A stretch of DNA of 43,058 bases. Source: Solirubrobacterales bacterium (GTDB lineage Bacteria > Actinomycetota > Thermoleophilia > Solirubrobacterales > 70-9). Position numbers and translations under genes: made by a program. The notes under the pieces are model-generated. The model was not told the DNA's origin, did not search any database, and saw nothing but the letters and a program-made list of their open reading frames with translations. Location of the stretch: assembly GCA_036393155.1 (NCBI GenBank), contig DASVWP010000280.1, forward strand, positions 1-43,058, in the 5' to 3' direction. How positions within the stretch are numbered: the first letter of the stretch is position 1; every line of letters starts with the position of its first letter. Below, in pieces: positions 1 through 43,058 of the stretch.

Positions 1-1
1 G

Positions 2-1558
2 CACCTGCCGCCGAGCATGCCGGGCATCTGGTTCGAGATCGAGCTGCGCCACGACGGCCGCTTCGTCCGCGGCGCCTCGATGCCAGGGATGCCAGGCATC
101 TACATGGGCCAGAACAACGACGTCTGCTGGACCTTCACCAACGTGATGGCCGACGTCCAGGACCTCTTCGTCGAGCGGGTGGAGGGAGACCGCTACCTGT
201 TCGAAGACGAGTGGCGGCCGCTCGAGCTGGTGCGCGAGGAGATCGCCGTCAAGGGCCGCGAGGAGCCGGAGGTGCTCGACGTCCGCCTCACCCACCACGG
301 GCCGATCGTCAACGAGGCGCTGGGCGCCGACGCAGCCGAGCCGCTGGCGCTGAGCTGGCAGACGCTCTCCGAACCGACCGCCTTCGCGGGGATGTTCGAG
401 CTGCTCGACATCTCCAGCGGCCGCGAGCTGGTCGCCAAGCTCGCCGACCACACCTCGCCCGCCTCCAACCTCGTCTGGGCCGACCGCCACGGCTCGATCG
501 GCTACAAGCTGATCGGCCGCCTGCCGCGCCGGCGCGGCGGCTGCCCGGACCTGCCGAAGCCGGGCTGGACGGGCGAGTTCGAGTGGGAGGGGACGGTGCC
601 CTATGAGGAGCTGCCGGAGGTCACCGACCCCGAGAGCGGCTTCCTGGTCACCGCCAACAACCGCATCGTCGGCGACGAGTACCCCCACCACATCACCAGC
701 GAATGGCTTGACGGCTTCCGCGCCAAGCGGATCGAGCAGCTGATCGCGGCGACGGACGAACACGACATCGAGAGCTTCGAGGCGATGCAGTCCGACAACC
801 TCTCGCTGCCCGGGCTGGAGGCGGCGCAGCGGCTGTGCCGGCTGCAGCCGCGGGGCCAGCGCGAGCGGGCGGCGATCGAGTGCCTGCGCAGCTGGGACGG
901 GCGGCTGGATCCCGAGACGGTCGCCGGCACGATCTACCAGGCCTTCCTGCTGCGCCTGGCGCGCGAGGTGGCGCGGGCGGCGATCGGCGACCGCGACCTC
1001 TGCGAGCGCTGGCTCGACCGCGCCGACAACGGCTTCACGCCGCACGTCACCTCGCCCTGGCGCTGGCACTCGCACCTGATGGGGCTCTGGGAGGAAGCCG
1101 ACGAGGAGCTGATCGGGCGGCCCTGGGACGAGCTCGCGCTCGAAGCTTTGGCCGGCGCCCTCGACGACCTCACCGACCGCTTCGGCCCCGACCAGCAGGG
1201 CTGGCGCTGGGGGCGGGTGCACGAGATGGAGTTCCCGCACCCGCTGGGCGAGGCCAACCCCCTGCTGCACCGCCTGCTCAACCGCAGCCTGCGCGCCGGC
1301 GGCGCGCAGGAGACCGTGAGCCAGATCGCCTACGACCCCAACGACCCCTACAAGGCCGTCTGGGCGCCGAGCTGGCGGATGGTCGCCGACCCGACCGACC
1401 CCGACCGCTCGCGCTGGCAGATGTTCACCGGCCAGTCGGGTCACCCGGCCAGCCCGCACTACGACGACCTGCAGCCGGACTGGCTCGACGGCCGCACCCA
1501 GCTGATGTGCGGCGAGGGGCCCTGGGCGGAGCTGGAGCTGGCGCCCCGCGCCGGCTAG
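2..1558 (+). CDS. Penicillin acylase / penicillin amidase family (Ntn-hydrolase, S45-like), 5'-truncated by the window edge
   Basis: The reading frame is open from base 2, so the M at 17 is internal. The long ORF has non-shadow composition and the overall sequence resembles penicillin/cephalosporin acylase beta-subunit regions (GYKLIGRLPRR, FLVTANNR, SWRMVADP, FTGQSGHPASPHYDD). Stop TAG at 1556-1558. Confidence 0.75.
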   Translation, partial: HLPPSMPGIWFEIELRHDGRFVRGASMPGMPGIYMGQNNDVCWTFTNVMADVQDLFVERVEGDRYLFEDEWRPLELVREEIAVKGREEPEVLDVRLTHHGPIVNEALGADAAEPLALSWQTLSEPTAFAGMFELLDISSGRELVAKLADHTSPASNLVWADRHGSIGYKLIGRLPRRRGGCPDLPKPGWTGEFEWEGTVPYEELPEVTDPESGFLVTANNRIVGDEYPHHITSEWLDGFRAKRIEQLIAATDEHDIESFEAMQSDNLSLPGLEAAQRLCRLQPRGQRERAAIECLRSWDGRLDPETVAGTIYQAFLLRLAREVARAAIGDRDLCERWLDRADNGFTPHVTSPWRWHSHLMGLWEEADEELIGRPWDELALEALAGALDDLTDRFGPDQQGWRWGRVHEMEFPHPLGEANPLLHRLLNRSLRAGGAQETVSQIAYDPNDPYKAVWAPSWRMVADPTDPDRSRWQMFTGQSGHPASPHYDDLQPDWLDGRTQLMCGEGPWAELELAPRAG

Positions 1559-1565
1559 CGAAGCG

Positions 1566-2357
1566 CTAGACGAGCGCCCGGTCGGCGGCGCCCTTGCGCC
1601 AGGCGACGCCGGTCCAGTCGATCCGCTCCAGCGAATCGTCGATGCCGTTGGCCAGGCGGAAGTCCTCGACCGCCGCCCGGCACTGGGCGAGCGCCCCGTA
1701 GTCGTCGATGACGACGTAGCCGCCGGGGGAGAGGTCGGGATAGAGGCTCTCCAGGGCGACCATCGTCGACTCGTACATGTCGCCGTCGAGGCGCAGCAGC
1801 GACCAGCGGCTGTCGCCCTTCAGCGGCGGCAGGGTGTCGCTGAACCAGCCCTTGAGGAAGCGGACCCGGTGGTCGAGAAGCTCATAGCGTTCGAAGGCGG
1901 CGCGGACTTCGGCTTCGGAGACGGCCAGGAAGTCGTAGGAGTGGTGGCGGTCGCCGGCGTCGGCGGGGAACTCCTCGGGCCGCGACTCCGGCAGGCCTTC
2001 GAAGGAGTCGGCGACCCAGACCTCGCGCTCCTCGGCGCCGAGCACGCGCAGGGTCGCCCGCATCAGGATCGAGGCGCCGCCCCGCCAGACGCCGGTCTCG
2101 ATCAGGTCGCCCTCGACCTCGTCGCGGACCACCGCTTCGACGCAGCGCTGCAGGTGGTCGAGCCGCCGCATGCCGACCATCGTCGTCCCGTTGAGCGGCC
2201 AGTCGCCGCCGGTTTCGCGCCGCTCGCGCATGCTGTCCGGGAGGATCGCCGCGGCGACCGAGCCGTCGGGCTGCAGCTCGGCGGAGAGGGTGTGGTAGCC
2301 GAGCAGGTCGCAGAGCGACTTCTTCAGCAGCTCCAGGTATGCGGCGCCAGCGTCCAT
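1566..2357 (-). CDS. TylF/macrocin-type SAM-dependent O-methyltransferase (paralog 1)
   Basis: The C-terminal 263 aa of ORF 1566..2765 begin at ATG 2357 (MDAGAAYLELLKK...). Family motifs are GDLIETGVWRGGA, LRLDGDMYEST and VVIDDYG. The upstream 136 aa of the ORF are Arg/Ala/Gly shadow sequence. It is highly similar to the 14256..15032 product. Confidence 0.85.
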   Translation of the reverse strand: MDAGAAYLELLKKSLCDLLGYHTLSAELQPDGSVAAAILPDSMRERRETGGDWPLNGTTMVGMRRLDHLQRCVEAVVRDEVEGDLIETGVWRGGASILMRATLRVLGAEEREVWVADSFEGLPESRPEEFPADAGDRHHSYDFLAVSEAEVRAAFERYELLDHRVRFLKGWFSDTLPPLKGDSRWSLLRLDGDMYESTMVALESLYPDLSPGGYVVIDDYGALAQCRAAVEDFRLANGIDDSLERIDWTGVAWRKGAADRALV

Positions 2358-2392
2358 CGGCGCCCCGGTATTCGTCGCGGGGTGCCGCTTCT

Positions 2393-3046
2393 TTAGCGAA
2401 CGTTGCCCGGCGCCTCGGCGCCGCGGGCCTGGGCGGCGCGCACCAGCCCGGCGATCTCCGGCCCGGCCTTCTGCGGCGAGCCGGCGTCGAAGGGCGGCTG
2501 GGGGTCGTACTCGATGCCCAGCTGGATCGCTTCGGCGACCTTCGGCCCCGCCTCGCGGCCGACCAGGTGCAGCGCCATGTCGATCCCGGCGGAGACGCCG
2601 GCGGCGGTGATCACCTTGCCGTCCTCGACGAAGCGGCCGATGACGGGCTCGGCGCCGTAGGAGCGCAGGCGCTCCAGCGAGAGCCAGTGGGTGGTGGCGC
2701 GCCGGCCCGCGAGCAGCCCGGCGGCGCCGAGCAGCAGCGAGCCGGTGCAGACCGAGGTCGTCCATTTGGTCGTCGCGTCGATCCGCCGCAGCCAGTCGAG
2801 GACGTCGTCGTCCTCGAGCACCGCGCCCTTGCCGGCGCCACCGGGGACGAGCAGGACGTCGGCCCGCTGGACGTCCTCCAGGGAATGGTCGGCGACCAGG
2901 GCCAGGGAGCCGCTCTCCGAGCGCACCTCTCCCTTGGCCGGGCCGACGGTGCGGATCCGCCAGCCGGGGGCGTTGCGGAAGACCTCGTAGGGCCCGATCG
3001 CGTCGAGCGGGGCGAGTTCGTCGTAGAGAAGCAGCGCGATTTCCAT
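2393..3046 (-). CDS. DJ-1/PfpI family protein (class I glutamine amidotransferase-like fold)
   Basis: Starts at ATG 3046 (MEIALLLYDE...). It has the nucleophile-elbow motif SVCTGSLLLGAAGLL and the motif ITAAGVSAGIDMAL. It is divergent from a GlxA-type regulator, which is a classic pairing. Confidence 0.85.
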   Translation of the reverse strand: MEIALLLYDELAPLDAIGPYEVFRNAPGWRIRTVGPAKGEVRSESGSLALVADHSLEDVQRADVLLVPGGAGKGAVLEDDDVLDWLRRIDATTKWTTSVCTGSLLLGAAGLLAGRRATTHWLSLERLRSYGAEPVIGRFVEDGKVITAAGVSAGIDMALHLVGREAGPKVAEAIQLGIEYDPQPPFDAGSPQKAGPEIAGLVRAAQARGAEAPGNVR

Positions 3047-3083
3047 GCGCCGATCATCCCGCCGCCCCGACCCCCGATCCAGA

Positions 3084-3116
3084 GGCAGGAATGCCAATGT
3101 TCGCTAGATTCCTGCC
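3084..3116 (+). promoter_or_regulatory. Perfect 9-bp inverted repeat (GGCAGGAAT-N15-ATTCCTGCC) overlapping a TAGATT -10-like box directly upstream of the regulator ATG
   Basis: The arms lie at 3084-3092 and 3108-3116. TAGATT is at 3105-3110, 6 nt before ATG 3117. The site sits in the 70-bp divergent DJ-1/GlxA intergenic region, so it is a candidate auto-operator. Confidence 0.4.
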
Positions 3117-4094
3117 ATGGGTCGGCACCGGGTGGTCGCGCTTTGCCTCGACGGCGTCGTCGCCTTCGACTTGACCGCGCCGGCGCAGGTCTTCGGCAGC
3201 GCCCTGGACACGGAGCTGAGGCCGCTCTACGAATTCCGCACCTGCTCGGTCGATGGGGAGGAGGTGCGCACGACCAGCGGCTTCGGCCTGCGGCCGCACG
3301 GCGGCCTGGAGGCGATGGCCGACGCCGAAACCGTCGTCGTCCCCGGCTACTTCGCGATCTTCTCGCCGCCCCCGGCCGAGGCGCTCGCCGCCTTGCGAAA
3401 CGCCGCCGAGCGCGGCGCCCGCGTGCTCTCGGTCTGCACCGGCGCCTTCGCGCTCGCCCACGCGGGGCTGCTCGACGGCCGCCGCGCCACCACGCACTGG
3501 CTCTGGGCCGGGGAGCTGGCCGCGCGATTCCCGGCCGTCTCGGTGGACGCCGAGGCGCTGTTCGTCGACGAAGGCGCGGTCCTCACCTCGGCCGGGCTCA
3601 GCGCCGGCATCGACCTCGGCCTGCACGTGGTCCGCCGCGACTTCGGCGCCGCGGCGGGGGAGCGGGTCGCCCGGCACATGGTCGCGGCGCCGCACCGCGA
3701 GGGCGGTCAGGCGCAGTTCTTCAAACCCGAGGTGGCGGCCGCGGGCGGCTCCCTGGAGGAGACCCGCCGTTGGGCCGAGGCGCGGCTCGCCGAGCCGCTG
3801 GACGTCGCCACCATGGCCCGCCACGCCGGGGTCAGCCCGCGCACCTTCGCCCGTCGCTTCCGCGAGGAGACCGGGACGACGCCGCTGCAGTGGCTGCTCG
3901 GGCGCCGGGTGCTGGAGGCGCGGCGGTTGCTCGAGGATTCCGACCTGCCGGTCGAGACGGTCGCCTGGCGCGCCGGCTTCGGCAACGCCGCCTCGCTGCG
4001 CGACCACTTCCGCCGTGCCACCGCGACCACCCCGACCGCCTATCGCCGGGCATTCCAGCCTCAGGCCGGCGGTGCTTCCCGGCCGCTCGCGTAG
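3117..4094 (+). CDS. GlxA-family transcriptional regulator (N-terminal DJ-1/PfpI-like domain plus C-terminal AraC-type HTH)
   Basis: The N-terminal domain carries SVCTGAFALAHAGLLDGRRATTHW. The C-terminal AraC HTH reads GVSPRTFARRFREETGTTPLQWLL...AGFGNAASLRDHFRR. Confidence 0.85.
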   Translation: MGRHRVVALCLDGVVAFDLTAPAQVFGSALDTELRPLYEFRTCSVDGEEVRTTSGFGLRPHGGLEAMADAETVVVPGYFAIFSPPPAEALAALRNAAERGARVLSVCTGAFALAHAGLLDGRRATTHWLWAGELAARFPAVSVDAEALFVDEGAVLTSAGLSAGIDLGLHVVRRDFGAAAGERVARHMVAAPHREGGQAQFFKPEVAAAGGSLEETRRWAEARLAEPLDVATMARHAGVSPRTFARRFREETGTTPLQWLLGRRVLEARRLLEDSDLPVETVAWRAGFGNAASLRDHFRRATATTPTAYRRAFQPQAGGASRPLA

Positions 4095-4095
4095 A

Positions 4096-4572
4096 GTGAT
4101 CGTGGTGAGCCGGCGCGACCAGATCCAGCTCAGCGAAGCCAAGCTGCTGGAGCTGCTGGAGAGCGAGCGGATCGCCGTCGTCTCCAGCCTCGGCCCGCGG
4201 GGCTGGCCGCACTCGATGCCCCTCTGGTTCGTCTCCCGAGAGGGCGAGGTCTGGATCTGGACCTACGCGAAGTCGCAGAAGGTCCGCAACCTCGAACGCG
4301 ATCCTCGCGCCACCGTCCTGGTCGAGGCCGGGCACGACTATTCCGAGCTGCGCGGAGCGATGATCGAGGCCGAGGCGGAGCTGCACCACGATCTCGGGAC
4401 GAAGCTCGCCTTCGCCGAAGAACTGACCCTTCGGTACGCCGATGGTCTAACCTCGCTCGGCGACGACGCCCGGGCAGGCCTTGAAGCCCAGGCGCCGAAA
4501 CGGGTCGCCATCCGGTTCAAGCCGGTCCGCACCGCGACCTGGGATCACCGCAAGCTCGGCGGCACCTACTGA
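4096..4572 (+). CDS. Pyridoxamine 5'-phosphate oxidase family protein (FMN/F420-binding split beta-barrel)
   Basis: This is the C-terminal in-frame part of ORF 3253..4572. GTG codons occur at 4096, 4102 and 4105, just after the upstream TAG (4092-4094). The sequence is typical of the PPOX class (GPRGWPHSMPLWF, VRNLERDPRATVLVE). The exact start is uncertain. Confidence 0.65.
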   Translation: MIVVSRRDQIQLSEAKLLELLESERIAVVSSLGPRGWPHSMPLWFVSREGEVWIWTYAKSQKVRNLERDPRATVLVEAGHDYSELRGAMIEAEAELHHDLGTKLAFAEELTLRYADGLTSLGDDARAGLEAQAPKRVAIRFKPVRTATWDHRKLGGTY

Positions 4573-4631
4573 GCTCGGTGACATCTCCGCTACATGTTCG
4601 CCGCCGCCGTGTTGCAGACTGACCCGCCCGC

Positions 4632-4637
4632 TACCGT
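4632..4637 (+). promoter_or_regulatory. -10-like TACCGT hexamer 9 nt upstream of ATG 4647
   Basis: It matches TANNNT and belongs to the recurrent pattern described in the findings. Confidence 0.35.
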
Positions 4638-4646
4638 CCCGGAGCC

Positions 4647-5771
4647 ATGAAAAGACTTTTCCCGACCACTCTGATCGCTGTCGTCGCGCTGCTCGCGACC
4701 CTGCTCTTCGCCACCCAGCAGGGCGACGCCAAAACCGTCTTCCACGCGCCGAGGAACTTCTTCGGCATCACTCCCCAGACCGGGGTCACGCCCCAGGAAG
4801 CCCGCTGGATGAAGGCCGGGGGGATCGGCGCGATCCGCCTCTCGCTGCCCTGGGCCTCGATTCAGCCGACGCCGAACGGCAAGTACAACTGGAGCGGCTT
4901 CGACTCGGCCCTCGAAACCGCTTCCCGCGCCGGTCTGGAAGTCCTGCCCTCGATCGGCTCGCCGCCCCGCTGGGCGACGCGCAGGGAACAGACGATGCCG
5001 ATCGACAGCGCACGGGCGCGCAACGGCTGGACCGCCTTCCTGAAGGCCGCGGTCAAGCGCTACGGGCCGGGCGGGGAATTCTGGGCCGAACACGCCACCG
5101 AAGGGGTCAACTACGAACCGGCGATCACGCGCCCGATCCCGATCCGCCAGTGGCAGATCTGGAACGAGTCGAATTTCTTCTACTTCGCCTACCCGGTCTC
5201 ACCGCACCGCTATGGCAAGCTGGTGACGATCTCCAGCCAGGCGATCAAAAGCGTCGACCCGGGCGCCAAGGTGGTGCTGTCGGGGCTGTTCGGCCAGCCC
5301 ACCGCGAGCGGTAAGAAAGGGATGCCGGCGGCGACCTTCCTGCGGCAGCTCTACCGCTATCCCGGCATCAAGGCGCGCTTCGACGGGGTTTCGCTGCACC
5401 CCTACGCGGTCGACGCCGAAACGCTCGAAGAACTGGTCGAAGAATTCCACGAAGTCAGCGTCGAAAACCACGACCGGCCGGGCTTCTACATCACCGAGAT
5501 GGGCTGGGGCTCGCAGAACGACTTCCAGCACGACGCTTTCGAGCAGGGGATCCAGGGGCAGGCCCGGGAGCTGCGGGAATCGTATGAATTCCTGCTCAGC
5601 AACCAGCACAGGCTGAACCTCAAGCAGGTCTACTGGTTCTCCTGGAAAGACGCCAAGGGGCTCTGCGACTTCTGCGACTCGGTCGGCCTGTTCCGCGAAG
5701 GCACGCGGTTCAAGCCGAAGCCCGCATGGCGAGCTCTGGTGTCGCTGACCGGTGGCCGCGCGCGCCCCTGA
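4647..5771 (+). CDS. Secreted clan GH-A-like (beta/alpha)8 glycoside hydrolase, family unassigned (paralog 1, 374 aa)
   Basis: It has an N-terminal signal-like segment (MKRLFPTTLIAVVALLATLLFA). WQIWNESNF is a candidate acid/base Asn-Glu motif and ITEMGWGS is a candidate nucleophile Glu motif. A C-terminal CDFC motif is present. It is a paralog of 41904..43028. Confidence 0.65.
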   Translation: MKRLFPTTLIAVVALLATLLFATQQGDAKTVFHAPRNFFGITPQTGVTPQEARWMKAGGIGAIRLSLPWASIQPTPNGKYNWSGFDSALETASRAGLEVLPSIGSPPRWATRREQTMPIDSARARNGWTAFLKAAVKRYGPGGEFWAEHATEGVNYEPAITRPIPIRQWQIWNESNFFYFAYPVSPHRYGKLVTISSQAIKSVDPGAKVVLSGLFGQPTASGKKGMPAATFLRQLYRYPGIKARFDGVSLHPYAVDAETLEELVEEFHEVSVENHDRPGFYITEMGWGSQNDFQHDAFEQGIQGQARELRESYEFLLSNQHRLNLKQVYWFSWKDAKGLCDFCDSVGLFREGTRFKPKPAWRALVSLTGGRARP

Positions 5772-7404
5772 GGGGCGGGGCCGCTGGGCGGCGCTGATTC
5801 TGCTCCTGGGCGCCGCCGCGATCGCGGCGGCGCTCCTGCTGTCCTTTTCCTCCGGGCTGGCGCCCTTCCAGGACAGCTGGGAGTTCCTGATGCACCGGCG
5901 CGACCCCTCGGTCAGCGCCTACCTGGACCCCCACAACGAGCACATCGTGCTGATCCCGGTGGCGATCGAGCAGCTGGTGCTGCGGCTTTTCGGGATGGGT
6001 TCGACGACGCCCGAATTCGTCGTCCTCACGGCGCTCCTGCTCGCTGTCGCGGTTCTGCTCTTCGTCTACGTGGAGCGCCGTCTCGGCCCCTGGCCTGCGC
6101 TGATGGCGGCGGTGGCGATGCTCTTCCTCGGCCCGGCATGGCAGGACCTGCTGTGGCCCTTTCAGATCGGGTTCGTCGGCTCGGCGCTCTTCGGGATCGC
6201 GATGCTGCTGGCGCTGGAAGCCGAAAGCGAGCGGGGCGACCTCGCAGCCTGTGTCCTCCTGGCGATCTCGATCGGGTTCTCCAGCCTCGGCCTCCCCTTC
6301 GCCGTGGCCGCCGCGGTCGACGTGCTGCAGCGCCGACGCCCCCGGGGCCTGAGGCGGGCCTACCTCGTGGCGGCGCCGGTGCTGCTCTACGCGGTCTGGT
6401 ACCTCGGCTGGGGCCAGGACGCCGAAAGCCACCTCACCGCCCACCACGTCCTCGTCTCGCCGCGCTACGTGGCCGAAGGGCTGCGGGCCTCCGTCGACGC
6501 CCTGCTCGCCCTGGCGACGATCTTCAACGAAGCGGTCGGCCGCTCGAACTGGGGCTGGGTGGCGCTCGCGGCGGTGGTCGCCGGCCTCGCCTGGGCGACG
6601 ATCCGTCGCGGCAGCGTCCCATCGCGGGCCTGGCCCTCGCTGGCGGCGATGGCCGCCTTCTGGTTTCTCGCCGCCTTCAGCACGATGCCCGGTCGCGAGG
6701 CCTACTCGAGCCGCTACCTCTACGTCGGCGCGCTCTTCGTCCTCCTGGTCGCTGCCGACCTGCTCGCCGGCCTGCGCGCCCGCCGCTTGATCCTGGTGGC
6801 AGGCGGTGCGGTCGCGGTGGCGGTGGCCGTCCTCAACCTGCAGCCGCTGCGCGAAGGGCGCGACTTCTTCAAGTCCCAGACCGTGCTGACCAAGGCCGAT
6901 CTGGGGGCGATCGAGATCGCCCGGCGAACGGTCGAGCCGGGCTTCACCCTGCCGCCTGAAATCGCCGGCACCCCGTTCCTCAACGAAATCGAAGCCGGCG
7001 AGTACCTGCGGGCGGTGGACGAATACGGCTCGCCCGCCTACACCGCCTCAGAGCTGACCGCCGCTCCGGAGACCGGACGTCTGCAGGCGGACGTCGTGCT
7101 CGCCAACGCCCTGCCGGTGACGATCGAAGAAGGCGGCGCCGCAGCTCACCTTGGGGGTCCGGGGTGTCGCCGGCAGGGCGGGTCGTTTCCCGCATCTGGG
7201 CCGCTCCCACCGGGAACCACCGAGGTCCACTTCCTCCCGGGCCCACCCGGGACGATCGGCCTGCGTCGCTTCGCCGCTTCCGACGCGCTGGCGGACGAAG
7301 GTCTCGCCGGAGGCTCCACGACCGCGCTCGTGCTTCCCCGCGACCTCTCGCACCGACCCTGGCTGCTGCGGGTCGGCGGCGTCGAGGCGCTGGTCTGCCA
7401 TTAG
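5752..7404 (+). CDS. Uncharacterised polytopic membrane protein, family A paralog 1 (550 aa), GT-C-like architecture
   Basis: GTG start at 5752 overlaps the upstream gene by 20 nt. It has multiple hydrophobic helices followed by a C-terminal non-hydrophobic domain of about 170 aa. It shares motifs with 21517..23169 and 27176..28831: FQD(S/T)W.FL, PHNEH, LWPF(Q/E)I, GWG..AE.HLT.H, PGREA, GSPAY, and a C-terminal VC(H/R). Confidence 0.75.
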   Translation: MAARAPEGRGRWAALILLLGAAAIAAALLLSFSSGLAPFQDSWEFLMHRRDPSVSAYLDPHNEHIVLIPVAIEQLVLRLFGMGSTTPEFVVLTALLLAVAVLLFVYVERRLGPWPALMAAVAMLFLGPAWQDLLWPFQIGFVGSALFGIAMLLALEAESERGDLAACVLLAISIGFSSLGLPFAVAAAVDVLQRRRPRGLRRAYLVAAPVLLYAVWYLGWGQDAESHLTAHHVLVSPRYVAEGLRASVDALLALATIFNEAVGRSNWGWVALAAVVAGLAWATIRRGSVPSRAWPSLAAMAAFWFLAAFSTMPGREAYSSRYLYVGALFVLLVAADLLAGLRARRLILVAGGAVAVAVAVLNLQPLREGRDFFKSQTVLTKADLGAIEIARRTVEPGFTLPPEIAGTPFLNEIEAGEYLRAVDEYGSPAYTASELTAAPETGRLQADVVLANALPVTIEEGGAAAHLGGPGCRRQGGSFPASGPLPPGTTEVHFLPGPPGTIGLRRFAASDALADEGLAGGSTTALVLPRDLSHRPWLLRVGGVEALVCH

Positions 7405-8027
7405 GAGACGGGACTCAGGTCGCTGCCGATCGTCAGCCGCCTCAGGGGCGGCACCGTCGCGGCCTCGATCGCCACGGCGCCGGCGAACCCGGGTCGCATC
7501 TCCAGGTCGGCGACCGCGGCGCTGCGGCCGGCCGGAGCGCTTGCGAGGCCGACGCCGAGGCACTTGCCGAGCGCCTCGCGCCTTGCCCAGGCCGCGTAGA
7601 AGACCTCTGGCTGGGAGTCGGCGGAGGCGCTCCGCAGCGCCTCGATCTCCCCGGGGTCGAGCATCCGCCGGGCCAGCGCCTCGAAGTCCCGCTCGGGGTC
7701 GATCCACTCGACGTCGACGCCGACCTCGCGCTCCGAGGCGACCGCGACCAGCCCCAGGCCGTGGGAGTGGCTGAGGTTGAAGCGCAATCCCGCCACCGGA
7801 TCGGCCAGGCGCGGCTTGCCGCCGTCATCGACCCGCAGCTCGACCGCCGCCGGCTCGCTGCCCAGGTAGCCGGCGAGGATGCCGCGCAGCGCCCAGCGCG
7901 CGGCCGTCCAGCGCCGTTGCGAGAGCGGCCGCAGCTGGCGCTCGGTGCGCGCGCGCTCCTCCTCCGGCAGCTCCTCCTGGGGCGGCCAGCCCGTCGCGTC
8001 CAGGTTGGCTTCCCAGATGTCGAGCAC
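7401..8027 (-). CDS. 4'-phosphopantetheinyl transferase, Sfp-type
   Basis: GTG start at 8027 lies directly after the upstream TAA (junction TAAGTG). Motifs are GKPRL, FNLSHSHG, GVDVE and W.RREALGK. Confidence 0.8.
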   Translation of the reverse strand: MLDIWEANLDATGWPPQEELPEEERARTERQLRPLSQRRWTAARWALRGILAGYLGSEPAAVELRVDDGGKPRLADPVAGLRFNLSHSHGLGLVAVASEREVGVDVEWIDPERDFEALARRMLDPGEIEALRSASADSQPEVFYAAWARREALGKCLGVGLASAPAGRSAAVADLEMRPGFAGAVAIEAATVPPLRRLTIGSDLSPVS

Positions 8028-9515
8028 TTACCCGGCCCGGCCGGGACGGCGCGCCTTGCGCCGGTGGTCGATCTTGATCTTCAGCTTGCGCGAGATCGCC
8101 GCCACGTAGCTTTCGTCTTCGCCGACATAGGCGCGGAAGGTGGTGCGGTGACGGATCCGCGGCCGGAAGCGCACCGTGCAGGCGCGGTCGAGGTACCGGG
8201 TGGCGACGTGGCGCCGCCCTTCGAACAGCTTCACCGGCTCGCCCTTGCGCCCGTTGCAGGGAGAGACCCAGGCGGTCAGGAGCGCGCGGTGGTGACGGCG
8301 GATCCGGCGGCCGTGAGCCCTGATGCCGACGAACGAGGCGGCACGGGCGGTCGTGGGGGTCGAGCAGTCGGTCGGCGTCGGGCCTTCGACGCGGGAGACG
8401 ACGCCTTTGCCCGAGACCGCGTAGAGGCGGCCGCAGGAGTCTTCGCCGAAGGAGTCGAGTTCTTCGACCTGCAGGCCCTCGAAGCGGTCGGTGCCCCTCG
8501 GGTTCGCCGGGTCGAAGGAGCGGATTTCGCCCGTGCAGTGGTCGCCGTAGACGTAGCGGCCGTAGAGGCTGGCCAGGCCCGCGTCGCGGGAGACGTAGCC
8601 GCCGATGATCGCGCAGGGGCTCGTCGGGATCTGATGGGCGTAGGTGAAGATCGGTTCGACGAAGTCGGAGGCTTCGCTGCCGGCGCAGCCTTCGTCGGTC
8701 GCCGGCCCTTCGATCGTCCCCTCGCGGCAGTTCCAGCCGTAGTTGGCGCCGATGCCCAGCCCCGGCGCCGGTGCCGAGTCGACCTCCTCTTCGCGGTCCT
8801 GGCCGACGTCGGCGATGTAGATCGCGTGGGTCAGCCGGTCGAAGGAGAAGCGGAACGGGTTGCGCAGGCCGTAGCTCCAGATCGGGGCGAAATCGGCCGG
8901 GATCGAGGCGAAGGGGTTGCCGGCGGGGATCGTGTAGGGGGAGCTGCCGCTGGGGTTGGGATCGATCCGCAGCAGCTTCCCGAGCGGTTTTTCGAGGTTC
9001 TGCGCATTGTGGAATTCGTCGTTGGAGATGCCGCCGTCGCCGGTCGAGACGAAGAGCATTCCTTCGGGGCCGAACTGCAGCTGCCCGGCGTAGTGGTCGG
9101 TGTCTTCGGGGTGTTCGATGGTCAGCAGGTTGCGAAGGGTCGAGAGGGGGGCGCTGTTGCCGCTGGCCCGCATTTCGGCCACGTGGATCGCCGGCCAGGG
9201 CGTCTCGTTCCCGGTGTAGTCGACGAACAGGCGGCCGCTCGAGTCGAAGTCGGGCGCCAGGGCGATCGACAGGAGGCCGCCCTCCTCCCCGGTGGTGATC
9301 TGCGAAGTGAGGTCCGCGAAGGTGCGAGTGGTGCCTTCGTTCACTTCGGCGATCCGGCCGGGGCGTTCGACGACGAAGAGGCGTTCCGGGTTACCGGGGT
9401 CGGAGGTGACGAAGACCGGCCCTTCGAAGCGGCCGATCGGCTGCAGGGTGGCGGCCGAGGCGCTGGTTGCCCACAGGCAGCCGAGGACCGCGATCGCGGT
9501 GGCAAGGCGAGTCAC
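8028..9515 (-). CDS. Secreted PQQ-dependent sugar dehydrogenase (soluble glucose/sorbosone dehydrogenase-like beta-propeller) with a basic C-terminal extension
   Basis: It has a signal peptide (TRLATAIAVLGCLWATSASA) and the motifs GLLSIALAPDF, HYAGQLQFGPEGMLFVSTGDGG, GKLLRIDP, GLRNPFRFSFD and ANYGWN. I prefer GTG 9515, which has a TAACGT -10-like box 7 nt upstream, over the track start at 9539. Confidence 0.8.
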   Translation of the reverse strand: MTRLATAIAVLGCLWATSASAATLQPIGRFEGPVFVTSDPGNPERLFVVERPGRIAEVNEGTTRTFADLTSQITTGEEGGLLSIALAPDFDSSGRLFVDYTGNETPWPAIHVAEMRASGNSAPLSTLRNLLTIEHPEDTDHYAGQLQFGPEGMLFVSTGDGGISNDEFHNAQNLEKPLGKLLRIDPNPSGSSPYTIPAGNPFASIPADFAPIWSYGLRNPFRFSFDRLTHAIYIADVGQDREEEVDSAPAPGLGIGANYGWNCREGTIEGPATDEGCAGSEASDFVEPIFTYAHQIPTSPCAIIGGYVSRDAGLASLYGRYVYGDHCTGEIRSFDPANPRGTDRFEGLQVEELDSFGEDSCGRLYAVSGKGVVSRVEGPTPTDCSTPTTARAASFVGIRAHGRRIRRHHRALLTAWVSPCNGRKGEPVKLFEGRRHVATRYLDRACTVRFRPRIRHRTTFRAYVGEDESYVAAISRKLKIKIDHRRKARRPGRAG

Positions 9516-9556
9516 CTGGAGAACGTTAGCGACGCTCACGGTTAGTCTCCCGCGCG
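9516..9556. promoter_or_regulatory. Compact divergent promoter region with two facing -10-like boxes
   Basis: TAACGT on the minus strand (plus coordinates 9523-9528) lies 7 nt from GTG 9515. TAGTCT (9543-9548) lies 8 nt from ATG 9557. Confidence 0.45.
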
Positions 9557-10648
9557 ATGGACCGAATCCTGATCACCGGCGGGGCGGGCTTCGTGGGCTC
9601 CAACCTGGCCGTCGCCCTCGCCTCCCGCCACCCGGAGTGGGAGGTCGTGGCGCTCGACAACCTCTACCGCAAGGGGTCGGCGCTCAACCTGCCCCGGCTC
9701 GCCGAGGCCGGCGTCGAGTTCCTGGAAGGCGACGTCCGCAACCCCGAGGACCTCGCCACCGTGCCGGCGATCTCGGCGATGGTCGAGTGCTCGGCCGAGC
9801 CCTCGGTGATGAGCGGGGTCGACGGCGACACCGGCTACCTGGTCCACACCAACCTCACCGGCGCCTACAACTGCCTGGAGCTGGCCCGCCGCGACGGCGC
9901 CTTCTTCCTCTTCCTCTCGACCAGCCGCGTCTACCCGGTCGCCCCGCAGGTGGATCTGAACCTGGAGGAGGCCGCGACGCGGTTCGAGCTCGCCTCCGAG
10001 CAGGACGTGCCGGGCGTCTCGCCGGCCGGCATTTCCGAGGCCTTCCCGCTGGACGGCGCGCGGACCCTCTACGGGACCACCAAGCTGGCGGCCGAGCTGC
10101 TGATCGAGGAGTACCGGAGCGGCCTCGGCGTCCCGGCGGCGATCGACCGCTGCGGCGTCATCGCCGGGCCCTGGCAGATGGGCAAGGTCGATCAGGGAGT
10201 GTTCACGCACTGGATGCTGGCCCACTATTTCCGAAACCCTCTGAACTACATTGGTTTCGGAGGGCATGGAAAGCAGGTGCGCGATCTTCTCCACGTCGAC
10301 GACCTGGTCGACCTCGTCGAGCGCCAGCTGCTCGACCCCGGCTCCTGGGACGGGCGGACCGTGAACGTCGGCGGCGGCCGCGAGTGCAGTCTCTCCCTGC
10401 TGGAGACGACCGAGATCTGCCGGCGCCTGACCGGCAACGAGGTGCCGATCGGCTCGGTGCGGGAGACGCGGCAGGGTGACGTGCCCGTATACCTTTCCGA
10501 CTGCGCAAGGCTTTTCAGCCTCGACGAATGGCGCCCCCGTCGCAGCGCCGAACAGGTGCTCGCCGACATCCACGAGTGGATCGCGGCGGACGAGGAGCGG
10601 ATCGCCGAGGCGCTCGAGATCAAATCCCCGACGGGGGGAAGGGAGTAG
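9557..10648 (+). CDS. NAD-dependent epimerase/dehydratase (extended SDR, CDP-paratose-2-epimerase-like)
   Basis: It has the Rossmann motif [12 protein letters not shown] and the catalytic motifs STSRVY and YGTTKLAAE (YxxxK). Confidence 0.85.
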
Positions 10649-10655
10649 GCAACGG

Positions 10656-11729
10656 ATGCCGGTAGCGATCATCACGGGGGCCGGGGGGCTGATCGGCTCG
10701 GAGGCGGTCGGGCACTTCGTCGGCGGGGGGTTCGACGTGGTCGGGATCGAGAACGACATGCGGGCGCAGTTCTTCGGGCCGGAGTCCTCGACCTCCCACG
10801 TGACCGAGCGCCTGGTCGCCGAGCATCCGGAGTTCCGCTGGGAGAACGCGGACATCCGCGACACCGAGCGGGTCGAGCAGATCTTCCGCCAGCACGCCGG
10901 CCAGATCGAGCTGGTCATCCACACCGCCGCCCAGCCCTCCCACGACTGGGCCGCCAGCGCCCCGCAGGTCGACTTCGGCGTCAACGCCAATGGCACCCTC
11001 AACTTGCTCGAGGCCGCCCGCGCCCACTGCCCGGACGCGCCCTTCGTCTTCTGCTCGACCAACAAGGTCTACGGCGACACCCCGAACCGGCTGCCGCTGG
11101 AATCGCTGGAGAAGCGCCTGGAGCTGCCCTCGGACCATCCCTATTACAAGGGCATCGACACCTCGATGTCGATCGACTCCTCGACCCACTCGCTGTTCGG
11201 CGTCTCCAAGGCGGCCGCCGACCTGCTGGTCCAGGAGTACGGCCGCTACTTCGAAATGCCCACGGTCGCCTTCCGCGGCGGCTGCCTGACCGGGCCCCAG
11301 CACGCGGGCGCGAAGCTCCACGGCTTCCTCGCCTACCTGATGAAGTGCGTGGTCACCGGCACGCCGTACACGGTCTTCGGCTACGAGGGCAAGCAGGTGC
11401 GGGACAACATCCACAGCGCCGACCTGATCGCCGCCTTCGACGCCTTCCGCCGCTCCCCGCGGCCGGCGGCTGTCTACAACATCGGCGGCGGTCGCTTCTC
11501 CAACTGCTCGATGTTGGAGGCGATCGAGGTCTGCGAGCGGATCGCCGGCCGCGAGCTCGACTGGCAGATGGGGGAGGAGCCGCGGATCGGGGACCACCGC
11601 TGGTGGATCTCCGACCTGGCGCCCTTCCAGGCCGACTACCCGGACTGGAACCTGCGCTACGGGATCGAGGAGATTCTGCGGGAGATGTACGAGCAGAACC
11701 TCGAGCGCTGGAGCGTGAGCGCCGCGTGA
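10656..11729 (+). CDS. NAD-dependent epimerase/dehydratase (extended SDR), second tandem copy
   Basis: ATG 10656 lies 7 nt after the upstream TAG and is preceded by the purine-rich GGGGGGAAGGGAG. Motifs are [19 protein letters not shown] and FGVSKAAAD. Confidence 0.85.
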
Positions 11730-12499
11730 AGCTCTCGGTGGTGATGCCGGCCCAGAACGAGGAGGGGTCGGTGGGGGCGACCGTCGAAGGGGTGGTCGCG
11801 GTCCTCGAGCGGGAGGGTGTCGACTACGAGGTGGTCGTCGTCAACGACGACAGCGAAGATTCGACCGAAGCCGTCGTCGCCGCGATCGGCATGGCGAACC
11901 CACGGGTCAGGGTCCACCGCTCCCATCTGGATCGGGGGTTCGGCAACGCGATCCGCGCCGGTCTCGACGTCTTCGAGGGCGACGCGGTGGCGATCGTGAT
12001 GGCCGACGCCTCCGACAACCCCGAGGACCTCGTGATGTACCACCGGATCCTCGAGGAGGGCTGGGACTGCGCCTTCGGCTCCAGGTTCATGCCCGGCGCG
12101 CGGGTCTACGACTACCCGCGGCTCAAGTACGTCGTCAACCGCCTGGCCAACCAGTTCATCCGAGTGCTGTTCCGCCACCGCTACAACGACACCACCAACG
12201 CCTTCAAGGCCTACCGGCGCGAGGTCATCGAGACGATTCAGCCCCTGCTCTCGAAGCACTTCAACCTCACGGTGGAGATGCCGCTGAAGGCGATCGTCCG
12301 CGGTCACTCCTACAAGGTGGTTCCCACCAATTGGACCAATCGCGCCGCGGGCGAGGCGAAGCTGAAGATGAAGGAGATGGGCAGCCGCTACCTCTTCATC
12401 GTCCTCTACGTCTGGCTGGAGAACGCGCTGAGCCGCGGCGATTACCGCGTGGCCCAGCACCAGCCGGTCCGCGATCGGACCGGCGAGCCCACCGGTTAG
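11726..12499 (+). CDS. GT2 polyprenyl-phosphate glycosyltransferase (DPM1/GtrB/ArnC-like lipid-linked sugar synthase)
   Basis: GTG 11726 overlaps the upstream TGA (GTGA). Motifs are [21 protein letters not shown], the ADASD acidic motif and [11 protein letters not shown] short hydrophobic segment, [10 protein letters not shown], lies near the C-terminus. Confidence 0.8.
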
Positions 12500-12508
12500 C
12501 CAGGAGAA

Positions 12509-13168
12509 TCAGCTCTCGTTCGGTTCCCGGCGGCCGATCACCAGGAACTGCTTGCCCAGCAGTCGCCAGGCGAGCGGCGCTCCGAGGTAGGCCCGGGTCA
12601 GCGCCGGCGAGGCGGGCAGGCGACCGCGGAACGAGTACGGAAGGTACCGGGGGATGACCGTGGTTGGCTCGAAGCCGGCGGCGTAGAGGTGCTCGCCGAT
12701 CGAGCGGTCGGTCAGCGCCACGTAGTGATCGGCGCAGTCCCAGTAATCGCGCGAGCAGAAGCGGTAGTTGGGCCCCATCACGGCGATCCGGCCGCCGGGC
12801 TCCATCACGTCGCGCATCTTTTCCAGCACGGTCGCGATCGTCTCCTGGTTGGGCAGGTGCTCCAGGAAGTTCGACATGAAGACCCCGTCGAAGTGTTCGA
12901 GCGGCAGGTCGGCGTCGAGAATGGAGGCGGTCACGACTTTCGTGTCGGGCTTGTGGGCCGCCTCCGGGTAGCTGACCTCGTCGACCGCCCAGGTCTCGGG
13001 GGCCGGCACGGAGCCGATGAACTCGCCCCGTCCGGCTGCCGGGTCGAGGACCTTCTGCGGCCGGCCCATCAGCTCGTGGACGTGCGGGCTGATCTGCCGC
13101 CAGACGGCGATGCGCTCGTTCTGGTCGATGTCGCGGAAACGGAATCTGTAAAGGCGCTCGTAGTTCAC
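12509..13168 (-). CDS. Class I SAM-dependent methyltransferase
   Basis: Motifs are VLDPAAGRGEF, FMSNFLEHLP and GGRIAVMGPN. I prefer GTG 13168, which has TAGGCT 7 nt upstream, over the track start 13261, which would run into the divergent gene. Confidence 0.75.
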   Translation of the reverse strand: MNYERLYRFRFRDIDQNERIAVWRQISPHVHELMGRPQKVLDPAAGRGEFIGSVPAPETWAVDEVSYPEAAHKPDTKVVTASILDADLPLEHFDGVFMSNFLEHLPNQETIATVLEKMRDVMEPGGRIAVMGPNYRFCSRDYWDCADHYVALTDRSIGEHLYAAGFEPTTVIPRYLPYSFRGRLPASPALTRAYLGAPLAWRLLGKQFLVIGRREPNES

Positions 13169-13220
13169 GCGCGCAAGCCTATTGACCGCGACCGCTGGGA
13201 GATTGGCTAGCCTGCCGCCG
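13169..13220. promoter_or_regulatory. 52-bp divergent region with back-to-back -10-like boxes
   Basis: TAGGCT on the minus strand (plus coordinates 13176-13181) lies 7 nt from GTG 13168. TAGCCT (13208-13213) lies 7 nt from ATG 13221. Confidence 0.45.
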
Positions 13221-14243
13221 ATGGAGGCATCGCAGCAGTCGACGCTGGGCGCTCGCGGCAAGGAGCTGGCCCGGGCGGTGGCCCGGCGGTTCGGCTACGA
13301 GATCCACCCGGCCGGGGCGGCCATGCCCGGGCCCGACCCTTCCCAGGTCTCGATTCCGCGGGGCCGCGACGAGCGCTTCGAGGTGGAGGGTGAATACGAA
13401 GTACTGCCCAGGGGCCGCTACGACGTGGTCGCCCGCAACTACTACAGCCCGATCCCCGACCTCGAGCTGCTGCCCGAGGACATCTGGGACCGGCGCAGCG
13501 CCGCTGGCGGCGTCGATCTGCAGCTCGACCGGGCGATGGAGACGATCGAGGGCGAGCTCGCCCCATTTATCGCCGAGATGGACGTGCCGCTCTCGGGGCC
13601 GGCGCCTCCAGGGCGGTTCTTCCTGCGCAACGAAAACTACGAGGCGGTGGACGCCGAGCTGCTGTACGCGATGGTCCGGTCCCGCAAGCCGCGGCGGGTG
13701 CTCGAGCTCGGATCCGGGTACACGACGCTGCTGATCGGCGACGCTTGCCGCCGCAACGTCGCGGAGGGACGGCCCACCGAGCACATCGCGTTCGACCCAT
13801 ACCCAAGGGCCCACATCGTCGGCGACGGGCCACCCGAGCCGACCGTCTTCGAGCCGATCTCGGCGAACGACGTCCCGCTGGATCGCTTCAGCGAGCTGGG
13901 CACGGGGGACATCCTCTTTGTCGACACCACGCACACGGTGAAGCTCGGCAGCGACGTCAACCACATCGTCCTGGACATCCTGCCGAGCCTCGCCTCGGGC
14001 GTTCTCGTCCACTTCCACGACATCTTCATCCCCTGGGAGTACCCCCGGGGCTGGTTCGAGGAGATGCAGTACTACTGGGCCGAGCAGTACCTCCTGCAGG
14101 CGTTCCTCGCCTTCAACGACAGCTTCGAGGTGGTCCTGCCGGCAATGGCGGTGGCCCGCGAGTTCCCCGAGCGGCTGGGGGCTGTCGTGCCGAGTCTCGC
14201 TCCCGGTACCAGCCCCGGGGCCTTCTGGATCGTTCGCAAATAA
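13221..14243 (+). CDS. Class I SAM-dependent methyltransferase (Methyltransf_24/CmcI-like)
   Basis: Motifs are VLELGSGYTTLLI, ILFVDTTHTV, VLVHFHDIF and YWAEQYLLQAFL. I prefer ATG 13221 over the TTG at 13182. Confidence 0.7.
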   Translation: MEASQQSTLGARGKELARAVARRFGYEIHPAGAAMPGPDPSQVSIPRGRDERFEVEGEYEVLPRGRYDVVARNYYSPIPDLELLPEDIWDRRSAAGGVDLQLDRAMETIEGELAPFIAEMDVPLSGPAPPGRFFLRNENYEAVDAELLYAMVRSRKPRRVLELGSGYTTLLIGDACRRNVAEGRPTEHIAFDPYPRAHIVGDGPPEPTVFEPISANDVPLDRFSELGTGDILFVDTTHTVKLGSDVNHIVLDILPSLASGVLVHFHDIFIPWEYPRGWFEEMQYYWAEQYLLQAFLAFNDSFEVVLPAMAVAREFPERLGAVVPSLAPGTSPGAFWIVRK

Positions 14244-14255
14244 GCCCGTCGCGGT

Positions 14256-15032
14256 TCAGCGGCTGCGGCGCCAGGAAGCACCGGTCCAGTCGATCGTCTC
14301 GATCGGCTCCGTGATGCCGTTTGCCTGGCGGAAGTCGGTAACAGCCTCGCGGCACTGCGGGATCGCCCCGTAGTCGTCGATCACCACGAACCCGCCCGGG
14401 GAGAGGTCCGGGTAGAGGCTTTCGAGCGAGACGATCGTGGACTCGTACATGTCGCCGTCGAGTCGCAGCAACGACCACCGCTGGTTGCCGCGCAGGGGTG
14501 GCAGGGACTCGCTGAACCAGCCCCGCAGGAAGCGCACGCCCTGGTCGGAGATGCCGTACCTCTCGAATGCTGCGCGAACCTCGGCTTCGGAGACGGCCAG
14601 GAAGTCGAATTCGAAGTGCTCGTCGCTGCCGGCATCAGCGGGGTACTCCTCTGGTCGGGAGGGGGGGAGTCCTTCGAAGGAGTCGGCCAGCCAGACCTCT
14701 CGCCCCGCTTCGCCCAGGCCGTTGAGGAGCGCCCGCATGAATATGGAGGCCCCGCCCCGCCAGACTCCGGTCTCGATGAGGTCCCCCTCGATCCCGTCCT
14801 CGACGATCGCTTCCACGCAGGCCTGGAGATGGTCGAGGCGACGCAGCCCGACCATCGTCGTCCCGTTGAACGGCCAGTCTGCCCCCGTTTCCCTTCGCTC
14901 GAGCTCGGACGTGGGCAGGGGCTCGGGCTTGACGCTCCCGTCGGGTTGGGGGACCGCAGACATCGTCTGAGGTCCCAGCAGGTCACAAAGCCCTCGCTTG
15001 AGCAGCGTCAGGTATGCGGCTCGCCCGTCCAA
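14256..15032 (-). CDS. TylF/macrocin-type SAM-dependent O-methyltransferase (paralog 2)
   Basis: It aligns end to end with the 1566..2357 product and by eye is roughly two-thirds to three-quarters identical. The TTG start at 15032 sits at the position homologous to the paralog's ATG. A TAGAGT box lies 8 nt upstream. Confidence 0.85.
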   Translation of the reverse strand: MDGRAAYLTLLKRGLCDLLGPQTMSAVPQPDGSVKPEPLPTSELERRETGADWPFNGTTMVGLRRLDHLQACVEAIVEDGIEGDLIETGVWRGGASIFMRALLNGLGEAGREVWLADSFEGLPPSRPEEYPADAGSDEHFEFDFLAVSEAEVRAAFERYGISDQGVRFLRGWFSESLPPLRGNQRWSLLRLDGDMYESTIVSLESLYPDLSPGGFVVIDDYGAIPQCREAVTDFRQANGITEPIETIDWTGASWRRSR

Positions 15033-15106
15033 GTGCCGGAACTCTAGCCGTCGACAGGCGCCAGGGGCGCCTGGAAGCCGACGATCCGGTTGCTACGCTC
15101 CCGGCG
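15033..15106. promoter_or_regulatory. Divergent promoter region with two -10-like boxes flanking a perfect 8-bp palindromic hairpin
   Basis: TAGAGT on the minus strand is at plus coordinates 15041-15046. CAGGCGCC-AGG-GGCGCCTG is at 15055-15073. TGCTACGCT, an extended -10-like element, is at 15091-15099, 7 nt from ATG 15107. Confidence 0.45.
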
Positions 15107-16150
15107 ATGACCGATGCCTCTGCGGAGCGGAATCCCTCTGCGGCGCGTTACGACTTCGAAAAGATCGATCTGGCGTCGGACAGCGTTCATGCCGACGTCG
15201 TTCGCCTGGTCGGGGAGAACAAGCGGGTGCTTGAGCTGGGCCCCGCCACCGGGTACATGTCGCGCGTCTTCCGCGAGCGCGGCTGCAGCGTCGTCGGCAT
15301 CGAGATCGACGCCGAGATGGCCGAGCGCGCGGGCGAGTTCTGCGAGCGGGTGATCGTCGGCGACCTCGATGCGCTGGACCTCGCGGCGGAGTTGGGCGAC
15401 GAACGATTCGACGCGATCGTCGCCGCCGACGTGCTCGAGCACCTGCGGGACCCGCTGGCCGCGCTGACCAGTCTGCGCCCCTTTCTCGCCGCGGATGGAG
15501 CCTTCGTGATCTCGGTCCCCAACGTCGCCCACGGCAGCGTGCGCCTCGCGCTCCTGACAGGGCACTTCGACTACCGCGAGATCGGCCTCCTCGACTCCAC
15601 TCACCTGCGGTTCTTCACCCGTGAGACCTTCGAGGGCCTTCTCGACGAAGCCGAGCTCGGGCTCGCCGAGCTTCATCGGCACGACCTCAACCTCGACGCA
15701 TCCGAGGTCCCGTTCGACGCCGAGGCGATCCCTCTCGCCGTCAGGGAGCGCCTGGAGAGCGACCCGGACGCCCGGACCTACCAGTTCGTCGCCAAGGCGA
15801 TCCCGATGGATCGCGACGGTCTGCGCGAGATCCAGGCCCGGCTCCGGGAGCTGGCCGAGCTGCGGCTGGCCGCCGCTCGTGCGGCGGAGCTGGAGGACAA
15901 GATCGCCAAGATCGGGCAGCGCGAGGGCGAGCTCCGCAAGGCGCTGGTCGAGGCGCACGATCAGCTGCTGCGGCGAGACGCGCAGATCGAGGAGCTGCAC
16001 GGAGACGCGGTCCGGCGCGACGAGGAGATCAGGCGCGTGCACGCCCAGCTGCACGAGACCCAGTCTTACCTCGAGGGGATCCGCAGGAGCCCGTTCGGGT
16101 TCCTCTACAGGGTGCAGCAGGTGCTGCAGCGGATGCTGCGGGGGAGATGA
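15107..16150 (+). CDS. Class I SAM methyltransferase fused to a long C-terminal coiled coil and terminal amphipathic basic helix (WbdD-like chain-terminator architecture)
   Basis: The methyltransferase motifs are VLELGPATGYMS, AADVLEHL and GAFVISVPN. A heptad-rich, charged segment then spans about 15821-16078 (REIQARLRELAELRL...HAQLHETQSYLEG). The protein ends FGFLYRVQQVLQRMLRGR. Its stop overlaps the next ATG (ATGA at 16147-16150). Confidence 0.75.
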   Translation: MTDASAERNPSAARYDFEKIDLASDSVHADVVRLVGENKRVLELGPATGYMSRVFRERGCSVVGIEIDAEMAERAGEFCERVIVGDLDALDLAAELGDERFDAIVAADVLEHLRDPLAALTSLRPFLAADGAFVISVPNVAHGSVRLALLTGHFDYREIGLLDSTHLRFFTRETFEGLLDEAELGLAELHRHDLNLDASEVPFDAEAIPLAVRERLESDPDARTYQFVAKAIPMDRDGLREIQARLRELAELRLAAARAAELEDKIAKIGQREGELRKALVEAHDQLLRRDAQIEELHGDAVRRDEEIRRVHAQLHETQSYLEGIRRSPFGFLYRVQQVLQRMLRGR

Positions 16151-24048: not shown

Positions 24049-25340
24049 TTGTCCTGGCCCTGCTCGATAACCGTTTCGTACTCGCAGTGGGGGGCGATGA
24101 TGCCGCGTCCCTGCGGTGCTCCGTAGATCACGAAGCTGGCTGCGCGAGGGACGTAATGCGAGATCCCAAACGCACTCTGGATGCCGACGTGGATGAAATG
24201 GCGCCCTGGGGCAAGGGGGTTGTCGATCATCGCCGAGACGACGAGGCGGTCGCCCTGGATCGGCTCCCCGTCGTCTGAGCTCACCGGCACCCCGAGTTCG
24301 AACATCGAGACGTCGTCGGCGTTGGCAACCACGATCCCGACGTGCAGGACGGAGACCTTGCGCAGCAGTTCGGCCTCGACCCGTACCTTCAGGCGTTCCC
24401 CCAGCTCGAGGTTGTTGTCGGCGGCGGCCTCTCCGGAGATCGTGCAGGACAGCAGCCGAGCACCATCCCCCTCTCCGGCGCTGGGTTCACCGCCGGCCGT
24501 GGACGTTTCGCCGGCGAAGTTGAGCTTTAGGTACTCGCGTCCCGTTTCCGCTGGGGCGCCGATGTGTTGGATCTTGCCGTCGCTGAGCAGCATCGCGCGG
24601 TGGCAGTACTCCTCGACCGCGCCCATCTCGTGGGTCACCAGGACGATCGTTTTGCCTTCGCCTTTCATTCGGTGAAACGCGTCAGCGCACTTCTGCTGGA
24701 AGGACGCGTCGCCGACTGCCAGGACCTCGTCGATCAGCAGGACGTCGGCTTCGGCCTCCATCATCACCGCGAAGGCCAGCCGCACGAGCATCCCGGAGGA
24801 GTAGTTCTTCAGCTTCAGGTCGGCGAAATCGTGCAGCTCCGCAAAATCGATCACCGCATCGAGGCGGTGTCGCACCTCCCTGGGGGTGAGTCCCATCATC
24901 ACCCCGTTGAGGACGACGTTTTCCCGCGCGGTCAGTTCGTGGTTGAACCCCACTCCGAGCTCGATGAAGGGAGCCAGCCGGCCCGCGATCTGGATGCTGC
25001 CGCTGTCGGCGCGATAGATGCTCGCCAGGAGTTTCAGCAGGGTGCTCTTGCCGGAGCCATTGCGGCCGACGATGCCGAAGAACTCGCCCTGGTGGATTTC
25101 GAAGGAGATCCCGTTGAGGGCGTGCAGCTCGCGGTAGTCGCGGACCGCGAACGGGTGCACGACCCGCTCTTTCAGGGAATCCACGCGATTCGTGGGGATG
25201 CGGAACGACTTGTGCAGGTTCTCGACGCGGATCGCCGGGGCCGTCGTCGGAGTCGACGGCGCGCTGATGCTCGGAGCGGCGATTGCGTTTTCGGCGGACA
25301 TGGGGGGATGGCGCTCTGCGGAGCTCGCTCCTCGGCGCAT
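24045..25340 (-). CDS. wzt: Polysaccharide ABC exporter ATP-binding protein with C-terminal extension (Wzt-type, putative glycan-cap-binding module)
   Basis: Walker A is GRNGSGKST, the signature is YSSGM and Walker B is VLLIDE. An extra beta-rich region of about 150 aa follows the NBD (about 24045-24485). I prefer ATG 25340, which has TAGTGT 7 nt upstream. An alternative ATG is at 25301. The rest of ORF 24045..25973 is shadow sequence. Confidence 0.85.
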   Translation of the reverse strand: MRRGASSAERHPPMSAENAIAAPSISAPSTPTTAPAIRVENLHKSFRIPTNRVDSLKERVVHPFAVRDYRELHALNGISFEIHQGEFFGIVGRNGSGKSTLLKLLASIYRADSGSIQIAGRLAPFIELGVGFNHELTARENVVLNGVMMGLTPREVRHRLDAVIDFAELHDFADLKLKNYSSGMLVRLAFAVMMEAEADVLLIDEVLAVGDASFQQKCADAFHRMKGEGKTIVLVTHEMGAVEEYCHRAMLLSDGKIQHIGAPAETGREYLKLNFAGETSTAGGEPSAGEGDGARLLSCTISGEAAADNNLELGERLKVRVEAELLRKVSVLHVGIVVANADDVSMFELGVPVSSDDGEPIQGDRLVVSAMIDNPLAPGRHFIHVGIQSAFGISHYVPRAASFVIYGAPQGRGIIAPHCEYETVIEQGQDK

Positions 25341-25394
25341 TGACGGAACACTACCGCGAGCCTCGGGTTGCGGTATCTGCGAAGCTGCTGAGCA
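25341..25394. promoter_or_regulatory. Divergent intergenic region between wzt and the family B membrane protein gene
   Basis: A TAGTGT -10-like box on the minus strand (plus coordinates 25348-25353) lies 7 nt from ATG 25340. I found no convincing box for the plus-strand gene. Confidence 0.35.
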
Positions 25395-27176
25395 ATGGTG
25401 GAGGGTGAACTTCTCGCCCTGCTCGTGATCCACCTTCTGTTGACGGGTCTGCCTGGTGTGGCGGCGGCTCTGCTGGTAGCGAGCAGGGGTGAGCGCCGCG
25501 AGCCGGTGCTCTTGGGTGTTGCCCTGGTGGGCTCCGGCGCCGCGGCAATGCTCGCGTTCTGGGGCTATTACGGGAGCCACGAGCTGGGCGAGACGGCCTC
25601 CTTCTTCGTCGCCTTCGGCTCGCTTCTGCTGAGTGGCTGGTTGCTGCGCACGGGCGGCATCGACAGGGCGCTGTTGCGCCGGCTGGCCGTCCCGTTGGCG
25701 CTGTGGGCGCTGGGATCGGCCTTCCTCGTCTATCTCGGCTTCCTCCACGGCGGCACGCGGGAACCGTTGAGCCTCGCCTCGATCCGGTTCTCGGGGCAGC
25801 TGCCCAGCGACAACCAGATCCCCCGCTTCTTCTCGGAATGGTTCTTCAGCCACGGACACCAGAGCCCACCGCCCGAGTTCCCCGGTGAATGGCTGGCCAG
25901 CGACCGGCCGCCTCTGCAGGTCGGCTACGCCTTGCTCGAGCGCCCCTTTGGCTGGGATTCCAGCGGGCTTCACTACCAGGTCATGGGGGTCGTACTGCAG
26001 CAGCTCTGGATCGTCGGCCTATGGGCTCTGCTGGTTGCGGGTCGCGCCGGCCGGCTTACGCGGGGGCTGGCGATGTTGACCGTCTTGGTCTCCGACCTGG
26101 CGATCGTCAACGGCTTCTTCGTCTGGCCCAAGCTCTTGCCTGCGGCGATGCTCCTGGCCGCGGCGGCGCTGGTGCTGACTCCACTCTGGCCCGACGTGCG
26201 GCGCAGTTCCTGGGGCGCTGCCCTGCTTGCGGCCCTGCTCGGCCTCGCGATGATGGGACACGGTGGGAGCGTGTTCGGGGTGATTCCGTTGGCGGCGATC
26301 GCGCTCGCCCGCGGCGGCCTGCCGAGCTGGCGCTGGCTAGGGGTCCTGATCGCGGTCGGGATCCTCTTCGTCGGTCCCTGGAGCGCCTATCAGCGCTGGG
26401 GCGACCCTCCCGGCGACCGCCTTGCCAAGTGGATGCTCGGCGGCGTCTCCGAAGTCGATGGCCGCAGCAGCTTGCAGGCGATCACCGACTCCTATCGAGA
26501 AATCGGGCTCGGCGGCACCCTCCACTACAAGGCGGAGAATTTCGTCTCGATTGTCGGAGGCGGGCCGATGATCGAAGACCTCGAACACAGCTTCGAAGAA
26601 CTGAAGGCCGGGCGGCTCGGGGGCGCGGCGGCGTTCATTCGGGCGATCCTCTTCTACTACCTGCTGCCGTCGCTCGGGTTGATGCTCGTCGGCCTGGGCG
26701 CGATCGCCGCCAGCTGGCGGCGCCGCGCCCGCGACCCCGCGGAGTGGAGCCTCGCGCTCTGGTGCCTGGCCGCCTTCATGGTCGGAGCCGTCGTATGGGC
26801 GCTCCTGATGTTCGGGCGCAACGGCGCCGGGGCTGTGATCCACCAAGGAAGCCTGGTGATCCCGATCTTCGGCTTCTGCGCCGCCGCGGTGGGTGTCCGC
26901 GCCGTGTACCCACGCTTTGGCACCTGGTTGATGGGGGTAAATGCGGCGCTGATGCTGGCGCTCCATGCCCCGATGCTCACCCCTATGCCCGGGGTGGCGT
27001 ACTCGGCTTGGGCCGGCCTGTTGGCCGCCGGCGCCCTGGTCGGTTTCTGCTTGGTCGCCCTGCGTGCCGGGGAGATCCGCGCGCGGGTTGCGGAGCCGGT
27101 GCCGGTCTCCGGCGGCCAGGGTGCCCCGGGTTCGGCGCTCGCACGCCGGACCTCGCGGTTAGACTCGCGCGCCTGA
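25395..27176 (+). CDS. Uncharacterised polytopic membrane protein, family B paralog 1 (593 aa), GT-C-like
   Basis: It is highly hydrophobic with 12 or more predicted helices by eye. It shares the motifs SDRPPL/SSRGPL, (F/T)WPKLL and MMGHG/LMHPC with 30705..32489. Its stop overlaps the next ATG (TGATG at 27174-27178). Confidence 0.7.
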   Translation: MVEGELLALLVIHLLLTGLPGVAAALLVASRGERREPVLLGVALVGSGAAAMLAFWGYYGSHELGETASFFVAFGSLLLSGWLLRTGGIDRALLRRLAVPLALWALGSAFLVYLGFLHGGTREPLSLASIRFSGQLPSDNQIPRFFSEWFFSHGHQSPPPEFPGEWLASDRPPLQVGYALLERPFGWDSSGLHYQVMGVVLQQLWIVGLWALLVAGRAGRLTRGLAMLTVLVSDLAIVNGFFVWPKLLPAAMLLAAAALVLTPLWPDVRRSSWGAALLAALLGLAMMGHGGSVFGVIPLAAIALARGGLPSWRWLGVLIAVGILFVGPWSAYQRWGDPPGDRLAKWMLGGVSEVDGRSSLQAITDSYREIGLGGTLHYKAENFVSIVGGGPMIEDLEHSFEELKAGRLGGAAAFIRAILFYYLLPSLGLMLVGLGAIAASWRRRARDPAEWSLALWCLAAFMVGAVVWALLMFGRNGAGAVIHQGSLVIPIFGFCAAAVGVRAVYPRFGTWLMGVNAALMLALHAPMLTPMPGVAYSAWAGLLAAGALVGFCLVALRAGEIRARVAEPVPVSGGQGAPGSALARRTSRLDSRA

Positions 27177-28831
27177 TGGCGCTGCGGAGACGCGATGCAC
27201 CGGTTCTGTTGCTCGGTGCGGCCCTGGCAGGGGCCGCCGCGCTGCTGATCGCGCTGACCTGGGAACTCACCTTCTTCCAGGACACCTGGGCTTTCCTGAT
27301 GGAAAGGCAGGGCTCTTCGCTGCACGACTTCCTGGCACCGCACAACGAGCACCTCGTGGTGTTCCAGGTCGCCCTGGAGAAGCTGCTGATCAACACCTTC
27401 GGGATGACCACCGCTCATCCCGAACTGTTTGTGATGATCGCCATGCTGCTGGCCAACGGCGCGCTTCTGTTCGCGTACGTGCGCCGCCGCCTGGGGGACT
27501 GGTCGGCATTGATGATGGCCGCCCTGCTGCTCTTCCTCGGCTCGGCCTGGCAGGTCCAGCTTTGGCCGTTCGAGATCGAGTTCGTGGCCCCGATCATGAC
27601 CGGGCTGGGAGTCCTGCTGTTGCTCGAACGCGAGGATCGCCTGGGGGACGCTTGGGCTTGCCTGCTGATCGTCATCGGCATCGGCTTTGGCAGCCTCGGT
27701 TTGTCCTTCGCATTGGCGGCGGCGGCCGATGTTTGGGTCAGACGGCGCGAGCGGGGTCTTTGGAGCCGGCTCTGGATCGTCGTCGTTCCCTTTGTCCTCT
27801 ACGGCCTCTGGTACGTCGGCTGGGGCCACGAAGCCGAACACCACTTGACTCTGCACAACCTCCTGCGCCTGCCGCCTTACGTCTTGGAAGGTGTCGGCAC
27901 CGCCCTTGCGGCACTCAGCGGTCTGCTCACGCTCAACTTCAGCGGACCGAGCGATCCCTTCTGGGGCCGGCCGCTGATCATCGTCGTGGTCGCTCTGATT
28001 GCCTACGTGAAGTGGCGGCGCCCCGGGTTTGCCTGGACGCTCTGGCCGGTCCTCGTCGCCGCCTTCAGCTACTGGATCCTCGCCGGCCTCAACTACATCC
28101 CGGGCAGGGAAGCTTCCTCGCCGCGCTATGTCTACGCCAGCGCCGCCTTCGTCCTGATGGTGAGCGCGGAGCTCCTGCGCGGGTCGCGGTTGAGTCGGCG
28201 CGGAATTCTGATCGCCGGAGCGCTGACGGCCGTCGCGGTGATGCCGAATCTGGCTCAAATGAAGGAAGGAGCCGATTGGCTGAAGGAACAGACGGTGCTC
28301 ACCCGCGCTGACACCGGCGCAATCGAAATCGCCAGCCGCACGGTCGAACCGTCGTTCAGATTGACGCCGGAACTCGCCGGCACCCCTTCGTTGGTCAACG
28401 TCGACGCCGGTGATTACCTGTCCGCTGTCGAAGCTCACGGCTCCCCTGCCTACTCGCCCGTCCAGCTGGCCGCCACCCGCGAAGTCGGTCGACACTGGGC
28501 GGACGTGGTCCTGGCCCGAGCTCTTCCGGTTTCGCTGGAAACGGAATTCGGCACCTACGCGCACGCGGCCGCCCGGAGCTGCACTGCGATCGCTCCCGGC
28601 TCGGCTCCTCCGGCGGGCGTGGAACTGGCACCCGGCTCAACCAAAATTGAAGTCGCTCCCGGGCCGCCCGTGAGCTTCAGCCTCCGTCGCTTCGCGGTAG
28701 CCGAATTCCCCGTCAAAACCTCCGGCGCCCCAGGCGAATCAACCAGCTACATCGGGATCCCACACGACCGCGCTTCCCAGCCGTGGTTCCTGCATCTCGA
28801 AGCTCAGCAGCCCGTTCGGGTCTGTCGCTGA
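27176..28831 (+). CDS. Uncharacterised polytopic membrane protein, family A paralog 3 (551 aa)
   Basis: ATG 27176 lies within the track's 980-aa ORF 25889..28831. The protein begins MALRRRDAPVLLLG... and carries the full family A motif set. The upstream 429 aa of the track ORF are an out-of-frame shadow of the preceding gene. Confidence 0.8.
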   Translation: MALRRRDAPVLLLGAALAGAAALLIALTWELTFFQDTWAFLMERQGSSLHDFLAPHNEHLVVFQVALEKLLINTFGMTTAHPELFVMIAMLLANGALLFAYVRRRLGDWSALMMAALLLFLGSAWQVQLWPFEIEFVAPIMTGLGVLLLLEREDRLGDAWACLLIVIGIGFGSLGLSFALAAAADVWVRRRERGLWSRLWIVVVPFVLYGLWYVGWGHEAEHHLTLHNLLRLPPYVLEGVGTALAALSGLLTLNFSGPSDPFWGRPLIIVVVALIAYVKWRRPGFAWTLWPVLVAAFSYWILAGLNYIPGREASSPRYVYASAAFVLMVSAELLRGSRLSRRGILIAGALTAVAVMPNLAQMKEGADWLKEQTVLTRADTGAIEIASRTVEPSFRLTPELAGTPSLVNVDAGDYLSAVEAHGSPAYSPVQLAATREVGRHWADVVLARALPVSLETEFGTYAHAAARSCTAIAPGSAPPAGVELAPGSTKIEVAPGPPVSFSLRRFAVAEFPVKTSGAPGESTSYIGIPHDRASQPWFLHLEAQQPVRVCR

Positions 28832-28848
28832 CCGGGCCGTCAGCCTGG

Positions 28849-29685
28849 TCACGCTTTATCGCTGAACAACCGCGTTGCGCGTCGTCGCCATGCCCGCAGC
28901 CCGTTGGTCGCTGGCAGCGGCGGGTGCTCCATCGGATTCGGCGGCGGCATCTGGCCCTGCTTGCGCAGCACGACCATGAACTCGATTCCCTGACGGGCCC
29001 CCGCCTCGAGGTCGAAGGACTCCCCGAAGCGTTCCCGGCAGTGGAGGATCAGGCGCATGAACTCGGCCTGGGTCCAGACATGCATGTGTATCGAGTAAGC
29101 CTTCGCTTCCAGGTCGCGAGCATGGGCTAGGCATTCCTCGTCGGTCTGGCCCTCCTTCGCCTCGACCAGCCGCGACCACTCGTCGTAGTGCTGGCGGCGT
29201 GAGCGCTCCGGCCCCTCCTCGTAATCGGCGATCACGTGCTCCAGCGGCGTCACCGGGCGGCGGAAGTCGAAGGTGAATCGCTTGTCGGGCACGGCGTAGA
29301 AGAGGGTTCCTCCTCCTCTTAGCCTGGCGAGATGGGTCTCAATCGTGCGGATCGGGTTCTCGCAGTGCTCCAGAAAGTGATTGGCGACGATGAAGTCCTG
29401 CGATCCTTCAGCAGCCGTCGCCAGGCGCTCGCCATCGTCAACGAGGTCCACTGGGGTGAGGTCCCAGTCGGCGAGCTCGGGGTACTCCCGCCTCAGGTCG
29501 TCGATCGGCATCCGATCGACGTATCGCGCTCGGGCGGTCGGGGGCAGGGTCAGCGGCTGGTGGAGCGGCCCGATCTCGAGGCCTTCTCCGAACAGGAAGC
29601 GATCGGCGAGCTCACGGCGGGCGTCGAGGTACAGGGGCGGGGCGGGGGAAGGCCCTGCCTGTGTCTCCCCTGGAGGCTGATTCAT
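28849..29685 (-). CDS. Class I SAM-dependent methyltransferase
   Basis: Motifs are GLEIGP, IVANHFLEH and GGTLFYAVPDKR. ATG 29685 has a TAGCCT box 7 nt upstream. The upstream part of ORF 28849..29868 is low-complexity sequence. Confidence 0.75.
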   Translation of the reverse strand: MNQPPGETQAGPSPAPPLYLDARRELADRFLFGEGLEIGPLHQPLTLPPTARARYVDRMPIDDLRREYPELADWDLTPVDLVDDGERLATAAEGSQDFIVANHFLEHCENPIRTIETHLARLRGGGTLFYAVPDKRFTFDFRRPVTPLEHVIADYEEGPERSRRQHYDEWSRLVEAKEGQTDEECLAHARDLEAKAYSIHMHVWTQAEFMRLILHCRERFGESFDLEAGARQGIEFMVVLRKQGQMPPPNPMEHPPLPATNGLRAWRRRATRLFSDKA

Positions 29686-29746
29686 CCCCGAGAGGCTATC
29701 TGGAGGGACAAGCGCATCAGACCCAAGTGCTGTCAGGCTTGCAGCC
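29686..29746. promoter_or_regulatory. Divergent intergenic region between the methyltransferase and GT2 genes
   Basis: TAGCCT on the minus strand (plus coordinates 29693-29698) lies 7 nt from ATG 29685. I found no clear element for the plus-strand GTG at 29747. Confidence 0.35.
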
Positions 29747-30712
29747 GTGGCGGCATCCGCACCTCTCGCGGTGGTGATCCCGAGCTGGAATTCAGTCGAG
29801 CTTCTGCCGCGTTGCCTCGACTCGCTCGCGGGCCAGGGGGTGGAGCTGGAGGTGCTGGTGGTCGACAACGGTTCCAGCGACGGCTCGGTCCCCTACCTCG
29901 AGCGCCGCGGGACCCCTTGTCTCTCGCTGCCCCGGAACGTCGGGTTCGCCGCCGCGGTCAATCTCGGGGCCTCCCGGGTCACGGCGCCTCTCGTGCTCTC
30001 GTTGAACGCCGATACGGCCCTCGAGCCGGGCGTGGTCGAGTCCCTGCTTTCCGTGCTGGCGGACGACCCCTCGCTGGGCGGCGTGCAGCCCCGCATCCTG
30101 CAGCTCGAGGCAACGAGGCCCCCGAACCTGGCCACGGCTCGCCTCTATAGCGTTGGCCAGGCGCTGACCGGCGACGGGCGCGCGGTGGAGATGGGCGCCG
30201 GGATGCAGCAGCGCCCCGAGCTACTGCAGAGGCGTGAGATCTTCGGCGTCTGCGGCGCCGCCTGTCTGCTGCGGCGCGAGTTGTTCGATGACCTCGGTGG
30301 CTACGACGAGCGGTACTTCGCCTTCTATGAGGACGTCGACCTGAACGTGCGGGCGCGGATTGCCGGCTGGCGCTTCGAGTTCGTCCCCGAGGCGGTCGTG
30401 TGGCACCGCGGAAACGCTTCCTGGCAGGCCGGCGTAGACCGTGCCGGAGCCTGGAATGCGAGGCTCGTCGCCCGCAACCGTCTCGCCACCCAGATCAAGT
30501 TCATGCCGGTGGCAGCCGCGCCGCGGATTGCCGCCGTCGAGGTGGGGGCGTTGGCTCGGGCCGCGGCGCAGCGTCGCTTCCTGGCCACGCTGCGGGGAAA
30601 GCTGGCGGCCCTGCGGTGGTTGCCCGAGCTGCTCAAAGAGCGCGGCAGGCTGCGGCGCGACGGAGACGTCGAGCTGGCCCGGCGCTGGCTTGGCGCGGAC
30701 CGGCTCAGCTAG
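29747..30712 (+). CDS. GT2 glycosyltransferase (WbbL-like, possible rhamnosyltransferase)
   Basis: Motifs are VVIPSWN, VVDNGSSDGS, NVGFAAAVN, LNADT and FYEDVDLNVR. The start is GTG. Confidence 0.8.
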   Translation: MAASAPLAVVIPSWNSVELLPRCLDSLAGQGVELEVLVVDNGSSDGSVPYLERRGTPCLSLPRNVGFAAAVNLGASRVTAPLVLSLNADTALEPGVVESLLSVLADDPSLGGVQPRILQLEATRPPNLATARLYSVGQALTGDGRAVEMGAGMQQRPELLQRREIFGVCGAACLLRRELFDDLGGYDERYFAFYEDVDLNVRARIAGWRFEFVPEAVVWHRGNASWQAGVDRAGAWNARLVARNRLATQIKFMPVAAAPRIAAVEVGALARAAAQRRFLATLRGKLAALRWLPELLKERGRLRRDGDVELARRWLGADRLS

Positions 30713-32489
30713 CCTCGGAGCGGCGCTGGGTCCGCCAGGACAGCATCACCATCGCCGCCGCGCAGCTGACCGTCAGCAAAATTGCGGCAGCGTCGTTGAA
30801 GCTGCGGTTGCCGCTCAAGAGTTGGAATCCGTTGGTTCCGAGGGTCGGCAGAAGGAGGGCGATCAGCGCCCCGAGCGGTCGCAGGGAGAGAATCGTCCGA
30901 ATCGGCTTCGAGCGCAGCCAGGGAAACCCCGCAGACGCCTGTTGCAGAGAGACACAGGCGAGCAGAGCCAGTCCCCACCACTGCAGACCCTCGCGCAGCA
31001 TCCCGGTCGCCGCCGAGCCCCAGTAAACGCAGAACACGAGCAGTGGCGCGACAAGGACGGCGAAGAATGGCCAGGGCCGTCGCCGCGCGGTCCGTCCGAG
31101 GCTGAGCACCAGGAACGGGAAGAAAACAATTCCGAGGCCGAATGGGACTCCGGACCAGTACTGGTCGGACCAATGGATCACCGCCGGCGATTGGCCGCCG
31201 AGAGTGTTGATCGAGAAATCACTCCCGTGGAAGACGGGGAGCATCAGCGGCACCAGGGTGTTGCCGAGGGAGGTCAGGCGGTGTTCGAGCCAGCCAAGGA
31301 CCGAGGGGTGGACGTTGGATCCCGCCTCGTGAAGGTATTCGATGAATTCGCCTTGGTCGTAGTGATGCAGGCAGATCAGCCTCCAGCCAACCAGGAACAC
31401 CCCGACCCCCACTGCCACCGCGATCGCGGCCTTCAGGTTCGGGCGCCGCCAGTTGGCGCCACGCGCCGGCCATAAGGCAAGCAATCCGATCCCGGTGAGG
31501 CCGAAGAGAGCGCATGGGTGCATCAGGTAGCCGACTCCGACCAGCAGACCGGCGCGCAAGTTGCGCCGCTCGGCGATGGCCAGCAGGGCAAGGATCACGA
31601 AGGCGCCGGCCAGCAGCTTCGGCCAGGTGAAGATGAGGTCGTCCGCGACAAAGGGAGACGCGGCGGCGAGCATGATGACCAACCGGGCCGCCCGGTCACC
31701 GCCGATCCTGCGAACGGCGCCCCAGACCGCCAGCAGCGCGGTGAGGCTGAGGGTCATCATCGCCAGCCGGAACGCCATGAAGCCCTCGGGATCGAAGGTC
31801 TGCCACGGCTCTTCGGGAGCGGTGATTGGTGGCTTGCCTCCGGTCAGCAGGACGATCGGAGTCGTGGCCAGCCCGGCGAGCGGTCCACGACTGGAAAAGC
31901 TCCAGGGCGCATAGAGCGAGGCGCTGGCAGCGCTGAACGGGCCCTGCCCGTGCGCGATCAGCTCGGGGACCAGGTAGGGGATCCGACTGTCGGGTCGCGG
32001 CTCGGCGTAGAGGGTGCGGGAGATCGCGCCGGCGTAGAGGGAGCCAACGGGATCGAGCGACCAGATCGTCCGCCCGATCACCATGCCGAGAGTAAGGCCC
32101 GAGAAGAGTAGGGCTCGCTGCTCCTCACGGTCGAAGACATCGGCCGGATCGGCGCTCACCAGGGCTCCGAGGAGCAGACCGAGGAGGGGCGCCAGCGCTG
32201 CGAAGCAGATGACGCGGGGATCGATGCTCGGGGACAGGGCCCACGCGACGACCGCGGTTGCGATCAACACCGCGAGACCGACCAGCGGCAGATAGGCGAG
32301 GTCGAGGCGTCTCCCCAGTAGTCGCCAGAGCACTCCCGGCCCCAGGAGGACGACGATGGCCAGCGCCGTGGTGCAGGCCACTCGGAGGAGGTCCAGCGCC
32401 TCGCGGTCGAGGGTCGGCCGCAGCCGTTCTGGCGGATCCGCTGCGCCGAGGATGCAGCCGGCCACGGCTAGCCCCAGCAGCACGAGCAT
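30705..32489 (-). CDS. Uncharacterised polytopic membrane protein, family B paralog 2 (about 594 aa), GT-C-like
   Basis: It is highly hydrophobic and shares motifs with 25395..27176. I prefer ATG 32489 (MLVLLGLAVAG...); the track start at 32516 is a TTG. The 3' end overlaps the convergent GT2 gene by 8 nt. Confidence 0.7.
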   Translation of the reverse strand: MLVLLGLAVAGCILGAADPPERLRPTLDREALDLLRVACTTALAIVVLLGPGVLWRLLGRRLDLAYLPLVGLAVLIATAVVAWALSPSIDPRVICFAALAPLLGLLLGALVSADPADVFDREEQRALLFSGLTLGMVIGRTIWSLDPVGSLYAGAISRTLYAEPRPDSRIPYLVPELIAHGQGPFSAASASLYAPWSFSSRGPLAGLATTPIVLLTGGKPPITAPEEPWQTFDPEGFMAFRLAMMTLSLTALLAVWGAVRRIGGDRAARLVIMLAAASPFVADDLIFTWPKLLAGAFVILALLAIAERRNLRAGLLVGVGYLMHPCALFGLTGIGLLALWPARGANWRRPNLKAAIAVAVGVGVFLVGWRLICLHHYDQGEFIEYLHEAGSNVHPSVLGWLEHRLTSLGNTLVPLMLPVFHGSDFSINTLGGQSPAVIHWSDQYWSGVPFGLGIVFFPFLVLSLGRTARRRPWPFFAVLVAPLLVFCVYWGSAATGMLREGLQWWGLALLACVSLQQASAGFPWLRSKPIRTILSLRPLGALIALLLPTLGTNGFQLLSGNRSFNDAAAILLTVSCAAAMVMLSWRTQRRSEAS

Positions 32490-32555
32490 GATCCACCTCT
32501 CGCGTCCGATTCTCAAAACGATCCTGACTCCCGCTCGAGGGCCACGCTCGCCAGG

Positions 32556-33482
32556 CTAGTCGCGCCGCCGCCGCCGCCGCTCCAGCGCCTCCCGGGCGGT
32601 GATCTGCAGCAGCGACGCGCCGTCGACGTCGCGTGGCTCCAGCCCGCGCCCGTCGCGCCATCCGCGCAGACGGCCCGCCAGCCCCTGTCCCGTGCGGTCG
32701 CGCAGCAGCTGTCCGGCGCAGATCGCGCCCTCGCAGGCGAGCGCGCGCAGGGCCAGCCCGGGGTGCGACATCACGCCGTAGCGGCGCAGCATGTAGCCGC
32801 GGCTCCAGCCGGTGAAGGAGTACTTGCGGGCGCTGGCGGCGCCGAGGCTGGCCGAGTAGGCGTGCAGCGCGCGAGCGTCGCCGGCGAGCCGGCAGCGCGC
32901 TCCCGCCGCCGCCATCCGCAGGGCCAGGTCGAGGTCCTCGTAGTAGAGGAAGATCCGCTCGTCGAAGCCGCCGACGGCCTCGAAGGCCTCGCGGCGGTAG
33001 AGCGCCGCGCCGCCGGTCGGGCCCAGCGGTGCGGGCGCGGACAGCGCCGCCTCGGCCGCCTCGCCGTGCAGGTAGTCGAAGCCCATCAGGGTGCGGTCGG
33101 CGACCACCCCAGCCGAGTCGATAAGCCCCGGCTCGCGCTCCTGCAGCAGCACTCCGGCGACCGTCTCGGCGCCCTCGGCCGCCGCCAGCAGCGCCGCCGC
33201 GAAGCCCGGCTCGGCGCGGGCGTCGTTGTTGAGCAGGATCAGCAGCTCGGCCGGGTGCCGGCGGACGGCCTGGTTGATCGCCGCGCCGAAACCCAGGTTG
33301 CGCCCCAGCTCCAGGACCGTCACCTCCGGGAACTCGCGCCGCGCCAGCGCCACCGAGTCGTCGCTGGAGCCGTTGTCCACGAGGACGACCTCGACCGGCT
33401 CGCTCTGCTCGCGCAGGCTGGCGAGGGTCTCGCCAAGCCGCGCGGCGCCGTTGAAGTTGGGGATGTAAACGGCCGCTCGCAC
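32556..33482 (-). CDS. GT2 glycosyltransferase (WbbL-like)
   Basis: This is the C-terminal 308 aa of ORF 32556..34442. Motifs are VYIPNFNG, LVDNGSSDDS, NLGFGAAIN, LNNDA and YYEDLDLALR. GTG 33482 is preceded by GAAGGAG. The upstream part of the ORF is a shadow of rmlA. Confidence 0.8.
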   Translation of the reverse strand: MRAAVYIPNFNGAARLGETLASLREQSEPVEVVLVDNGSSDDSVALARREFPEVTVLELGRNLGFGAAINQAVRRHPAELLILLNNDARAEPGFAAALLAAAEGAETVAGVLLQEREPGLIDSAGVVADRTLMGFDYLHGEAAEAALSAPAPLGPTGGAALYRREAFEAVGGFDERIFLYYEDLDLALRMAAAGARCRLAGDARALHAYSASLGAASARKYSFTGWSRGYMLRRYGVMSHPGLALRALACEGAICAGQLLRDRTGQGLAGRLRGWRDGRGLEPRDVDGASLLQITAREALERRRRRRD

Positions 33483-33518
33483 CGCTCCTTCTCTCAGTGG
33501 GTAGGGTTGCAGCCTCGC

Positions 33519-34595
33519 ATGGAGCCCTTGAAGGGACTGATTCTCTCCGGCGGCGCAGGCACGCGGCTTCGTCCGATCACCCACACCTCGGCGAAGCAGC
33601 TCGTTCCCGTGGCCAACAAACCCGTTCTCTTCTACGGGATCGAGGCGCTGGTCGACGCCGGGGTCGAGGAGATCGGGATCATCATCGCGCCTGAGACCGG
33701 TGAGGAGATCCGCGCCGCCGCCGGCGACGGCTCGCGCTTCGGCGCCCGCATCACCTACATCGTCCAAGACCGCCCGGCCGGGCTCGCCCACGCGGTGCTG
33801 ACCGCGGAGGAGTTCATCGGCGGCTCGCCGTTCGTCATGTACCTGGGCGACAACCTGCTGCGCGACGGCCTGCGCGGCCTCGTCTCGACCTTCCGGGCCG
33901 AGGAGCCCGACGCGCTGATTCTCCTCACCCCCGTCGAGGAGCCCCAGCACTACGGGGTCGCCGAGCTCGACGGCGAGCGGATCGTGCGGCTGATCGAGAA
34001 GCCCAAAGACCCGCCCTCCAACCTCGCCCTGGTCGGCGTCTACCTCTTCCAGCCGGCGATCTTCGACGCCGCCCGGGCGCTCGAGCCCTCCTGGCGCGGC
34101 GAGCTGGAGATCACCGAGGCGATCCAGAGCCTGATCGACGACGGCCACCGCGTGCAGTCGGAGATCGTGCGCGGCTGGTGGAAGGACACCGGCCAGCTCG
34201 CCGACATGCTCGACGCCAACCGGCTGGTCCTCGAGGAGATCGAGACCGAGCTGGCGGGCGACGTCGACGAGGGCTCGCGGGTCGAGGGCCGGGTCGTGCT
34301 CGAGGCGGGCGCCTCGCTGGTGCGCTCGGTCATCCGCGGCCCGGCGGTGATCGGCGCCGGCGCCTGCATCGAAGACGCCTACGTCGGTCCCTACACCTCG
34401 ATCGGCGAGAACGTCCAGGTGCGCCGCTCGGAGGTCGAGCACTCGATCGTCCTCGCCGGCTCGGTGGTCGAGGACCTCGGCACGCGGATGGAGGCCAGCC
34501 TCCTGGGCCGCGAAGTGAAGCTGACCCGCAGCAGCGGCATGCCGAAGACGCTGCGCCTGCTGGTCGGCGACAAGTGCGAGATCGAAATCGTCTAG
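33519..34595 (+). CDS. rmlA: Glucose-1-phosphate thymidylyltransferase, long form with C-terminal left-handed beta-helix
   Basis: Motifs are GLILSGGAGTRLRPIT, YLGDN, YGVAE and a hexapeptide-repeat tail. ATG 33519 lies in ORF 32763..34595. A TAGGGT box lies 11 nt upstream. Confidence 0.9.
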   Translation: MEPLKGLILSGGAGTRLRPITHTSAKQLVPVANKPVLFYGIEALVDAGVEEIGIIIAPETGEEIRAAAGDGSRFGARITYIVQDRPAGLAHAVLTAEEFIGGSPFVMYLGDNLLRDGLRGLVSTFRAEEPDALILLTPVEEPQHYGVAELDGERIVRLIEKPKDPPSNLALVGVYLFQPAIFDAARALEPSWRGELEITEAIQSLIDDGHRVQSEIVRGWWKDTGQLADMLDANRLVLEEIETELAGDVDEGSRVEGRVVLEAGASLVRSVIRGPAVIGAGACIEDAYVGPYTSIGENVQVRRSEVEHSIVLAGSVVEDLGTRMEASLLGREVKLTRSSGMPKTLRLLVGDKCEIEIV

Positions 34596-34608
34596 TGGGG
34601 GTCATGGC

Positions 34609-35460
34609 ATGAAGCTGCTGATCGCCGGAGCGGGCGGGATGCTGGGGCGCGACGTCGTCCTCGCGGCCGGCAACGCCGGCCACGACGTGGTCGGCTTCGG
34701 CCACGCCGAGCTCGACGTCACCGACCCGGCGGCGCTGGAGCGCAAGTTCGACCTCGAGCGCCCCGACGTGGTGATCAACTGCGCCGCCTGGACCGACGTC
34801 GACGGTGCCGAGGAGTCCGAGGAGGCGGCCTTCGCGATCAACGGCACCGGTGCCGGGAACGTCGCCGCCGCCGCGGCGGAGGCCGGCGCCAGCGTCGTCT
34901 TCATCTCCACCGACTACGTCTTCGACGGCGGCAAGGGCTCCCCGTACGTCGAGTCCGACCAGCCGGCGCCGCTCTCCGCCTACGGCCGCACCAAGCTGGC
35001 CGGTGAGGAGGCGACCGCGGCGGCCAACAAGCGCCACTTCGTCGTCCGCTCCTCCTGGCTGTTCGGGATCGGCGGCGGCAACTTCGTGGAGACGATGCTG
35101 CGGCTCGCCGACAGCCAGAACGAGGTCCTGGTGGTTCGCGACCAGGTCGGCTCGCCGACCTACACCTGGCACCTCGCCTACGGGGTGGTGCGGCTGATCG
35201 AGGGGATGGAGTACGGGATCCACCACATGGCGGCCGGCGGCCACTGCTCCTGGTACGACTTCGCCCGCGAGATCTTCGAGCAGGCCCAGGTCGAGTGCAA
35301 AGTCCTCTCGGGGACGACCGAGATGCTCGGCCGCCCGGCCCCGCGGCCGGCCTTCTCGGCCCTGGAGAGCCAGCGCGAGCACGCGATCCTCCTGCCTCCC
35401 TGGCAGGACGGCCTGGCGGGGTACCTGGCCCAACGACAAGCGGAGAGGGAGGGAGGATGA
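34609..35460 (+). CDS. rmlD: dTDP-4-dehydrorhamnose reductase
   Basis: Motifs are MKLLIAGAGGMLG, NCAAWTDVD, STDYVFDG and YGRTKLAGE. Confidence 0.9.
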   Translation: MKLLIAGAGGMLGRDVVLAAGNAGHDVVGFGHAELDVTDPAALERKFDLERPDVVINCAAWTDVDGAEESEEAAFAINGTGAGNVAAAAAEAGASVVFISTDYVFDGGKGSPYVESDQPAPLSAYGRTKLAGEEATAAANKRHFVVRSSWLFGIGGGNFVETMLRLADSQNEVLVVRDQVGSPTYTWHLAYGVVRLIEGMEYGIHHMAAGGHCSWYDFAREIFEQAQVECKVLSGTTEMLGRPAPRPAFSALESQREHAILLPPWQDGLAGYLAQRQAEREGG

Positions 35461-36440
35461 AGATCCTCGTCACCGGCGCCGCCGGTTTCATCGGTTCCAC
35501 CTACGTGCGCCTGGTCGGCTCCGAGCACGACGTCGTCGTGCTCGACAAGCTCACCTACGCCGGCCGGCGCGAGAACCTGCCCGAGGGCACGCCGCTGGTG
35601 GTCGGCGCGATCGAGGACCCGGCGGCGGTGCGCGAAGCGATGCAGGGCGTCGACGCGGTGGTCAACTTCGCCGCCGAGTCCCACGTCGACCGCTCGATCG
35701 AGGACCAGAACGCCTTCGCCCGCACCCACGTGATCGGCACCGGGACGCTGCTGGACGCCGCCCGCGAGCTCGGCGTCGAGCGCTACCTGCAGGTCTCCAC
35801 CGACGAGGTCTACGGCTCGATCGAGTCCGGCTCGTTCACCGAGACCTCGCCCCTGGACCCCTCCTCGCCCTACTCGGCGACCAAGGCCGCCGGCGACCTG
35901 CTGGTCGCCGCGCACGTCCACACCTACGGCATCGACGCCTCGATCGTCCGCGGCTCCAACAACTACGGCCCGCGCCAGTACCCCGAGAAGCTGATCCCGC
36001 TGATGGTGCTGAACGCCCTGCACGGCGACCCGCTGCCGGTCTACGGCGACGGCCGCCAGGTCCGCAACTGGCTCTTCGTCGAGGACTTCTGCCGCGGCAT
36101 CCACACCGTGCTGGCGAAGGGGAAGGCCGGCGAGGCCTACAACGTCGGCGGCCCCGAGGAGTGCGAGAACATCGAGGTCGTCAAGCGGGTTATCGAGCTG
36201 ACCGGGGGGGACGAGTCGCTGATCGAGTACGTCACCGACCGGCCCGGCCACGACCGCCGCTACTCGCTCTCCTCGGCGAAGCTGAAGGAGGAACTCGGCT
36301 GGGAGGCCGAGGTCCACTTCGACGAGGGCCTGGAGAAGACCGTGCGGTGGTACCGCGACAACGAGGAGTGGTGGGGGCCGATCCGCTCCGGCGAGTACCG
36401 CGAGTACTACGAGAAGCAGTACGGGAAGGCGCTGCGCTAG
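35457..36440 (+). CDS. rmlB: dTDP-glucose 4,6-dehydratase
   Basis: ATG 35457 overlaps the rmlD stop (ATGA). Motifs are ILVTGAAGFIGS, STDEVYG, YSATKAAGD and HDRRYS. Confidence 0.9.
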   Translation: MKILVTGAAGFIGSTYVRLVGSEHDVVVLDKLTYAGRRENLPEGTPLVVGAIEDPAAVREAMQGVDAVVNFAAESHVDRSIEDQNAFARTHVIGTGTLLDAARELGVERYLQVSTDEVYGSIESGSFTETSPLDPSSPYSATKAAGDLLVAAHVHTYGIDASIVRGSNNYGPRQYPEKLIPLMVLNALHGDPLPVYGDGRQVRNWLFVEDFCRGIHTVLAKGKAGEAYNVGGPEECENIEVVKRVIELTGGDESLIEYVTDRPGHDRRYSLSSAKLKEELGWEAEVHFDEGLEKTVRWYRDNEEWWGPIRSGEYREYYEKQYGKALR

Positions 36441-36994
36441 TGCCGGAGCGCCTGCCGACCCGGATCGAGGGGCTCGTCCTGCTGGAGCCTGTCGTCCACG
36501 GCGACGAGCGCGGCTTCATGGTCGAGACGTTCAGCCGCGAGCAGTGGGCGGAGCTGGGGGTGGACCTCCCGTTCGTCCAGCACAACCACTCGCGCTCGCG
36601 CCGCGGCACCCTGCGCGGGATCCACTTCCAGACCGAGCCGGGGCAGGCGAAGCTCGTCCGCTGCGCCCGCGGCGAGGTCCTCGACGTCGCCGTCGACCTG
36701 CGCCGCGGCTCGCCGACCTTCGGCCAGTGGGAAGCCCAGGTCCTCGACGACGTCCGCCACCGCCAGTTCTTCGTTCCCGTCGGCTTCGGCCACGGCTTCG
36801 TCGTCCTCAGCGAGACCGCCGACTTCTGCTACCAGGTGTCGAGCCTCTACGACCCCGAGACCGAGTCGGGGATCGCCTGGGACGACCCCGACGTCGGGGT
36901 CGACTGGCGGGTTGCCGAGCCGCTGCTCTCCGAGCGCGACAAGCAGGCCCCGCGCCTCGCCGAGGTCGCCGACTCGCTGCCCTTCGCCGTCTAG
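36440..36994 (+). CDS. rmlC: dTDP-4-dehydrorhamnose 3,5-epimerase
   Basis: GTG 36440 overlaps the rmlB TAG by 1 nt. The cupin motifs are DERGFM, RGIHFQ, GFGHGF and the conserved Tyr in FCYQVSSLY. Confidence 0.9.
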   Translation: MPERLPTRIEGLVLLEPVVHGDERGFMVETFSREQWAELGVDLPFVQHNHSRSRRGTLRGIHFQTEPGQAKLVRCARGEVLDVAVDLRRGSPTFGQWEAQVLDDVRHRQFFVPVGFGHGFVVLSETADFCYQVSSLYDPETESGIAWDDPDVGVDWRVAEPLLSERDKQAPRLAEVADSLPFAV

Positions 36995-37872
36995 CGTCGC
37001 CGGCCGGCCGCGGTGATCGCCAGGCTGACCGCCAGCTTGGCGCCGATCCCTGCGTAGACCGCGGCGTTCAGCAGGGGGTTCGCCCCCGGTGCCTCGAAGC
37101 GGCGGTAGAAGCGACCCATGCCGCGGTGGAAGGCGACCTCCTGGCGCGGCCGGCGGCGCGCCCCGCTGGATGCCCCCTTGACGTGCAGGGCCACCCCGGC
37201 CGGCTCGTAGAAGACCTTCCAGCCGGCGTCCCAGAAGCGGTGGCACCAGTCGAGGTCCTCCATGTAGAGCCAGTAGCCCTCGTCGAGCAGGCCGACGTCG
37301 CGCACCGCCTCGGCGCGGCAGAGCATGAAGGCGCCGTTGACCGCGTCGACCTCTCCCGGCTCCTCGTCGCCGAGGTGGGTCGCCCGGTACTGGCTCAGCG
37401 AGTCCGCGGCGCCGGCGCCGCGGCCGACCCCGGTGAAGTGGGCGAGGGCGCTCAGCGGCGTGGGGAAGGAGCGCTTGCAGGCGTGGTCCAGCTCGCCGCT
37501 CTCGGTCACCAGCTTGCAGCCGACCATGCCGATGCGCGGCTCCGACCACAGCCGCGCCAGCACCGCGTCGAGGGTCCCGGCATAGACCTCGGTGTCGGGG
37601 TTGAGGAGCAGCACCGCCGGGGCCTCGCTCTCGCGCAGCACGAGGTTGTTGGCGGCCGAGAAGCCGACGTTGCCGCGGCGCAGCAGCCGCGCCGCGGCGA
37701 ACTCGCGCTCGACCATGTCCGGGGTGCCGTCCGGGCTGCCGCTGTCGACCACCGTCACCCGCATCGAGCCGGCGCTCGGGGGATGCTCGGCGAGCGAGTG
37801 CAGGCAGCGCCGCAGCAGCCCTTCGGCCCCGTGGCTGACGATCACGACCTCGAGGTCGGGGGCGGGCGGCAT
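36991..37872 (-). CDS. GT2 glycosyltransferase (WbbL-like)
   Basis: Motifs are VVIVSHG, VVDSGSPDGT, NVGFSAANN, LNPDT and YMEDLDWCHR. Its stop overlaps the rmlC stop (CTAG at 36991-36994). Confidence 0.8.
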   Translation of the reverse strand: MPPAPDLEVVIVSHGAEGLLRRCLHSLAEHPPSAGSMRVTVVDSGSPDGTPDMVEREFAAARLLRRGNVGFSAANNLVLRESEAPAVLLLNPDTEVYAGTLDAVLARLWSEPRIGMVGCKLVTESGELDHACKRSFPTPLSALAHFTGVGRGAGAADSLSQYRATHLGDEEPGEVDAVNGAFMLCRAEAVRDVGLLDEGYWLYMEDLDWCHRFWDAGWKVFYEPAGVALHVKGASSGARRRPRQEVAFHRGMGRFYRRFEAPGANPLLNAAVYAGIGAKLAVSLAITAAGRRR

Positions 37873-37881
37873 CGTCGGCGG

Positions 37882-39381
37882 CTAGTAGGCGCCGTTGCCG
37901 CGGAAGATCGCCTGCGGCGTGCGGATCAGGATCGAGAGGTCGGTGAGCAGCGAGAGGTTGTCGAGGTAGTCGCGCTCCATCGCCAGCCGCTCCTCGAAGG
38001 TCAGGTCGCTGCGCCCGTAGACCTGCATCGGCCCGGTCACTCCCGGCTTCACCGCCAGCCGCGTGCGCTGGCGCTCGTCGTACAGGGCGACCACGCTCTC
38101 CTCCTCGGGCCGCGGGCCGACCAGCGACATCTGGCCGCGCAGGACGTTGATCAGCTGCGGCAGCTCGTCGAGGCTGGTCCGGCGCAGCCAGCGGCCGGTC
38201 CGGGTGACCCGCGGGTCGTCGGGGATCTTGAAGGCGGGCTGCTCGAGCGCCGCCAGGTCGACCAGGTCGGCAAGCCGCTCCTCGGCGTCGGCGACCATGG
38301 TGCGGAACTTCAGCATCGTGAATGGCTCGCCTTCCTGGCCGGCGCGGCGCTGGCGGAAGAGGACCGGCCGGCCGGTGTCGAGGAGGATCGCCAGGGCGAT
38401 CGCCGCCAGCAGCGGCGAGAGCACGACCAGCACGAAGGCGGCGACCACCACGTCCATCCCGCGCTTCAGCGCCTGCGTCGAGCGCGGCGGGTCGCTGAAG
38501 CGGAAGTCGAGGACCGGCAGCTCGGCCAGCCGGTTGAGCTCGATCCCCGGCCCGAGCAGCCCGTAGTGCTGGGGCAGGAAGGTCAGAGCCAGGCCCTCCG
38601 CCTTGCACTGCTCGATCAGCCGCTCGGCGGCCATCTCGCTCATCTCCTGTTCGGTGACCACGACGCGCTCGATCTCGTATTCGCGGGCGACCTGCGAGAT
38701 GTCGGCGATCGAGCCCAGGCGCGGCAGCTCCTTGCCCCCGTCGGCCTTGTCGGAGAGATAGCCGACCAGTCCGAGCCGCGTCTCGGGGTGCGTGGAGACC
38801 CGGCGGGCGACGACGTCGGCCGCCGCTCCCGGGCCGACCACCACGCCGAGGGCGACGGGGGTCAGCCGGTGCCACAGGAACCGCACCGTCCCCCGCAGCA
38901 CGACGCTGCCGAAAAGGGTCCCGACCCCCAGCGCGATCGCGCTCGCCGGCGACAGCGGGCCGACCGGGCTGAGCGCCAGCAGACCGTCCAGGGCCAGGGT
39001 GCCGAGGACGGCGGCGGAGACCAGCGAGGCGAGCTCGTCGAGCGTGCTGTGGCGGATCCGCCGGTGGTCCTTGTCGTAGAGGCCGTTCAGCTTCACGACG
39101 AGGATCCAGACCGGGCTGAAGAGGACCGCCCAGAAGAGCGTCGCGATGTCGGTGCTGGAGGTCGCCGCGGTGATGGCGCAAAGCGACACGCACAGGGCGG
39201 TCCAGTCGCCGAACGCGAGAAGCCGGCGCAGCAGGGCGCCGCGCCGCCGCGACTCGCTGGCCCCGGGCGCGGGCGTCATCGGAGCCCGTGAGCCGCGATC
39301 GGCGGCCGGCCGCCCGGCCGCCGGAGCGCTCACCCGCTCCTCGGTCGCCTTGCTCCGTGCGGTGTCGGAGATCCGGCTCAT
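37882..39381 (-). CDS. Polyprenyl-phosphate glycosyl-1-phosphate transferase (WbaP/WsaP/CpsE-type bacterial sugar transferase), pathway initiator
   Basis: This is the C-terminal 499 aa of track ORF 37882..41316. It has N-terminal helices, a central Rossmann-like segment and a C-terminal catalytic domain (KRGMDVV, FKFRTM-like MLKFRTM, DELPQLINVLRGQMSLVGPRPE). ATG 39381 overlaps the upstream stop (ATGA). Confidence 0.85.
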   Translation of the reverse strand: MSRISDTARSKATEERVSAPAAGRPAADRGSRAPMTPAPGASESRRRGALLRRLLAFGDWTALCVSLCAITAATSSTDIATLFWAVLFSPVWILVVKLNGLYDKDHRRIRHSTLDELASLVSAAVLGTLALDGLLALSPVGPLSPASAIALGVGTLFGSVVLRGTVRFLWHRLTPVALGVVVGPGAAADVVARRVSTHPETRLGLVGYLSDKADGGKELPRLGSIADISQVAREYEIERVVVTEQEMSEMAAERLIEQCKAEGLALTFLPQHYGLLGPGIELNRLAELPVLDFRFSDPPRSTQALKRGMDVVVAAFVLVVLSPLLAAIALAILLDTGRPVLFRQRRAGQEGEPFTMLKFRTMVADAEERLADLVDLAALEQPAFKIPDDPRVTRTGRWLRRTSLDELPQLINVLRGQMSLVGPRPEEESVVALYDERQRTRLAVKPGVTGPMQVYGRSDLTFEERLAMERDYLDNLSLLTDLSILIRTPQAIFRGNGAY

Positions 39382-41396
39382 CGGCAGGCTTCCGGCCCTT
39401 CTTCGATACAGGCTTCGCGCGGGTTCAGGCGCAGGGCTTCCCGCAGGTCCGCCCGCGCGGCGGATTCGTTGCCGGCTTCGTGCTCGATCCGCGCCCGCAG
39501 GTAATAGAGAAGCCAGTTGCCTTCCTCGCGTTCGATCGCCTTGCCCATCATTTCCGAGGCGGTGGCGAATTCGCCCTGGCCCTCGTACAGCAGCCCCAGC
39601 TGGACGTACGGCGAGGCCGCCCAGGGCTCGATCGAGCGGGCGGTCTTCGCGTGTTCGATCGCCGAGGCCACGTTGCCGTCGGCGCTCGCCGTCTGGCTGG
39701 CGTCGAGCTCGTGGTGGACCAGAAGCGGTCCGATCAGCGCCAGGGCGGCGATCCAGGCGACCGCCAGGCCGGCGATCGCGATGCCGTAGCGCCGCCGCTC
39801 GCCGCGCCCGTTGCCCTCCACCCGCAGTTGGGCCAGCTGCCCGCAGCGCGCCGCGACCAGGACGGCGGCGGCGAGGAAGAAGACCGCCCCGAGCCCGGCG
39901 ATCGCCCAGAACCAGTCGATCGCCGCGCCGACCGCGAAGGCCAGGCAGGCGGCGAGCAGGGCGGCGTAGAGCTCCCGGCGGGCCCCGCTCGCCGCGCGCC
40001 AGGCCGCGAAGCCGGTCCACAGCAGGAACAGCACCAGGCCGAGCACCAGCAGACCGCCGATCGTCCCCAGCTCTGCGAAAGCCTGCAGGTAGAGCGAGTG
40101 GGCTTCGAGGACCGGCATCGTGGTGTGCCGCAGCTGATCCCAGGCGAAGCGGTAGGTGCCGGCACCCTTGCCGGCCACCGGGTCTTCGGCGAAGGCGTCG
40201 AGGGCGACGCGCCAGAATTCGCTGCGGCCGGAGCCGGAGAGCTGCCCGAAGTGCTGCTGGGGCTGGCTCGGCAGCTGCACGTCGGAGCTGCTGAACTGGT
40301 GCCAGGCGCGGCCGCCGACCGCGATCGCCGCGCCGATCGCCAGCAGCGCCGCGACCAGGGCGAGTGCCCGCAGGACGCGGCGGTCGCGGGAGAGCGCCAG
40401 CGCCCGCCCGGTGAGCGCGCCGCCTCGCGCCTCCAGTCGCCGCAGGCCGGCCCAGAGAGCCAGCGAGAGGGCGATCCCGGCGAGGAGCAGCAGGAGGACC
40501 GTCGCGCCCTGGCCGGCGATCGACGGGTTGTCGAAGTTGTTGGCGATCGTGTCGTGGGCCTGGACCGACAGCACCGCCGGCACCGCCCCGACCGCCCCGA
40601 CCGCCAGCGTTCCCAGGAGCAAGAGCCGGTCGGGCGAGAGGGCCAGCAGGCAGAGGCCGGCGACCAGCAGGGCCAGCAGGCCGCCACGCGAGTAGGTGAA
40701 GTAGAGGGCGAGCAGCAGCGCCGGCAGCGAGGCGACCGCGAGCCAGCGCAGGGAGGCGTTCAGCGAGCGCCGGCTGAGCCAGAGCGAGAGCACCGTGCCG
40801 ATCCCGAAGGCGACCCCGTCGGCGTTCCAGTATCCGAGGGGGTAGCCGAGCCGGGAATTGCTCCCCGGGCCGTCTCCCAGAGCGAACACGTGGGGCAGCA
40901 GCCGGCTGGTCAGGGCCAGGATCGCGACGCCGATCAGCGAAATTGCGATGCCTTCGGCGAAACGTTGGCGCCTTTGGTCGGTTTGGGCGATCAGAAACGC
41001 GGCAACGAAGAACCCGAGGTAGACCAGCACACGGTCGGCTTCGATCACGCTCAGCTCGACAGACCCGGACCAAAGAGATGAGGATGCGGAAAAAAGCGCT
41101 AGTGCCCCGATCAGCCCAACCGCCCAGTAGAAAGGCCTCCCGAGCGTCGCTCGGCCGCCGAGGCCGAGGGCGAGCATGCCAACCAGGATCAGCCATACGG
41201 CCAGGCCGGCGACGTGCCGAGATCCCAGCGCAAAGCCACCTCCGCCCAGCGCGAGGCCAAGGATCAAGAGTGGCGGACCTATCAGCGCCGCTGATTCCTC
41301 TAACCTTGCCCGCCATGCATCGGACCCGCCACCCACGTGCCCGGAGCTCGGCCCTGCGCGCCGTCTCGCTTCTCTCAATGCTTGCTGTGCTGGCAT
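39378..41396 (-). CDS. O-antigen ligase family (Wzy_C domain) polytopic membrane protein fused to a C-terminal TPR domain
   Basis: The Wzy_C-like core carries FTYSRGGLLALLVAG and GKGAGTY...EAHSLYLQAFAELG. TPR-like repeats occupy the last 105 aa or so (about 39381-39700). The start is uncertain: ATG 41396 or GTG 41336, and the track start at 41465 is a TTG. Every candidate start overlaps the divergent gene that starts at 41315. Confidence 0.7.
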   Translation of the reverse strand: MPAQQALREARRRAGPSSGHVGGGSDAWRARLEESAALIGPPLLILGLALGGGGFALGSRHVAGLAVWLILVGMLALGLGGRATLGRPFYWAVGLIGALALFSASSSLWSGSVELSVIEADRVLVYLGFFVAAFLIAQTDQRRQRFAEGIAISLIGVAILALTSRLLPHVFALGDGPGSNSRLGYPLGYWNADGVAFGIGTVLSLWLSRRSLNASLRWLAVASLPALLLALYFTYSRGGLLALLVAGLCLLALSPDRLLLLGTLAVGAVGAVPAVLSVQAHDTIANNFDNPSIAGQGATVLLLLLAGIALSLALWAGLRRLEARGGALTGRALALSRDRRVLRALALVAALLAIGAAIAVGGRAWHQFSSSDVQLPSQPQQHFGQLSGSGRSEFWRVALDAFAEDPVAGKGAGTYRFAWDQLRHTTMPVLEAHSLYLQAFAELGTIGGLLVLGLVLFLLWTGFAAWRAASGARRELYAALLAACLAFAVGAAIDWFWAIAGLGAVFFLAAAVLVAARCGQLAQLRVEGNGRGERRRYGIAIAGLAVAWIAALALIGPLLVHHELDASQTASADGNVASAIEHAKTARSIEPWAASPYVQLGLLYEGQGEFATASEMMGKAIEREEGNWLLYYLRARIEHEAGNESAARADLREALRLNPREACIEEGPEACR
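41301..41306 (+). promoter_or_regulatory. -10-like TAACCT hexamer 8 nt upstream of ATG 41315
   Basis: It matches TANNNT with the spacing seen at other first genes in the window. Confidence 0.4.
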
Positions 41397-41872
41397 TCGC
41401 TTTCTTTCCTGGGTTTGCTCAGGCCGAAGAAGCGACCGGCATCCAGTACGAACCTGAAGTACCAACCGTTCCCGGGAAGCAAAGGATCCCTACGAAGGAA
41501 AAGAAGTCGAATTCCGGGGGATCGGAAGCGAGCAGCTCCAACGCTCCGGGCGGTGGCTCCGGCGGAGGGAACACTCCGGGATCAGGCGGCAAGTCCAATA
41601 CCGGCCAGAGTAGCCAAGGAAGCGGCTCCGGCGGTACGCAGACGGGCTCCGGTGGCCAGAATTCAGGCCAGAGCTCGTCCGGCGGGGGGGTCGGCAGCGG
41701 GACCAAGGTCGCGACGGGGGCCCCGGCCAGCCACTCCTCGGGGGGTTCTTCCTCGCCGCTGGTGCCGATCCTGATCGCGGTGGCCGCCCTGGCGGCGATC
41801 TCGATCGGCGCGGTCGTCTACCGGCAGCGGCGCGGCCGCGACGACTCGTTCTCGCCCAACAAGGCGAGCTGA
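41315..41872 (+). CDS. Ser/Gly/Thr-rich mucin-like type I membrane protein (signal peptide, low-complexity stalk of about 83 aa, C-terminal TM anchor)
   Basis: This is the in-frame part of ORF 40943..41872. The signal-like N-terminus ends AFFPGFAQA. The low-complexity region spans about 41507-41755 (SNSGGSEASSSNAPGGGSGGGNTPGSGG...). The TM helix is LVPILIAVAALAAISIGAVVY, followed by the basic tail RQRRGRDD. Confidence 0.6.
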   Translation: MHRTRHPRARSSALRAVSLLSMLAVLAFAFFPGFAQAEEATGIQYEPEVPTVPGKQRIPTKEKKSNSGGSEASSSNAPGGGSGGGNTPGSGGKSNTGQSSQGSGSGGTQTGSGGQNSGQSSSGGGVGSGTKVATGAPASHSSGGSSSPLVPILIAVAALAAISIGAVVYRQRRGRDDSFSPNKAS

Positions 41873-41903
41873 GCCCGTGCTGAAATCGAGGAGGTACACC
41901 AAG

Positions 41904-43028
41904 ATGAAGCTGCGCGCCTGCGTTGCGGCGGTCGCCCTAGTCGTCTGCGGCGTCTTCGCCTCGACCGCACAGGCGTTGCCGGTCGGGTTCTGGGGCGCCG
42001 TGCCGCAGACCAACCTCAGCCAGGAACAGTTCCAGCGCCTGGCCGACGGCGGCGTCGAAAGCATCCGCATCCCGTTCGGCTGGCAGGCGATCCAGCCGGC
42101 CCGCAACGGCGCATACGAATGGGGCAGCCTCGACTCCCAGGTGGAAGCCGCGGCCAAGGCCGGCATCCAGGTCCTGCCCTTCCTCTCCGGCGCCCCGACC
42201 TGGGCGGTCCCCTCGATCTACGTCTCGGGCACCGGGCACAACCTGAAAGCCCCCGCCCACCTGCCGACCACCGGGGCGGGTCGTGCCGCCTGGATCGCCT
42301 TCATCACCGCGGCGGTCGCCCGCTACGGTCCGGCCGGGACGTTCTGGAGCGAACATCCGACCGTCCCCGAGCGGCCGATCCGGACATGGCAGATCTGGAA
42401 CGAGCCGAACTTCAAGTACTTCATCGCCAGGCCGAACCCGGCCGAATACGGCCAGCTGGTGAAGATCTCCTACAACGCCGTCAAAGCGGCCGATCCCGGG
42501 GCGAAGCTCGTGCTGGCCGGGTTGTTCGCCAGGCCCAAGGGCTCGGAAACCCGCACCGGCAAGCACAAGAGCCTGAACTGGAGCGCCAAGAACTTCCTCG
42601 AAGCGATGTACAAGAGCACCCCCGGGGTGCGGACGAAGTTCAACGGCGTGGCCCTGCACCCGTACACGATCCGCTACCGGGAACTGACTCCGGAGATCGA
42701 AACGGTCCGCGGCGTCCTGGCCAAGAACCACGACGGCGGCAAGGGCCTGTGGATCACCGAGTTGGGCTGGAGCTCCGAACCGCCCGACCCGGCGGTGGAC
42801 CAGTTCGCCAAAGGCATCGCCGGGCAGGCCCGGGAACTGAAGGGCGCCTTCACCCTCCTGCGCAGCAAGCAGGTGAAGTGGCGGCTCCAGCAGGTCTACT
42901 GGTTCTCGGTCGACGACGTCGCCGGCGCCTGCAACTTCTGCGGCGGCTCCGGCCTGTTCGCCACCGGGTTCAAGCCGAAGAAGGCCTGGTTCGAATACGT
43001 GAAGCTGACCGGCGGCAGCCCCTTCTAG
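41904..43028 (+). CDS. Secreted clan GH-A-like glycoside hydrolase, family unassigned (paralog 2, 374 aa)
   Basis: ATG 41904 is preceded by GAGGAGG about 10 nt upstream. The signal peptide reads MKLRACVAAVALVVCGVFASTAQA. Motifs are WQIWNEPNF, ITELGWSS and CNFC. It has the same length as the paralog at 4647..5771. Confidence 0.7.
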   Translation: MKLRACVAAVALVVCGVFASTAQALPVGFWGAVPQTNLSQEQFQRLADGGVESIRIPFGWQAIQPARNGAYEWGSLDSQVEAAAKAGIQVLPFLSGAPTWAVPSIYVSGTGHNLKAPAHLPTTGAGRAAWIAFITAAVARYGPAGTFWSEHPTVPERPIRTWQIWNEPNFKYFIARPNPAEYGQLVKISYNAVKAADPGAKLVLAGLFARPKGSETRTGKHKSLNWSAKNFLEAMYKSTPGVRTKFNGVALHPYTIRYRELTPEIETVRGVLAKNHDGGKGLWITELGWSSEPPDPAVDQFAKGIAGQARELKGAFTLLRSKQVKWRLQQVYWFSVDDVAGACNFCGGSGLFATGFKPKKAWFEYVKLTGGSPF

Positions 43029-43054
43029 GGGCGCCGCCGCGGCGCCCTAGAAGG
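43021..43054 (+). terminator. GC-rich hairpin overlapping the stop codon (intrinsic-terminator-like, no U-tract)
   Basis: CCTTCTAGGGGCGCC ... GGCGCCCTAGAAGG forms a stem of about 14 bp with one bulged G and a short GC loop. The window ends 4 nt later, so the downstream context is not visible. Confidence 0.45.
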
Positions 43055-43058
43055 CCCC

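Follow-up and report, generated by a model that had tools for sequence, protein, structure and literature searches.

Two characterised systems are precedents for the locus described here. In Citrobacter youngae O1/O2, the O-antigen combines cap-coupled export by Wzm/Wzt, with a carbohydrate-binding module (CBM) on Wzt and a WbdD-like terminator, with lipid-linked GT-C decoration by a GT-C enzyme that also carries a CBM, an SDR epimerase, and Wzy_C ligation through WaaL (PMC11127046). In Geobacillus stearothermophilus, the slg cluster contains a WbaP-type initiator, a methyl cap, Wzm/Wzt and a Wzy_C transferase, and a C-terminal TPR is found in WsfB and PglL (PMC2943079). The initial annotation of our locus had pointed to three kinds of machinery occurring together, and domain assignments do find all of them, but as a claim to novelty this was overstated, given these precedents. 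The parts of the locus are of known kinds, and the two systems offer a precedent for every step of the pathway proposed below (PMC11127046, PMC2943079). A check of gene order found no characterised cluster with the same arrangement; the close relatives are all unstudied MAGs, and literature searches on Thermoleophilia envelope glycans gave nothing.

Gene calling and searches

Genes were called by codon usage in the window, i.e. the whole stretch of 43,058 nucleotides (70% GC), and searched against Pfam, NCBIfam and PDB. For the polytopic proteins, AlphaFold2 (AF2) models of M2 and M3 were compared using Foldseek. Full-length related loci (n = 55) were counted gene by gene, and an ortholog was scored as present at ≥40% identity.

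Gene content of the locus

Codon usage gives 32 genes between positions 4647 and 43028 (Table 1). These include rmlADBC, a WbaP-type initiator, four single and two dual GT2s, one GT4, Wzm/Wzt with a Wzt_C module, five methyltransferases, a DPMS/ArnC-like GT2 with two SDRs, five polytopic proteins, one Wzy_C-TPR protein and two PslG-like hydrolases. The inventory made earlier is thereby reproduced nearly exactly and at the same coordinates, including its placing of five of the window's six methyltransferases in the interval (the sixth, TylF1, lies outside). Its four single GT2s are obtained only when the polyprenyl-phosphate sugar synthase-like GT2a is counted among them, and it omitted the secreted glucose/sorbosone-dehydrogenase-like protein. 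Nearly all genes are glycan-related, as had been claimed with two exceptions, one of which, the small coiled-coil protein, is no exception, being conserved upstream of the dual GT2.

Table 1. Features of the locus and of TylF1, which lies outside it. Positions are those of the window; the last column gives the number of the 55 related loci with an ortholog.
Feature	Position	Strand	Evidence	Loci
TylF1, sugar O-methyltransferase, paralogue of TylF2	1566..2357	-	PF05711, E 4.5e-94
GH_L, secreted clan GH-A-like hydrolase, left border	4647..5771	+	Pfam GH42 N-terminal match, 26.6 bits (cut-off 21)
M1, predicted GT-C-fold glycosyltransferase, M family, paralogue of M2 and M4	5752..7404	+	fold inferred from M2 model
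4'-phosphopantetheinyl transferase	7401..8027	-	PF01648, E 9e-15
Secreted glucose/sorbosone-dehydrogenase-like beta-propeller protein	8028..9539	-	PF07995, E 2.7e-39
SDR1, extended SDR, CDP-tyvelose-2-epimerase-like, canonical YGTTK	9557..10648	+	PDB 1orr, E 8.6e-31
SDR2, paralogous extended SDR, FGVSK	10656..11729	+	PDB 9rl0 and 1orr, E ~1e-30
GT2a, polyprenyl-phosphate sugar synthase-like GT2, no TM segment	11726..12499	+	PDB and NCBIfam matches
MTa, class I methyltransferase, conserved candidate chain terminator	12509..13261	-	Methyltransf_11, 28 bits (cut-off 21)	35
Methyltransf_24 methyltransferase, accessory	13182..14243	+	PF13578, E 5e-11	0
TylF2, macrocin-O-methyltransferase-type sugar O-methyltransferase, accessory	14256..15032	-	PF05711, E 1e-82	0
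MT23 methyltransferase	15014..16150	+	PF13489, E 1e-23
Second dual-domain GT2, accessory, polymerase-like	16147..18183	+	two PF00535 stretches	4
GT4 glycosyltransferase, accessory module	18191..19510	+	PF00534 and PF13439	4
Conserved dual-domain GT2, candidate backbone polymerase	19491..21143	-	two PF00535 stretches	51
Small coiled-coil protein, candidate tether or ruler	21144..21443	-	weak coiled-coil Pfam matches only	at least 33
M2, predicted GT-C-fold glycosyltransferase, M family, C-terminal beta-sandwich	21517..23169	+	AF2 and Foldseek
Wzm, ABC-2 permease	23176..24048	-	PF01061, E 1e-15	51
Wzt with Wzt_C module	24045..25301	-	PF00005; PF14524 Wzt_C, 36.7 bits (cut-off 30.4)
M3, predicted all-helical GT-C-fold protein, distant relative of M5	25395..27176	+	AF2 and Foldseek
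M4, predicted GT-C-fold glycosyltransferase, M family	27209..28831	+	identity to M2
MTb, class I methyltransferase beside Wzt	28849..29868	-	PF13489, 32 bits (cut-off 27)	17
GT2b glycosyltransferase	29747..30712	+	PF00535, E 3e-21	44
M5, GT87/PMT_2-like GT-C	30705..32516	-	PF09594 GT87, 28.7 bits (cut-off 25)	12
GT2d glycosyltransferase	32556..33482	-	PF00535, E 3e-21	36
RmlA (long form)	33519..34595	+	TIGR01208, 489.6 bits (cut-off 320)
RmlD	34609..35460	+	TIGR01214, 310.9 bits (cut-off 224)
RmlB	35457..36440	+	TIGR01181, 417 bits (cut-off 365)
RmlC	36440..36994	+	TIGR01221, 218.5 bits (cut-off 155.75)
GT2c, candidate adaptor glycosyltransferase	36991..37872	-	PF00535
Initiator, polyprenyl-phosphate hexose-1-phosphate transferase, WbaP/WcaJ type	37882..39279	-	PF02397, E 2e-64
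Wzy_C-TPR, O-antigen-ligase/O-oligosaccharyltransferase-like	39378..41396	-	PF04932, 61 bits (cut-off 31.7); C-terminal TPR
GH_R, secreted PslG-like GH-A hydrolase, right border	41877..43028	+	PslG 4zn2, E 2e-8

All four Rml proteins score above the NCBIfam equivalog cut-offs. RmlA homologues are 358–359 aa long, and an antisense ORF resembling an N-terminal extension of RmlA can easily hide GT2d, which has a GTG start with GAAGGAG ahead of it. The initiator (TIGR03025, 354 bits against a cut-off of 295) has five N-terminal TM segments. GT2c adjoins it here and in L046, L082 and L083, and the Wzy_C-TPR gene adjoins it in every case; judged by 672-aa homologues, 41396 is the most likely start of the latter, which then has 672 aa. 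The closest NCBIfam families of Wzt are TagH and galactan Wzt, and its C-terminal domain is kept in 49 of 50 relatives. The stop of the small coiled-coil gene adjoins the start of the conserved dual GT2, and in about 50 loci tblastn finds such an ORF upstream of this GT2.

The SDR1 and SDR2 orthologues have median identities of 83% and 88%, placing SDR2 among the most conserved proteins of the locus; in SDR2, Phe replaces the catalytic Tyr, and FGVSK is present in 31 of 31 orthologues. The nearest solved and curated relatives of GT2a are all polyprenyl-phosphate sugar synthases: Pyrococcus furiosus Dol-P-Man synthase (5mlz, E 2e-19), ArnC and GtrB in PDB, and AglJ, Dol-P-hexose transferase, PgfS, ArnC and PpgS in NCBIfam, the latter all below cut-off. 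Because GT2a and the methyltransferases fall under curated family cut-offs, the donor sugar and the cap chemistry are guesses. Further to the left, the 4'-phosphopantetheinyl transferase has an equivalent position in L023, L042, L050 and L078, and the glucose/sorbosone-dehydrogenase-like protein, which has an N-terminal hydrophobic segment, is encoded next to SDR1 in five to seven related loci.

MTa starts at 13261 or 13168, and the start of MTb is uncertain (29685–29868). The Methyltransf_24 gene is particular to this window. TylF1 and TylF2 are 74% identical, and L035 has a TylF1-like gene within the locus. The MT23 gene overlaps the start of the accessory dual GT2, and the module of MT23, dual GT2 and GT4 is found in few related loci only, e.g. 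L005, L026, L029 and L074.

As stated in the initial annotation, LCP, Wzx, PCP and GtrA are absent from the window: no called gene has an LCP, Wzx, Wzz/PCP, GtrA or MATE domain, and the gaps between genes are too small for one. The locus also contains no WbdD-type kinase or ruler protein.

Membrane glycosyltransferases

The five polytopic proteins fall into three sequence lineages, two of which have no sequence match in Pfam, NCBIfam or PDB. M1 is 47–49% identical to M2 and M4, and M4 is 51% identical to M2; M1 has no match in Pfam or NCBIfam, M4 none in Pfam, and M2 none in PDB. The AF2 model of M2 (pLDDT 89.6, pTM 0.88) gave ArnT (E 3.9e-5), STT3/PglB/AglB, ALG12 and AftA as best Foldseek matches, and the invariant Asp of the M family is found as D36, just after TM1. 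For the M3 model (pLDDT 87.4, pTM 0.90), matches with a TM score >0.3 were GT-C enzymes alone (Pmt4, ALG12, ALG9, ArnT, AftB), with PimE just under at 0.29. Profile comparison links M3 to M5 (hhalign, E 4.6e-5), and both have the motif F[TV]WPKLL. All five are thus predicted by modelling and homology to have the GT-C fold, as had been suggested earlier, and not to be transporters. Their number is unusual, again as proposed: four are found less than 10 kb from the anchor gene, where none of the 55 relatives has more than three and most have just two, and the locus has five in total.

A conserved core locus

The two border hydrolases are paralogues with 42% identity, each with an N-terminal hydrophobic segment; PslG (4zn2) is the closest solved relative of GH_R, the only copy searched against PDB. 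The PNPOx-GH_L junction is kept in L009 and L023, and beyond GH_R the complete relatives have Lhr helicase, Crp and PCMT. The same scaffold (SDR1-SDR2-GT2a-MTa / M3 / dual GT2-small-M-Wzm-Wzt / GT2b-GT2d-RmlADBC / GT2c-PGT-WzyC-GH) is found in 80 other species-level Solirubrobacterales/Thermoleophilia MAGs, all uncultured, and because the gene set recurs in these genomes the clustering is not due to chance. Differences among relatives are limited to the extra methyltransferases, the second polymerase module and the number of GT-C genes.

The locus had been called an island, and an island for capsule or EPS that is strain-specific and came in by horizontal transfer would fit the lower GC at its centre (0.65–0.68 against 0.72–0.74 in the flanks) and the rarity in relatives of the accessory methyltransferases and the second polymerase module. 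We consider this very improbable, as 80 species-level genomes from a single order keep the scaffold as well as its two borders, no called gene has an integrase or transposase domain, there is no tRNA, and protein identities of 50–90% to relatives fit vertical descent. In the sense of horizontal transfer the term does not apply: this is a lineage-conserved core locus, bounded by housekeeping genes in complete relatives, and not a mobile island. Horizontal acquisition is contradicted for the scaffold and could hold only for the accessory block 13182–19510.

Proposed pathway and alternatives

The locus, which is conserved in this lineage of uncultured soil Solirubrobacterales (Thermoleophilia, Actinomycetota), probably directs biosynthesis of a rhamnose-containing cell-envelope glycopolymer. 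The product is most likely a rhamnose polymer with a methyl cap whose export depends on the ABC transporter; it would be elaborated outside the membrane and then passed on by the Wzy_C-TPR enzyme. Gene functions are assigned here by homology, and the order of steps is a proposal. RmlABCD would supply dTDP-L-rhamnose, the WbaP-type transferase would prime polyprenyl phosphate with hexose-1-phosphate, and an adaptor would be made by GT2c and the other single GT2s. Backbone polymerisation in the cytoplasm would then fall to the conserved dual-domain GT2, to which the small coiled-coil protein would be coupled, and in this genome the second module (MT23, dual GT2, GT4) may add a further element. 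A methyltransferase, MTa and/or MTb, would cap the non-reducing end, and the C-terminal module of Wzt would recognise this cap for export of the lipid-linked chain by Wzm/Wzt. In parallel, SDR1/SDR2 would tailor a nucleotide sugar or lipid-linked sugar and the DPMS/ArnC-like GT2a would load it onto polyprenyl phosphate; once flipped, it would be added to the exported chain outside the membrane by M1, M2, M4, M3 and M5. The Wzy_C-TPR enzyme would move the finished glycan from its lipid carrier to a surface protein or other envelope molecule, and the two PslG-like hydrolases may trim or release the polymer. The TylF-type and other extra methyltransferases would provide strain-specific O-methylation. 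The whole-cell sugars of a cultured Solirubrobacter are galactose, xylose, rhamnose and ribose (PMC10722151), which would fit the proposal if that organism carries the locus. The SDR2 without its catalytic Tyr and the lack of an in-locus donor flippase, WbdD-type kinase and ruler protein count against the proposed pathway.

From conserved linkage alone we take the polymer exported by the ABC transporter to be the substrate of the GT-C enzymes. It is possible, though unlikely, that the locus simply houses two or more pathways independent of each other and that these enzymes never touch the rhamnose polymer: an slg-like protein O-glycosylation system (initiator, GT2s, Rml, Wzm/Wzt, Wzy_C-TPR) beside a lipid-linked-donor/GT-C system (GT2a, SDRs, M family, M3, M5) with another target, e.g. 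proteins (PMT-like) or a lipoglycan. The M3 and M2 Foldseek matches include protein O-mannosyltransferases (Pmt4, Pmt1/2) and PimE, no flippase links the two parts, and in some relatives (L038, L046, L082, L083) the SDR-GT2a and PGT-WzyC blocks are >10 kb apart or rearranged. However, in nearly every locus the genes for M3 and the M family are interspersed among those for the dual GT2 and Wzm/Wzt, proteins exist in which an M domain is fused to Wzy_C (P0392) or GT2 (P0411), and the M-family C-terminal beta-sandwich, which probably holds the polymer, resembles the CBMs with which GT136 and Emb enzymes bind polymer (PMC11127046).

The rhamnose chain, made in the cytoplasm and exported by the ABC transporter, might also be only the primer of an arabinogalactan-like wall core. 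Outside the membrane, the several GT-C paralogues would use one lipid-linked donor to polymerise on this primer a second homopolymer domain, which would be branched, in the way that Emb/Aft enzymes use decaprenyl-P-arabinose; the result would be the essential wall polysaccharide of the lineage. The organism shares its phylum with mycobacteria, the whole clade has the locus, a single in-locus lipid-donor synthase is accompanied by three to five GT-C genes, and the donor genes are extremely conserved (83–88% identity). We nevertheless find this reading quite unlikely: AftA and AftB are among the structural matches, but weakly (E 0.017 and 0.25), just two GT-C genes lie near the anchor in most relatives, and UbiA/DprE-type genes, WecA and LCP are all absent from the locus. 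The Wzt_C module and the cap methyltransferases argue for a chain that is finished and capped before export.

An in-locus Wzy_C-TPR in an actinobacterium remains unusual, as do the missing donor flippase or LCP gene, here and in the related loci with Pfam-annotated genes, and the number of GT-C genes and their unannotated families. For one unannotated GT-C lineage, public data contain 5,068 cluster representatives. The locus carries two large, unannotated families of membrane glycosyltransferases.

Gene content of the locus

The window has a GC content of about 70%, because of which its six-frame ORF lists are crowded with antisense artefacts. Longest-ORF gene calls were dropped since high GC yields antisense ORFs such as 37882-41316 and a 610-aa 'RmlA' ORF, and genes were called with a model based on GC3 and codon-usage log-odds, each call being checked against Pfam, NCBIfam and PDB sequences. 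This gave 32 genes within 4647-43028 (main features in the table). The inventory in the initial annotation was essentially right but needed four corrections, one of them being the secreted glucose/sorbosone-dehydrogenase-like protein (GSDH), which it had omitted. The glycan genes that it listed, namely rmlADBC, a WbaP-type initiator, Wzm/Wzt, the GT2s, a GT4 and a Wzy_C protein with a tetratricopeptide region (Wzy_C-TPR), were all found with Pfam and NCBIfam. The glycosyltransferases comprise four single-domain GT2, two dual-domain GT2 and one GT4. The interval also encodes five methyltransferases, and a TylF paralogue is located outside it. The dTDP-L-rhamnose pathway is complete, with all four Rml enzymes exceeding the NCBIfam equivalog cut-offs. 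The antisense strand of GT2d is open and in frame with RmlA (32556-34595), producing the spurious 610-aa ORF with a high coding score. An N-terminal RmlA extension of ~250 residues was rejected as the antisense strand of this true GT2 gene, which has a GTG start preceded by a GAAGGAG site.

Features of the locus and its flank, with bit scores against family cut-offs for the rhamnose enzymes and the initiator
Feature	Coordinates	Strand	Assignment	Score
TylF1	1566-2357	-	TylF methyltransferase	
GH_L	4647-5771	+	left border hydrolase	
M1	5752-7404	+	M-family polytopic protein	
PPT	7401-8027	-	Sfp/AcpS-type phosphopantetheinyl transferase	
GSDH	8028-9539	-	secreted glucose/sorbosone-dehydrogenase-like protein	
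SDR1	9557-10648	+	SDR enzyme	
SDR2	10656-11729	+	SDR enzyme	
GT2a	11726-12499	+	GT2, putative lipid-donor module	
MTa	12509-13261	-	methyltransferase	
TylF2	14256-15032	-	TylF methyltransferase	
Dual GT2	19491-21143	-	conserved dual-domain GT2	
Small ORF	21144-21443		coiled-coil protein, 99 aa	
M2	21517-23169	+	M-family polytopic protein	
Wzm/Wzt overlap	24045-24048		ABC transporter genes	
M3	25395-27176	+	polytopic protein	
M4	27209-28831	+	M-family polytopic protein	
MTb	28849-29868	-	methyltransferase	
GT2b	29747-30712	+	GT2	
M5	30705-32516	-	polytopic protein	
GT2d	32556-33482	-	GT2	
RmlA (long form)				TIGR01208, 489.6 vs 320
RmlD				TIGR01214, 310.9 vs 224
RmlB				TIGR01181, 417.3 vs 365
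RmlC				TIGR01221, 218.5 vs 155.75
GT2c	36991-37872	-	GT2	
PGT (initiator)	37882-39279	-	WbaP/WcaJ-type polyprenyl-phosphate hexose-1-phosphate transferase	TIGR03025, 354 vs 295
Wzy_C-TPR	39378-41396	-	Wzy_C domain with TPR	
GH_R	41877-43028	+	right border hydrolase	

Several further observations concern the accessory and flanking genes. TylF1 and TylF2, one outside and one inside the interval bounded by the hydrolases, are 74% identical and look like a recent duplication; in the related locus L035 a TylF1-like gene is found inside the locus, between GSDH and SDR1. GSDH is a PF07995 beta-propeller with a C-terminal extension of ~190 aa and adjoins SDR1 in several relatives; it may act in sugar oxidation or as a lectin-like binder. 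The position of the phosphopantetheinyl transferase is also conserved in several relatives, and the locus holds no carrier protein gene. The left flank (2-4572) contains a partial penicillin amidase, a divergent pair of a DJ-1/PfpI gene and an AraC-DJ-1 regulator, and a PNPOx-like protein, whose junction with GH_L is kept in the related loci L009 and L023. The GC content falls to 0.65-0.68 in the middle of the locus (22000-31000; Wzm/Wzt, M3, M4 and MTb) versus 0.72-0.74 in the flanks, with a strongly negative AT skew between 25 and 29 kb.

Distribution and conservation

M2, M3 and Wzy_C-TPR each have more than 1,000 homologues, annotated as hypothetical proteins or 'O-antigen ligase family'. 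Most matches are metagenome proteins, and the close homologues that carry a taxon name all come from Solirubrobacterales MAGs. When one genome per GTDB species was scanned with an M3 profile, 80 loci were found, all in uncultured Solirubrobacterales, Thermoleophilia or Conexibacteraceae MAGs and several on closed chromosomes of 2.5-3.1 Mb. Comparison of all window proteins with the 80 loci by tblastn gave a conserved scaffold with the left half PNPOx / GH_L-(M)-(GSDH)-(PPT)-SDR1-SDR2-GT2a-MTa-(M3)-dual GT2-small-(M)-Wzm-Wzt, followed after Wzt by (MTb)-GT2b-GT2d-RmlADBC-GT2c-PGT-WzyC-GH_R / Lhr helicase. Within 10 kb of M3, 51 of the 55 full-length loci have the dual GT2 and 51 have Wzm; 49 have Wzt and 44 have GT2b. 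An M-family gene lies in this span in at least 39, and GT2d, MTa and GT2a are encoded there in 36, 35 and 32 loci, respectively. The module of MT23, dual GT2 and GT4 is found in only 3 or 4 of the 55, and the Methyltransf_24 and TylF2 genes in none. Though the window, a complete contig of 43,058 bp, ends at GH_R, the right border is genuine, because in two complete relatives Lhr helicase, Crp and PCMT lie beyond this gene.

This genome stands at the elaborate end of the range. The initial annotation had pointed to the high number of GT-C-like proteins, and the comparison bears this out: four fall in the span in which the 55 relatives have one to three, and there are five overall. Related loci also carry other accessory modules (L084 4446-7085 and 16255-18192; L085 871-2853 and 5207-6019), encoding an 879-aa GT4, GT4-GT2 and GT4-methyltransferase fusions, Methyltransf_21 proteins and an ALGX-domain protein, which suggests extensive diversity of decoration on a common scaffold.

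The polytopic membrane proteins

M1, M2 and M4 are paralogues with 47-51% pairwise identity. Each has ~10 TM helices and, at the C-terminus, ~200 soluble residues, the last ~100 of which form a beta-sandwich. Neither single sequences nor a 40-sequence profile of this M family gave a match in Pfam, NCBIfam or PDB sequences. An AlphaFold2 model of M2 built from the 40-sequence alignment (pLDDT 89.6, pTM 0.88) was searched with Foldseek, and 17 of the 19 top matches were GT-C enzymes, among them ArnT (E 3.9e-5, TM 0.44-0.45), STT3/PglB/AglB, ALG12, AftA, DPY19 and PMTs. Q35-D36 is invariant in the 40 sequences and directly follows TM1 (helix at residues 8-27), the position just past TM1 at which the GT-C catalytic acid sits (cf. 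PMC11127046). M3 is all-helical (AlphaFold2 pLDDT 87.4, pTM 0.90), and its Foldseek matches with a meaningful TM-score (about 0.3-0.43) are all GT-C enzymes: Pmt4, ALG12, ALG9, ArnT, AftB and PimE. M5 exceeds the Pfam GT87 threshold, and single sequences and profiles gave it no sequence-level link to solved structures. M3 and M5 are distant relatives, as hhalign of the M3 profile with that of the M5 orthologues gave E 4.6e-5 and a common F[TV]WPKLL motif; the same method ruled out the M family as a relative of either.

Given the structural matches of M2 and M3, the M3-M5 profile alignment and the GT87 score of M5, all five proteins are predicted to have the GT-C fold, in three sequence lineages. 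The GT-C-like call of the initial annotation thus survives the rival view that these are transporters unrelated to glycan assembly, since MFS, SLC and LeuT structures reach TM-scores of only ~0.1-0.2 versus 0.3-0.45 for GT-C enzymes. Among 1.84 billion cluster representatives, the M-family profile detected 5,068 members at E <=0.001 and 1,709 at <=1e-30, the distant ones all being metagenome 'hypothetical proteins'. Long metagenomic members (P0384, P0429, P0383 and P0386) have additional regions that match nothing in Pfam.

Proposed polymerisation, capping and export

The transporter consists of Wzm (PF01061) and a Wzt ATPase (PF00005) with a C-terminal module that matches PF14524 (Wzt_C) at 36.7 bits against a Pfam cut-off of 30.4. 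This module is kept in 49 of 50 relatives, so that a terminal-residue checkpoint is probably general. Wzm, Wzt and the carbohydrate-binding module are all shared with export of the E. coli O8/O9a type. The WecA (GlcNAc-1-P) initiator of that type is absent from the locus, where the initiator is a Bac_transf/WbaP-type protein as in Geobacillus slg. A WbdD-type terminator is a kinase and/or methyltransferase fused to a coiled-coil ruler; the locus has five methyltransferases, with no kinase domain and no fused coiled coil according to Pfam, and a separate coiled-coil protein of 99 aa coupled to the dual GT2. MTa and/or MTb are close by in 38 of 55 loci, and other related loci have different methyltransferases, for example Methyltransf_21 or GT4-MT fusions. 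The small coiled-coil ORF, which ends exactly at the start of the conserved dual GT2, had been set aside as an exception to the glycan genes. Tblastn locates it upstream of the dual GT2 in ~50 loci, and it is better seen as a conserved component. It may serve the polymerase as a membrane tether or as a ruler, which would liken it to the WbdD coiled coil in role but not in sequence.

Putative lipid-donor and attachment functions, and border hydrolases

GT2a (257 aa) has no TM segment. Its closest solved structures are Pyrococcus Dol-P-Man synthase (E 2e-19), ArnC and GtrB, and its closest curated families AglJ, Dol-P-hexose transferase, PgfS, ArnC and PpgS; its nearest relatives are thus all polyprenyl-phosphate sugar synthases, with every score under the curated cut-off. 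SDR1 and SDR2 both match CDP-tyvelose 2-epimerase best. SDR1 retains the YxxxK motif as YG[AT]TK, whereas in SDR2 the catalytic YxxxK is replaced by FGVSK, as it is in 31 of 31 orthologues. With a median identity of 88%, SDR2 is among the most conserved proteins of the locus, and it may be a non-catalytic, possibly obligate, partner of SDR1 or an enzyme with different chemistry. LCP, Wzx, Wzz, GtrA and MATE domains were found neither in the window nor in four annotated related loci (Pfam), and this includes the donor flippases sought (GtrA, Wzx-like and MATE); the initial annotation had already listed LCP, Wzx, PCP and GtrA as absent from the window.

Wzy_C-TPR combines a PF04932 domain (61 bits) with a C-terminal TPR domain. 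The match is at the domain level, with no PglL- or TfpM-specific signature, and a PDB sequence search returned designed TPR proteins only, which does not separate ligase from O-OTase. Translation probably starts at 41396, so that the protein has 672 aa, a length also seen in homologues. The public gene call (P0242, 556 aa) seems truncated compared with homologues of 629-672 aa. A gene for an S-layer or target glycoprotein was absent from the window and from the regions that flank the locus in relatives. The border hydrolases GH_L and GH_R are 42% identical and both have an N-terminal hydrophobic segment. For GH_R, the copy that was searched, the nearest solved relative is PslG of the Pseudomonas aeruginosa psl operon (E 2e-8), with a match that spans only ~170 residues at low similarity. 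As with PslG, a membrane-anchored or secreted clan GH-A hydrolase is found inside a polysaccharide biosynthesis locus; here, two such genes, diverged from each other, form the borders.

Comparison with known systems

For the PGT/GT2/Rml/Wzm-Wzt/Wzy_C-TPR portion of the locus, the nearest counterpart is the slg cluster of Geobacillus stearothermophilus NRS 2004/3a, which has WsaP (WbaP-type), WsaB (Wzy_C), WsaC-F, Wzm/Wzt and RmlACBD (PMC2943079). There, WsaE unites a methyltransferase with two GT2 domains and makes a 2-O-methyl-rhamnose cap, and a C-terminal TPR is found in WsfB of the Paenibacillus alvei slg cluster and in PglL (PMC2943079). The two loci share a WbaP-type initiator paired with an ABC transporter, dTDP-rhamnose genes, a multi-domain GT2 rhamnosyltransferase tied to a methyltransferase, a methyl-cap logic that is predicted here, and a Wzy_C transferase, whose C-terminal TPR has counterparts in WsfB and PglL. 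They differ in phylum and gene order (PMC2943079). The methyltransferase and the dual GT2 are separate genes here, an S-layer or other acceptor gene is missing, and five GT-C enzymes, a putative lipid-donor synthase, the SDR pair and two flanking PslG-like hydrolases are added.

In a similar example, Kelly et al. 2024 describe the GT136 three-component system of the Citrobacter youngae O1/O2 O-antigen, with a WbdD-like terminator and Wzt-CBM export, a lipid-linked donor, an auxiliary SDR epimerase, a GT-C bearing a C-terminal CBM, and ligation by WaaL, a Wzy_C protein (PMC11127046). Shared with the route proposed for the present locus are a backbone that contains rhamnose and depends on an ABC transporter, Wzt-CBM, a methyl-type terminator, post-export GT-C decoration with a C-terminal beta-rich CBM, the auxiliary epimerase and Wzy_C-family ligation. 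In contrast, the C. youngae system belongs to Gram-negative LPS with WecA initiation, takes its donor from a phosphoribosyl-type synthase and not a GT2, encodes a MATE flippase, has one GT-C versus five and a WaaL encoded elsewhere, and builds its backbone from D-Rha derived from GDP-Man and not from dTDP-L-Rha. The pairing of ABC export with GT-C elaboration is also cited for Klebsiella O-antigens in PMC11127046.

Streptococcal and lactococcal rhamnose polysaccharides (GacI/J/K/L, SccN/M, Csd) resemble the present locus in that a rhamnan is assembled on a lipid carrier, exported by an ABC transporter and decorated outside the cytoplasm by pairs of a GT2 lipid-donor synthase and a GT-C (PMC9574508, PMC11754754). 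They differ from it in starting with a WecA-type GlcNAc-1-P transferase, in LCP attachment and in encoding flippases. They are not known to have a Wzy_C ligase, nor to carry a Wzt_C module that binds a cap. The GT-C-fold transferase of three-component systems (Gtr, GacIJKL, Csd, GT136) is found in the locus as well.

The initial annotation regarded the co-occurrence of three assembly logics (cap-coupled export, extracytoplasmic decoration and S-layer-type Wzy_C transfer) as unusual. It is not categorically new, as C. youngae O1/O2 already unites all three (PMC11127046). What is new is the actinobacterial, presumably monoderm setting, which has no envelope glycobiology on record, a Wzy_C-TPR encoded in the same locus as several GT-C genes, the GT-C families as such and the SDR that lacks the tyrosine. 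Overall, the initial observation is confirmed with small corrections, and its interpretation is partly supported.

A proposed pathway and its alternatives

We favour, with reasonable though far from full confidence, a single integrated glycan pathway. A rhamnose polymer would be made and methyl-capped in the cytoplasm on a hexose-primed lipid, and export of the capped polymer would be gated by Wzt_C. The GT-C enzymes would then glycosylate it outside the cytoplasm, using a lipid donor from GT2a, before the glycan is transferred by Wzy_C-TPR and trimmed by the PslG-like hydrolases. The analysis shows which folds and families the parts belong to and that their linkage is conserved; we infer how the steps follow one another, which donor sugar and which acceptor are used, what chemistry the cap has, and that the GT-C enzymes act on the polymer. 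The whole-cell sugars of a cultured Solirubrobacter are galactose, xylose, rhamnose and ribose (PMC10722151), which, should this organism carry the locus, is compatible with a Gal-primed rhamnose polymer and pentose decoration.

Two metagenome proteins bear on whether the parts work together: P0392 (1225 aa) is a predicted fusion of an N-terminal Wzy_C domain with an M-family GT-C domain, and P0411 (930 aa) one of a GT2 domain with an M-family GT-C domain. Although metagenomic gene models can be chimeric, these fusions support a functional link, and that two independent pathways are simply co-located here seems unlikely to us. Least credible is a horizontally acquired capsule island, which we consider very improbable and which is contradicted for the scaffold. 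The earlier label 'island' does not fit, and a mobile-island reading was rejected: the scaffold and borders are conserved across related genomes and the window contains no tRNA, for which reasons the locus is best read, from sequence comparison, as a vertically inherited core with variable decoration modules.

A third alternative is polymerisation of a second domain as in arabinogalactan. The mycobacterial arabinogalactan locus includes GlfT1/2, Wzm/Wzt Rv3781/3783, DprE1/2, UbiA, AftA-D and EmbA-C. It belongs to the same phylum and shares a linear cytoplasmic chain, Wzm/Wzt export, several GT-C enzymes that use a lipid-linked donor, and an oxidoreductase pair in donor formation (see PMC11127046). 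On the other hand, Pfam found no domains of UbiA, DprE1/DprE2, Emb/Aft orthologues or an LCP ligase in the window. The GT-C enzymes of the locus are unrelated in sequence to Emb/Aft, with only weak structural matches to AftA and AftB; initiation is WbaP-type and not WecA, a Wzy_C protein takes the place of LCP, and Wzt_C and methyltransferases are added. We find this reading doubtful. Just as doubtful is a bolder version, in which the product of the locus would play the part of arabinogalactan in Solirubrobacterales, as a wall heteropolysaccharide that is essential and defines the lineage. Its outer domain would be polymerised outside the membrane by the M and M3 families, as GT-C families not recognised before, the donor would come from an unusual SDR pair in which one partner has lost its catalytic tyrosine for good, and Wzy_C-TPR would attach the polymer instead of LCP. 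If true, monoderm Actinomycetota would anchor a wall polymer by a logic that is new for them.

Implications

The logic of the locus is in itself unsurprising. The combination of a WbaP-type initiator, Wzm/Wzt-CBM and a Wzy_C transferase, known from S-layer glycosylation in Firmicutes, is now seen in Actinomycetota as well, where it is joined to elaboration by multiple GT-C enzymes. The two large GT-C families that match nothing in Pfam or NCBIfam could seed new CAZy or Pfam families. Should Wzy_C-TPR be a wall or protein ligase, it would add to the known ways in which monoderms anchor polysaccharides. Solirubrobacterales are widespread and abundant soil actinobacteria, and a literature search on envelope glycans or S-layers of Thermoleophilia/Solirubrobacterales found nothing relevant. 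The locus offers a concrete, conserved gene set as an entry point to the envelope of this unstudied soil lineage.

Follow-up and report, generated by a model that had tools for sequence, protein, structure and literature searches.

In the assembly of arabinogalactan, a Wzm/Wzt-type transporter exports the rhamnose-containing primer of the polymer, on which several GT-C enzymes act with a single lipid-linked donor. ORF12 of Citrobacter youngae O1, the founder of CAZy family GT136, has 11 transmembrane (TM) helices, with a small helical domain following TM1 and a beta-rich CBM at the C-terminus, behind TM11 (Kelly et al. 2024, PMC11127046). It acts in the periplasm on O antigen after polymerisation. 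An Asp after TM1 (D31) and R349 are essential in this enzyme, the Y350A variant is nearly inactive, and the partners of GT136 are a PRPP-dependent UbiA-type polyprenyl phosphoribose synthase and a MATE flippase (PMC11127046). The GtrA/B/C, CsbB/GtcA/YfhO, GacI/J/K/L and CsdAB/CD/EF with CflA systems share one logic, in which a GT2 polyprenyl-phosphate sugar synthase works with a polytopic GT-C protein that decorates an ABC-exported rhamnan-type polymer (PMC10821137, PMC11127046). GacL, CsdD and WpsJ act on Gram-positive rhamnans (PMC10821137).

The DNA analysed here (the window) is a stretch of 43,058 nucleotides from a Solirubrobacterales bacterium, a soil actinobacterium. It carries a conserved glycan cluster that is rich in methyltransferases and has Wzm/Wzt (ABC-transporter) and dTDP-rhamnose genes (Table 1). 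Within it, a sequence-only reading had described a triplicated family of polytopic membrane proteins with no assignable function, referred to below as family A, and the three open reading frames were found exactly where that reading had placed them. Their third-position GC content was 0.89, as in real genes of 70% GC DNA. The proteins aligned end to end with a mean column identity of 70%, and pairwise identity was 46% for paralogs 1 and 2 (A1-A2), 47% for A1-A3 and 51% for A2-A3, a similarity far beyond chance. Every motif quoted in the earlier reading was recovered in the alignment of the three paralogs: F(F)QD(S/T)W, PHNEH, (L/I)WPF(Q/E)I, GD..AC, GWG(H/Q)..AE.HLT.H, PGREA...RY.Y, (H/Y)GSPAY and (Q/R)PW.L, together with an internal Cys and a C-terminal V-C-(H/R). 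The triplication holds for the window and is specific to it, since in related genomes two conserved orthologue groups are the rule; comparison of loci and a tree showed that some of these genomes have a third, divergent clade as well. In the tree, A1-type genes formed a monophyletic clade, and paralog 2 joined the A3-like group at its base, on a long branch. A sigma-70 consensus scan at the conserved motif TAGACTCGCGC upstream of paralogs 2 and 3 found no full promoter. The sequence upstream of paralog 2 was also considered as a remnant of the 3' end of the U593 gene; this was ruled out, as only about 30 nt aligned.

Table 1. Coordinates of genes and upstream elements in the window
Feature	Position	Strand	Remarks
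PslG-like clan GH-A-like glycoside hydrolase, secreted	4647..5771	+	Signal peptide; 20-nt overlap with start of paralog 1; Pfam GH42 match weak; NE/TE motifs read from sequence; PslG E 1e-6
Family A paralog 1 (A1 type)	5752..7404	+	550 aa; predicted GT-C-fold glycosyltransferase, 11 TM helices, C-terminal beta domain
SDR nucleotide-sugar epimerase/dehydratase, first of pair upstream of GT2	9557..10648	+	Pfam Epimerase
Second SDR epimerase/dehydratase	10656..11729	+	ORF opens at 10476, likely start 10656
GT2 polyprenyl-phosphate sugar synthase	11726..12499	+	257 aa; Pfam GT2; candidate maker of lipid-linked donor
TAGACTCGCGC, conserved -10-like element	21502..21512	+	9 nt before ATG of paralog 2
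Family A paralog 2	21517..23169	+	550 aa; flanked by double-GT2 gene and wzm
Wzm, ABC-2 permease of glycan exporter	23176..24048	-	Pfam ABC2_membrane
Wzt ATPase with Wzt_C carbohydrate-binding domain	24045..25301	-	Pfam ABC_tran and Wzt_C; ORF runs to 25973, likely start near 25301; orthologue 420 aa
U593, second GT-C-fold membrane protein family	25395..27176	+	Without Pfam model; directly upstream of A3-type genes
TAGACTCGCGC, same -10-like element	27160..27170	+	10 nt before ATG of paralog 3
Family A paralog 3 (A3 type)	27176..28831	+	551 aa; ATG overlaps stop of upstream GT-C-fold gene (TGATG)
GT87/PMT_2-like GT-C membrane glycosyltransferase	30705..32516	-	603 aa; Pfam GT87 E 1e-6, PMT_2 E 3e-5
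rmlA, rmlD, rmlB, rmlC, dTDP-L-rhamnose pathway	33519..36994	+	Pfam NTP_transferase, RmlD_sub_bind, GDP_Man_Dehyd/Epimerase, dTDP_sugar_isom
WbaP-like polyprenyl-phosphate sugar-1-phosphate transferase (initiating enzyme)	37882..39381	-	Pfam Bac_transf and CoA_binding_3; likely start inside a 1,144-codon ORF
Wzy_C (O-antigen ligase-like) membrane protein	39378..41465	-	C-terminal TPR repeats; Pfam Wzy_C E 2e-16, and TPR

The GT-C resemblance suggested by the sequence-only reading was borne out at the level of fold. The AlphaFold model of paralog 1 had a pLDDT of 89.4 and a pTM of 0.89, and in Foldseek it matched EmbA/B, EmbC, ArnT, Pmt4, AftA, STT3, AglB, PglB and ALG9 at probability 0.98-1.00 with TM-scores of 0.35-0.44; ALG12 and Pmt1/2 were also among the GT-C fold matches. 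No other fold class was matched with confidence, and transporter structures (MFS, LeuT, channel) reached a probability of at most 0.15 and a TM-score of approximately 0.1. Because the TM-scores of the GT-C matches are only approximately 0.4, it is their consistency, and not a close superposition, that supports the fold assignment. On the basis of the model, family A can be assigned to the GT-C glycosyltransferase superfamily at the fold level with reasonable confidence. The soluble domain proposed after the last TM helix appeared in the model as a helix plus a beta sandwich (residues ~390 to 550).

Topology was derived from the helices of the model and from positive-inside charge statistics over 49 homologues, as a crude hydropathy count of TM helices was too noisy. 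The charge statistics support the predicted arrangement, in which 11 TM helices follow a cytoplasmic N-terminus. The predicted inner short loops carried net charges of +2.6, +3.8, +2.5 and +2.1, compared to -2.5 for the first outer loop, -4.0 for the fourth outer loop and -5.9 for the C-terminal domain. This bias places the QD loop, which the earlier reading had taken to be extracytoplasmic, the other conserved loops and the C-terminal beta domain with its Cys pair outside the cell. In the predicted structure, the helical first outer loop would carry Asp41 (FQD) and PHNEH, and further conserved outer loops would carry WPFE, GWGH..AE.H and PGREA...RY. Positions conserved in at least 93% of 134 representatives (28-50% identity) included D41, W43, R49, W304, R321, Y322, D447, C472 and C549, nearly all of them on the predicted outer side. 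D41, the predicted conserved acidic residue of the first extracytoplasmic loop right after TM1, was invariant in 71 diverse members and was present in 96% of the 134 representatives. D41 and R321/Y322 are put forward as candidate catalytic residues. A Cys472-Cys549 disulfide probably stabilises the C-terminal extracytoplasmic beta-sandwich domain, which probably binds the glycan acceptor.

Family A comprises 5,053 clusters at 50% identity. All relatives that were located in genomes belonged to Solirubrobacterales or other actinobacterial MAGs, and almost all of these genomes are uncultured. The earlier reading had not recognised the motifs as those of a named family, and no named family was matched at threshold in the searches. 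For the three paralogs, scans against Pfam and NCBIfam returned noise only, and no Pfam family, known GT-C families included, reached its curated threshold in the 71 diverse members. The best Pfam matches below cut-off were DUF2142 (E 0.002), PMT_2 (E 0.008) and DUF6057 (E 0.012). The 16 sub-threshold matches among the 71 members were scattered over DUF6057, PMT_2, YfhO, PTPS_related, DUF2142 and DUF6056, with PMT_2 in only four members. PDB sequence searches with profiles of 49 and 71 sequences returned spurious matches only (integrin, IFT74, coiled coils). Comparison by hhalign found no relationship of family A to the family of the GT87-like enzyme or to the U593 family, indicating that the GT-C families of the cluster are not detectable paralogs of each other. 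Two metagenomic proteins, a GT2-family A fusion (P0172) and a Wzy_C-family A fusion (P0153), were considered as Rosetta stones. They were set aside as uninformative and possibly gene-calling artefacts, because both are singleton clusters on short contigs and their partner domains did not resemble the GT2 or Wzy_C genes of the window.

Family A resembles GT136 in several features. According to the model and the published description, both proteins cross the membrane 11 times, with a helical domain behind the first TM helix and a beta domain at the C-terminus. A candidate catalytic Asp follows TM1 (D31 in ORF12, D41 in family A), and the R349/Y350 pair of ORF12 has a counterpart in the near-invariant R321-Y322. 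A second Arg lies six residues upstream of the Arg-Tyr pair in both, the ORF12 sequence having been read from mutagenesis primers, and short motif resemblances (D-x-x-E-aromatic and R-x5-R-Y) were seen in these primer-derived fragments only. A 76-nt fragment of ORF12 rebuilt from the published primers gave no match in a DNA search of E. coli genomes. In contrast to GT136, the donor of family A would come from a GT2 synthase of the DPMS/GtrB type, and neither the PRPP-dependent synthase nor the MATE flippase was found in Pfam scans of all genes of the window. ORF12 is a proteobacterial protein of 652 aa, whereas family A is actinobacterial and has 550 aa. Family A appears to be a large unnamed sequence family within the known GT-C kind, and no sequence model of a GT-C family in Pfam, NCBIfam or PDB reached threshold for it.

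The gene neighbourhood was compared across 80 genomic loci, in which synteny with wzm/wzt, the rml genes, GT2 genes and the trio of two SDR genes and a GT2 gene (Epi1-Epi2-GT2) was conserved. The PslG-like hydrolase gene lay before every A1-type gene (23 loci), wzm adjoined A2/A3-type genes in most loci, the position of U593 relative to A3-type genes was conserved, and the GT87/PMT_2-like gene was present in 11 related loci. The lipid-sugar synthase that the earlier reading had matched to family A is a real gene whose closest characterised relatives are polyprenyl-phosphate sugar synthases. Its best NCBIfam matches were AglJ, Dol-P-hexose transferase, PgfS, ArnC and PpgS, and its best PDB matches were Pyrococcus DPMS (5mlz, E 2e-19), ArnC and GtrB. 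In 53 of the 80 loci, this DPMS/ArnC/GtrB-like synthase was encoded no more than 10 kb from family A, a contextual link to a putative lipid-phosphate sugar donor. For the first SDR of the pair, CDP-tyvelose 2-epimerase was the nearest solved relative (E 9e-31). U593 had no Pfam or NCBIfam match and 1,324 homologues; its AlphaFold model (pLDDT 88, pTM 0.90) matched ALG12, Pmt4, ALG9, ArnT and AftB in Foldseek at a probability of at least 0.98. No gene of the window or of one canonical related locus had a Pfam match to the flippases GtrA, Wzx/Polysacc_synt or MATE. The window holds one lipid-sugar synthase and five GT-C-fold genes (three of family A, U593 and the GT87-like enzyme), a ratio that fits poorly with simple one-to-one side-chain systems.

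The best structural matches of family A were among the arabinosyltransferases of mycobacteria, EmbA/B/C and AftA-D (GT53, GT85 and related; 7bvf, 7bve, 8if8), which are likewise actinobacterial and combine a GT-C core with an extracytoplasmic C-terminal sugar-binding domain. The arabinogalactan logic of several GT-C enzymes, a shared donor and a Wzm/Wzt-exported polymer would have a parallel in the family A cluster. Unlike these enzymes, family A had no Arabinose_trans or AftA match in Pfam and is half the size of Emb, and the UbiA/DprE1/DprE2 genes for decaprenyl-phosphate arabinose were not found in Pfam scans of the window. ArnT (GT83) was the best size-matched structural match (5f15, TM-score 0.43/0.44), and an ArnC-related GT2 is encoded nearby, as in the pairing of ArnT with ArnC. 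In contrast to family A, ArnT lacks a C-terminal beta sandwich of this kind, and the lipid A that serves as its acceptor should be absent from the monoderm Solirubrobacterales. The GtrA/B/C, CsbB/GtcA/YfhO, Gac and Csd systems follow the same logic as the family A cluster. They differ in their one-to-one pairs of synthase and GT-C protein and in having a GtrA-like or Wzx-like flippase, for which no gene was found in the window; the matches of family A to YfhO and DUF2142 were sub-threshold only.

The paralogy of family A, its predicted GT-C fold, its charge-bias topology, its conservation pattern and its gene context are supported by the computation, and we infer donor, acceptor, disulfide and catalytic residues. 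Family A proteins are likely to be glycosyltransferases that work outside the cytoplasm, with a polyprenyl-phosphate sugar as donor and an exported glycan as acceptor. In the cytoplasm, the WbaP-like transferase would initiate a rhamnose-containing, methylated glycan on a polyprenyl carrier; GT2 and GT4 enzymes, methyltransferases and the Rml pathway would take part in building it, and Wzm/Wzt would export it. In parallel, the GT2 synthase would put a sugar onto polyprenyl phosphate, and the two tyvelose-epimerase-like SDRs would be expected to tailor the sugar that it loads. [quoted passage not shown] The paralogs may differ in the linkage made or the acceptor used, the A1 type partnering the secreted PslG-like hydrolase and the A3 type the second novel GT-C protein (U593). 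It is possible, though rather doubtful, that the cluster works in the arabinogalactan style to make part of a cell-envelope glycan. A Wzm/Wzt-exported rhamnose-containing primer would then be extended and branched outside the membrane by at least five GT-C-fold enzymes of three mutually unrelated families, all drawing on a single polyprenyl-phosphate sugar supplied by one GT2 and two tyvelose-epimerase-like enzymes, and family A would be an Emb/Aft-like chain builder for a non-arabinan polymer, not a side-chain decorator.

Transfer of larger units is an unlikely role for family A. As en-bloc transferases or polymerases on the model of lactococcal WpsJ/WpsH and the oligosaccharyltransferases, the proteins would take a complete oligo- or polysaccharide off its polyprenyl phosphate or diphosphate carrier and attach it to another glycan, peptidoglycan or lipid, instead of transferring sugars one at a time from a polyprenyl-monophosphate donor. 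GT-C enzymes with such roles have been proposed in lactococci (PMC10821137), the fold matches include STT3, PglB and AglB, and A2/A3-type genes directly adjoin wzm/wzt in most genomes. However, the best fold matches (Emb, ArnT, Pmt4 and AftA) all use polyprenyl-monophosphate sugars, a dedicated synthase of such a donor accompanies family A, and a Wzy_C/TPR ligase-like gene is already present in the window. The metagenomic Wzy_C-family A fusion would also agree with en-bloc transfer, but it is one of the singletons on short contigs mentioned above and may be a gene-calling artefact.

A role as PMT-type protein O-glycosyltransferases, in which family A would use a polyprenyl-phosphate sugar to modify secreted or S-layer proteins, appears very unlikely. 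The fold matches include Pmt4 and Pmt1/2, and four members have weak PMT_2 matches, yet matches to PMT, PMT_2 and the MIR domain were all below threshold or absent. The mix of rml, wzm/wzt, methyltransferase, WbaP-like initiator and Wzy_C genes resembles Geobacillus S-layer glycan loci. Against this, the small C-terminal beta sandwich is closer to the carbohydrate-binding modules of Emb or GT136, and the link to a hydrolase of polysaccharides (PslG-like) suggests that the substrate is itself a polysaccharide. That the proteins are not enzymes at all, and serve as transporters, permeases or structural membrane proteins, is extremely improbable. This would suit their polytopic topology and the automatic JGI name "MFS family permease" on one homologue, but Pfam and NCBIfam gave no transporter match, the fold search disfavoured MFS, LeuT and channel structures at the low scores given above, and conservation lies in the outer loops and the outer soluble domain, not along a membrane pore.

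With more than 5,000 clusters at 50% identity and no name in Pfam, NCBIfam or PDB, family A represents an annotation gap, and its assignment to the GT-C superfamily comes with a defined gene neighbourhood and with D41 and R321/Y322 as candidates for the catalytic residues. A literature search found no study on the envelope glycans of Solirubrobacterales or the related actinobacterial MAGs, and the cluster gives testable hypotheses on how the surface polymers of Solirubrobacterales are made. If family A were characterised biochemically, a new CAZy family would probably result, and it might become clear whether multi-GT-C extracytoplasmic assembly, to our knowledge a hallmark of Mycobacteriales to date, occurs more widely among Actinomycetota.

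The three family A open reading frames were present on the forward strand where the sequence-only reading had placed them (see table), encoding polytopic membrane proteins of 550, 550 and 551 aa, and all of the motifs it had listed were recovered: FQD(S/T)W, PHNEH, WPF(Q/E)I, GD..AC, GWG(H/Q)..AE.HLT.H, PGREA...RY.Y, GSPAY, (Q/R)PW.L, an internal Cys and a C-terminal V-C-(H/R). The third-position GC was 0.89 in the three reading frames, as expected for genuine genes in DNA of approximately 70% G+C, which is the composition of the window. In a full-length alignment, the paralogs shared 46-51% pairwise identity with a mean column identity of 70%. Scans of the three proteins against Pfam-A and NCBIfam found no model at or near threshold, and family profiles of 49 or 71 diverse members matched no solved structure by sequence in the PDB. 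In a word-indexed search of 5.8 billion proteins, at least 1,058 relatives were recovered, and no precomputed Pfam domain was attached to any of them. Nearly all were named 'hypothetical protein', and the rare other automatic names were mutually contradictory (MFS permease, YuzD, MYXO-CTERM). An exhaustive profile search covering 1.84 billion 50%-identity representatives gave 5,053 clusters at E <= 0.001 and 1,680 at E <= 1e-30. Relatives were encoded in 152 stretches of species-representative genomes, from which 80 related loci were retained for context mapping; all 80 were from Solirubrobacterales, Conexibacteraceae or unclassified actinobacterial MAGs, and several of the source genomes were closed chromosomes of approximately 2.5 Mb.

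An AlphaFold2 model of paralog 1, made with a 49-sequence alignment, had a mean pLDDT of 89.4 and a pTM of 0.89, with no segment below 50. When the model was compared with the PDB by Foldseek, EmbA-EmbB (7bvf, E 4.5e-4), EmbC (7bve), ArnT (5f15, TM-score 0.43/0.44), Pmt4, AftA, STT3 (human and yeast), AglB, PglB and ALG9 were matched, with probabilities of 0.98-1.00 and TM-scores of 0.35-0.44; the match to ALG12 was weaker (probability 0.69). Since these TM-scores are modest, the assignment of a GT-C fold leans on the uniformity of the matches. The channels and transporters among the matches had probabilities of 0.15 or less and TM-scores of approximately 0.1. The confident model and its matches support the earlier proposal that family A proteins are GT-C glycosyltransferases and argue against a non-glycosyltransferase class. 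Moreover, family A falls in no already characterised GT-C family among the available Pfam, NCBIfam and PDB sequence models, with GT136 compared by description and fragments, and appears to be an undescribed sequence family. Sub-threshold Pfam matches among the 71 diverse members were to DUF6057 (five members), PMT_2 (four), YfhO (three), PTPS_related (two) and, in single members, DUF2142 (E 0.002) and DUF6056, and the recurrent membrane-enzyme families were limited to these. This faint signal would agree with a GT-C fold; PMT_2 and YfhO are GT-C families, and DUF6057, PTPS_related, DUF2142 and DUF6056 are presumably grouped with the GT-C clan.

Helix boundaries were read off the paralog 1 model, and a charged amphipathic helix (230-251) was assigned to an outer loop and not to a membrane span, giving 11 transmembrane helices. 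Over the alignment of 49 sequences, net charge was positive for the loops predicted to be cytoplasmic (CL1 +2.6, CL3 +3.8, CL4 +2.5 and CL5 +2.1), and on the outer side it was -2.5 for EL1 (34-85), -4.0 for EL4 (220-266) and -5.9 for the C-terminal region, a bias which places the N-terminus inside. In the predicted topology, the loop with the FQD motif (D41), the PHNEH, WPFE, GWGH..AE.H and PGREA..RY loops and the C-terminal domain, from approximately residue 390 to 550, are all outside, as the GT-C proposal had required of the first of these. Only approximately 5 of the 56 columns invariant among close homologues lie on the cytoplasmic side. In 134 representatives with 28-50% identity to paralog 1, D41, W43, R49, G81, G127, G148, A166, P209, W216, P237, G253, W304, R321, Y322, G426, D447, C472, R506, W537 and C549 were at least 93% conserved, and D41, D447, C472, W537 and C549 were invariant in the 71-sequence set. 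In GT-C enzymes, the classic catalytic position is that of an invariant Asp a few residues past the first transmembrane helix. Strands 458-549 of the model form an extracytoplasmic beta sandwich with two invariant Cys, with which the disulfide suggested earlier for the C-terminal Cys pair would be compatible.

The gene for U593, a 593-aa membrane protein, runs into the start of paralog 3 (TGATG), and its position directly upstream of A3-type genes (the paralog 3 type) is conserved. U593 has at least 1,324 relatives and matched nothing in Pfam or NCBIfam; a few homologues showed a marginal match to DUF6010. Its AlphaFold model (pLDDT 88, pTM 0.90) matched ALG12, Pmt4, ALG9, ArnT and AftB with Foldseek probabilities of at least 0.98, and on this model U593 represents a second unnamed family of predicted GT-C fold. 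The window thus encodes five predicted GT-C-fold proteins from three families (three family A proteins, U593 and a GT87-like protein, between 5752 and 32516), and no link between the three families was found by hhalign. A 580-nt overlap of wzt with the U593 gene was rejected as an artefact of an over-long mechanical reading frame.

Compared gene by gene with Pfam, NCBIfam and the PDB, the window reads as an ABC-transporter-type surface-glycan locus. Mechanical reading frames in this 70% GC DNA overshoot the real starts far upstream, and both versions are listed in the table. In addition to the tabulated genes there are several GT2 and GT4 enzymes, two of them double-GT2 proteins. At its start, the WbaP-like gene overlaps the end of the Wzy_C/TPR gene, including its stop codon. 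Methyltransferase genes are unusually dense: there are seven, two for O-methyltransferases of the TylF type and five for other SAM methyltransferases. Together with a Wzt bearing a carbohydrate-binding domain, this density suggests that the glycan is heavily O-methylated and that a methyl cap possibly ends its chain. Between the double-GT2 gene and paralog 2 lies the gene for a small protein with a coiled-coil-like C-terminus and no Pfam match, which has counterparts in only four related loci; its true start is likely near 21467, and by analogy with other ABC-transporter glycan systems a role as chain-length or scaffolding factor is possible.

Features of the window. Positions of genes with an entry in the last column are approximate
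Feature	Position	Strand	Mechanical ORF
Methyltransferase span, TylF	1566-2360		1566-2765
PslG-like hydrolase	4647-5771	+	
Family A paralog 1 (A1 type)	5752-7404	+	
4'-Phosphopantetheinyl transferase	7401-8027	-	
Epi1 (SDR)	9557-10648	+	
Epi2 (SDR)	10656-11729	+	10476-11729
GT2 synthase, 257 aa	11726-12499	+	
Methyltransferase span	12509-16150		
Small protein	21144-21776	-	
Upstream element, copy 1	21502-21512		
Family A paralog 2	21517-23169	+	
Wzm and Wzt	23176-25301	-	
Wzt, with Wzt_C domain	24045-25301	-	24045-25973
U593	25395-27176	+	
Upstream element, copy 2	27160-27170		
Family A paralog 3 (A3 type)	27176-28831	+	
Methyltransferase span	28849-29868		
GT87/PMT_2-like GT-C	30705-32516	-	
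rmlA, rmlD, rmlB, rmlC	33519-36994		
RmlA	33519-34595		32763-34595
WbaP-like initiating transferase	37882-39381	-	37882-41316
Wzy_C/TPR ligase-like protein	39378-41465	-	
Second GH-A-like hydrolase	41877-43028	+	

The nearest NCBIfam relatives of the GT2 synthase were AglJ, a haloarchaeal Dol-P-hexose transferase, PgfS, ArnC and PpgS, and its PDB relatives were Pyrococcus DPMS (E 2e-19), ArnC and GtrB. All of its nearest characterised relatives are polyprenyl-phosphate sugar synthases, which supports the lipid-sugar synthase assigned to this gene from sequence alone. The two paralogous SDRs encoded directly upstream are each nearest to CDP-tyvelose 2-epimerase, and the Epi1-Epi2-GT2 trio (9557-12499) is conserved.

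Mapping of the window proteins showed strong synteny with the 80 related loci and two family A orthologue groups. The A1-type genes form a monophyletic clade, lie a few kb away from the Epi1-Epi2-GT2 trio and are preceded in 23 of 23 loci by the gene for a secreted PslG-like clan GH-A hydrolase. In the window, this gene overlaps paralog 1 by 20 nt and is translationally coupled to it, and the coupling and the constant order suggest that hydrolase and GT-C are a working pair. The window encodes two such paralogous secreted hydrolases; they carry NE/TE motifs and a signal peptide, and PslG is their nearest solved relative. Immediately downstream of paralog 1, in convergent orientation, is a gene for a 4'-phosphopantetheinyl transferase, and in 24 related loci this gene is again found close to A1-type genes. 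Such a neighbour is intriguing, as the Emb proteins, the best structural matches, were reportedly solved in complex with the acyl carrier protein AcpM. The core order around A2/A3-type genes is double-GT2 (-); U593 and family A (+); wzm, wzt and methyltransferase (-); GT2c; and, farther away, rmlA, rmlD and rmlB. Paralog 2, the window's extra third copy, is long-branched in the tree. In some Solirubrobacterales genomes, a divergent third clade with approximately 31% identity to paralog 3 adjoins a GT2 synthase gene in inverted orientation (L004, 15262-16878; L029, 10568-12196), and family A has thus split into three or more subfamilies.

Paralogs 2 and 3 each have the element TAGACTCGCGC 9-10 nt before their ATG, and the copy at paralog 3 falls inside the 3'-terminal part of the preceding gene. 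Its general pattern is TA.A.TC.C.C, 3-7 nt, then ATG or GTG, and its usual form in relatives is aaTACACTC(G/C)CGC...ATG (for example, L027, L047, L052 and L059 near position 9970). Of 59 A2/A3-type starts, 34 had the element 8-11 nt upstream, compared to none of the 23 A1-type starts, and the related loci (3.19 Mb) contained just 37 occurrences. The element probably serves as a -10 box (TANNNT) of leaderless mRNA; no accompanying -35 consensus was found.

Taken together, family A proteins are likely to be extracytoplasmic GT-C glycosyltransferases that move a polyprenyl-phosphate sugar onto a rhamnose-containing glycan exported by Wzm/Wzt. The donor would come from the GT2 synthase and the two SDRs, and the sugar would be added outside the membrane, with D41 as the catalytic base, R321/Y322 and possibly also R315 and H64 contacting the donor phosphate, and the disulfide-bonded C-terminal beta domain holding the acceptor. 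Against this donor-transfer model, Pfam scans found no flippase for a lipid-linked sugar among the window genes. The window has one recognisable polyprenyl-phosphate sugar synthase compared to five GT-C-fold genes and the Wzy_C/TPR gene, a ratio that recalls mycobacterial arabinan or lipomannan assembly, unlike 1:1 side-chain systems. With a synthase:GT-C ratio of 1:5, Emb/Aft-style chain building from a shared donor is no worse a fit than simple decoration, and is a possible but less likely role for these enzymes.

A role as an en-bloc transferase or polymerase, like WpsJ, WpsH or OST, would suit the matches to STT3, AglB and PglB, and is unlikely beside a conserved lipid-sugar synthase trio. 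PMT-like O-glycosylation of proteins, for which the match to Pmt4 could speak, is quite improbable. A non-enzymatic or transporter role, in line with the occasional permease name, is scarcely credible given the poor transporter matches.

For donor transfer by family A, the closest described architectural analogue is ORF12 of Citrobacter youngae, the founding member of GT136. The protein has 11 TM helices, with a helical domain following TM1 and a CBM at the C-terminus, and modifies the finished O antigen post-polymerisation in the periplasm; D31, E34, H106 and R349 are essential, and the Y350A variant retains almost no activity (PMC11127046). Fragments of ORF12 rebuilt from the published mutagenesis primers (PMC11127046) read QLG-D31-GH-E34-Y35 and LR-AEVFQ-R349-Y350, compared to FQ-D41-SW-E-F and GR315-EAYSS-R321-Y322 in family A. 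The R-x5-R-Y spacing common to both is a lead drawn from primer-derived fragments. Neither of the GT136 partners, the PRPP-dependent synthase or the MATE flippase, is encoded in the window. Functional precedents on Gram-positive rhamnans are GacL, CsdB/D/F and WpsJ (PMC10821137). The kind of enzyme is already known and not mechanistically surprising; the value of these findings lies in the annotation of a large 'dark' protein family and in the envelope biology of Solirubrobacterales.

Follow-up and report, generated by a model that had tools for sequence, protein, structure and literature searches.

In mycobacterial arabinogalactan assembly, galactan export by a Wzm/Wzt-type transporter is followed by the action of AftA-D and EmbA/B, with decaprenyl-phosphate arabinose serving as donor; EmbA and EmbB form a heterodimer. 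In the three-component systems, namely, GtrA/GtrB/GtrV, streptococcal GacI/J/K/L and Citrobacter GT136, the glycan to be modified is exported by an ABC- or Wzy-type route, while the sugar is provided as a polyprenyl-phosphate derivative by a GT2 enzyme or a phosphoribose synthase. Lipid-monophosphate mannose is likewise the donor of ALG9, ALG12 and Pmt4. Mycobacterial GT87 mannosyltransferases (PimE and the related Mpt enzymes) use polyprenyl-phosphate mannose. In PimE, juxtamembrane helix 1 carries an Asp at its tip, with Lys and His residues binding the phosphate (PMC12041525). In the GT136 enzyme ORF12, transmembrane (TM) helix 1 is followed by an Asp, the TM helices number approximately 11 and the C-terminus forms a beta-rich domain that binds carbohydrate (PMC11127046). 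Rha-CWPS are the subject of two reviews (PMC9574508; PMC8035078).

The window considered here, i.e., the whole stretch of DNA analyzed, corresponds to 43,058 nt of contig DASVWP010000280.1 (GCA_036393155.1) from a Solirubrobacterales bacterium (Table 1). As it encodes three family A paralogs of 47-51% mutual identity together with B1 and B2, the window contains five large membrane proteins from two families, the count also reached in an earlier, sequence-only reading. Within a pathway of known kind, both the GT-C family and its pairing would be new. It is reasonably probable that B1 and B2 are deeply diverged members of a single unannotated GT-C branch that act extracytoplasmically and in a lipid-phosphate-sugar-dependent manner to elaborate an ABC-exported rhamnose glycan. 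That the two likely add sugars to the cell-surface polymer outside the membrane is based on their placement in such a branch and on the pairing or fusion of B1 with a second GT-C type.

Table 1. Features of the window, in order of position.
Feature	Coordinates	Strand	Description and basis
A1 (family A paralog 1)	5749-7404	+	551 aa; 47% identical to A3; HMM score 741
Two SDR epimerase/dehydratase genes	9530-11729	+	Pfam Epimerase, GDP_Man_Dehyd; upstream of DPMS-like GT2
DPMS/GtrB/ArnC-like GT2	11726-12499	+	257 aa; candidate polyprenyl-phosphate hexose synthase; PDB, NCBIfam
Double-GT2 protein	19491-21143	-	550 aa; two Glycos_transf_2 domains; most constant B1 neighbor (68/80)
A2 (family A paralog 2)	21517-23169	+	550 aa; 51% identical to A3; HMM score 830
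Wzm, ABC-2 permease	23176-24048	-	Pfam ABC2_membrane; divergent from B1
Wzt, ATPase with C-terminal Wzt_C carbohydrate-binding domain	24045-25340	-	Pfam ABC_tran, Wzt_C; divergent from B1
B1	25395-27176	+	593 aa; polytopic membrane protein; GC3 frame analysis, GC3 0.86
A3 (family A paralog 3)	27176-28831	+	551 aa; GC3 frame analysis; start overlaps B1 stop
B2	30705-32489 (ATG) or 30705-32516 (TTG)	-	594 or 603 aa; GC3 frame analysis
Soluble GT2	32556-33482	-	308 aa; Pfam Glycos_transf_2; directly upstream of B2, same strand
dTDP-rhamnose genes RmlA (long form), RmlD, RmlB, RmlC	33531-36994	+	NCBIfam/Pfam
Initiating polyprenyl-phosphate sugar-1-phosphate transferase	37882-39291	-	Pfam Bac_transf, E 1.6e-64
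Wzy_C/TPR protein	39378-41489		Distinct from B1/B2

Gene calls and homology of B1 and B2

B1 and B2 are real genes, with GC3 frame analysis backing the lengths of about 600 aa originally assigned to them, that is, 593 aa for B1 and, when translation of B2 is begun at the ATG, 594 aa. Because the residues 'ER' encoded upstream of this ATG are conserved among homologues, B2 probably starts at the TTG at position 32516, yielding a protein of 603 aa.

When compared by BLASTP, B1 and B2 share 26% identity over 221 aa (E 2e-4), while hhalign run with profiles built from close homologues returned a probability of 28.7% only. Alignment of a diverse B1 profile (71 sequences, 28-49% identity) with the B2 family gave a probability of 98.2% (E 5.2e-14) over 219 columns, thereby providing the significant profile alignment on which the sequence-only reading had staked its case. 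Several B1-family representatives also match the B2 HMM, as exemplified by P0403 at 2.7e-16. B1 and B2 are not recent paralogs but represent two separate deep families of 18-26% identity, joined by approximately 220 homologous core columns.

Of the three motifs previously proposed to be shared, motif 1 (S169-D-R-P-P-L in B1; S199-S-R-G-P-L in B2) and motif 3 (MMGH289GGSVFGV in B1; YLMH324PCALFGL in B2) are in register in the profile alignment, as is the (F)(V/T)WPKLL portion of motif 2. The 'D(D)L.I' portion of motif 2 is, by contrast, offset by 4-5 residues and unconserved in the B1 family, such that this part of the likeness is coincidental. Overlooked in the earlier reading was a fourth motif, P-x-D-x-x-I-P, spanning residues 137-143 of B1 and 165-171 of B2. 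This motif includes the sole Asp invariant across both families, with D139 of B1 being aligned with D167 of B2. Within the B1 family, D139, D170, R171, W244-P-K246, H289, W329, P338-P339 and Y367 are invariant, while the B2 family alignment reveals R165, D167, R201, W289-P-K291 and H324 to be so.

Fold-level relatives and predicted topology

Each of the more than 1300 B1 homologues is annotated as 'hypothetical,' and B1 itself has no match in Pfam (GT87 and PMT_2 included), NCBIfam or PDB sequences. Likewise, no sequence-level match to solved GT-C structures was obtained from the B1 or B2 families, profiles included, nor did the family profiles match any PDB chain. At the level of structure, Foldseek searching with the AF2 model of B1 (pLDDT 85.8; pTM 0.90) returned ALG12, ALG9 and Pmt4 at a probability of 1.0 and AftB at 0.98, with TM-scores of 0.32-0.49, the highest of which (0.42/0.49) were those of Pmt4. 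Among the matches listed, only GT-C enzymes reached high probability, although with weak E-values of 2e-3 to 8e-2 and, in the case of ALG9, ALG12 and Pmt4, 12-14% identity to B1. The remainder comprises one weak match to AftA (probability 0.41, TM 0.21) and non-GT-C proteins, all below 0.3. On the strength of this model, B1 looks like a GT-C superfamily member at the fold level and, as its first example here, would establish a GT-C-like family lacking annotation.

B2 exceeds the 25-bit gathering threshold of Pfam GT87 (PF09594), scoring 28.7 bits (E 1.3e-6) in a match restricted to model positions 13-163 of 237, with precomputed PF09594 matches including few B2 homologues only. B2 can accordingly be described, as far as sequence comparison allows, as a distant B1 homologue with a GT87/PMT_2-like core, and looks like a GT-C glycosyltransferase. 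As for family A, the AF2 model of A3 (pLDDT 89; pTM 0.87) retrieved STT3, AglB, PglB, ArnT and EmbA/B at probabilities of 0.99-1.0 and TM-scores of 0.29-0.45. The A3 membrane domain is GT-C-like, with the loop following TM1 presenting F-F-Q35-D36-T-W and P-H-N-E-H, and is accompanied by a C-terminal beta-rich domain (residues 453-550) in which C469 and C550 are invariant. As family A would also be GT-C-like according to this model, five GT-C-type enzymes would be encoded at the locus. The GT-C-like nature originally suggested for family B finds backing in the Foldseek results for the B1 model and in the Pfam GT87 score of B2.

By the positive-inside rule, the Arg-rich B1 loops comprising residues 31-35, 87-96, 216-224, 266-272 and 305-313 lie inside, while the invariant residues, all found at loops or helix ends, lie outside, as considered from the sequence and predicted helices. 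D139 falls within loop 116-194, assigned to the outside by the same rule and containing short helices at 124-130 and 138-153 in the AF2 model. B1 and B2 may thus each comprise four N-terminal TM helices, with the N-terminus outside, followed by a long outward-facing loop with juxtamembrane helices. In this loop, D139 of B1 and D167 of B2 would act as putative catalytic base, while W-P-K (K246/K291) and the His (H289/H324) are predicted to be positioned at the outer membrane face for the phosphate of a polyprenyl-monophosphate sugar. Whereas the corresponding loop follows TM1 in canonical GT-C enzymes, the invariant-Asp loop of B1 comes after TM4.

Gene order and donor supply around B1

At the B1-A3 junction, the sequence TGATG (27174-27178) is found, and therefore the B1 stop and A3 start codons have one base in common. 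The overlap, which the sequence-only reading had pointed to, is present not only in the window but also in independent soil assemblies, with the junction being spanned without indels by soil-metagenome contigs from 4 runs; DNA runs are the only ones to contain the sequence. In B1 loci from 80 Solirubrobacterales species, each examined within a 10-kb radius, family A was found in 58 and not in 21. In 28 species, the gene immediately downstream of B1 belongs to family A, the one-base overlap being seen in 11; elsewhere, gaps of 12-99 nt are seen, or other genes intervene (27 species), these being B2 or others filling a gap of 1.7-5 kb. In all, B1 and family A are non-adjacent in about two-thirds of the species. 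Within the same radius, the double GT2 gene appears in 68 species, Wzm in 64 and Wzt in 63.

Among distant relatives, A-like and B1-like modules are naturally fused into single proteins, with the A-like module coming first in P0413, P0498 and P0506, and the B1 module first in P0362. The A-like portion of these fusions aligns with family A at 97.5% probability (E 7.6e-12). There is also a divergent clade in which a third large membrane family takes this place, either coming after B1 or being fused to it. Considering the family A partners, the fusions and this third family together, B1 is nearly always found with a large membrane partner. The linkage and the fusions agree with the earlier expectation that families A and B would co-occur in other genomes, and B1 and family A may form a physical complex. 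The stoichiometric co-expression of B1 and A3 that the sequence-only reading took from the overlap would be more tentative, given the 11 species that show it and the gaps and intervening genes of others.

A candidate source of donor is the DPMS-like GT2, for which the best PDB match is dolichol-P-mannose synthase (5mlz; E 2.2e-19), followed by ArnC and GtrB; NCBIfam matches are exclusively to glycosyltransferases that form polyprenyl- or dolichyl-phosphate sugars (AglJ, dolichyl-P hexose transferase, PgfS, ArnC) and fall under the (equivalog) cut-offs. The GTG start of this gene (11726) shares bases with the stop of the SDR gene ahead of it, and the SDR-SDR-GT2 trio recurs in a second locus (L001). 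In 42-44 of the 80 species, a homologue is encoded no more than 10 kb from B1, the distance in this window being 13 kb; a DPMS-like GT2 is also found immediately 5' to a Terriglobales-like B1 relative. Immediately ahead of the A-like::B1 fusion P0498 are UbiA, DprE1-like and DprE2-like genes, and a GtrA-type gene comes after it, as seen in two independent contigs. At the L086 fusion locus, which carries a GtrA_DPMS_TM gene, the DprE1-like and DprE2-like matches are under NCBIfam cut-offs. The soluble GT2 gene next to B2 is preceded by an SD-like GAAGGAG ahead of its GTG, and the GT2-B2 order recurs elsewhere (L002); the GT2 genes found beside B2 resemble ordinary soluble GT2s. Assignment of the Rml cluster relies on TIGR01208 (490 bits vs. 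a cut-off of 320), RmlD_sub_bind, GDP_Man_Dehyd/Epimerase and dTDP_sugar_isom.

Proposed role and comparison with known systems

In the proposed pathway, cytoplasmic assembly of a rhamnose-containing glycan on a polyprenyl carrier, carried out by the PGT and GT2/GT4 enzymes, would be followed by methyl capping and by export through Wzm/Wzt. At the outer face, the five GT-C-type enzymes (B1, B2 and A1-A3) would then glycosylate or extend the glycan, using lipid-phosphate sugars supplied by the DPMS-like GT2. While the analysis demonstrates the B1-B2 homology, a GT-C-like predicted fold, the outward placement of invariant residues, the linkage of the genes and the fusions, the catalysis, donor and acceptor assigned to B1 and B2 are inferred. 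B1 and a family A enzyme may work together, whether by catalyzing successive steps or by forming a complex, which would explain why their genes are co-operonic, frequently translationally coupled and fused elsewhere.

Other roles for B1 and B2 were considered. Were they PMT-type protein O-glycosyltransferases mannosylating secreted or membrane proteins instead of the polysaccharide, found in the locus only by virtue of a common lipid-linked donor, the top TM-scores of Pmt4 would be expected, as would the 25.0 bits scored by B2 on PMT_2 (PF13231) and the matching of this model by 2 of 71 B1-family representatives (best 5.8e-7). This seems quite unlikely, given that B2 is under the 26.1 gathering threshold and B1 has no PMT_2 match, that no MIR domain is found in either (Pfam, E<=1), that Wzm/Wzt and glycan GT2 genes accompany B1 in 63-68 of 80 species and that the pathway found with one fusion relative is of the DPA-type pentofuranose kind, not one of a mannose donor. 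Given their size, polytopic nature and placement in a glycan locus, B1 and B2 could also be Wzy-, WaaL- or SEDS-like polymerases or ligases using polyprenyl-diphosphate oligosaccharides rather than monophosphate sugar donors, and the sequence is silent on the donor. Yet, B1 and B2 lack Wzy_C or comparable Pfam matches, no WaaL, Wzy or SEDS structure is among the 50 Foldseek matches listed, the Wzy_C/TPR protein is encoded separately, an ABC-transporter pathway does not require Wzy and family members are linked to monophosphate-sugar synthase genes, making such an assignment very improbable. The least credible role is that of transporters or flippases, for instance of the lipid-linked donor, devoid of glycosyltransferase activity. 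While no dedicated flippase (GtrA, MATE or Wzx type) was recognized by Pfam among the window ORFs scanned, and MFS, LeuT and other such proteins are on the Foldseek list, these scored probabilities of 0.06-0.28 and TM-scores of 0.08-0.15, as compared to 0.98-1.0 and 0.32-0.49 for GT-C enzymes. Moreover, neither B1 nor B2 has a transporter match in Pfam, and the invariant Asp, Lys and His are all at the outer face, a pattern of a catalytic site rather than of a pore. The non-transporter status presumed in the sequence-only reading is thus upheld by the weak transporter matches of the B1 model and the GT87 score of B2.

A more serious challenge, if still a rather doubtful one, is that the B1-A3 overlap reflects incidental gene packing, with the enzymes acting independently at different steps or on different acceptors, and with neither complex nor fixed stoichiometry. 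The rarity of the overlap, the gaps and intervening genes seen in other species and the loci without family A within 10 kb would all agree with this, whereas the independent fusions of A-like and B1-like modules in either order, and the pairing or fusion of B1 with a third large membrane family in the divergent clade, speak against it. At the other extreme, B1 and family A might constitute an obligate two-module GT-C enzyme, a heteromer here and fused in other phyla, that polymerizes or branches an extracytoplasmic glycan domain on a Wzm/Wzt-exported primer. This bolder version of joint action by B1 and family A is considered unlikely; if true, it would mean that non-mycolate Actinomycetota, and organisms beyond them, make wall polysaccharide by an arabinogalactan-like 'export primer, build outside' pathway that depends on a GT-C family missing from current annotation libraries.

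In terms of described enzymes, ALG9, ALG12 and Pmt4 offer the best structural matches to the B1 model, yet are eukaryotic, distant in sequence and act on Dol-PP-oligosaccharide (ALG9 and ALG12 being Dol-P-Man mannosyltransferases) or protein acceptors. The GT87 enzymes are, like B1 and B2, polytopic GT-C proteins of Actinomycetota, and PimE relies on the same residue logic, i.e., an outward juxtamembrane Asp together with Lys and His. Still, it is only over part of the Pfam model that B2 passes the GT87 threshold, B1 does not match, four TM helices precede the putative catalytic loop in the B proteins, and the GT87 enzymes serve the PIM/LM/LAM pathway rather than a Wzm/Wzt rhamnose-glycan locus. 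With the three-component systems, the locus shares the modification, here a proposed one, of an exported glycan on the outside by GT-C enzymes and a candidate polyprenyl-phosphate sugar synthase gene alongside. Going by the published description of ORF12, the GT136 layout resembles that of family A, with D36 after TM1 and the beta-rich domain at the C-terminus. Here, however, five GT-C genes from two sequence-unrelated families occupy one locus in which no flippase is recognized, and we know of no description of B1-type coupling or fusion to a second GT-C module in three-component systems. Finally, although the window differs from the arabinogalactan pathway in having no UbiA or DprE genes but rather a DPMS-like GT2, the two are alike in the logic, proposed for the window, of an ABC-exported primer and several GT-C enzymes acting outside, in the structural matches of family A to EmbA/B and of B1 to AftB, and in that a fusion relative of B1 adjoins UbiA, DprE1-like and DprE2-like genes.

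Two related families of large membrane proteins

B1 and B2 had been taken for distant paralogs in the sequence-only reading, and profile comparison bore this out. Direct BLASTP alignment of the two was marginal (E 2e-4, 26% identity over 221 residues), and comparison of profiles drawn from close homologues only (alignments A1 vs. A2, distinct from the like-named family A paralogs) was too weak (hhalign 28.7%), such that the diverse alignment A4 was needed. With the diverse B1 alignment (71 full-length members, 28-49% identity to B1), hhalign gave 98.2% (E 5.2e-14, 219 columns; B1 137-384 vs. B2 165-409). Support grew as the profiles became more diverse and, indeed, several B1-family representatives matched the B2 HMM directly (e.g., P0403 at 2.7e-16). 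As to the three motifs proposed to be shared, S-(D/S)-R-(P/G)-P-L and the His motif were in register; of the second, (V/T)WPKLL stood, with the 'DDL.I' part being coincidental. A fourth motif, P-x-D-x-x-I-P, unseen in that reading, carries the sole Asp invariant in both families (D139 in B1, D167 in B2) and lies in a loop preceded by four hydrophobic segments in each protein. No sequence-profile relation of the B families to family A was found.

An exhaustive HMM search placed the B1 family at no fewer than 1,742 clusters at 50% identity, distributed in Solirubrobacterales, with Pseudonocardiales and Terriglobales MAGs contributing single members. Searches of Pfam, NCBIfam and PDB sequences with B1, profiles included, yielded no match; PDB sequence-profile searches returned nothing at E<=10 with alignments A1, A2 and A4, and noise only with alignment A3. 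As such, the family is annotated as 'hypothetical'. B2 scored just above the cut-off of Pfam GT87 (28.7 bits; cut-off 25) and just under that of PMT_2 (25.0 bits; cut-off 26.1), the latter being matched by 2/71 of the diverse B1 relatives.

Modeling of B1 with AF2 gave a confident, all-helical structure (pLDDT 85.8, pTM 0.90) whose high-probability PDB matches were ALG12, ALG9 and Pmt4 (1.0) and AftB (0.98), TM scores being 0.32-0.49 and E-values modest. For family A, the model (pLDDT 89) matched STT3, AglB, PglB, ArnT and EmbA/B; in this family, TM1 is directly followed by an invariant Q35-D36, and two cysteines of the C-terminal beta domain are likewise invariant. These findings indicate that the five large membrane proteins noted earlier at the locus are of GT-C type and fall into two sequence families.

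The short Arg-rich loops of B1 (31-35, 87-96, 216-224, 266-272 and 305-313) were assigned to the cytoplasmic side, thereby placing outside the N-terminus as well as every invariant residue (D139, D170/R171, K246, H289, W329, P338-P339 and Y367). D139, K246 and H289 are offered as a candidate active site. An outward N-terminus also fits the signal-anchored, Cys-rich N-terminal domain of 150-500 aa found in some 40 of the top 150 B1-family representatives (e.g., P0417, P0400, P0447 and P0410). These extra domains are mutually homologous, have no match in Pfam and could be acceptor-binding modules.

Gene organization and the pairing of B1 with family A

The coordinates of the features considered are listed in the table. 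The G+C content of the window is ~70%, and its proteins have named homologues almost exclusively in Solirubrobacterales MAGs (Thermoleophilia, Actinomycetota). B2 probably begins at TTG 32516 (603 aa) rather than at ATG 32489, because homologues keep residues upstream of the ATG, which is spanned by the family consensus 'ER..ML'.

Features of the glycan locus and of other loci with B1-family genes (L numbers)
Feature	Position	Strand	Remarks
B1	25395-27176	+	593 aa; GC3 frame analysis
A3 (family A paralog 3)	27176-28831	+	551 aa; GC3 frame analysis
B2	30705-32489	-	594 aa; GC3 frame analysis
DPMS/ArnC/GtrB-like GT2	11726-12499		257 aa; GTG start overlaps stop of second of two SDR genes (9530-11729)
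Wzt with Wzt_C carbohydrate-binding domain	24045-25340		upstream of B1, divergent from B1
Wzm			upstream of B1, divergent from B1
RmlA, RmlB, RmlC, RmlD			in window
Bac_transf initiating transferase			in window
Wzy_C/TPR protein			in window
Several GT2 and GT4 genes; five or six methyltransferases			in window
P0498 cassette	L086 2221-12081; L087		UbiA-family prenyltransferase, DprE1-like, DprE2-like, A-like::B1 fusion, epimerase, amine-oxidase-like, GtrA-type, LPG_synthase_TM
Third membrane family	L071 9572-13162; L064 11329-13152		motif VWAEDGPIY
Third membrane family	L001 13823-15226	-	motif VWAEDGPIY

The overlap claimed for the B1 stop and the A3 start was found as described, TGATG at 27174-27178 having one base common to both codons. 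No indels at the junction appear in the contigs of four independent runs that span it, which excludes an assembly artefact. Soil metagenomes of at least two studies, and in part of a third, contain near-identical DNA; the runs carrying window sequence are DNA runs, with no RNA runs among them. Relative to contigs from other soil samples, positions 26942 (T>C) and 27090 (G>A) are the sole SNPs over 1 kb, pointing to one population present in several soils.

Neighbors within 10 kb of B1 were counted in 80 species-representative genomes, all Thermoleophilia-type MAGs. Family A was present in 58/80 species, in agreement with the expectation that the two families co-occur elsewhere. In 28 species, family A lies downstream within 200 nt, with the one-base overlap of the window recurring in 11 of these and gaps of 12-99 nt in others; in 27 further species, B2 or other genes intervene and the same-strand family A gene is 1.7-5 kb downstream, while none was seen within 10 kb in 21. 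The operon link is thus frequent, yet translational coupling is not universal. The neighboring family A genes could not be separated into A1, A2 and A3 orthologue types, given how close the bit scores are.

Fusion proteins provide what appears from sequence to be a stronger, Rosetta-stone signal for the B1-family A link than does operon linkage. P0413, P0498 and P0506 (1,031-1,214 aa) carry family A motifs (FWDQW ... HNEHR) N-terminally, followed by a full B1-family module, an order reversed in P0362. The A-like module went undetected by the family A HMM but was detected by hhalign (97.5%, E 7.6e-12, 369 columns).

At the DNA level, the ~13 nt leading up to the family A start (ACTCGCGCGCYTG-ATG; window 27161-27178) are conserved in L003, L006, L008, L031, L058, L078 and other loci, including junctions where a TAG or TAA terminates B1 12-13 nt upstream. 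No Shine-Dalgarno-like sequence precedes the family A start codon at B1-A junctions, and the conserved stretch fits termination-reinitiation coupling or an unrecognized initiation signal.

In a divergent Solirubrobacterales clade with no family A near B1, a third unannotated membrane family of ~470 aa, without a Pfam match, occupies the position of family A immediately after B1, or is fused to B1 (P0363, L071). It was seen in ~45 loci in all, being at the same locus in most species, and is absent from the window.

Two further gene calls concern family A. A high-GC3 ORF at 21144-21776 (-), with homologues in 16 loci and no Pfam or NCBIfam match, overlaps the 5' end of A2 (21517-23169, +) by ~260 nt on the opposite strand, so that a wrong start call is likely for one of the two. 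Two proteins, at 4623-5771 (+) and 41775-43028 (+), weakly match Glyco_hydro_42 or Glyco_hydro_cc-like models; the former overlaps the A1 start by 23 nt, so that A1 is likewise coupled to an upstream gene, other than B1.

Locus context and possible supply of lipid-linked donors

Also within 10 kb of B1 were a double GT2 (68/80 species), Wzm (64/80), Wzt (63/80), a DPMS-like GT2 (44/80) and B2 (14-15/80). The methyltransferases (12509-16150 and 28849-29868), alongside Wzt with its Wzt_C domain, suggest a methyl-capped chain terminus recognized by the exporter. The methyltransferase/GT2/GT4 block at 13164-19510 is poorly conserved (0-4/80 species) and is therefore probably the strain-specific part. 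The NTP-transferase adjoining B2, once considered a GDP-mannose pyrophosphorylase feeding a Ppm1-like GT2, proved to be the long form of RmlA (TIGR01208, 490 bits).

The DPMS-like GT2, missed by the GC3 ORF screen, is a candidate lipid-phosphate sugar synthase, its best solved relatives being dolichol-phosphate mannose synthase (E 2.2e-19), ArnC and GtrB. The trio it forms with the two SDR epimerase/dehydratase genes recurs in L001. The GT2s flanking B2 (29747-30712 and 32556-33482), also weighed as lipid-phosphate sugar synthases, have no TM helices and best match generic GT2s in the PDB, with weak similarity to ArnC.

A DPMS-like GT2 directly precedes a Terriglobales-like B1 relative. The P0498 fusion, found on two independent contigs (L086 and L087), instead directly follows UbiA, DprE1-like and DprE2-like genes, with a GtrA-type gene after it. 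The C-terminal half of the UbiA-family protein resembles decaprenyl-phosphate phosphoribosyltransferase, while the oxidase (E 2e-108) and reductase (E 7e-59) both score under the DprE1 and DprE2 equivalog cut-offs. The trio is recognizable, by homology, as a putative polyprenyl-phosphate pentofuranose pathway, and the whole looks like a complete glycosylation cassette of this type outside Mycobacteriales. The lipid-monophosphate sugar synthase paired with the B1 family thus varies among lineages, as would be expected of GT-C enzymes.

Proposed function and relation to known systems

Many cell-surface glycans owe their assembly or decoration to GT-C enzymes, among them N-glycans, mycobacterial arabinan and mannan, lipid A modifications and streptococcal rhamnose polysaccharides; several of these enzymes are drug targets. 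Thermoleophilia are an abundant, largely uncultured soil lineage. The GT-C-like identity and candidate active site of B1 offer a direct handle on their cell envelope, and a testable, two-module mode of working is suggested by the repeated pairing of the B1 family with, or its fusion to, a second GT-C module.

On balance, we lean toward B1 and B2 belonging to an unannotated GT-C family of glycosyltransferases that depend on polyprenyl-phosphate sugars and work on the extracytoplasmic side; together with family A, they would act on a rhamnose glycan after its export by Wzm/Wzt. This assignment is weakened by structural scores that are modest, by the atypical placement of the predicted catalytic loop, after TM4, and by the lack of a recognized flippase in the window.

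Other readings are less well supported. A transporter or flippase role is set against transporter matches of the B1 model with probability <0.3 and TM ~0.1, such that B1 is not confidently assigned to such families. Protein O-glycosylation is less well supported despite Pmt4 being among the structural matches, as is action as a Wzy- or WaaL-like polymerase or ligase, a Wzy_C/TPR protein being encoded in the window. That B1 and family A act independently would suit the species in which no family A was seen near B1; the fusions speak for the link.

Returning to the glycosyltransferase assignment, in PimE, D58 at the tip of JM1 serves as base, while K195 and H322 hold the phosphate (PMC12041525); we infer that the Asp plus Lys/His arrangement of B1 may parallel this. 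The layout of family A, in which Q35-D36 follows TM1 and the protein ends in a beta domain, is as described for the GT136 founder (PMC11127046). The novelty lies in a large, widespread B1 family without a model in Pfam or NCBIfam, in the presence of five GT-C genes from two families within one locus, and in two different GT-C modules being repeatedly coupled or fused. No new principle of glycan assembly is implied: the pathway logic is shared with known multi-component transmembrane glycosylation systems and with mycobacterial arabinogalactan and lipomannan assembly (PMC11127046, PMC12041525; see also PMC9574508, PMC8035078).

Follow-up and report, generated by a model that had tools for sequence, protein, structure and literature searches.

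A Wzy_C-family membrane protein with C-terminal TPR repeats and a small secreted, membrane-anchored protein are encoded head-to-head in the 43,058-nucleotide stretch of DNA analysed here (the window), and comparison of their sequences across related and distant genomes indicates that the two are very probably functional partners. This partnership is well supported because both the adjacency of the genes and a short tyrosine-containing motif of the small protein persist in distant relatives of the Wzy_C protein, to which we refer as the ligase. The window derives from a Solirubrobacterales-type genome with a GC content of approximately 70%. The features discussed are collected in Table 1.

Table 1 Features of the window
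Feature	Position	Strand	Basis or remark
Wzy_C-TPR membrane protein (ligase), 672 aa	39378-41396	minus	Pfam, conserved start, AF2 model, fold match
Wzy_C Pfam domain, ligase residues 299-452	40041-40502	minus	includes large extracytoplasmic loop
Three-TPR C-terminal domain, extracytoplasmic (predicted), ligase residues ~563-672	39381-39710	minus	Pfam, hmmsearch against PDB, Foldseek
Initiating polyprenyl-phosphate glycosylphosphotransferase, WbaP/WsaP-like, 499 aa	37882-39381	minus	Pfam, NCBIfam
Small type I membrane protein, 185 aa	41315-41872	plus	signal peptide, Tyr motif, stalk, anchor
Motif IQYEPEVPT, small-protein residues 43-51	41441-41467	plus	Y45 invariant
Gly/Ser-rich low-complexity stalk, small-protein residues 55-142	41477-41740	plus	
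Dual-coding head-to-head overlap, 82 nt	41315-41396	both	both starts conserved in 78/78 loci
Near-invariant block before small-gene ATG	41286-41314	plus	all three codon positions conserved
TAACCT, -10-like hexamer of TANNNT type	41301-41306	plus	8 nt before small-gene ATG
Weak Shine-Dalgarno-like AGGAAAG, 7-13 nt before ligase ATG	41404-41410	minus	GGAAAG/GGGAAG in most of 78 loci
Secreted PslG-like (GH39-type) glycoside hydrolase	41904-43028	plus	PDB match, weak Pfam, synteny
Conserved downstream block	32556-37872	mixed	Pfam; syntenic in 52-70 of 80 genome loci
GT2	36991-37872	minus	Pfam
RmlC	36437-36994	plus	Pfam
RmlB	35457-36440	plus	Pfam
RmlD	34609-35460	plus	Pfam
RmlA	~33531-34595	plus	Pfam
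GT2	32556 to ~33470	minus	Pfam
Wzt with Wzt_C glycan-binding domain	24045-25973 (ORF; true start uncertain)	minus	ABC export route of locus
Wzm	23176-24048	minus	ABC export route of locus
Many GT2, GT4 and methyltransferase genes	11345-21143 and 28849-30712		

The ligase and its coupled transferase

The preliminary description of the locus had named a single ligase-type protein, combining a Wzy_C domain with about three TPR-like repeats, and both points were borne out. The ligase ORF matches Pfam Wzy_C at 1.9e-16 (60.6 bits; cut-off 31.7), with TPR_8 and TPR_2 also above cut-off, and no other credible ORF of the window matches Wzy_C. Approximately 95 C-terminal residues align to three-repeat consensus TPR proteins (hmmsearch against the PDB), and many homologues are annotated at the same 672 amino acids with 100% coverage. 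Fifteen transmembrane helices are predicted, placing the N-terminus inside and the C-terminus outside. The large extracytoplasmic loop possesses the motifs GR.EFWRV, G.GAGTY and AHS; R391, R396 and H433 within it are invariant, and the invariant Wzy_C columns are retained across clades at 31% identity. Given the 15 helices and the positively charged loops on alternate sides, the TPR domain, which terminates in two invariant cysteines (C663 and C671), is predicted to face outside, on the same side as the ectodomain of the small protein.

An AF2 model of the ligase was of moderate confidence (pLDDT 69.6, pTM 0.67), with the catalytic loop below pLDDT 50. By fold, its closest PDB match was WaaL (7tpg_B; E 3.6e-5, target TM-score 0.64). 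Foldseek matches of the TPR domain included CTPR3 and HOP TPR1, at target TM-scores of 0.8-0.9, and took in HOP TPR1 and CTPR390 peptide complexes. Pfam search gave no PglL-specific domain, and the TfpM model scored 17 bits against a cut-off of 600. Protein O-oligosaccharyltransferases, WaaL-type ligases and Wzy polymerases are indistinguishable by sequence (PMC3643930), and we describe the protein as a candidate en-bloc glycan ligase or O-oligosaccharyltransferase.

The initiating transferase adjoins the ligase in approximately 77 of 80 genome loci and 39 of 80 metagenome loci. It matches Pfam Bac_transf (1.9e-64) and CoA_binding_3 and passes the NCBIfam EPS_sugtrans model (353.7 bits against a cut-off of 295.6). 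The coupling of the two genes through an ATGA, as originally noted, is read directly from the plus-strand tcat at 39378-39381, where the ligase stop occupies 39378-39380 and the transferase start 39381-39379. The same 4-nt overlap is annotated in one relative (L081).

The small protein and the head-to-head overlap

All of the parts first ascribed to the 185-aa protein were found. A signal peptide (residues 1-37), with an Arg-rich N-terminus, a hydrophobic core and an AQA/EE junction, precedes the tyrosine motif and the stalk; an invariant Ser-Ser-Pro (residues 146-148) lies beside the membrane, and the C-terminal half contains the SSSPLVPILIAVAALAAISIGAVVY transmembrane anchor followed by RQRR and a short basic tail. 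The protein has no Pfam match, and none of its 1106 homologues carries a Pfam domain. The ORF is a real gene: across 77 orthologues, the entropy per codon position of its transmembrane region is 0.50/0.38/1.02. The mucin-like Ser/Gly-rich stalk is present in the window protein but is not a conserved feature: Ser plus Thr range from 8 to 28% in distant orthologues, some of which are Pro-rich or Ala/Arg-rich. What near and distant small proteins share is the short N-terminal motif Q-Y-x-E-x-V-P-T and the C-terminal anchor. One variant bears an LPRTG sortase signal in place of the transmembrane anchor. Covariation analysis, of low power, gave no signal linking the small protein to the TPR domain.

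Two ligase starts had been considered, 41336 and 41396. The latter is retained, as the aligned codon is a start in all 78 loci (ATG in 55, TTG in 23), and the former is discarded. The coding regions do therefore overlap, as had been suspected, over codons 1-27 and the first base of codon 28 of each gene. Both start codons are kept in all 78 related soil-bacterial genomes, and the length of the overlap (82 nt in 56 genomes, 79 in 18, 76 in three and 85 in one) differs solely by multiples of 3, such that the frame relation is preserved. The small gene has a third-position entropy of 0.58 within the overlap versus 1.0-1.4 elsewhere, and covariation between the two proteins is strongest at exactly those codons that face each other (small-protein residue i and ligase residue j, with i + j = 29). 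On these alignments the overlap is far from chance.

The TAACCT box described upstream of the small gene was also located; it sits within ligase codons 31-32. Read on the opposite strand, the near-invariant block around it specifies ligase residues WRARLEESAA and includes two rare codons, AGG and TTA, the latter accounting for 4 of 1552 Leu codons in window genes. The upstream sequence TTCCTCTAACCTTGCGCGCC-ATG recurs across the 78 loci, and a Shine-Dalgarno sequence is absent before the small gene in all of them. Leaderless transcripts are frequent in M. tuberculosis, in which TANNNT has its centre 7-12 bp before the transcription start site (PMC3898074). We infer that the promoter of the small gene, probably leaderless, would lie inside ligase codons 28-37. 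The putative ribosome-binding site of the ligase would in turn be embedded in signal-peptide codons of the small protein, where AGGAAAG falls on FFP in the window and CFP in most relatives. Since the two 5' ends interlock over 82 nt, the two promoters would fire towards each other and would thus influence each other.

Conservation of the pair and its surroundings

Conservation of the adjacency had been named as a check that could overturn the proposed link, and the adjacency proved widespread. The order hydrolase, small gene, ligase, transferase is retained in approximately 78 of 80 Solirubrobacterales genomes. Ligase relatives at 31-37% identity have a homologous small gene adjacent, whether divergent or co-directional, including all six genome contexts of a clade at ~37% identity. 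Among metagenome loci, the small gene adjoins the Wzy_C-TPR gene in 41 of 64; approximately one third of distant loci have no recognisable partner gene.

These comparisons bear on the possibility that the genes have no functional link, the small ORF being an unrelated lineage-specific membrane protein and the adjacency being kept solely by overlapping 5' ends that are inseparable without damage to both genes. The overlap does lock the genes together, and with the whole region syntenic in the near clade, adjacency alone is weak evidence. However, the pair is retained without overlap, with 8 nt between the genes in L084 and 30 nt in L085, and also where the small gene is co-directional and lies between transferase and ligase (L087 and approximately 13 metagenome loci). 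Moreover, the tyrosine motif is confined to the neighbourhood of the ligase gene, with 44 matches beside the ligase start and none in the other 384 kb of the 64 metagenome loci. We consider an absence of any link very improbable and, as judged from these sequences, largely refuted.

The hydrolase gene starts 31 nt after the small gene with its own GAGGAGG Shine-Dalgarno sequence, is syntenic in approximately 77 of 80 loci, and forms an operon-like pair with the small gene in the near clade. Among PDB sequences it matches PslG best (E 1.8e-8), with weak Pfam matches to Glyco_hydro_42 and Glyco_hydro_cc. The presence of this PslG-like enzyme beside the pair fits an exopolysaccharide reading equally well.

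A possible glycan ligase and its acceptor

The module of PslG-like hydrolase, Wzy_C protein and WbaP-like transferase resembles the Psl exopolysaccharide system, in which the Wzy_C protein is regarded as a polymerase. Accordingly, the ligase might act as a Wzy-type polymerase, building a Psl-like, rhamnose-containing exopolysaccharide by the Wzx/Wzy-dependent route, and the small protein might assist its polymerisation or export, for instance by replacing the missing chain-length regulator. The adjoining GT2 genes are in keeping with this; the Pfam Wzy_C family takes in polymerases too, some homologues carry the public annotation 'polysaccharide polymerase Wzy-like', and the Wzy_C-TPR gene has Wzx-like genes nearby (Polysacc_synt, Polysacc_synt_3) in the distant loci L085, L086 and L087, of which L085 and L087 have no second Wzy_C called. 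We nevertheless regard a polymerase as unlikely and a ligase as likelier, because the window carries Wzm/Wzt(+Wzt_C), double-domain GT2 proteins and several methyltransferases, while no Wzx, chain-length regulator or LCP ligase was found in its ORFs, and because L082 and L086 (the latter also encoding a Wzx flippase) hold a separate, TPR-less Wzy_C better suited to polymerisation. Neither Wzx nor a chain-length regulator was found in the 10-kb flanks of L081. We know of no polymerase with an extra transmembrane helix carrying a C-terminal outer domain. Such a helix-borne domain has been described for WsfB and PglL (PMC2943079).

Somewhat less improbable, though still rather unlikely in our estimation, is that the ligase passes the finished glycan to an acceptor other than protein, such as a glycolipid anchor or cell-wall polymer, and that the small protein is an unglycosylated adaptor or regulator whose tyrosine motif occupies the TPR groove, for instance positioning, gating or localising the ligase or the PslG-like hydrolase. 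The WaaL-like fold of the closest solved structure is consistent with such an acceptor. The conserved parts of the small protein, being two short linear motifs and an anchor rather than Ser/Thr content, would suit an adaptor, as would the operon-like pairing with the hydrolase and the classical peptide-binding character of three-repeat TPR modules of this shape. Against this, the window shows no evident lipid-anchor pathway, and the known wall attachment of exported glycans in monoderm bacteria proceeds via LCP enzymes, not Wzy_C. A long, fast-evolving disordered ectodomain would be unusual for a dedicated regulator, and the LPRTG variant would be lost from the membrane, the site at which any ligase regulator would have to act.

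We tentatively propose, at a little under even confidence, that the Wzy_C-TPR protein carries out the final step of a cell-surface glycan pathway, with the small protein as its glycan acceptor. Secretion, an anchor, a mostly low-complexity sequence and a single short, invariant tyrosine motif make the latter look like an acceptor or carrier, as does the variant that exchanges its anchor for LPRTG. The association of Wzy_C-TPR proteins with protein O-glycosylation, anticipated at the outset, has a precedent in Paenibacillus alvei WsfB, a predicted O-oligosaccharyltransferase comprising Wzy_C and C-terminal TPR, which acts with the WbaP-like WsfP to place a Gal-primed, rhamnose-containing glycan onto Tyr of SpaA; the TPR protein WsaA is adjacent to WsaB (PMC2943079). 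The proposed enzyme-acceptor pair resembles this WsfB/WsfP system of tyrosine O-glycosylation. Genes for PglL often adjoin their target genes (PMC3643930). Glycosylation of the small protein by the ligase is plausible.

In the proposed pathway, the coupled WbaP-like transferase would start a rhamnose-containing glycan on undecaprenyl phosphate, and the completed glycan would be exported, in this window via the Wzm/Wzt ABC transporter. We infer that the Wzy_C domain would then transfer the glycan en bloc, on the outer side of the membrane, to the type I membrane protein specified by the overlapping small gene, the external three-repeat TPR module docking the motif Q-Y-x-E-x-V-P-T and the glycan being attached either to the invariant Tyr or to Ser/Thr of the flexible stalk. 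The outcome would be a membrane-anchored glycan carrier.

Conservation of the small gene beside the ligase

The ligase, a Wzy_C membrane protein with a C-terminal TPR domain, adjoins a small gene whose 185-residue product had been described as possessing a signal peptide, a Ser/Gly-rich stalk and a C-terminal TM anchor. All three were found in the sequence: the signal peptide is cleaved between AQA and EE, and the TM helix following the stalk ends in an RQRR stop-transfer signal. The small protein belongs to no Pfam family and has 1106 homologues. Its characteristic motif reads IQYEPEVPT in the window, and every one of 77 orthologues retains Y45. Per-codon-position entropy across the TM region (0.50/0.38/1.02) follows a normal coding pattern, indicating that purifying selection acts on the small ORF, which is therefore a gene. 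An N-terminally extended version (309 aa from 40943) was rejected because variation upstream of 41315 tracks the ligase frame and all the aligned loci share the 41315 ATG. Many homologues bear the JGI label 'cobalamin biosynthesis Mg chelatase CobN'; this is unsupported by any Pfam or NCBIfam match and was dismissed as a low-complexity annotation artefact.

In the near clade, comprising 80 Solirubrobacterales genome loci with ligases of 56-72% identity, the order hydrolase, small gene, ligase, transferase was kept in approximately 78 of 80 genomes; GT2 and rml genes come next. Such an order, taken alone, could reflect plain synteny or a locking together of the genes by their overlap. Given this ambiguity, more distant relatives were sampled. 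An exhaustive ligase search returned 1421 cluster representatives at E < 1e-30, and many of these were full-length at 33-40% identity, TPR domain included. One homologue (P0275, 37% identity to the ligase) was used as a new query, yielding relatives from Thermoleophilaceae and Solirubrobacteraceae genomes. In six of six distant genome contexts the Wzy_C-TPR gene was directly adjoined by a gene of 153-180 aa without a Pfam match, divergent in loci L082-L086 and co-directional in L087 (transferase, small gene, ligase). The encoded proteins comprise a signal peptide, a Tyr motif, a low-complexity region and a C-terminal TM helix followed by basic residues. Versions of the motif include AEQYVERVPT, VNQYVESVPT and VDQYRESVPT; L087 has NEYTEDAPPS, similar to QYSDAPPT variants found in the near clade. 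The L087 protein (7418-7885) is the only case to end in LPRTG, a hydrophobic stretch and RR (a sortase signal) rather than a plain anchor. With this single variant, and with no sortase or exosortase gene in the window, a sortase or exosortase signal was rejected as the general anchor of the small proteins.

A further 80 metagenome loci were fetched at 36-50% identity to P0498, of which 64 had enough upstream DNA. Across the metagenome loci, the motif pattern gave 44 matches between -1300 and +300 nt of the ligase start, compared with none in the other 384 kb; 41 of the 64 loci carried a match. Approximately 13 of these small genes are co-directional with the ligase and approximately 30 divergent. 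The pairing thus persists where the overlap has been lost and where the orientation differs, a pattern that in comparative genomics is the usual mark of a functional link. Conservation of the adjacency, which the preliminary description had proposed as a check, was borne out in near-clade and distant genomes and in most of the 64 metagenome loci.

The Ser/Gly-rich, mucin-like stalk, by contrast, did not hold up as the defining cue of the family. Ser plus Thr content of the ectodomain ranges from 8 to 28% among orthologues, some ectodomains being Pro-rich and others containing TTPTQ repeats. Most distant orthologues (those of L082-L086 and many of the metagenome set, L088-L167) possess, after the Tyr motif and before the anchor, a second motif, GG(A/S)DA..L..(I/V)ATS..(Y/F)GAP. 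In the near clade this motif is missing, and the Gly/Ser-rich stalk stands where it would be.

The head-to-head overlap and its promoter-like element

The junction region was aligned from 80 fetched related genome loci and start codons were scored in 78. A ligase start at the position of 41396 was present in 78 of 78 (ATG in 55, TTG in 23), preceded by a GGAAAG motif. Of the two start candidates previously put forward for the ligase, 41396 was consequently retained and the GTG at 41336 rejected. Overlap of the two coding regions, as originally perceived, was evident in all 78 loci at 76-85 nt (82 nt in 56 loci, 79 in 18, 76 in 3 and 85 in 1). All four lengths are multiples of three apart, so the two reading frames stay in the same register. 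Each gene's third codon position coincides with the second codon position of its partner, and this pairing accounts for the lower third-position entropy of the small gene inside the overlap (0.58, against 1.0-1.4 elsewhere). A covariation scan of 77 small protein/ligase pairs gave as its top pairs residues encoded by opposite codons (small-protein residue i + ligase residue j = 29), so a substitution in either protein entails a substitution in its partner. Among gene overlaps the divergent class is the rarest; E. coli has 2 such cases among 663 overlapping pairs (PMC4161906). Gene callers mishandle the arrangement: the window's own ligase call is shortened to 556 aa (P0002), the small gene of the related locus L081 (9495-10001) is missing from the gene calls, and other records lengthen the small gene to 255-273 aa.

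The 29 nt immediately 5' of the small-gene ATG (41286-41314) are near-invariant at all three ligase codon positions, and the consensus across loci reads TTCCTCTAACCTTGCGCGCC-ATG. No Shine-Dalgarno sequence for the small gene was found in the 78 loci. The TAACCT box seen earlier upstream of the plus-strand start occupies positions -14 to -9 relative to the A of the start codon, is nearly invariant in the 78 loci and fits the actinobacterial -10 consensus TANNNT. The TANNNT motif of M. tuberculosis has its centre 7-12 bp before the transcription start, and many transcripts there are leaderless (PMC3898074). Taken together, the near-invariant 29 nt, the TANNNT-like hexamer and the lack of a Shine-Dalgarno sequence suggest that ligase codons 28-37 probably contain a leaderless promoter for the small gene.

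The ligase codons within the hexamer are AGG-TTA. Only 4 of the 1552 Leu codons in the window's genes are TTA, and one of these, ligase codon 32 (41301-41303), falls inside the -10-like hexamer, the TA of which is invariant across 78 loci. What holds this rare codon in place appears to be the opposite-strand signal. The signal-peptide codons of the small protein in turn encode a weak ligase ribosome-binding site, AGGAAAG. From the disposition of these elements, the promoters of the two genes would face each other. A promoter and terminator scan of 41000-42000 returned nothing, although it employed an E. coli consensus that is uninformative for actinobacterial TANNNT. The window matched no Rfam family, and folding of the overlap region revealed no unusual structure (z-score -0.11); a structured RNA element is thus not supported.

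The ligase and the surrounding glycan locus

The ligase had been described as a Wzy_C protein with about three C-terminal TPR repeats, and domain searches agree. Wzy_C (PF04932) matches residues 299-452 at 60.6 bits (gathering score 31.7, E 1.9e-16), the TPR Pfam families are also matched, and the C-terminal ~95 residues align to three-repeat consensus TPR proteins in a profile search of the PDB. At E <= 0.01 the Pfam scan returned Wzy_C and TPR families only, with no PglL-specific domain. The best NCBIfam match, TIGR03097 (exosortase-A-associated putative O-glycosylation ligase), was partial and scored 45.3 bits against a cut-off of 188.1, and the TfpM model (NF058641) gave 17.2 bits against a cut-off of 600.

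The profile search of PDB sequences retrieved TPR proteins only and did not find WaaL, so a fold search was needed. An AlphaFold2 model built from 46 homologues was of moderate confidence (pLDDT 69.6, pTM 0.67). Its top Foldseek match in the PDB was Cupriavidus metallidurans WaaL (7TPG; 7tpg_B, E 3.6e-5, target TM-score 0.64), while the C-terminal domain could be superposed on three-repeat TPR modules that bind peptides (target TM-scores 0.8-0.9). Topology was assessed by helix count and the positive-inside rule, applied to the loops RRLEARGG...RDRR, RAASGARRE and RVEGNGRGERRR. The ligase is predicted to contain 15 helices, with the N-terminus inside and both the large loop and the TPR domain outside. 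WaaL, by comparison, has 12 helices and a cytoplasmic end, the ligase adding three helices and the external TPR domain. In the ligase, R391, R396 and H433 of the large outer loop are invariant across clades down to 31% identity, and the TPR domain terminates in two invariant Cys residues. The conserved loop residues are R288 and H338 in E. coli WaaL and R298 and H349 in PglL (PMC3643930); the invariant Arg and His residues of the ligase likewise lie in the last large extracytoplasmic loop and may be their counterparts.

The GC content of the window is ~70%, and metagenome-assembled genomes of the Solirubrobacterales (Thermoleophilia, Actinomycetota) supply the matches to its proteins. Genes were called from third-position GC content together with Pfam and NCBIfam scans of every credible ORF.

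Features of the glycan locus in the window
Feature	Position	Strand	Remarks
TylF-type (macrocin O-methyltransferase family) gene	1566-2765	-	E ~1e-90
PslG-like hydrolase paralogue	4647-5771		
~550-aa membrane protein	5752-7404	+	follows the hydrolase paralogue
TylF-type gene	14256-15032	-	E ~1e-90
~550-aa membrane protein	21517-23169	+	
Wzm	23176-24048		Wzt alongside
Wzt ORF	24045-25973	-	642 aa; Wzt_C domain
~550-aa membrane protein	27176-28831	+	
GT2	32556 to ~33470	-	
RmlA	~33531-34595	+	
RmlD	34609-35460	+	
RmlB	35457-36440	+	
RmlC	36437-36994	+	
GT2	36991-37872	-	
WbaP-like initiating transferase	37882-39381	-	Bac_transf 1.9e-64 + CoA_binding_3
Wzy_C-TPR protein (ligase)	39378-41396	-	Pfam Wzy_C + TPR
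Small gene	41315-41872	+	
Secreted PslG-like hydrolase	41904-43028	+	best PDB sequence match PslG, E 1.8e-8

The ATGA overlap of the ligase with the transferase, reported previously, was confirmed in the sequence and recurs in L081. Elsewhere the window encodes double-domain GT2 proteins, one GT4, six methyltransferases and one GT87/PMT_2-like membrane transferase. Pfam and NCBIfam scans found no Wzx flippase, chain-length regulator, LCP ligase or second Wzy_C among the window ORFs, upholding the view that the ligase is the sole ligase-type protein in the locus; likewise, no Polysacc_synt, MurJ-type or Wzz match occurred in any window ORF or in the L081 flanks. The C-terminal Wzt_C domain scores 35.6 bits (cut-off 30.4) and, with the six methyltransferases, suggests a capped glycan recognised by the exporter. 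The ABC domain of the Wzt ORF begins only at residue 286, so the true start probably lies ~240 codons further in. The two TylF-type genes are consistent with O-methylated sugars in the glycan. The three ~550-aa paralogues each have 7-9 N-terminal TM helices and the common motif (F/L)L.ERQGSS..DFL.PHNEHLV, without a Pfam or NCBIfam match, and could be membrane glycosyltransferases of the locus that have yet to be characterised. Very long ORFs of 600-918 aa at 36437-39193 (-), 36544-39291 (+), 32556-34442 (-) and 32763-34595 (+) are antisense to or out of frame with the real genes and were all rejected as artefacts of high GC, having low third-position GC content. Among the distant loci, L084 holds two Wzy_C-TPR paralogues (8001-9953 and 11550-13514) flanking the initiating transferase, followed by a WecA-type Glycos_transf_4 gene, and thus places two ligase-like and two initiating enzymes in one locus.

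Possible roles of the pair

The architecture of the ligase recalls S-layer glycosylation in Firmicutes. In Paenibacillus alvei, the predicted O-oligosaccharyltransferase WsfB combines Wzy_C with C-terminal TPRs and, together with the WbaP-like WsfP, places a Gal-primed glycan with a rhamnose adaptor onto Tyr residues of SpaA; the slg cluster of Geobacillus stearothermophilus encodes WsaB, a separate adjoining TPR protein (WsaA), WsaP, rmlACDB, Wzm/Wzt and WsaE, and the linkage in these systems is to Tyr (P. alvei) or Ser/Thr (PMC2943079). These elements of the slg-type set are present in the window: rmlABCD, a WbaP-like transferase, Wzy_C with TPR (fused, as in WsfB), and Wzm/Wzt with methyltransferases where G. 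stearothermophilus has Wzm/Wzt and a methyl-capping enzyme, again in a monoderm host. The likeness to WsfB and WsaB is one of described architecture. The slg-type target is a self-assembling S-layer protein, whereas the window has no S-layer or SLH-domain gene among its ORFs and its candidate is a membrane-anchored, mostly disordered protein of 150-200 aa. Unlike slg-type systems, the module also includes a PslG-like hydrolase, its enzyme and candidate-target genes overlap head-to-head, and the host is an actinomycetote.

Sequence is unable to separate O-oligosaccharyltransferases, WaaL ligases and Wzy polymerases (PMC3643930). That the ligase glycosylates the small protein as its carrier is a plausible reading and the one we favour, if tentatively. 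In its favour, the host is a monoderm without the lipid A-core that serves as WaaL's acceptor, the TPR domain is predicted to lie outside the cell, and the partner, a secreted, anchored and disordered protein, has a single short motif that is invariant. The WsfB/WsfP and WsaB/WsaA precedent is close (PMC2943079). PglL-type O-oligosaccharyltransferases, also of the Wzy_C superfamily, transfer en bloc from an undecaprenyl-pyrophosphate-linked donor; their genes often adjoin those of dedicated targets, and acceptor sites often lie in flexible low-complexity segments (PMC3643930). However, PglL, PilO/TfpO, PglS and TfpM are Gram-negative enzymes, and the absence of a PglL-specific domain or TfpM match in the ligase counts against the reading. 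The PglL-type targets are pilins or periplasmic proteins rather than a single-pass carrier, and the genes are usually co-oriented rather than divergently overlapping. Covariation between the TPR domain and the small protein (77 pairs) showed no enrichment, with 30 of the top 200 pairs for 70 of 423 columns; at this low power, the result speaks neither for nor against TPR docking.

Also against a protein acceptor, the co-occurrence of a PslG-like hydrolase, a WbaP-like transferase with CoA_binding_3 (PslA-like) and a Wzy_C protein recalls the Psl exopolysaccharide system of Pseudomonas aeruginosa (PslA, PslG, PslJ). Psl also contains rhamnose. The window nevertheless lacks a Wzx (PslK-like), a chain-length regulator (PslE-like) and an outer-membrane exporter, and we know of no TPR domain or conserved small partner gene for PslJ. 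The window's ABC exporter with Wzt_C and methyltransferases, together with its lack of Wzx and chain-length regulator, favours a ligase role over that of a polymerase, which we consider unlikely for the Wzy_C-TPR protein. Wzx-like genes do occur in the distant loci L085-L087. In L085 and L087 there is no second Wzy_C, an arrangement that weighs against a protein acceptor; in L086, which has Wzx, and in L082, a separate TPR-less Wzy_C lies beside the Wzy_C-TPR gene, arguing against a polymerase. A ligase acting on some other acceptor, with the small protein as an adaptor, is a lesser but real possibility. That the two genes have no functional link at all seems highly improbable given the conservation of their pairing.

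An extension of the protein-acceptor reading, which we regard as improbable in its entirety, is a 'bacterial proteoglycan' of the Thermoleophilia. Here, the TPR-guided Wzy_C enzyme would attach a long rhamnose-containing polysaccharide to a small dedicated carrier, anchored in membrane or wall, through its invariant Tyr or a Ser/Thr close by, and this protein would replace the lipid or peptidoglycan anchors of other bacteria. In one large clade, enzyme and carrier would be dual-coded in the 76-85-nt antisense overlap, with a leaderless promoter inside the enzyme's codons and face-to-face transcription setting the enzyme-to-acceptor ratio.

The enzyme class, the Wzy_C-TPR architecture and the adjacency of enzyme and target genes are already known. 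What is new is the lineage (Thermoleophilia), a small uncharacterised partner family with a Tyr motif that annotation pipelines often miss or mislabel, and a long, conserved dual-coding overlap of divergent genes in which a promoter-like element is embedded. Whatever the function, this is a well-documented overlap of its kind, kept in at least 78 species-level genomes. It also exposes an annotation problem, whereby gene callers truncate the ligase and skip or extend the small gene, and one pipeline labels the latter 'CobN'. If the pair is indeed enzyme and acceptor, a minimal, genetically linked acceptor with a short invariant-Tyr recognition motif would make direct experiments possible, and enzyme-sequon pairs of this sort are a goal of glycoengineering. 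Actinomycetota have so far been known for PMT-type O-mannosylation; the pair would then represent the first Wzy_C-type protein O-glycosylation system, acting en bloc from a lipid-linked donor, to be proposed for the phylum.
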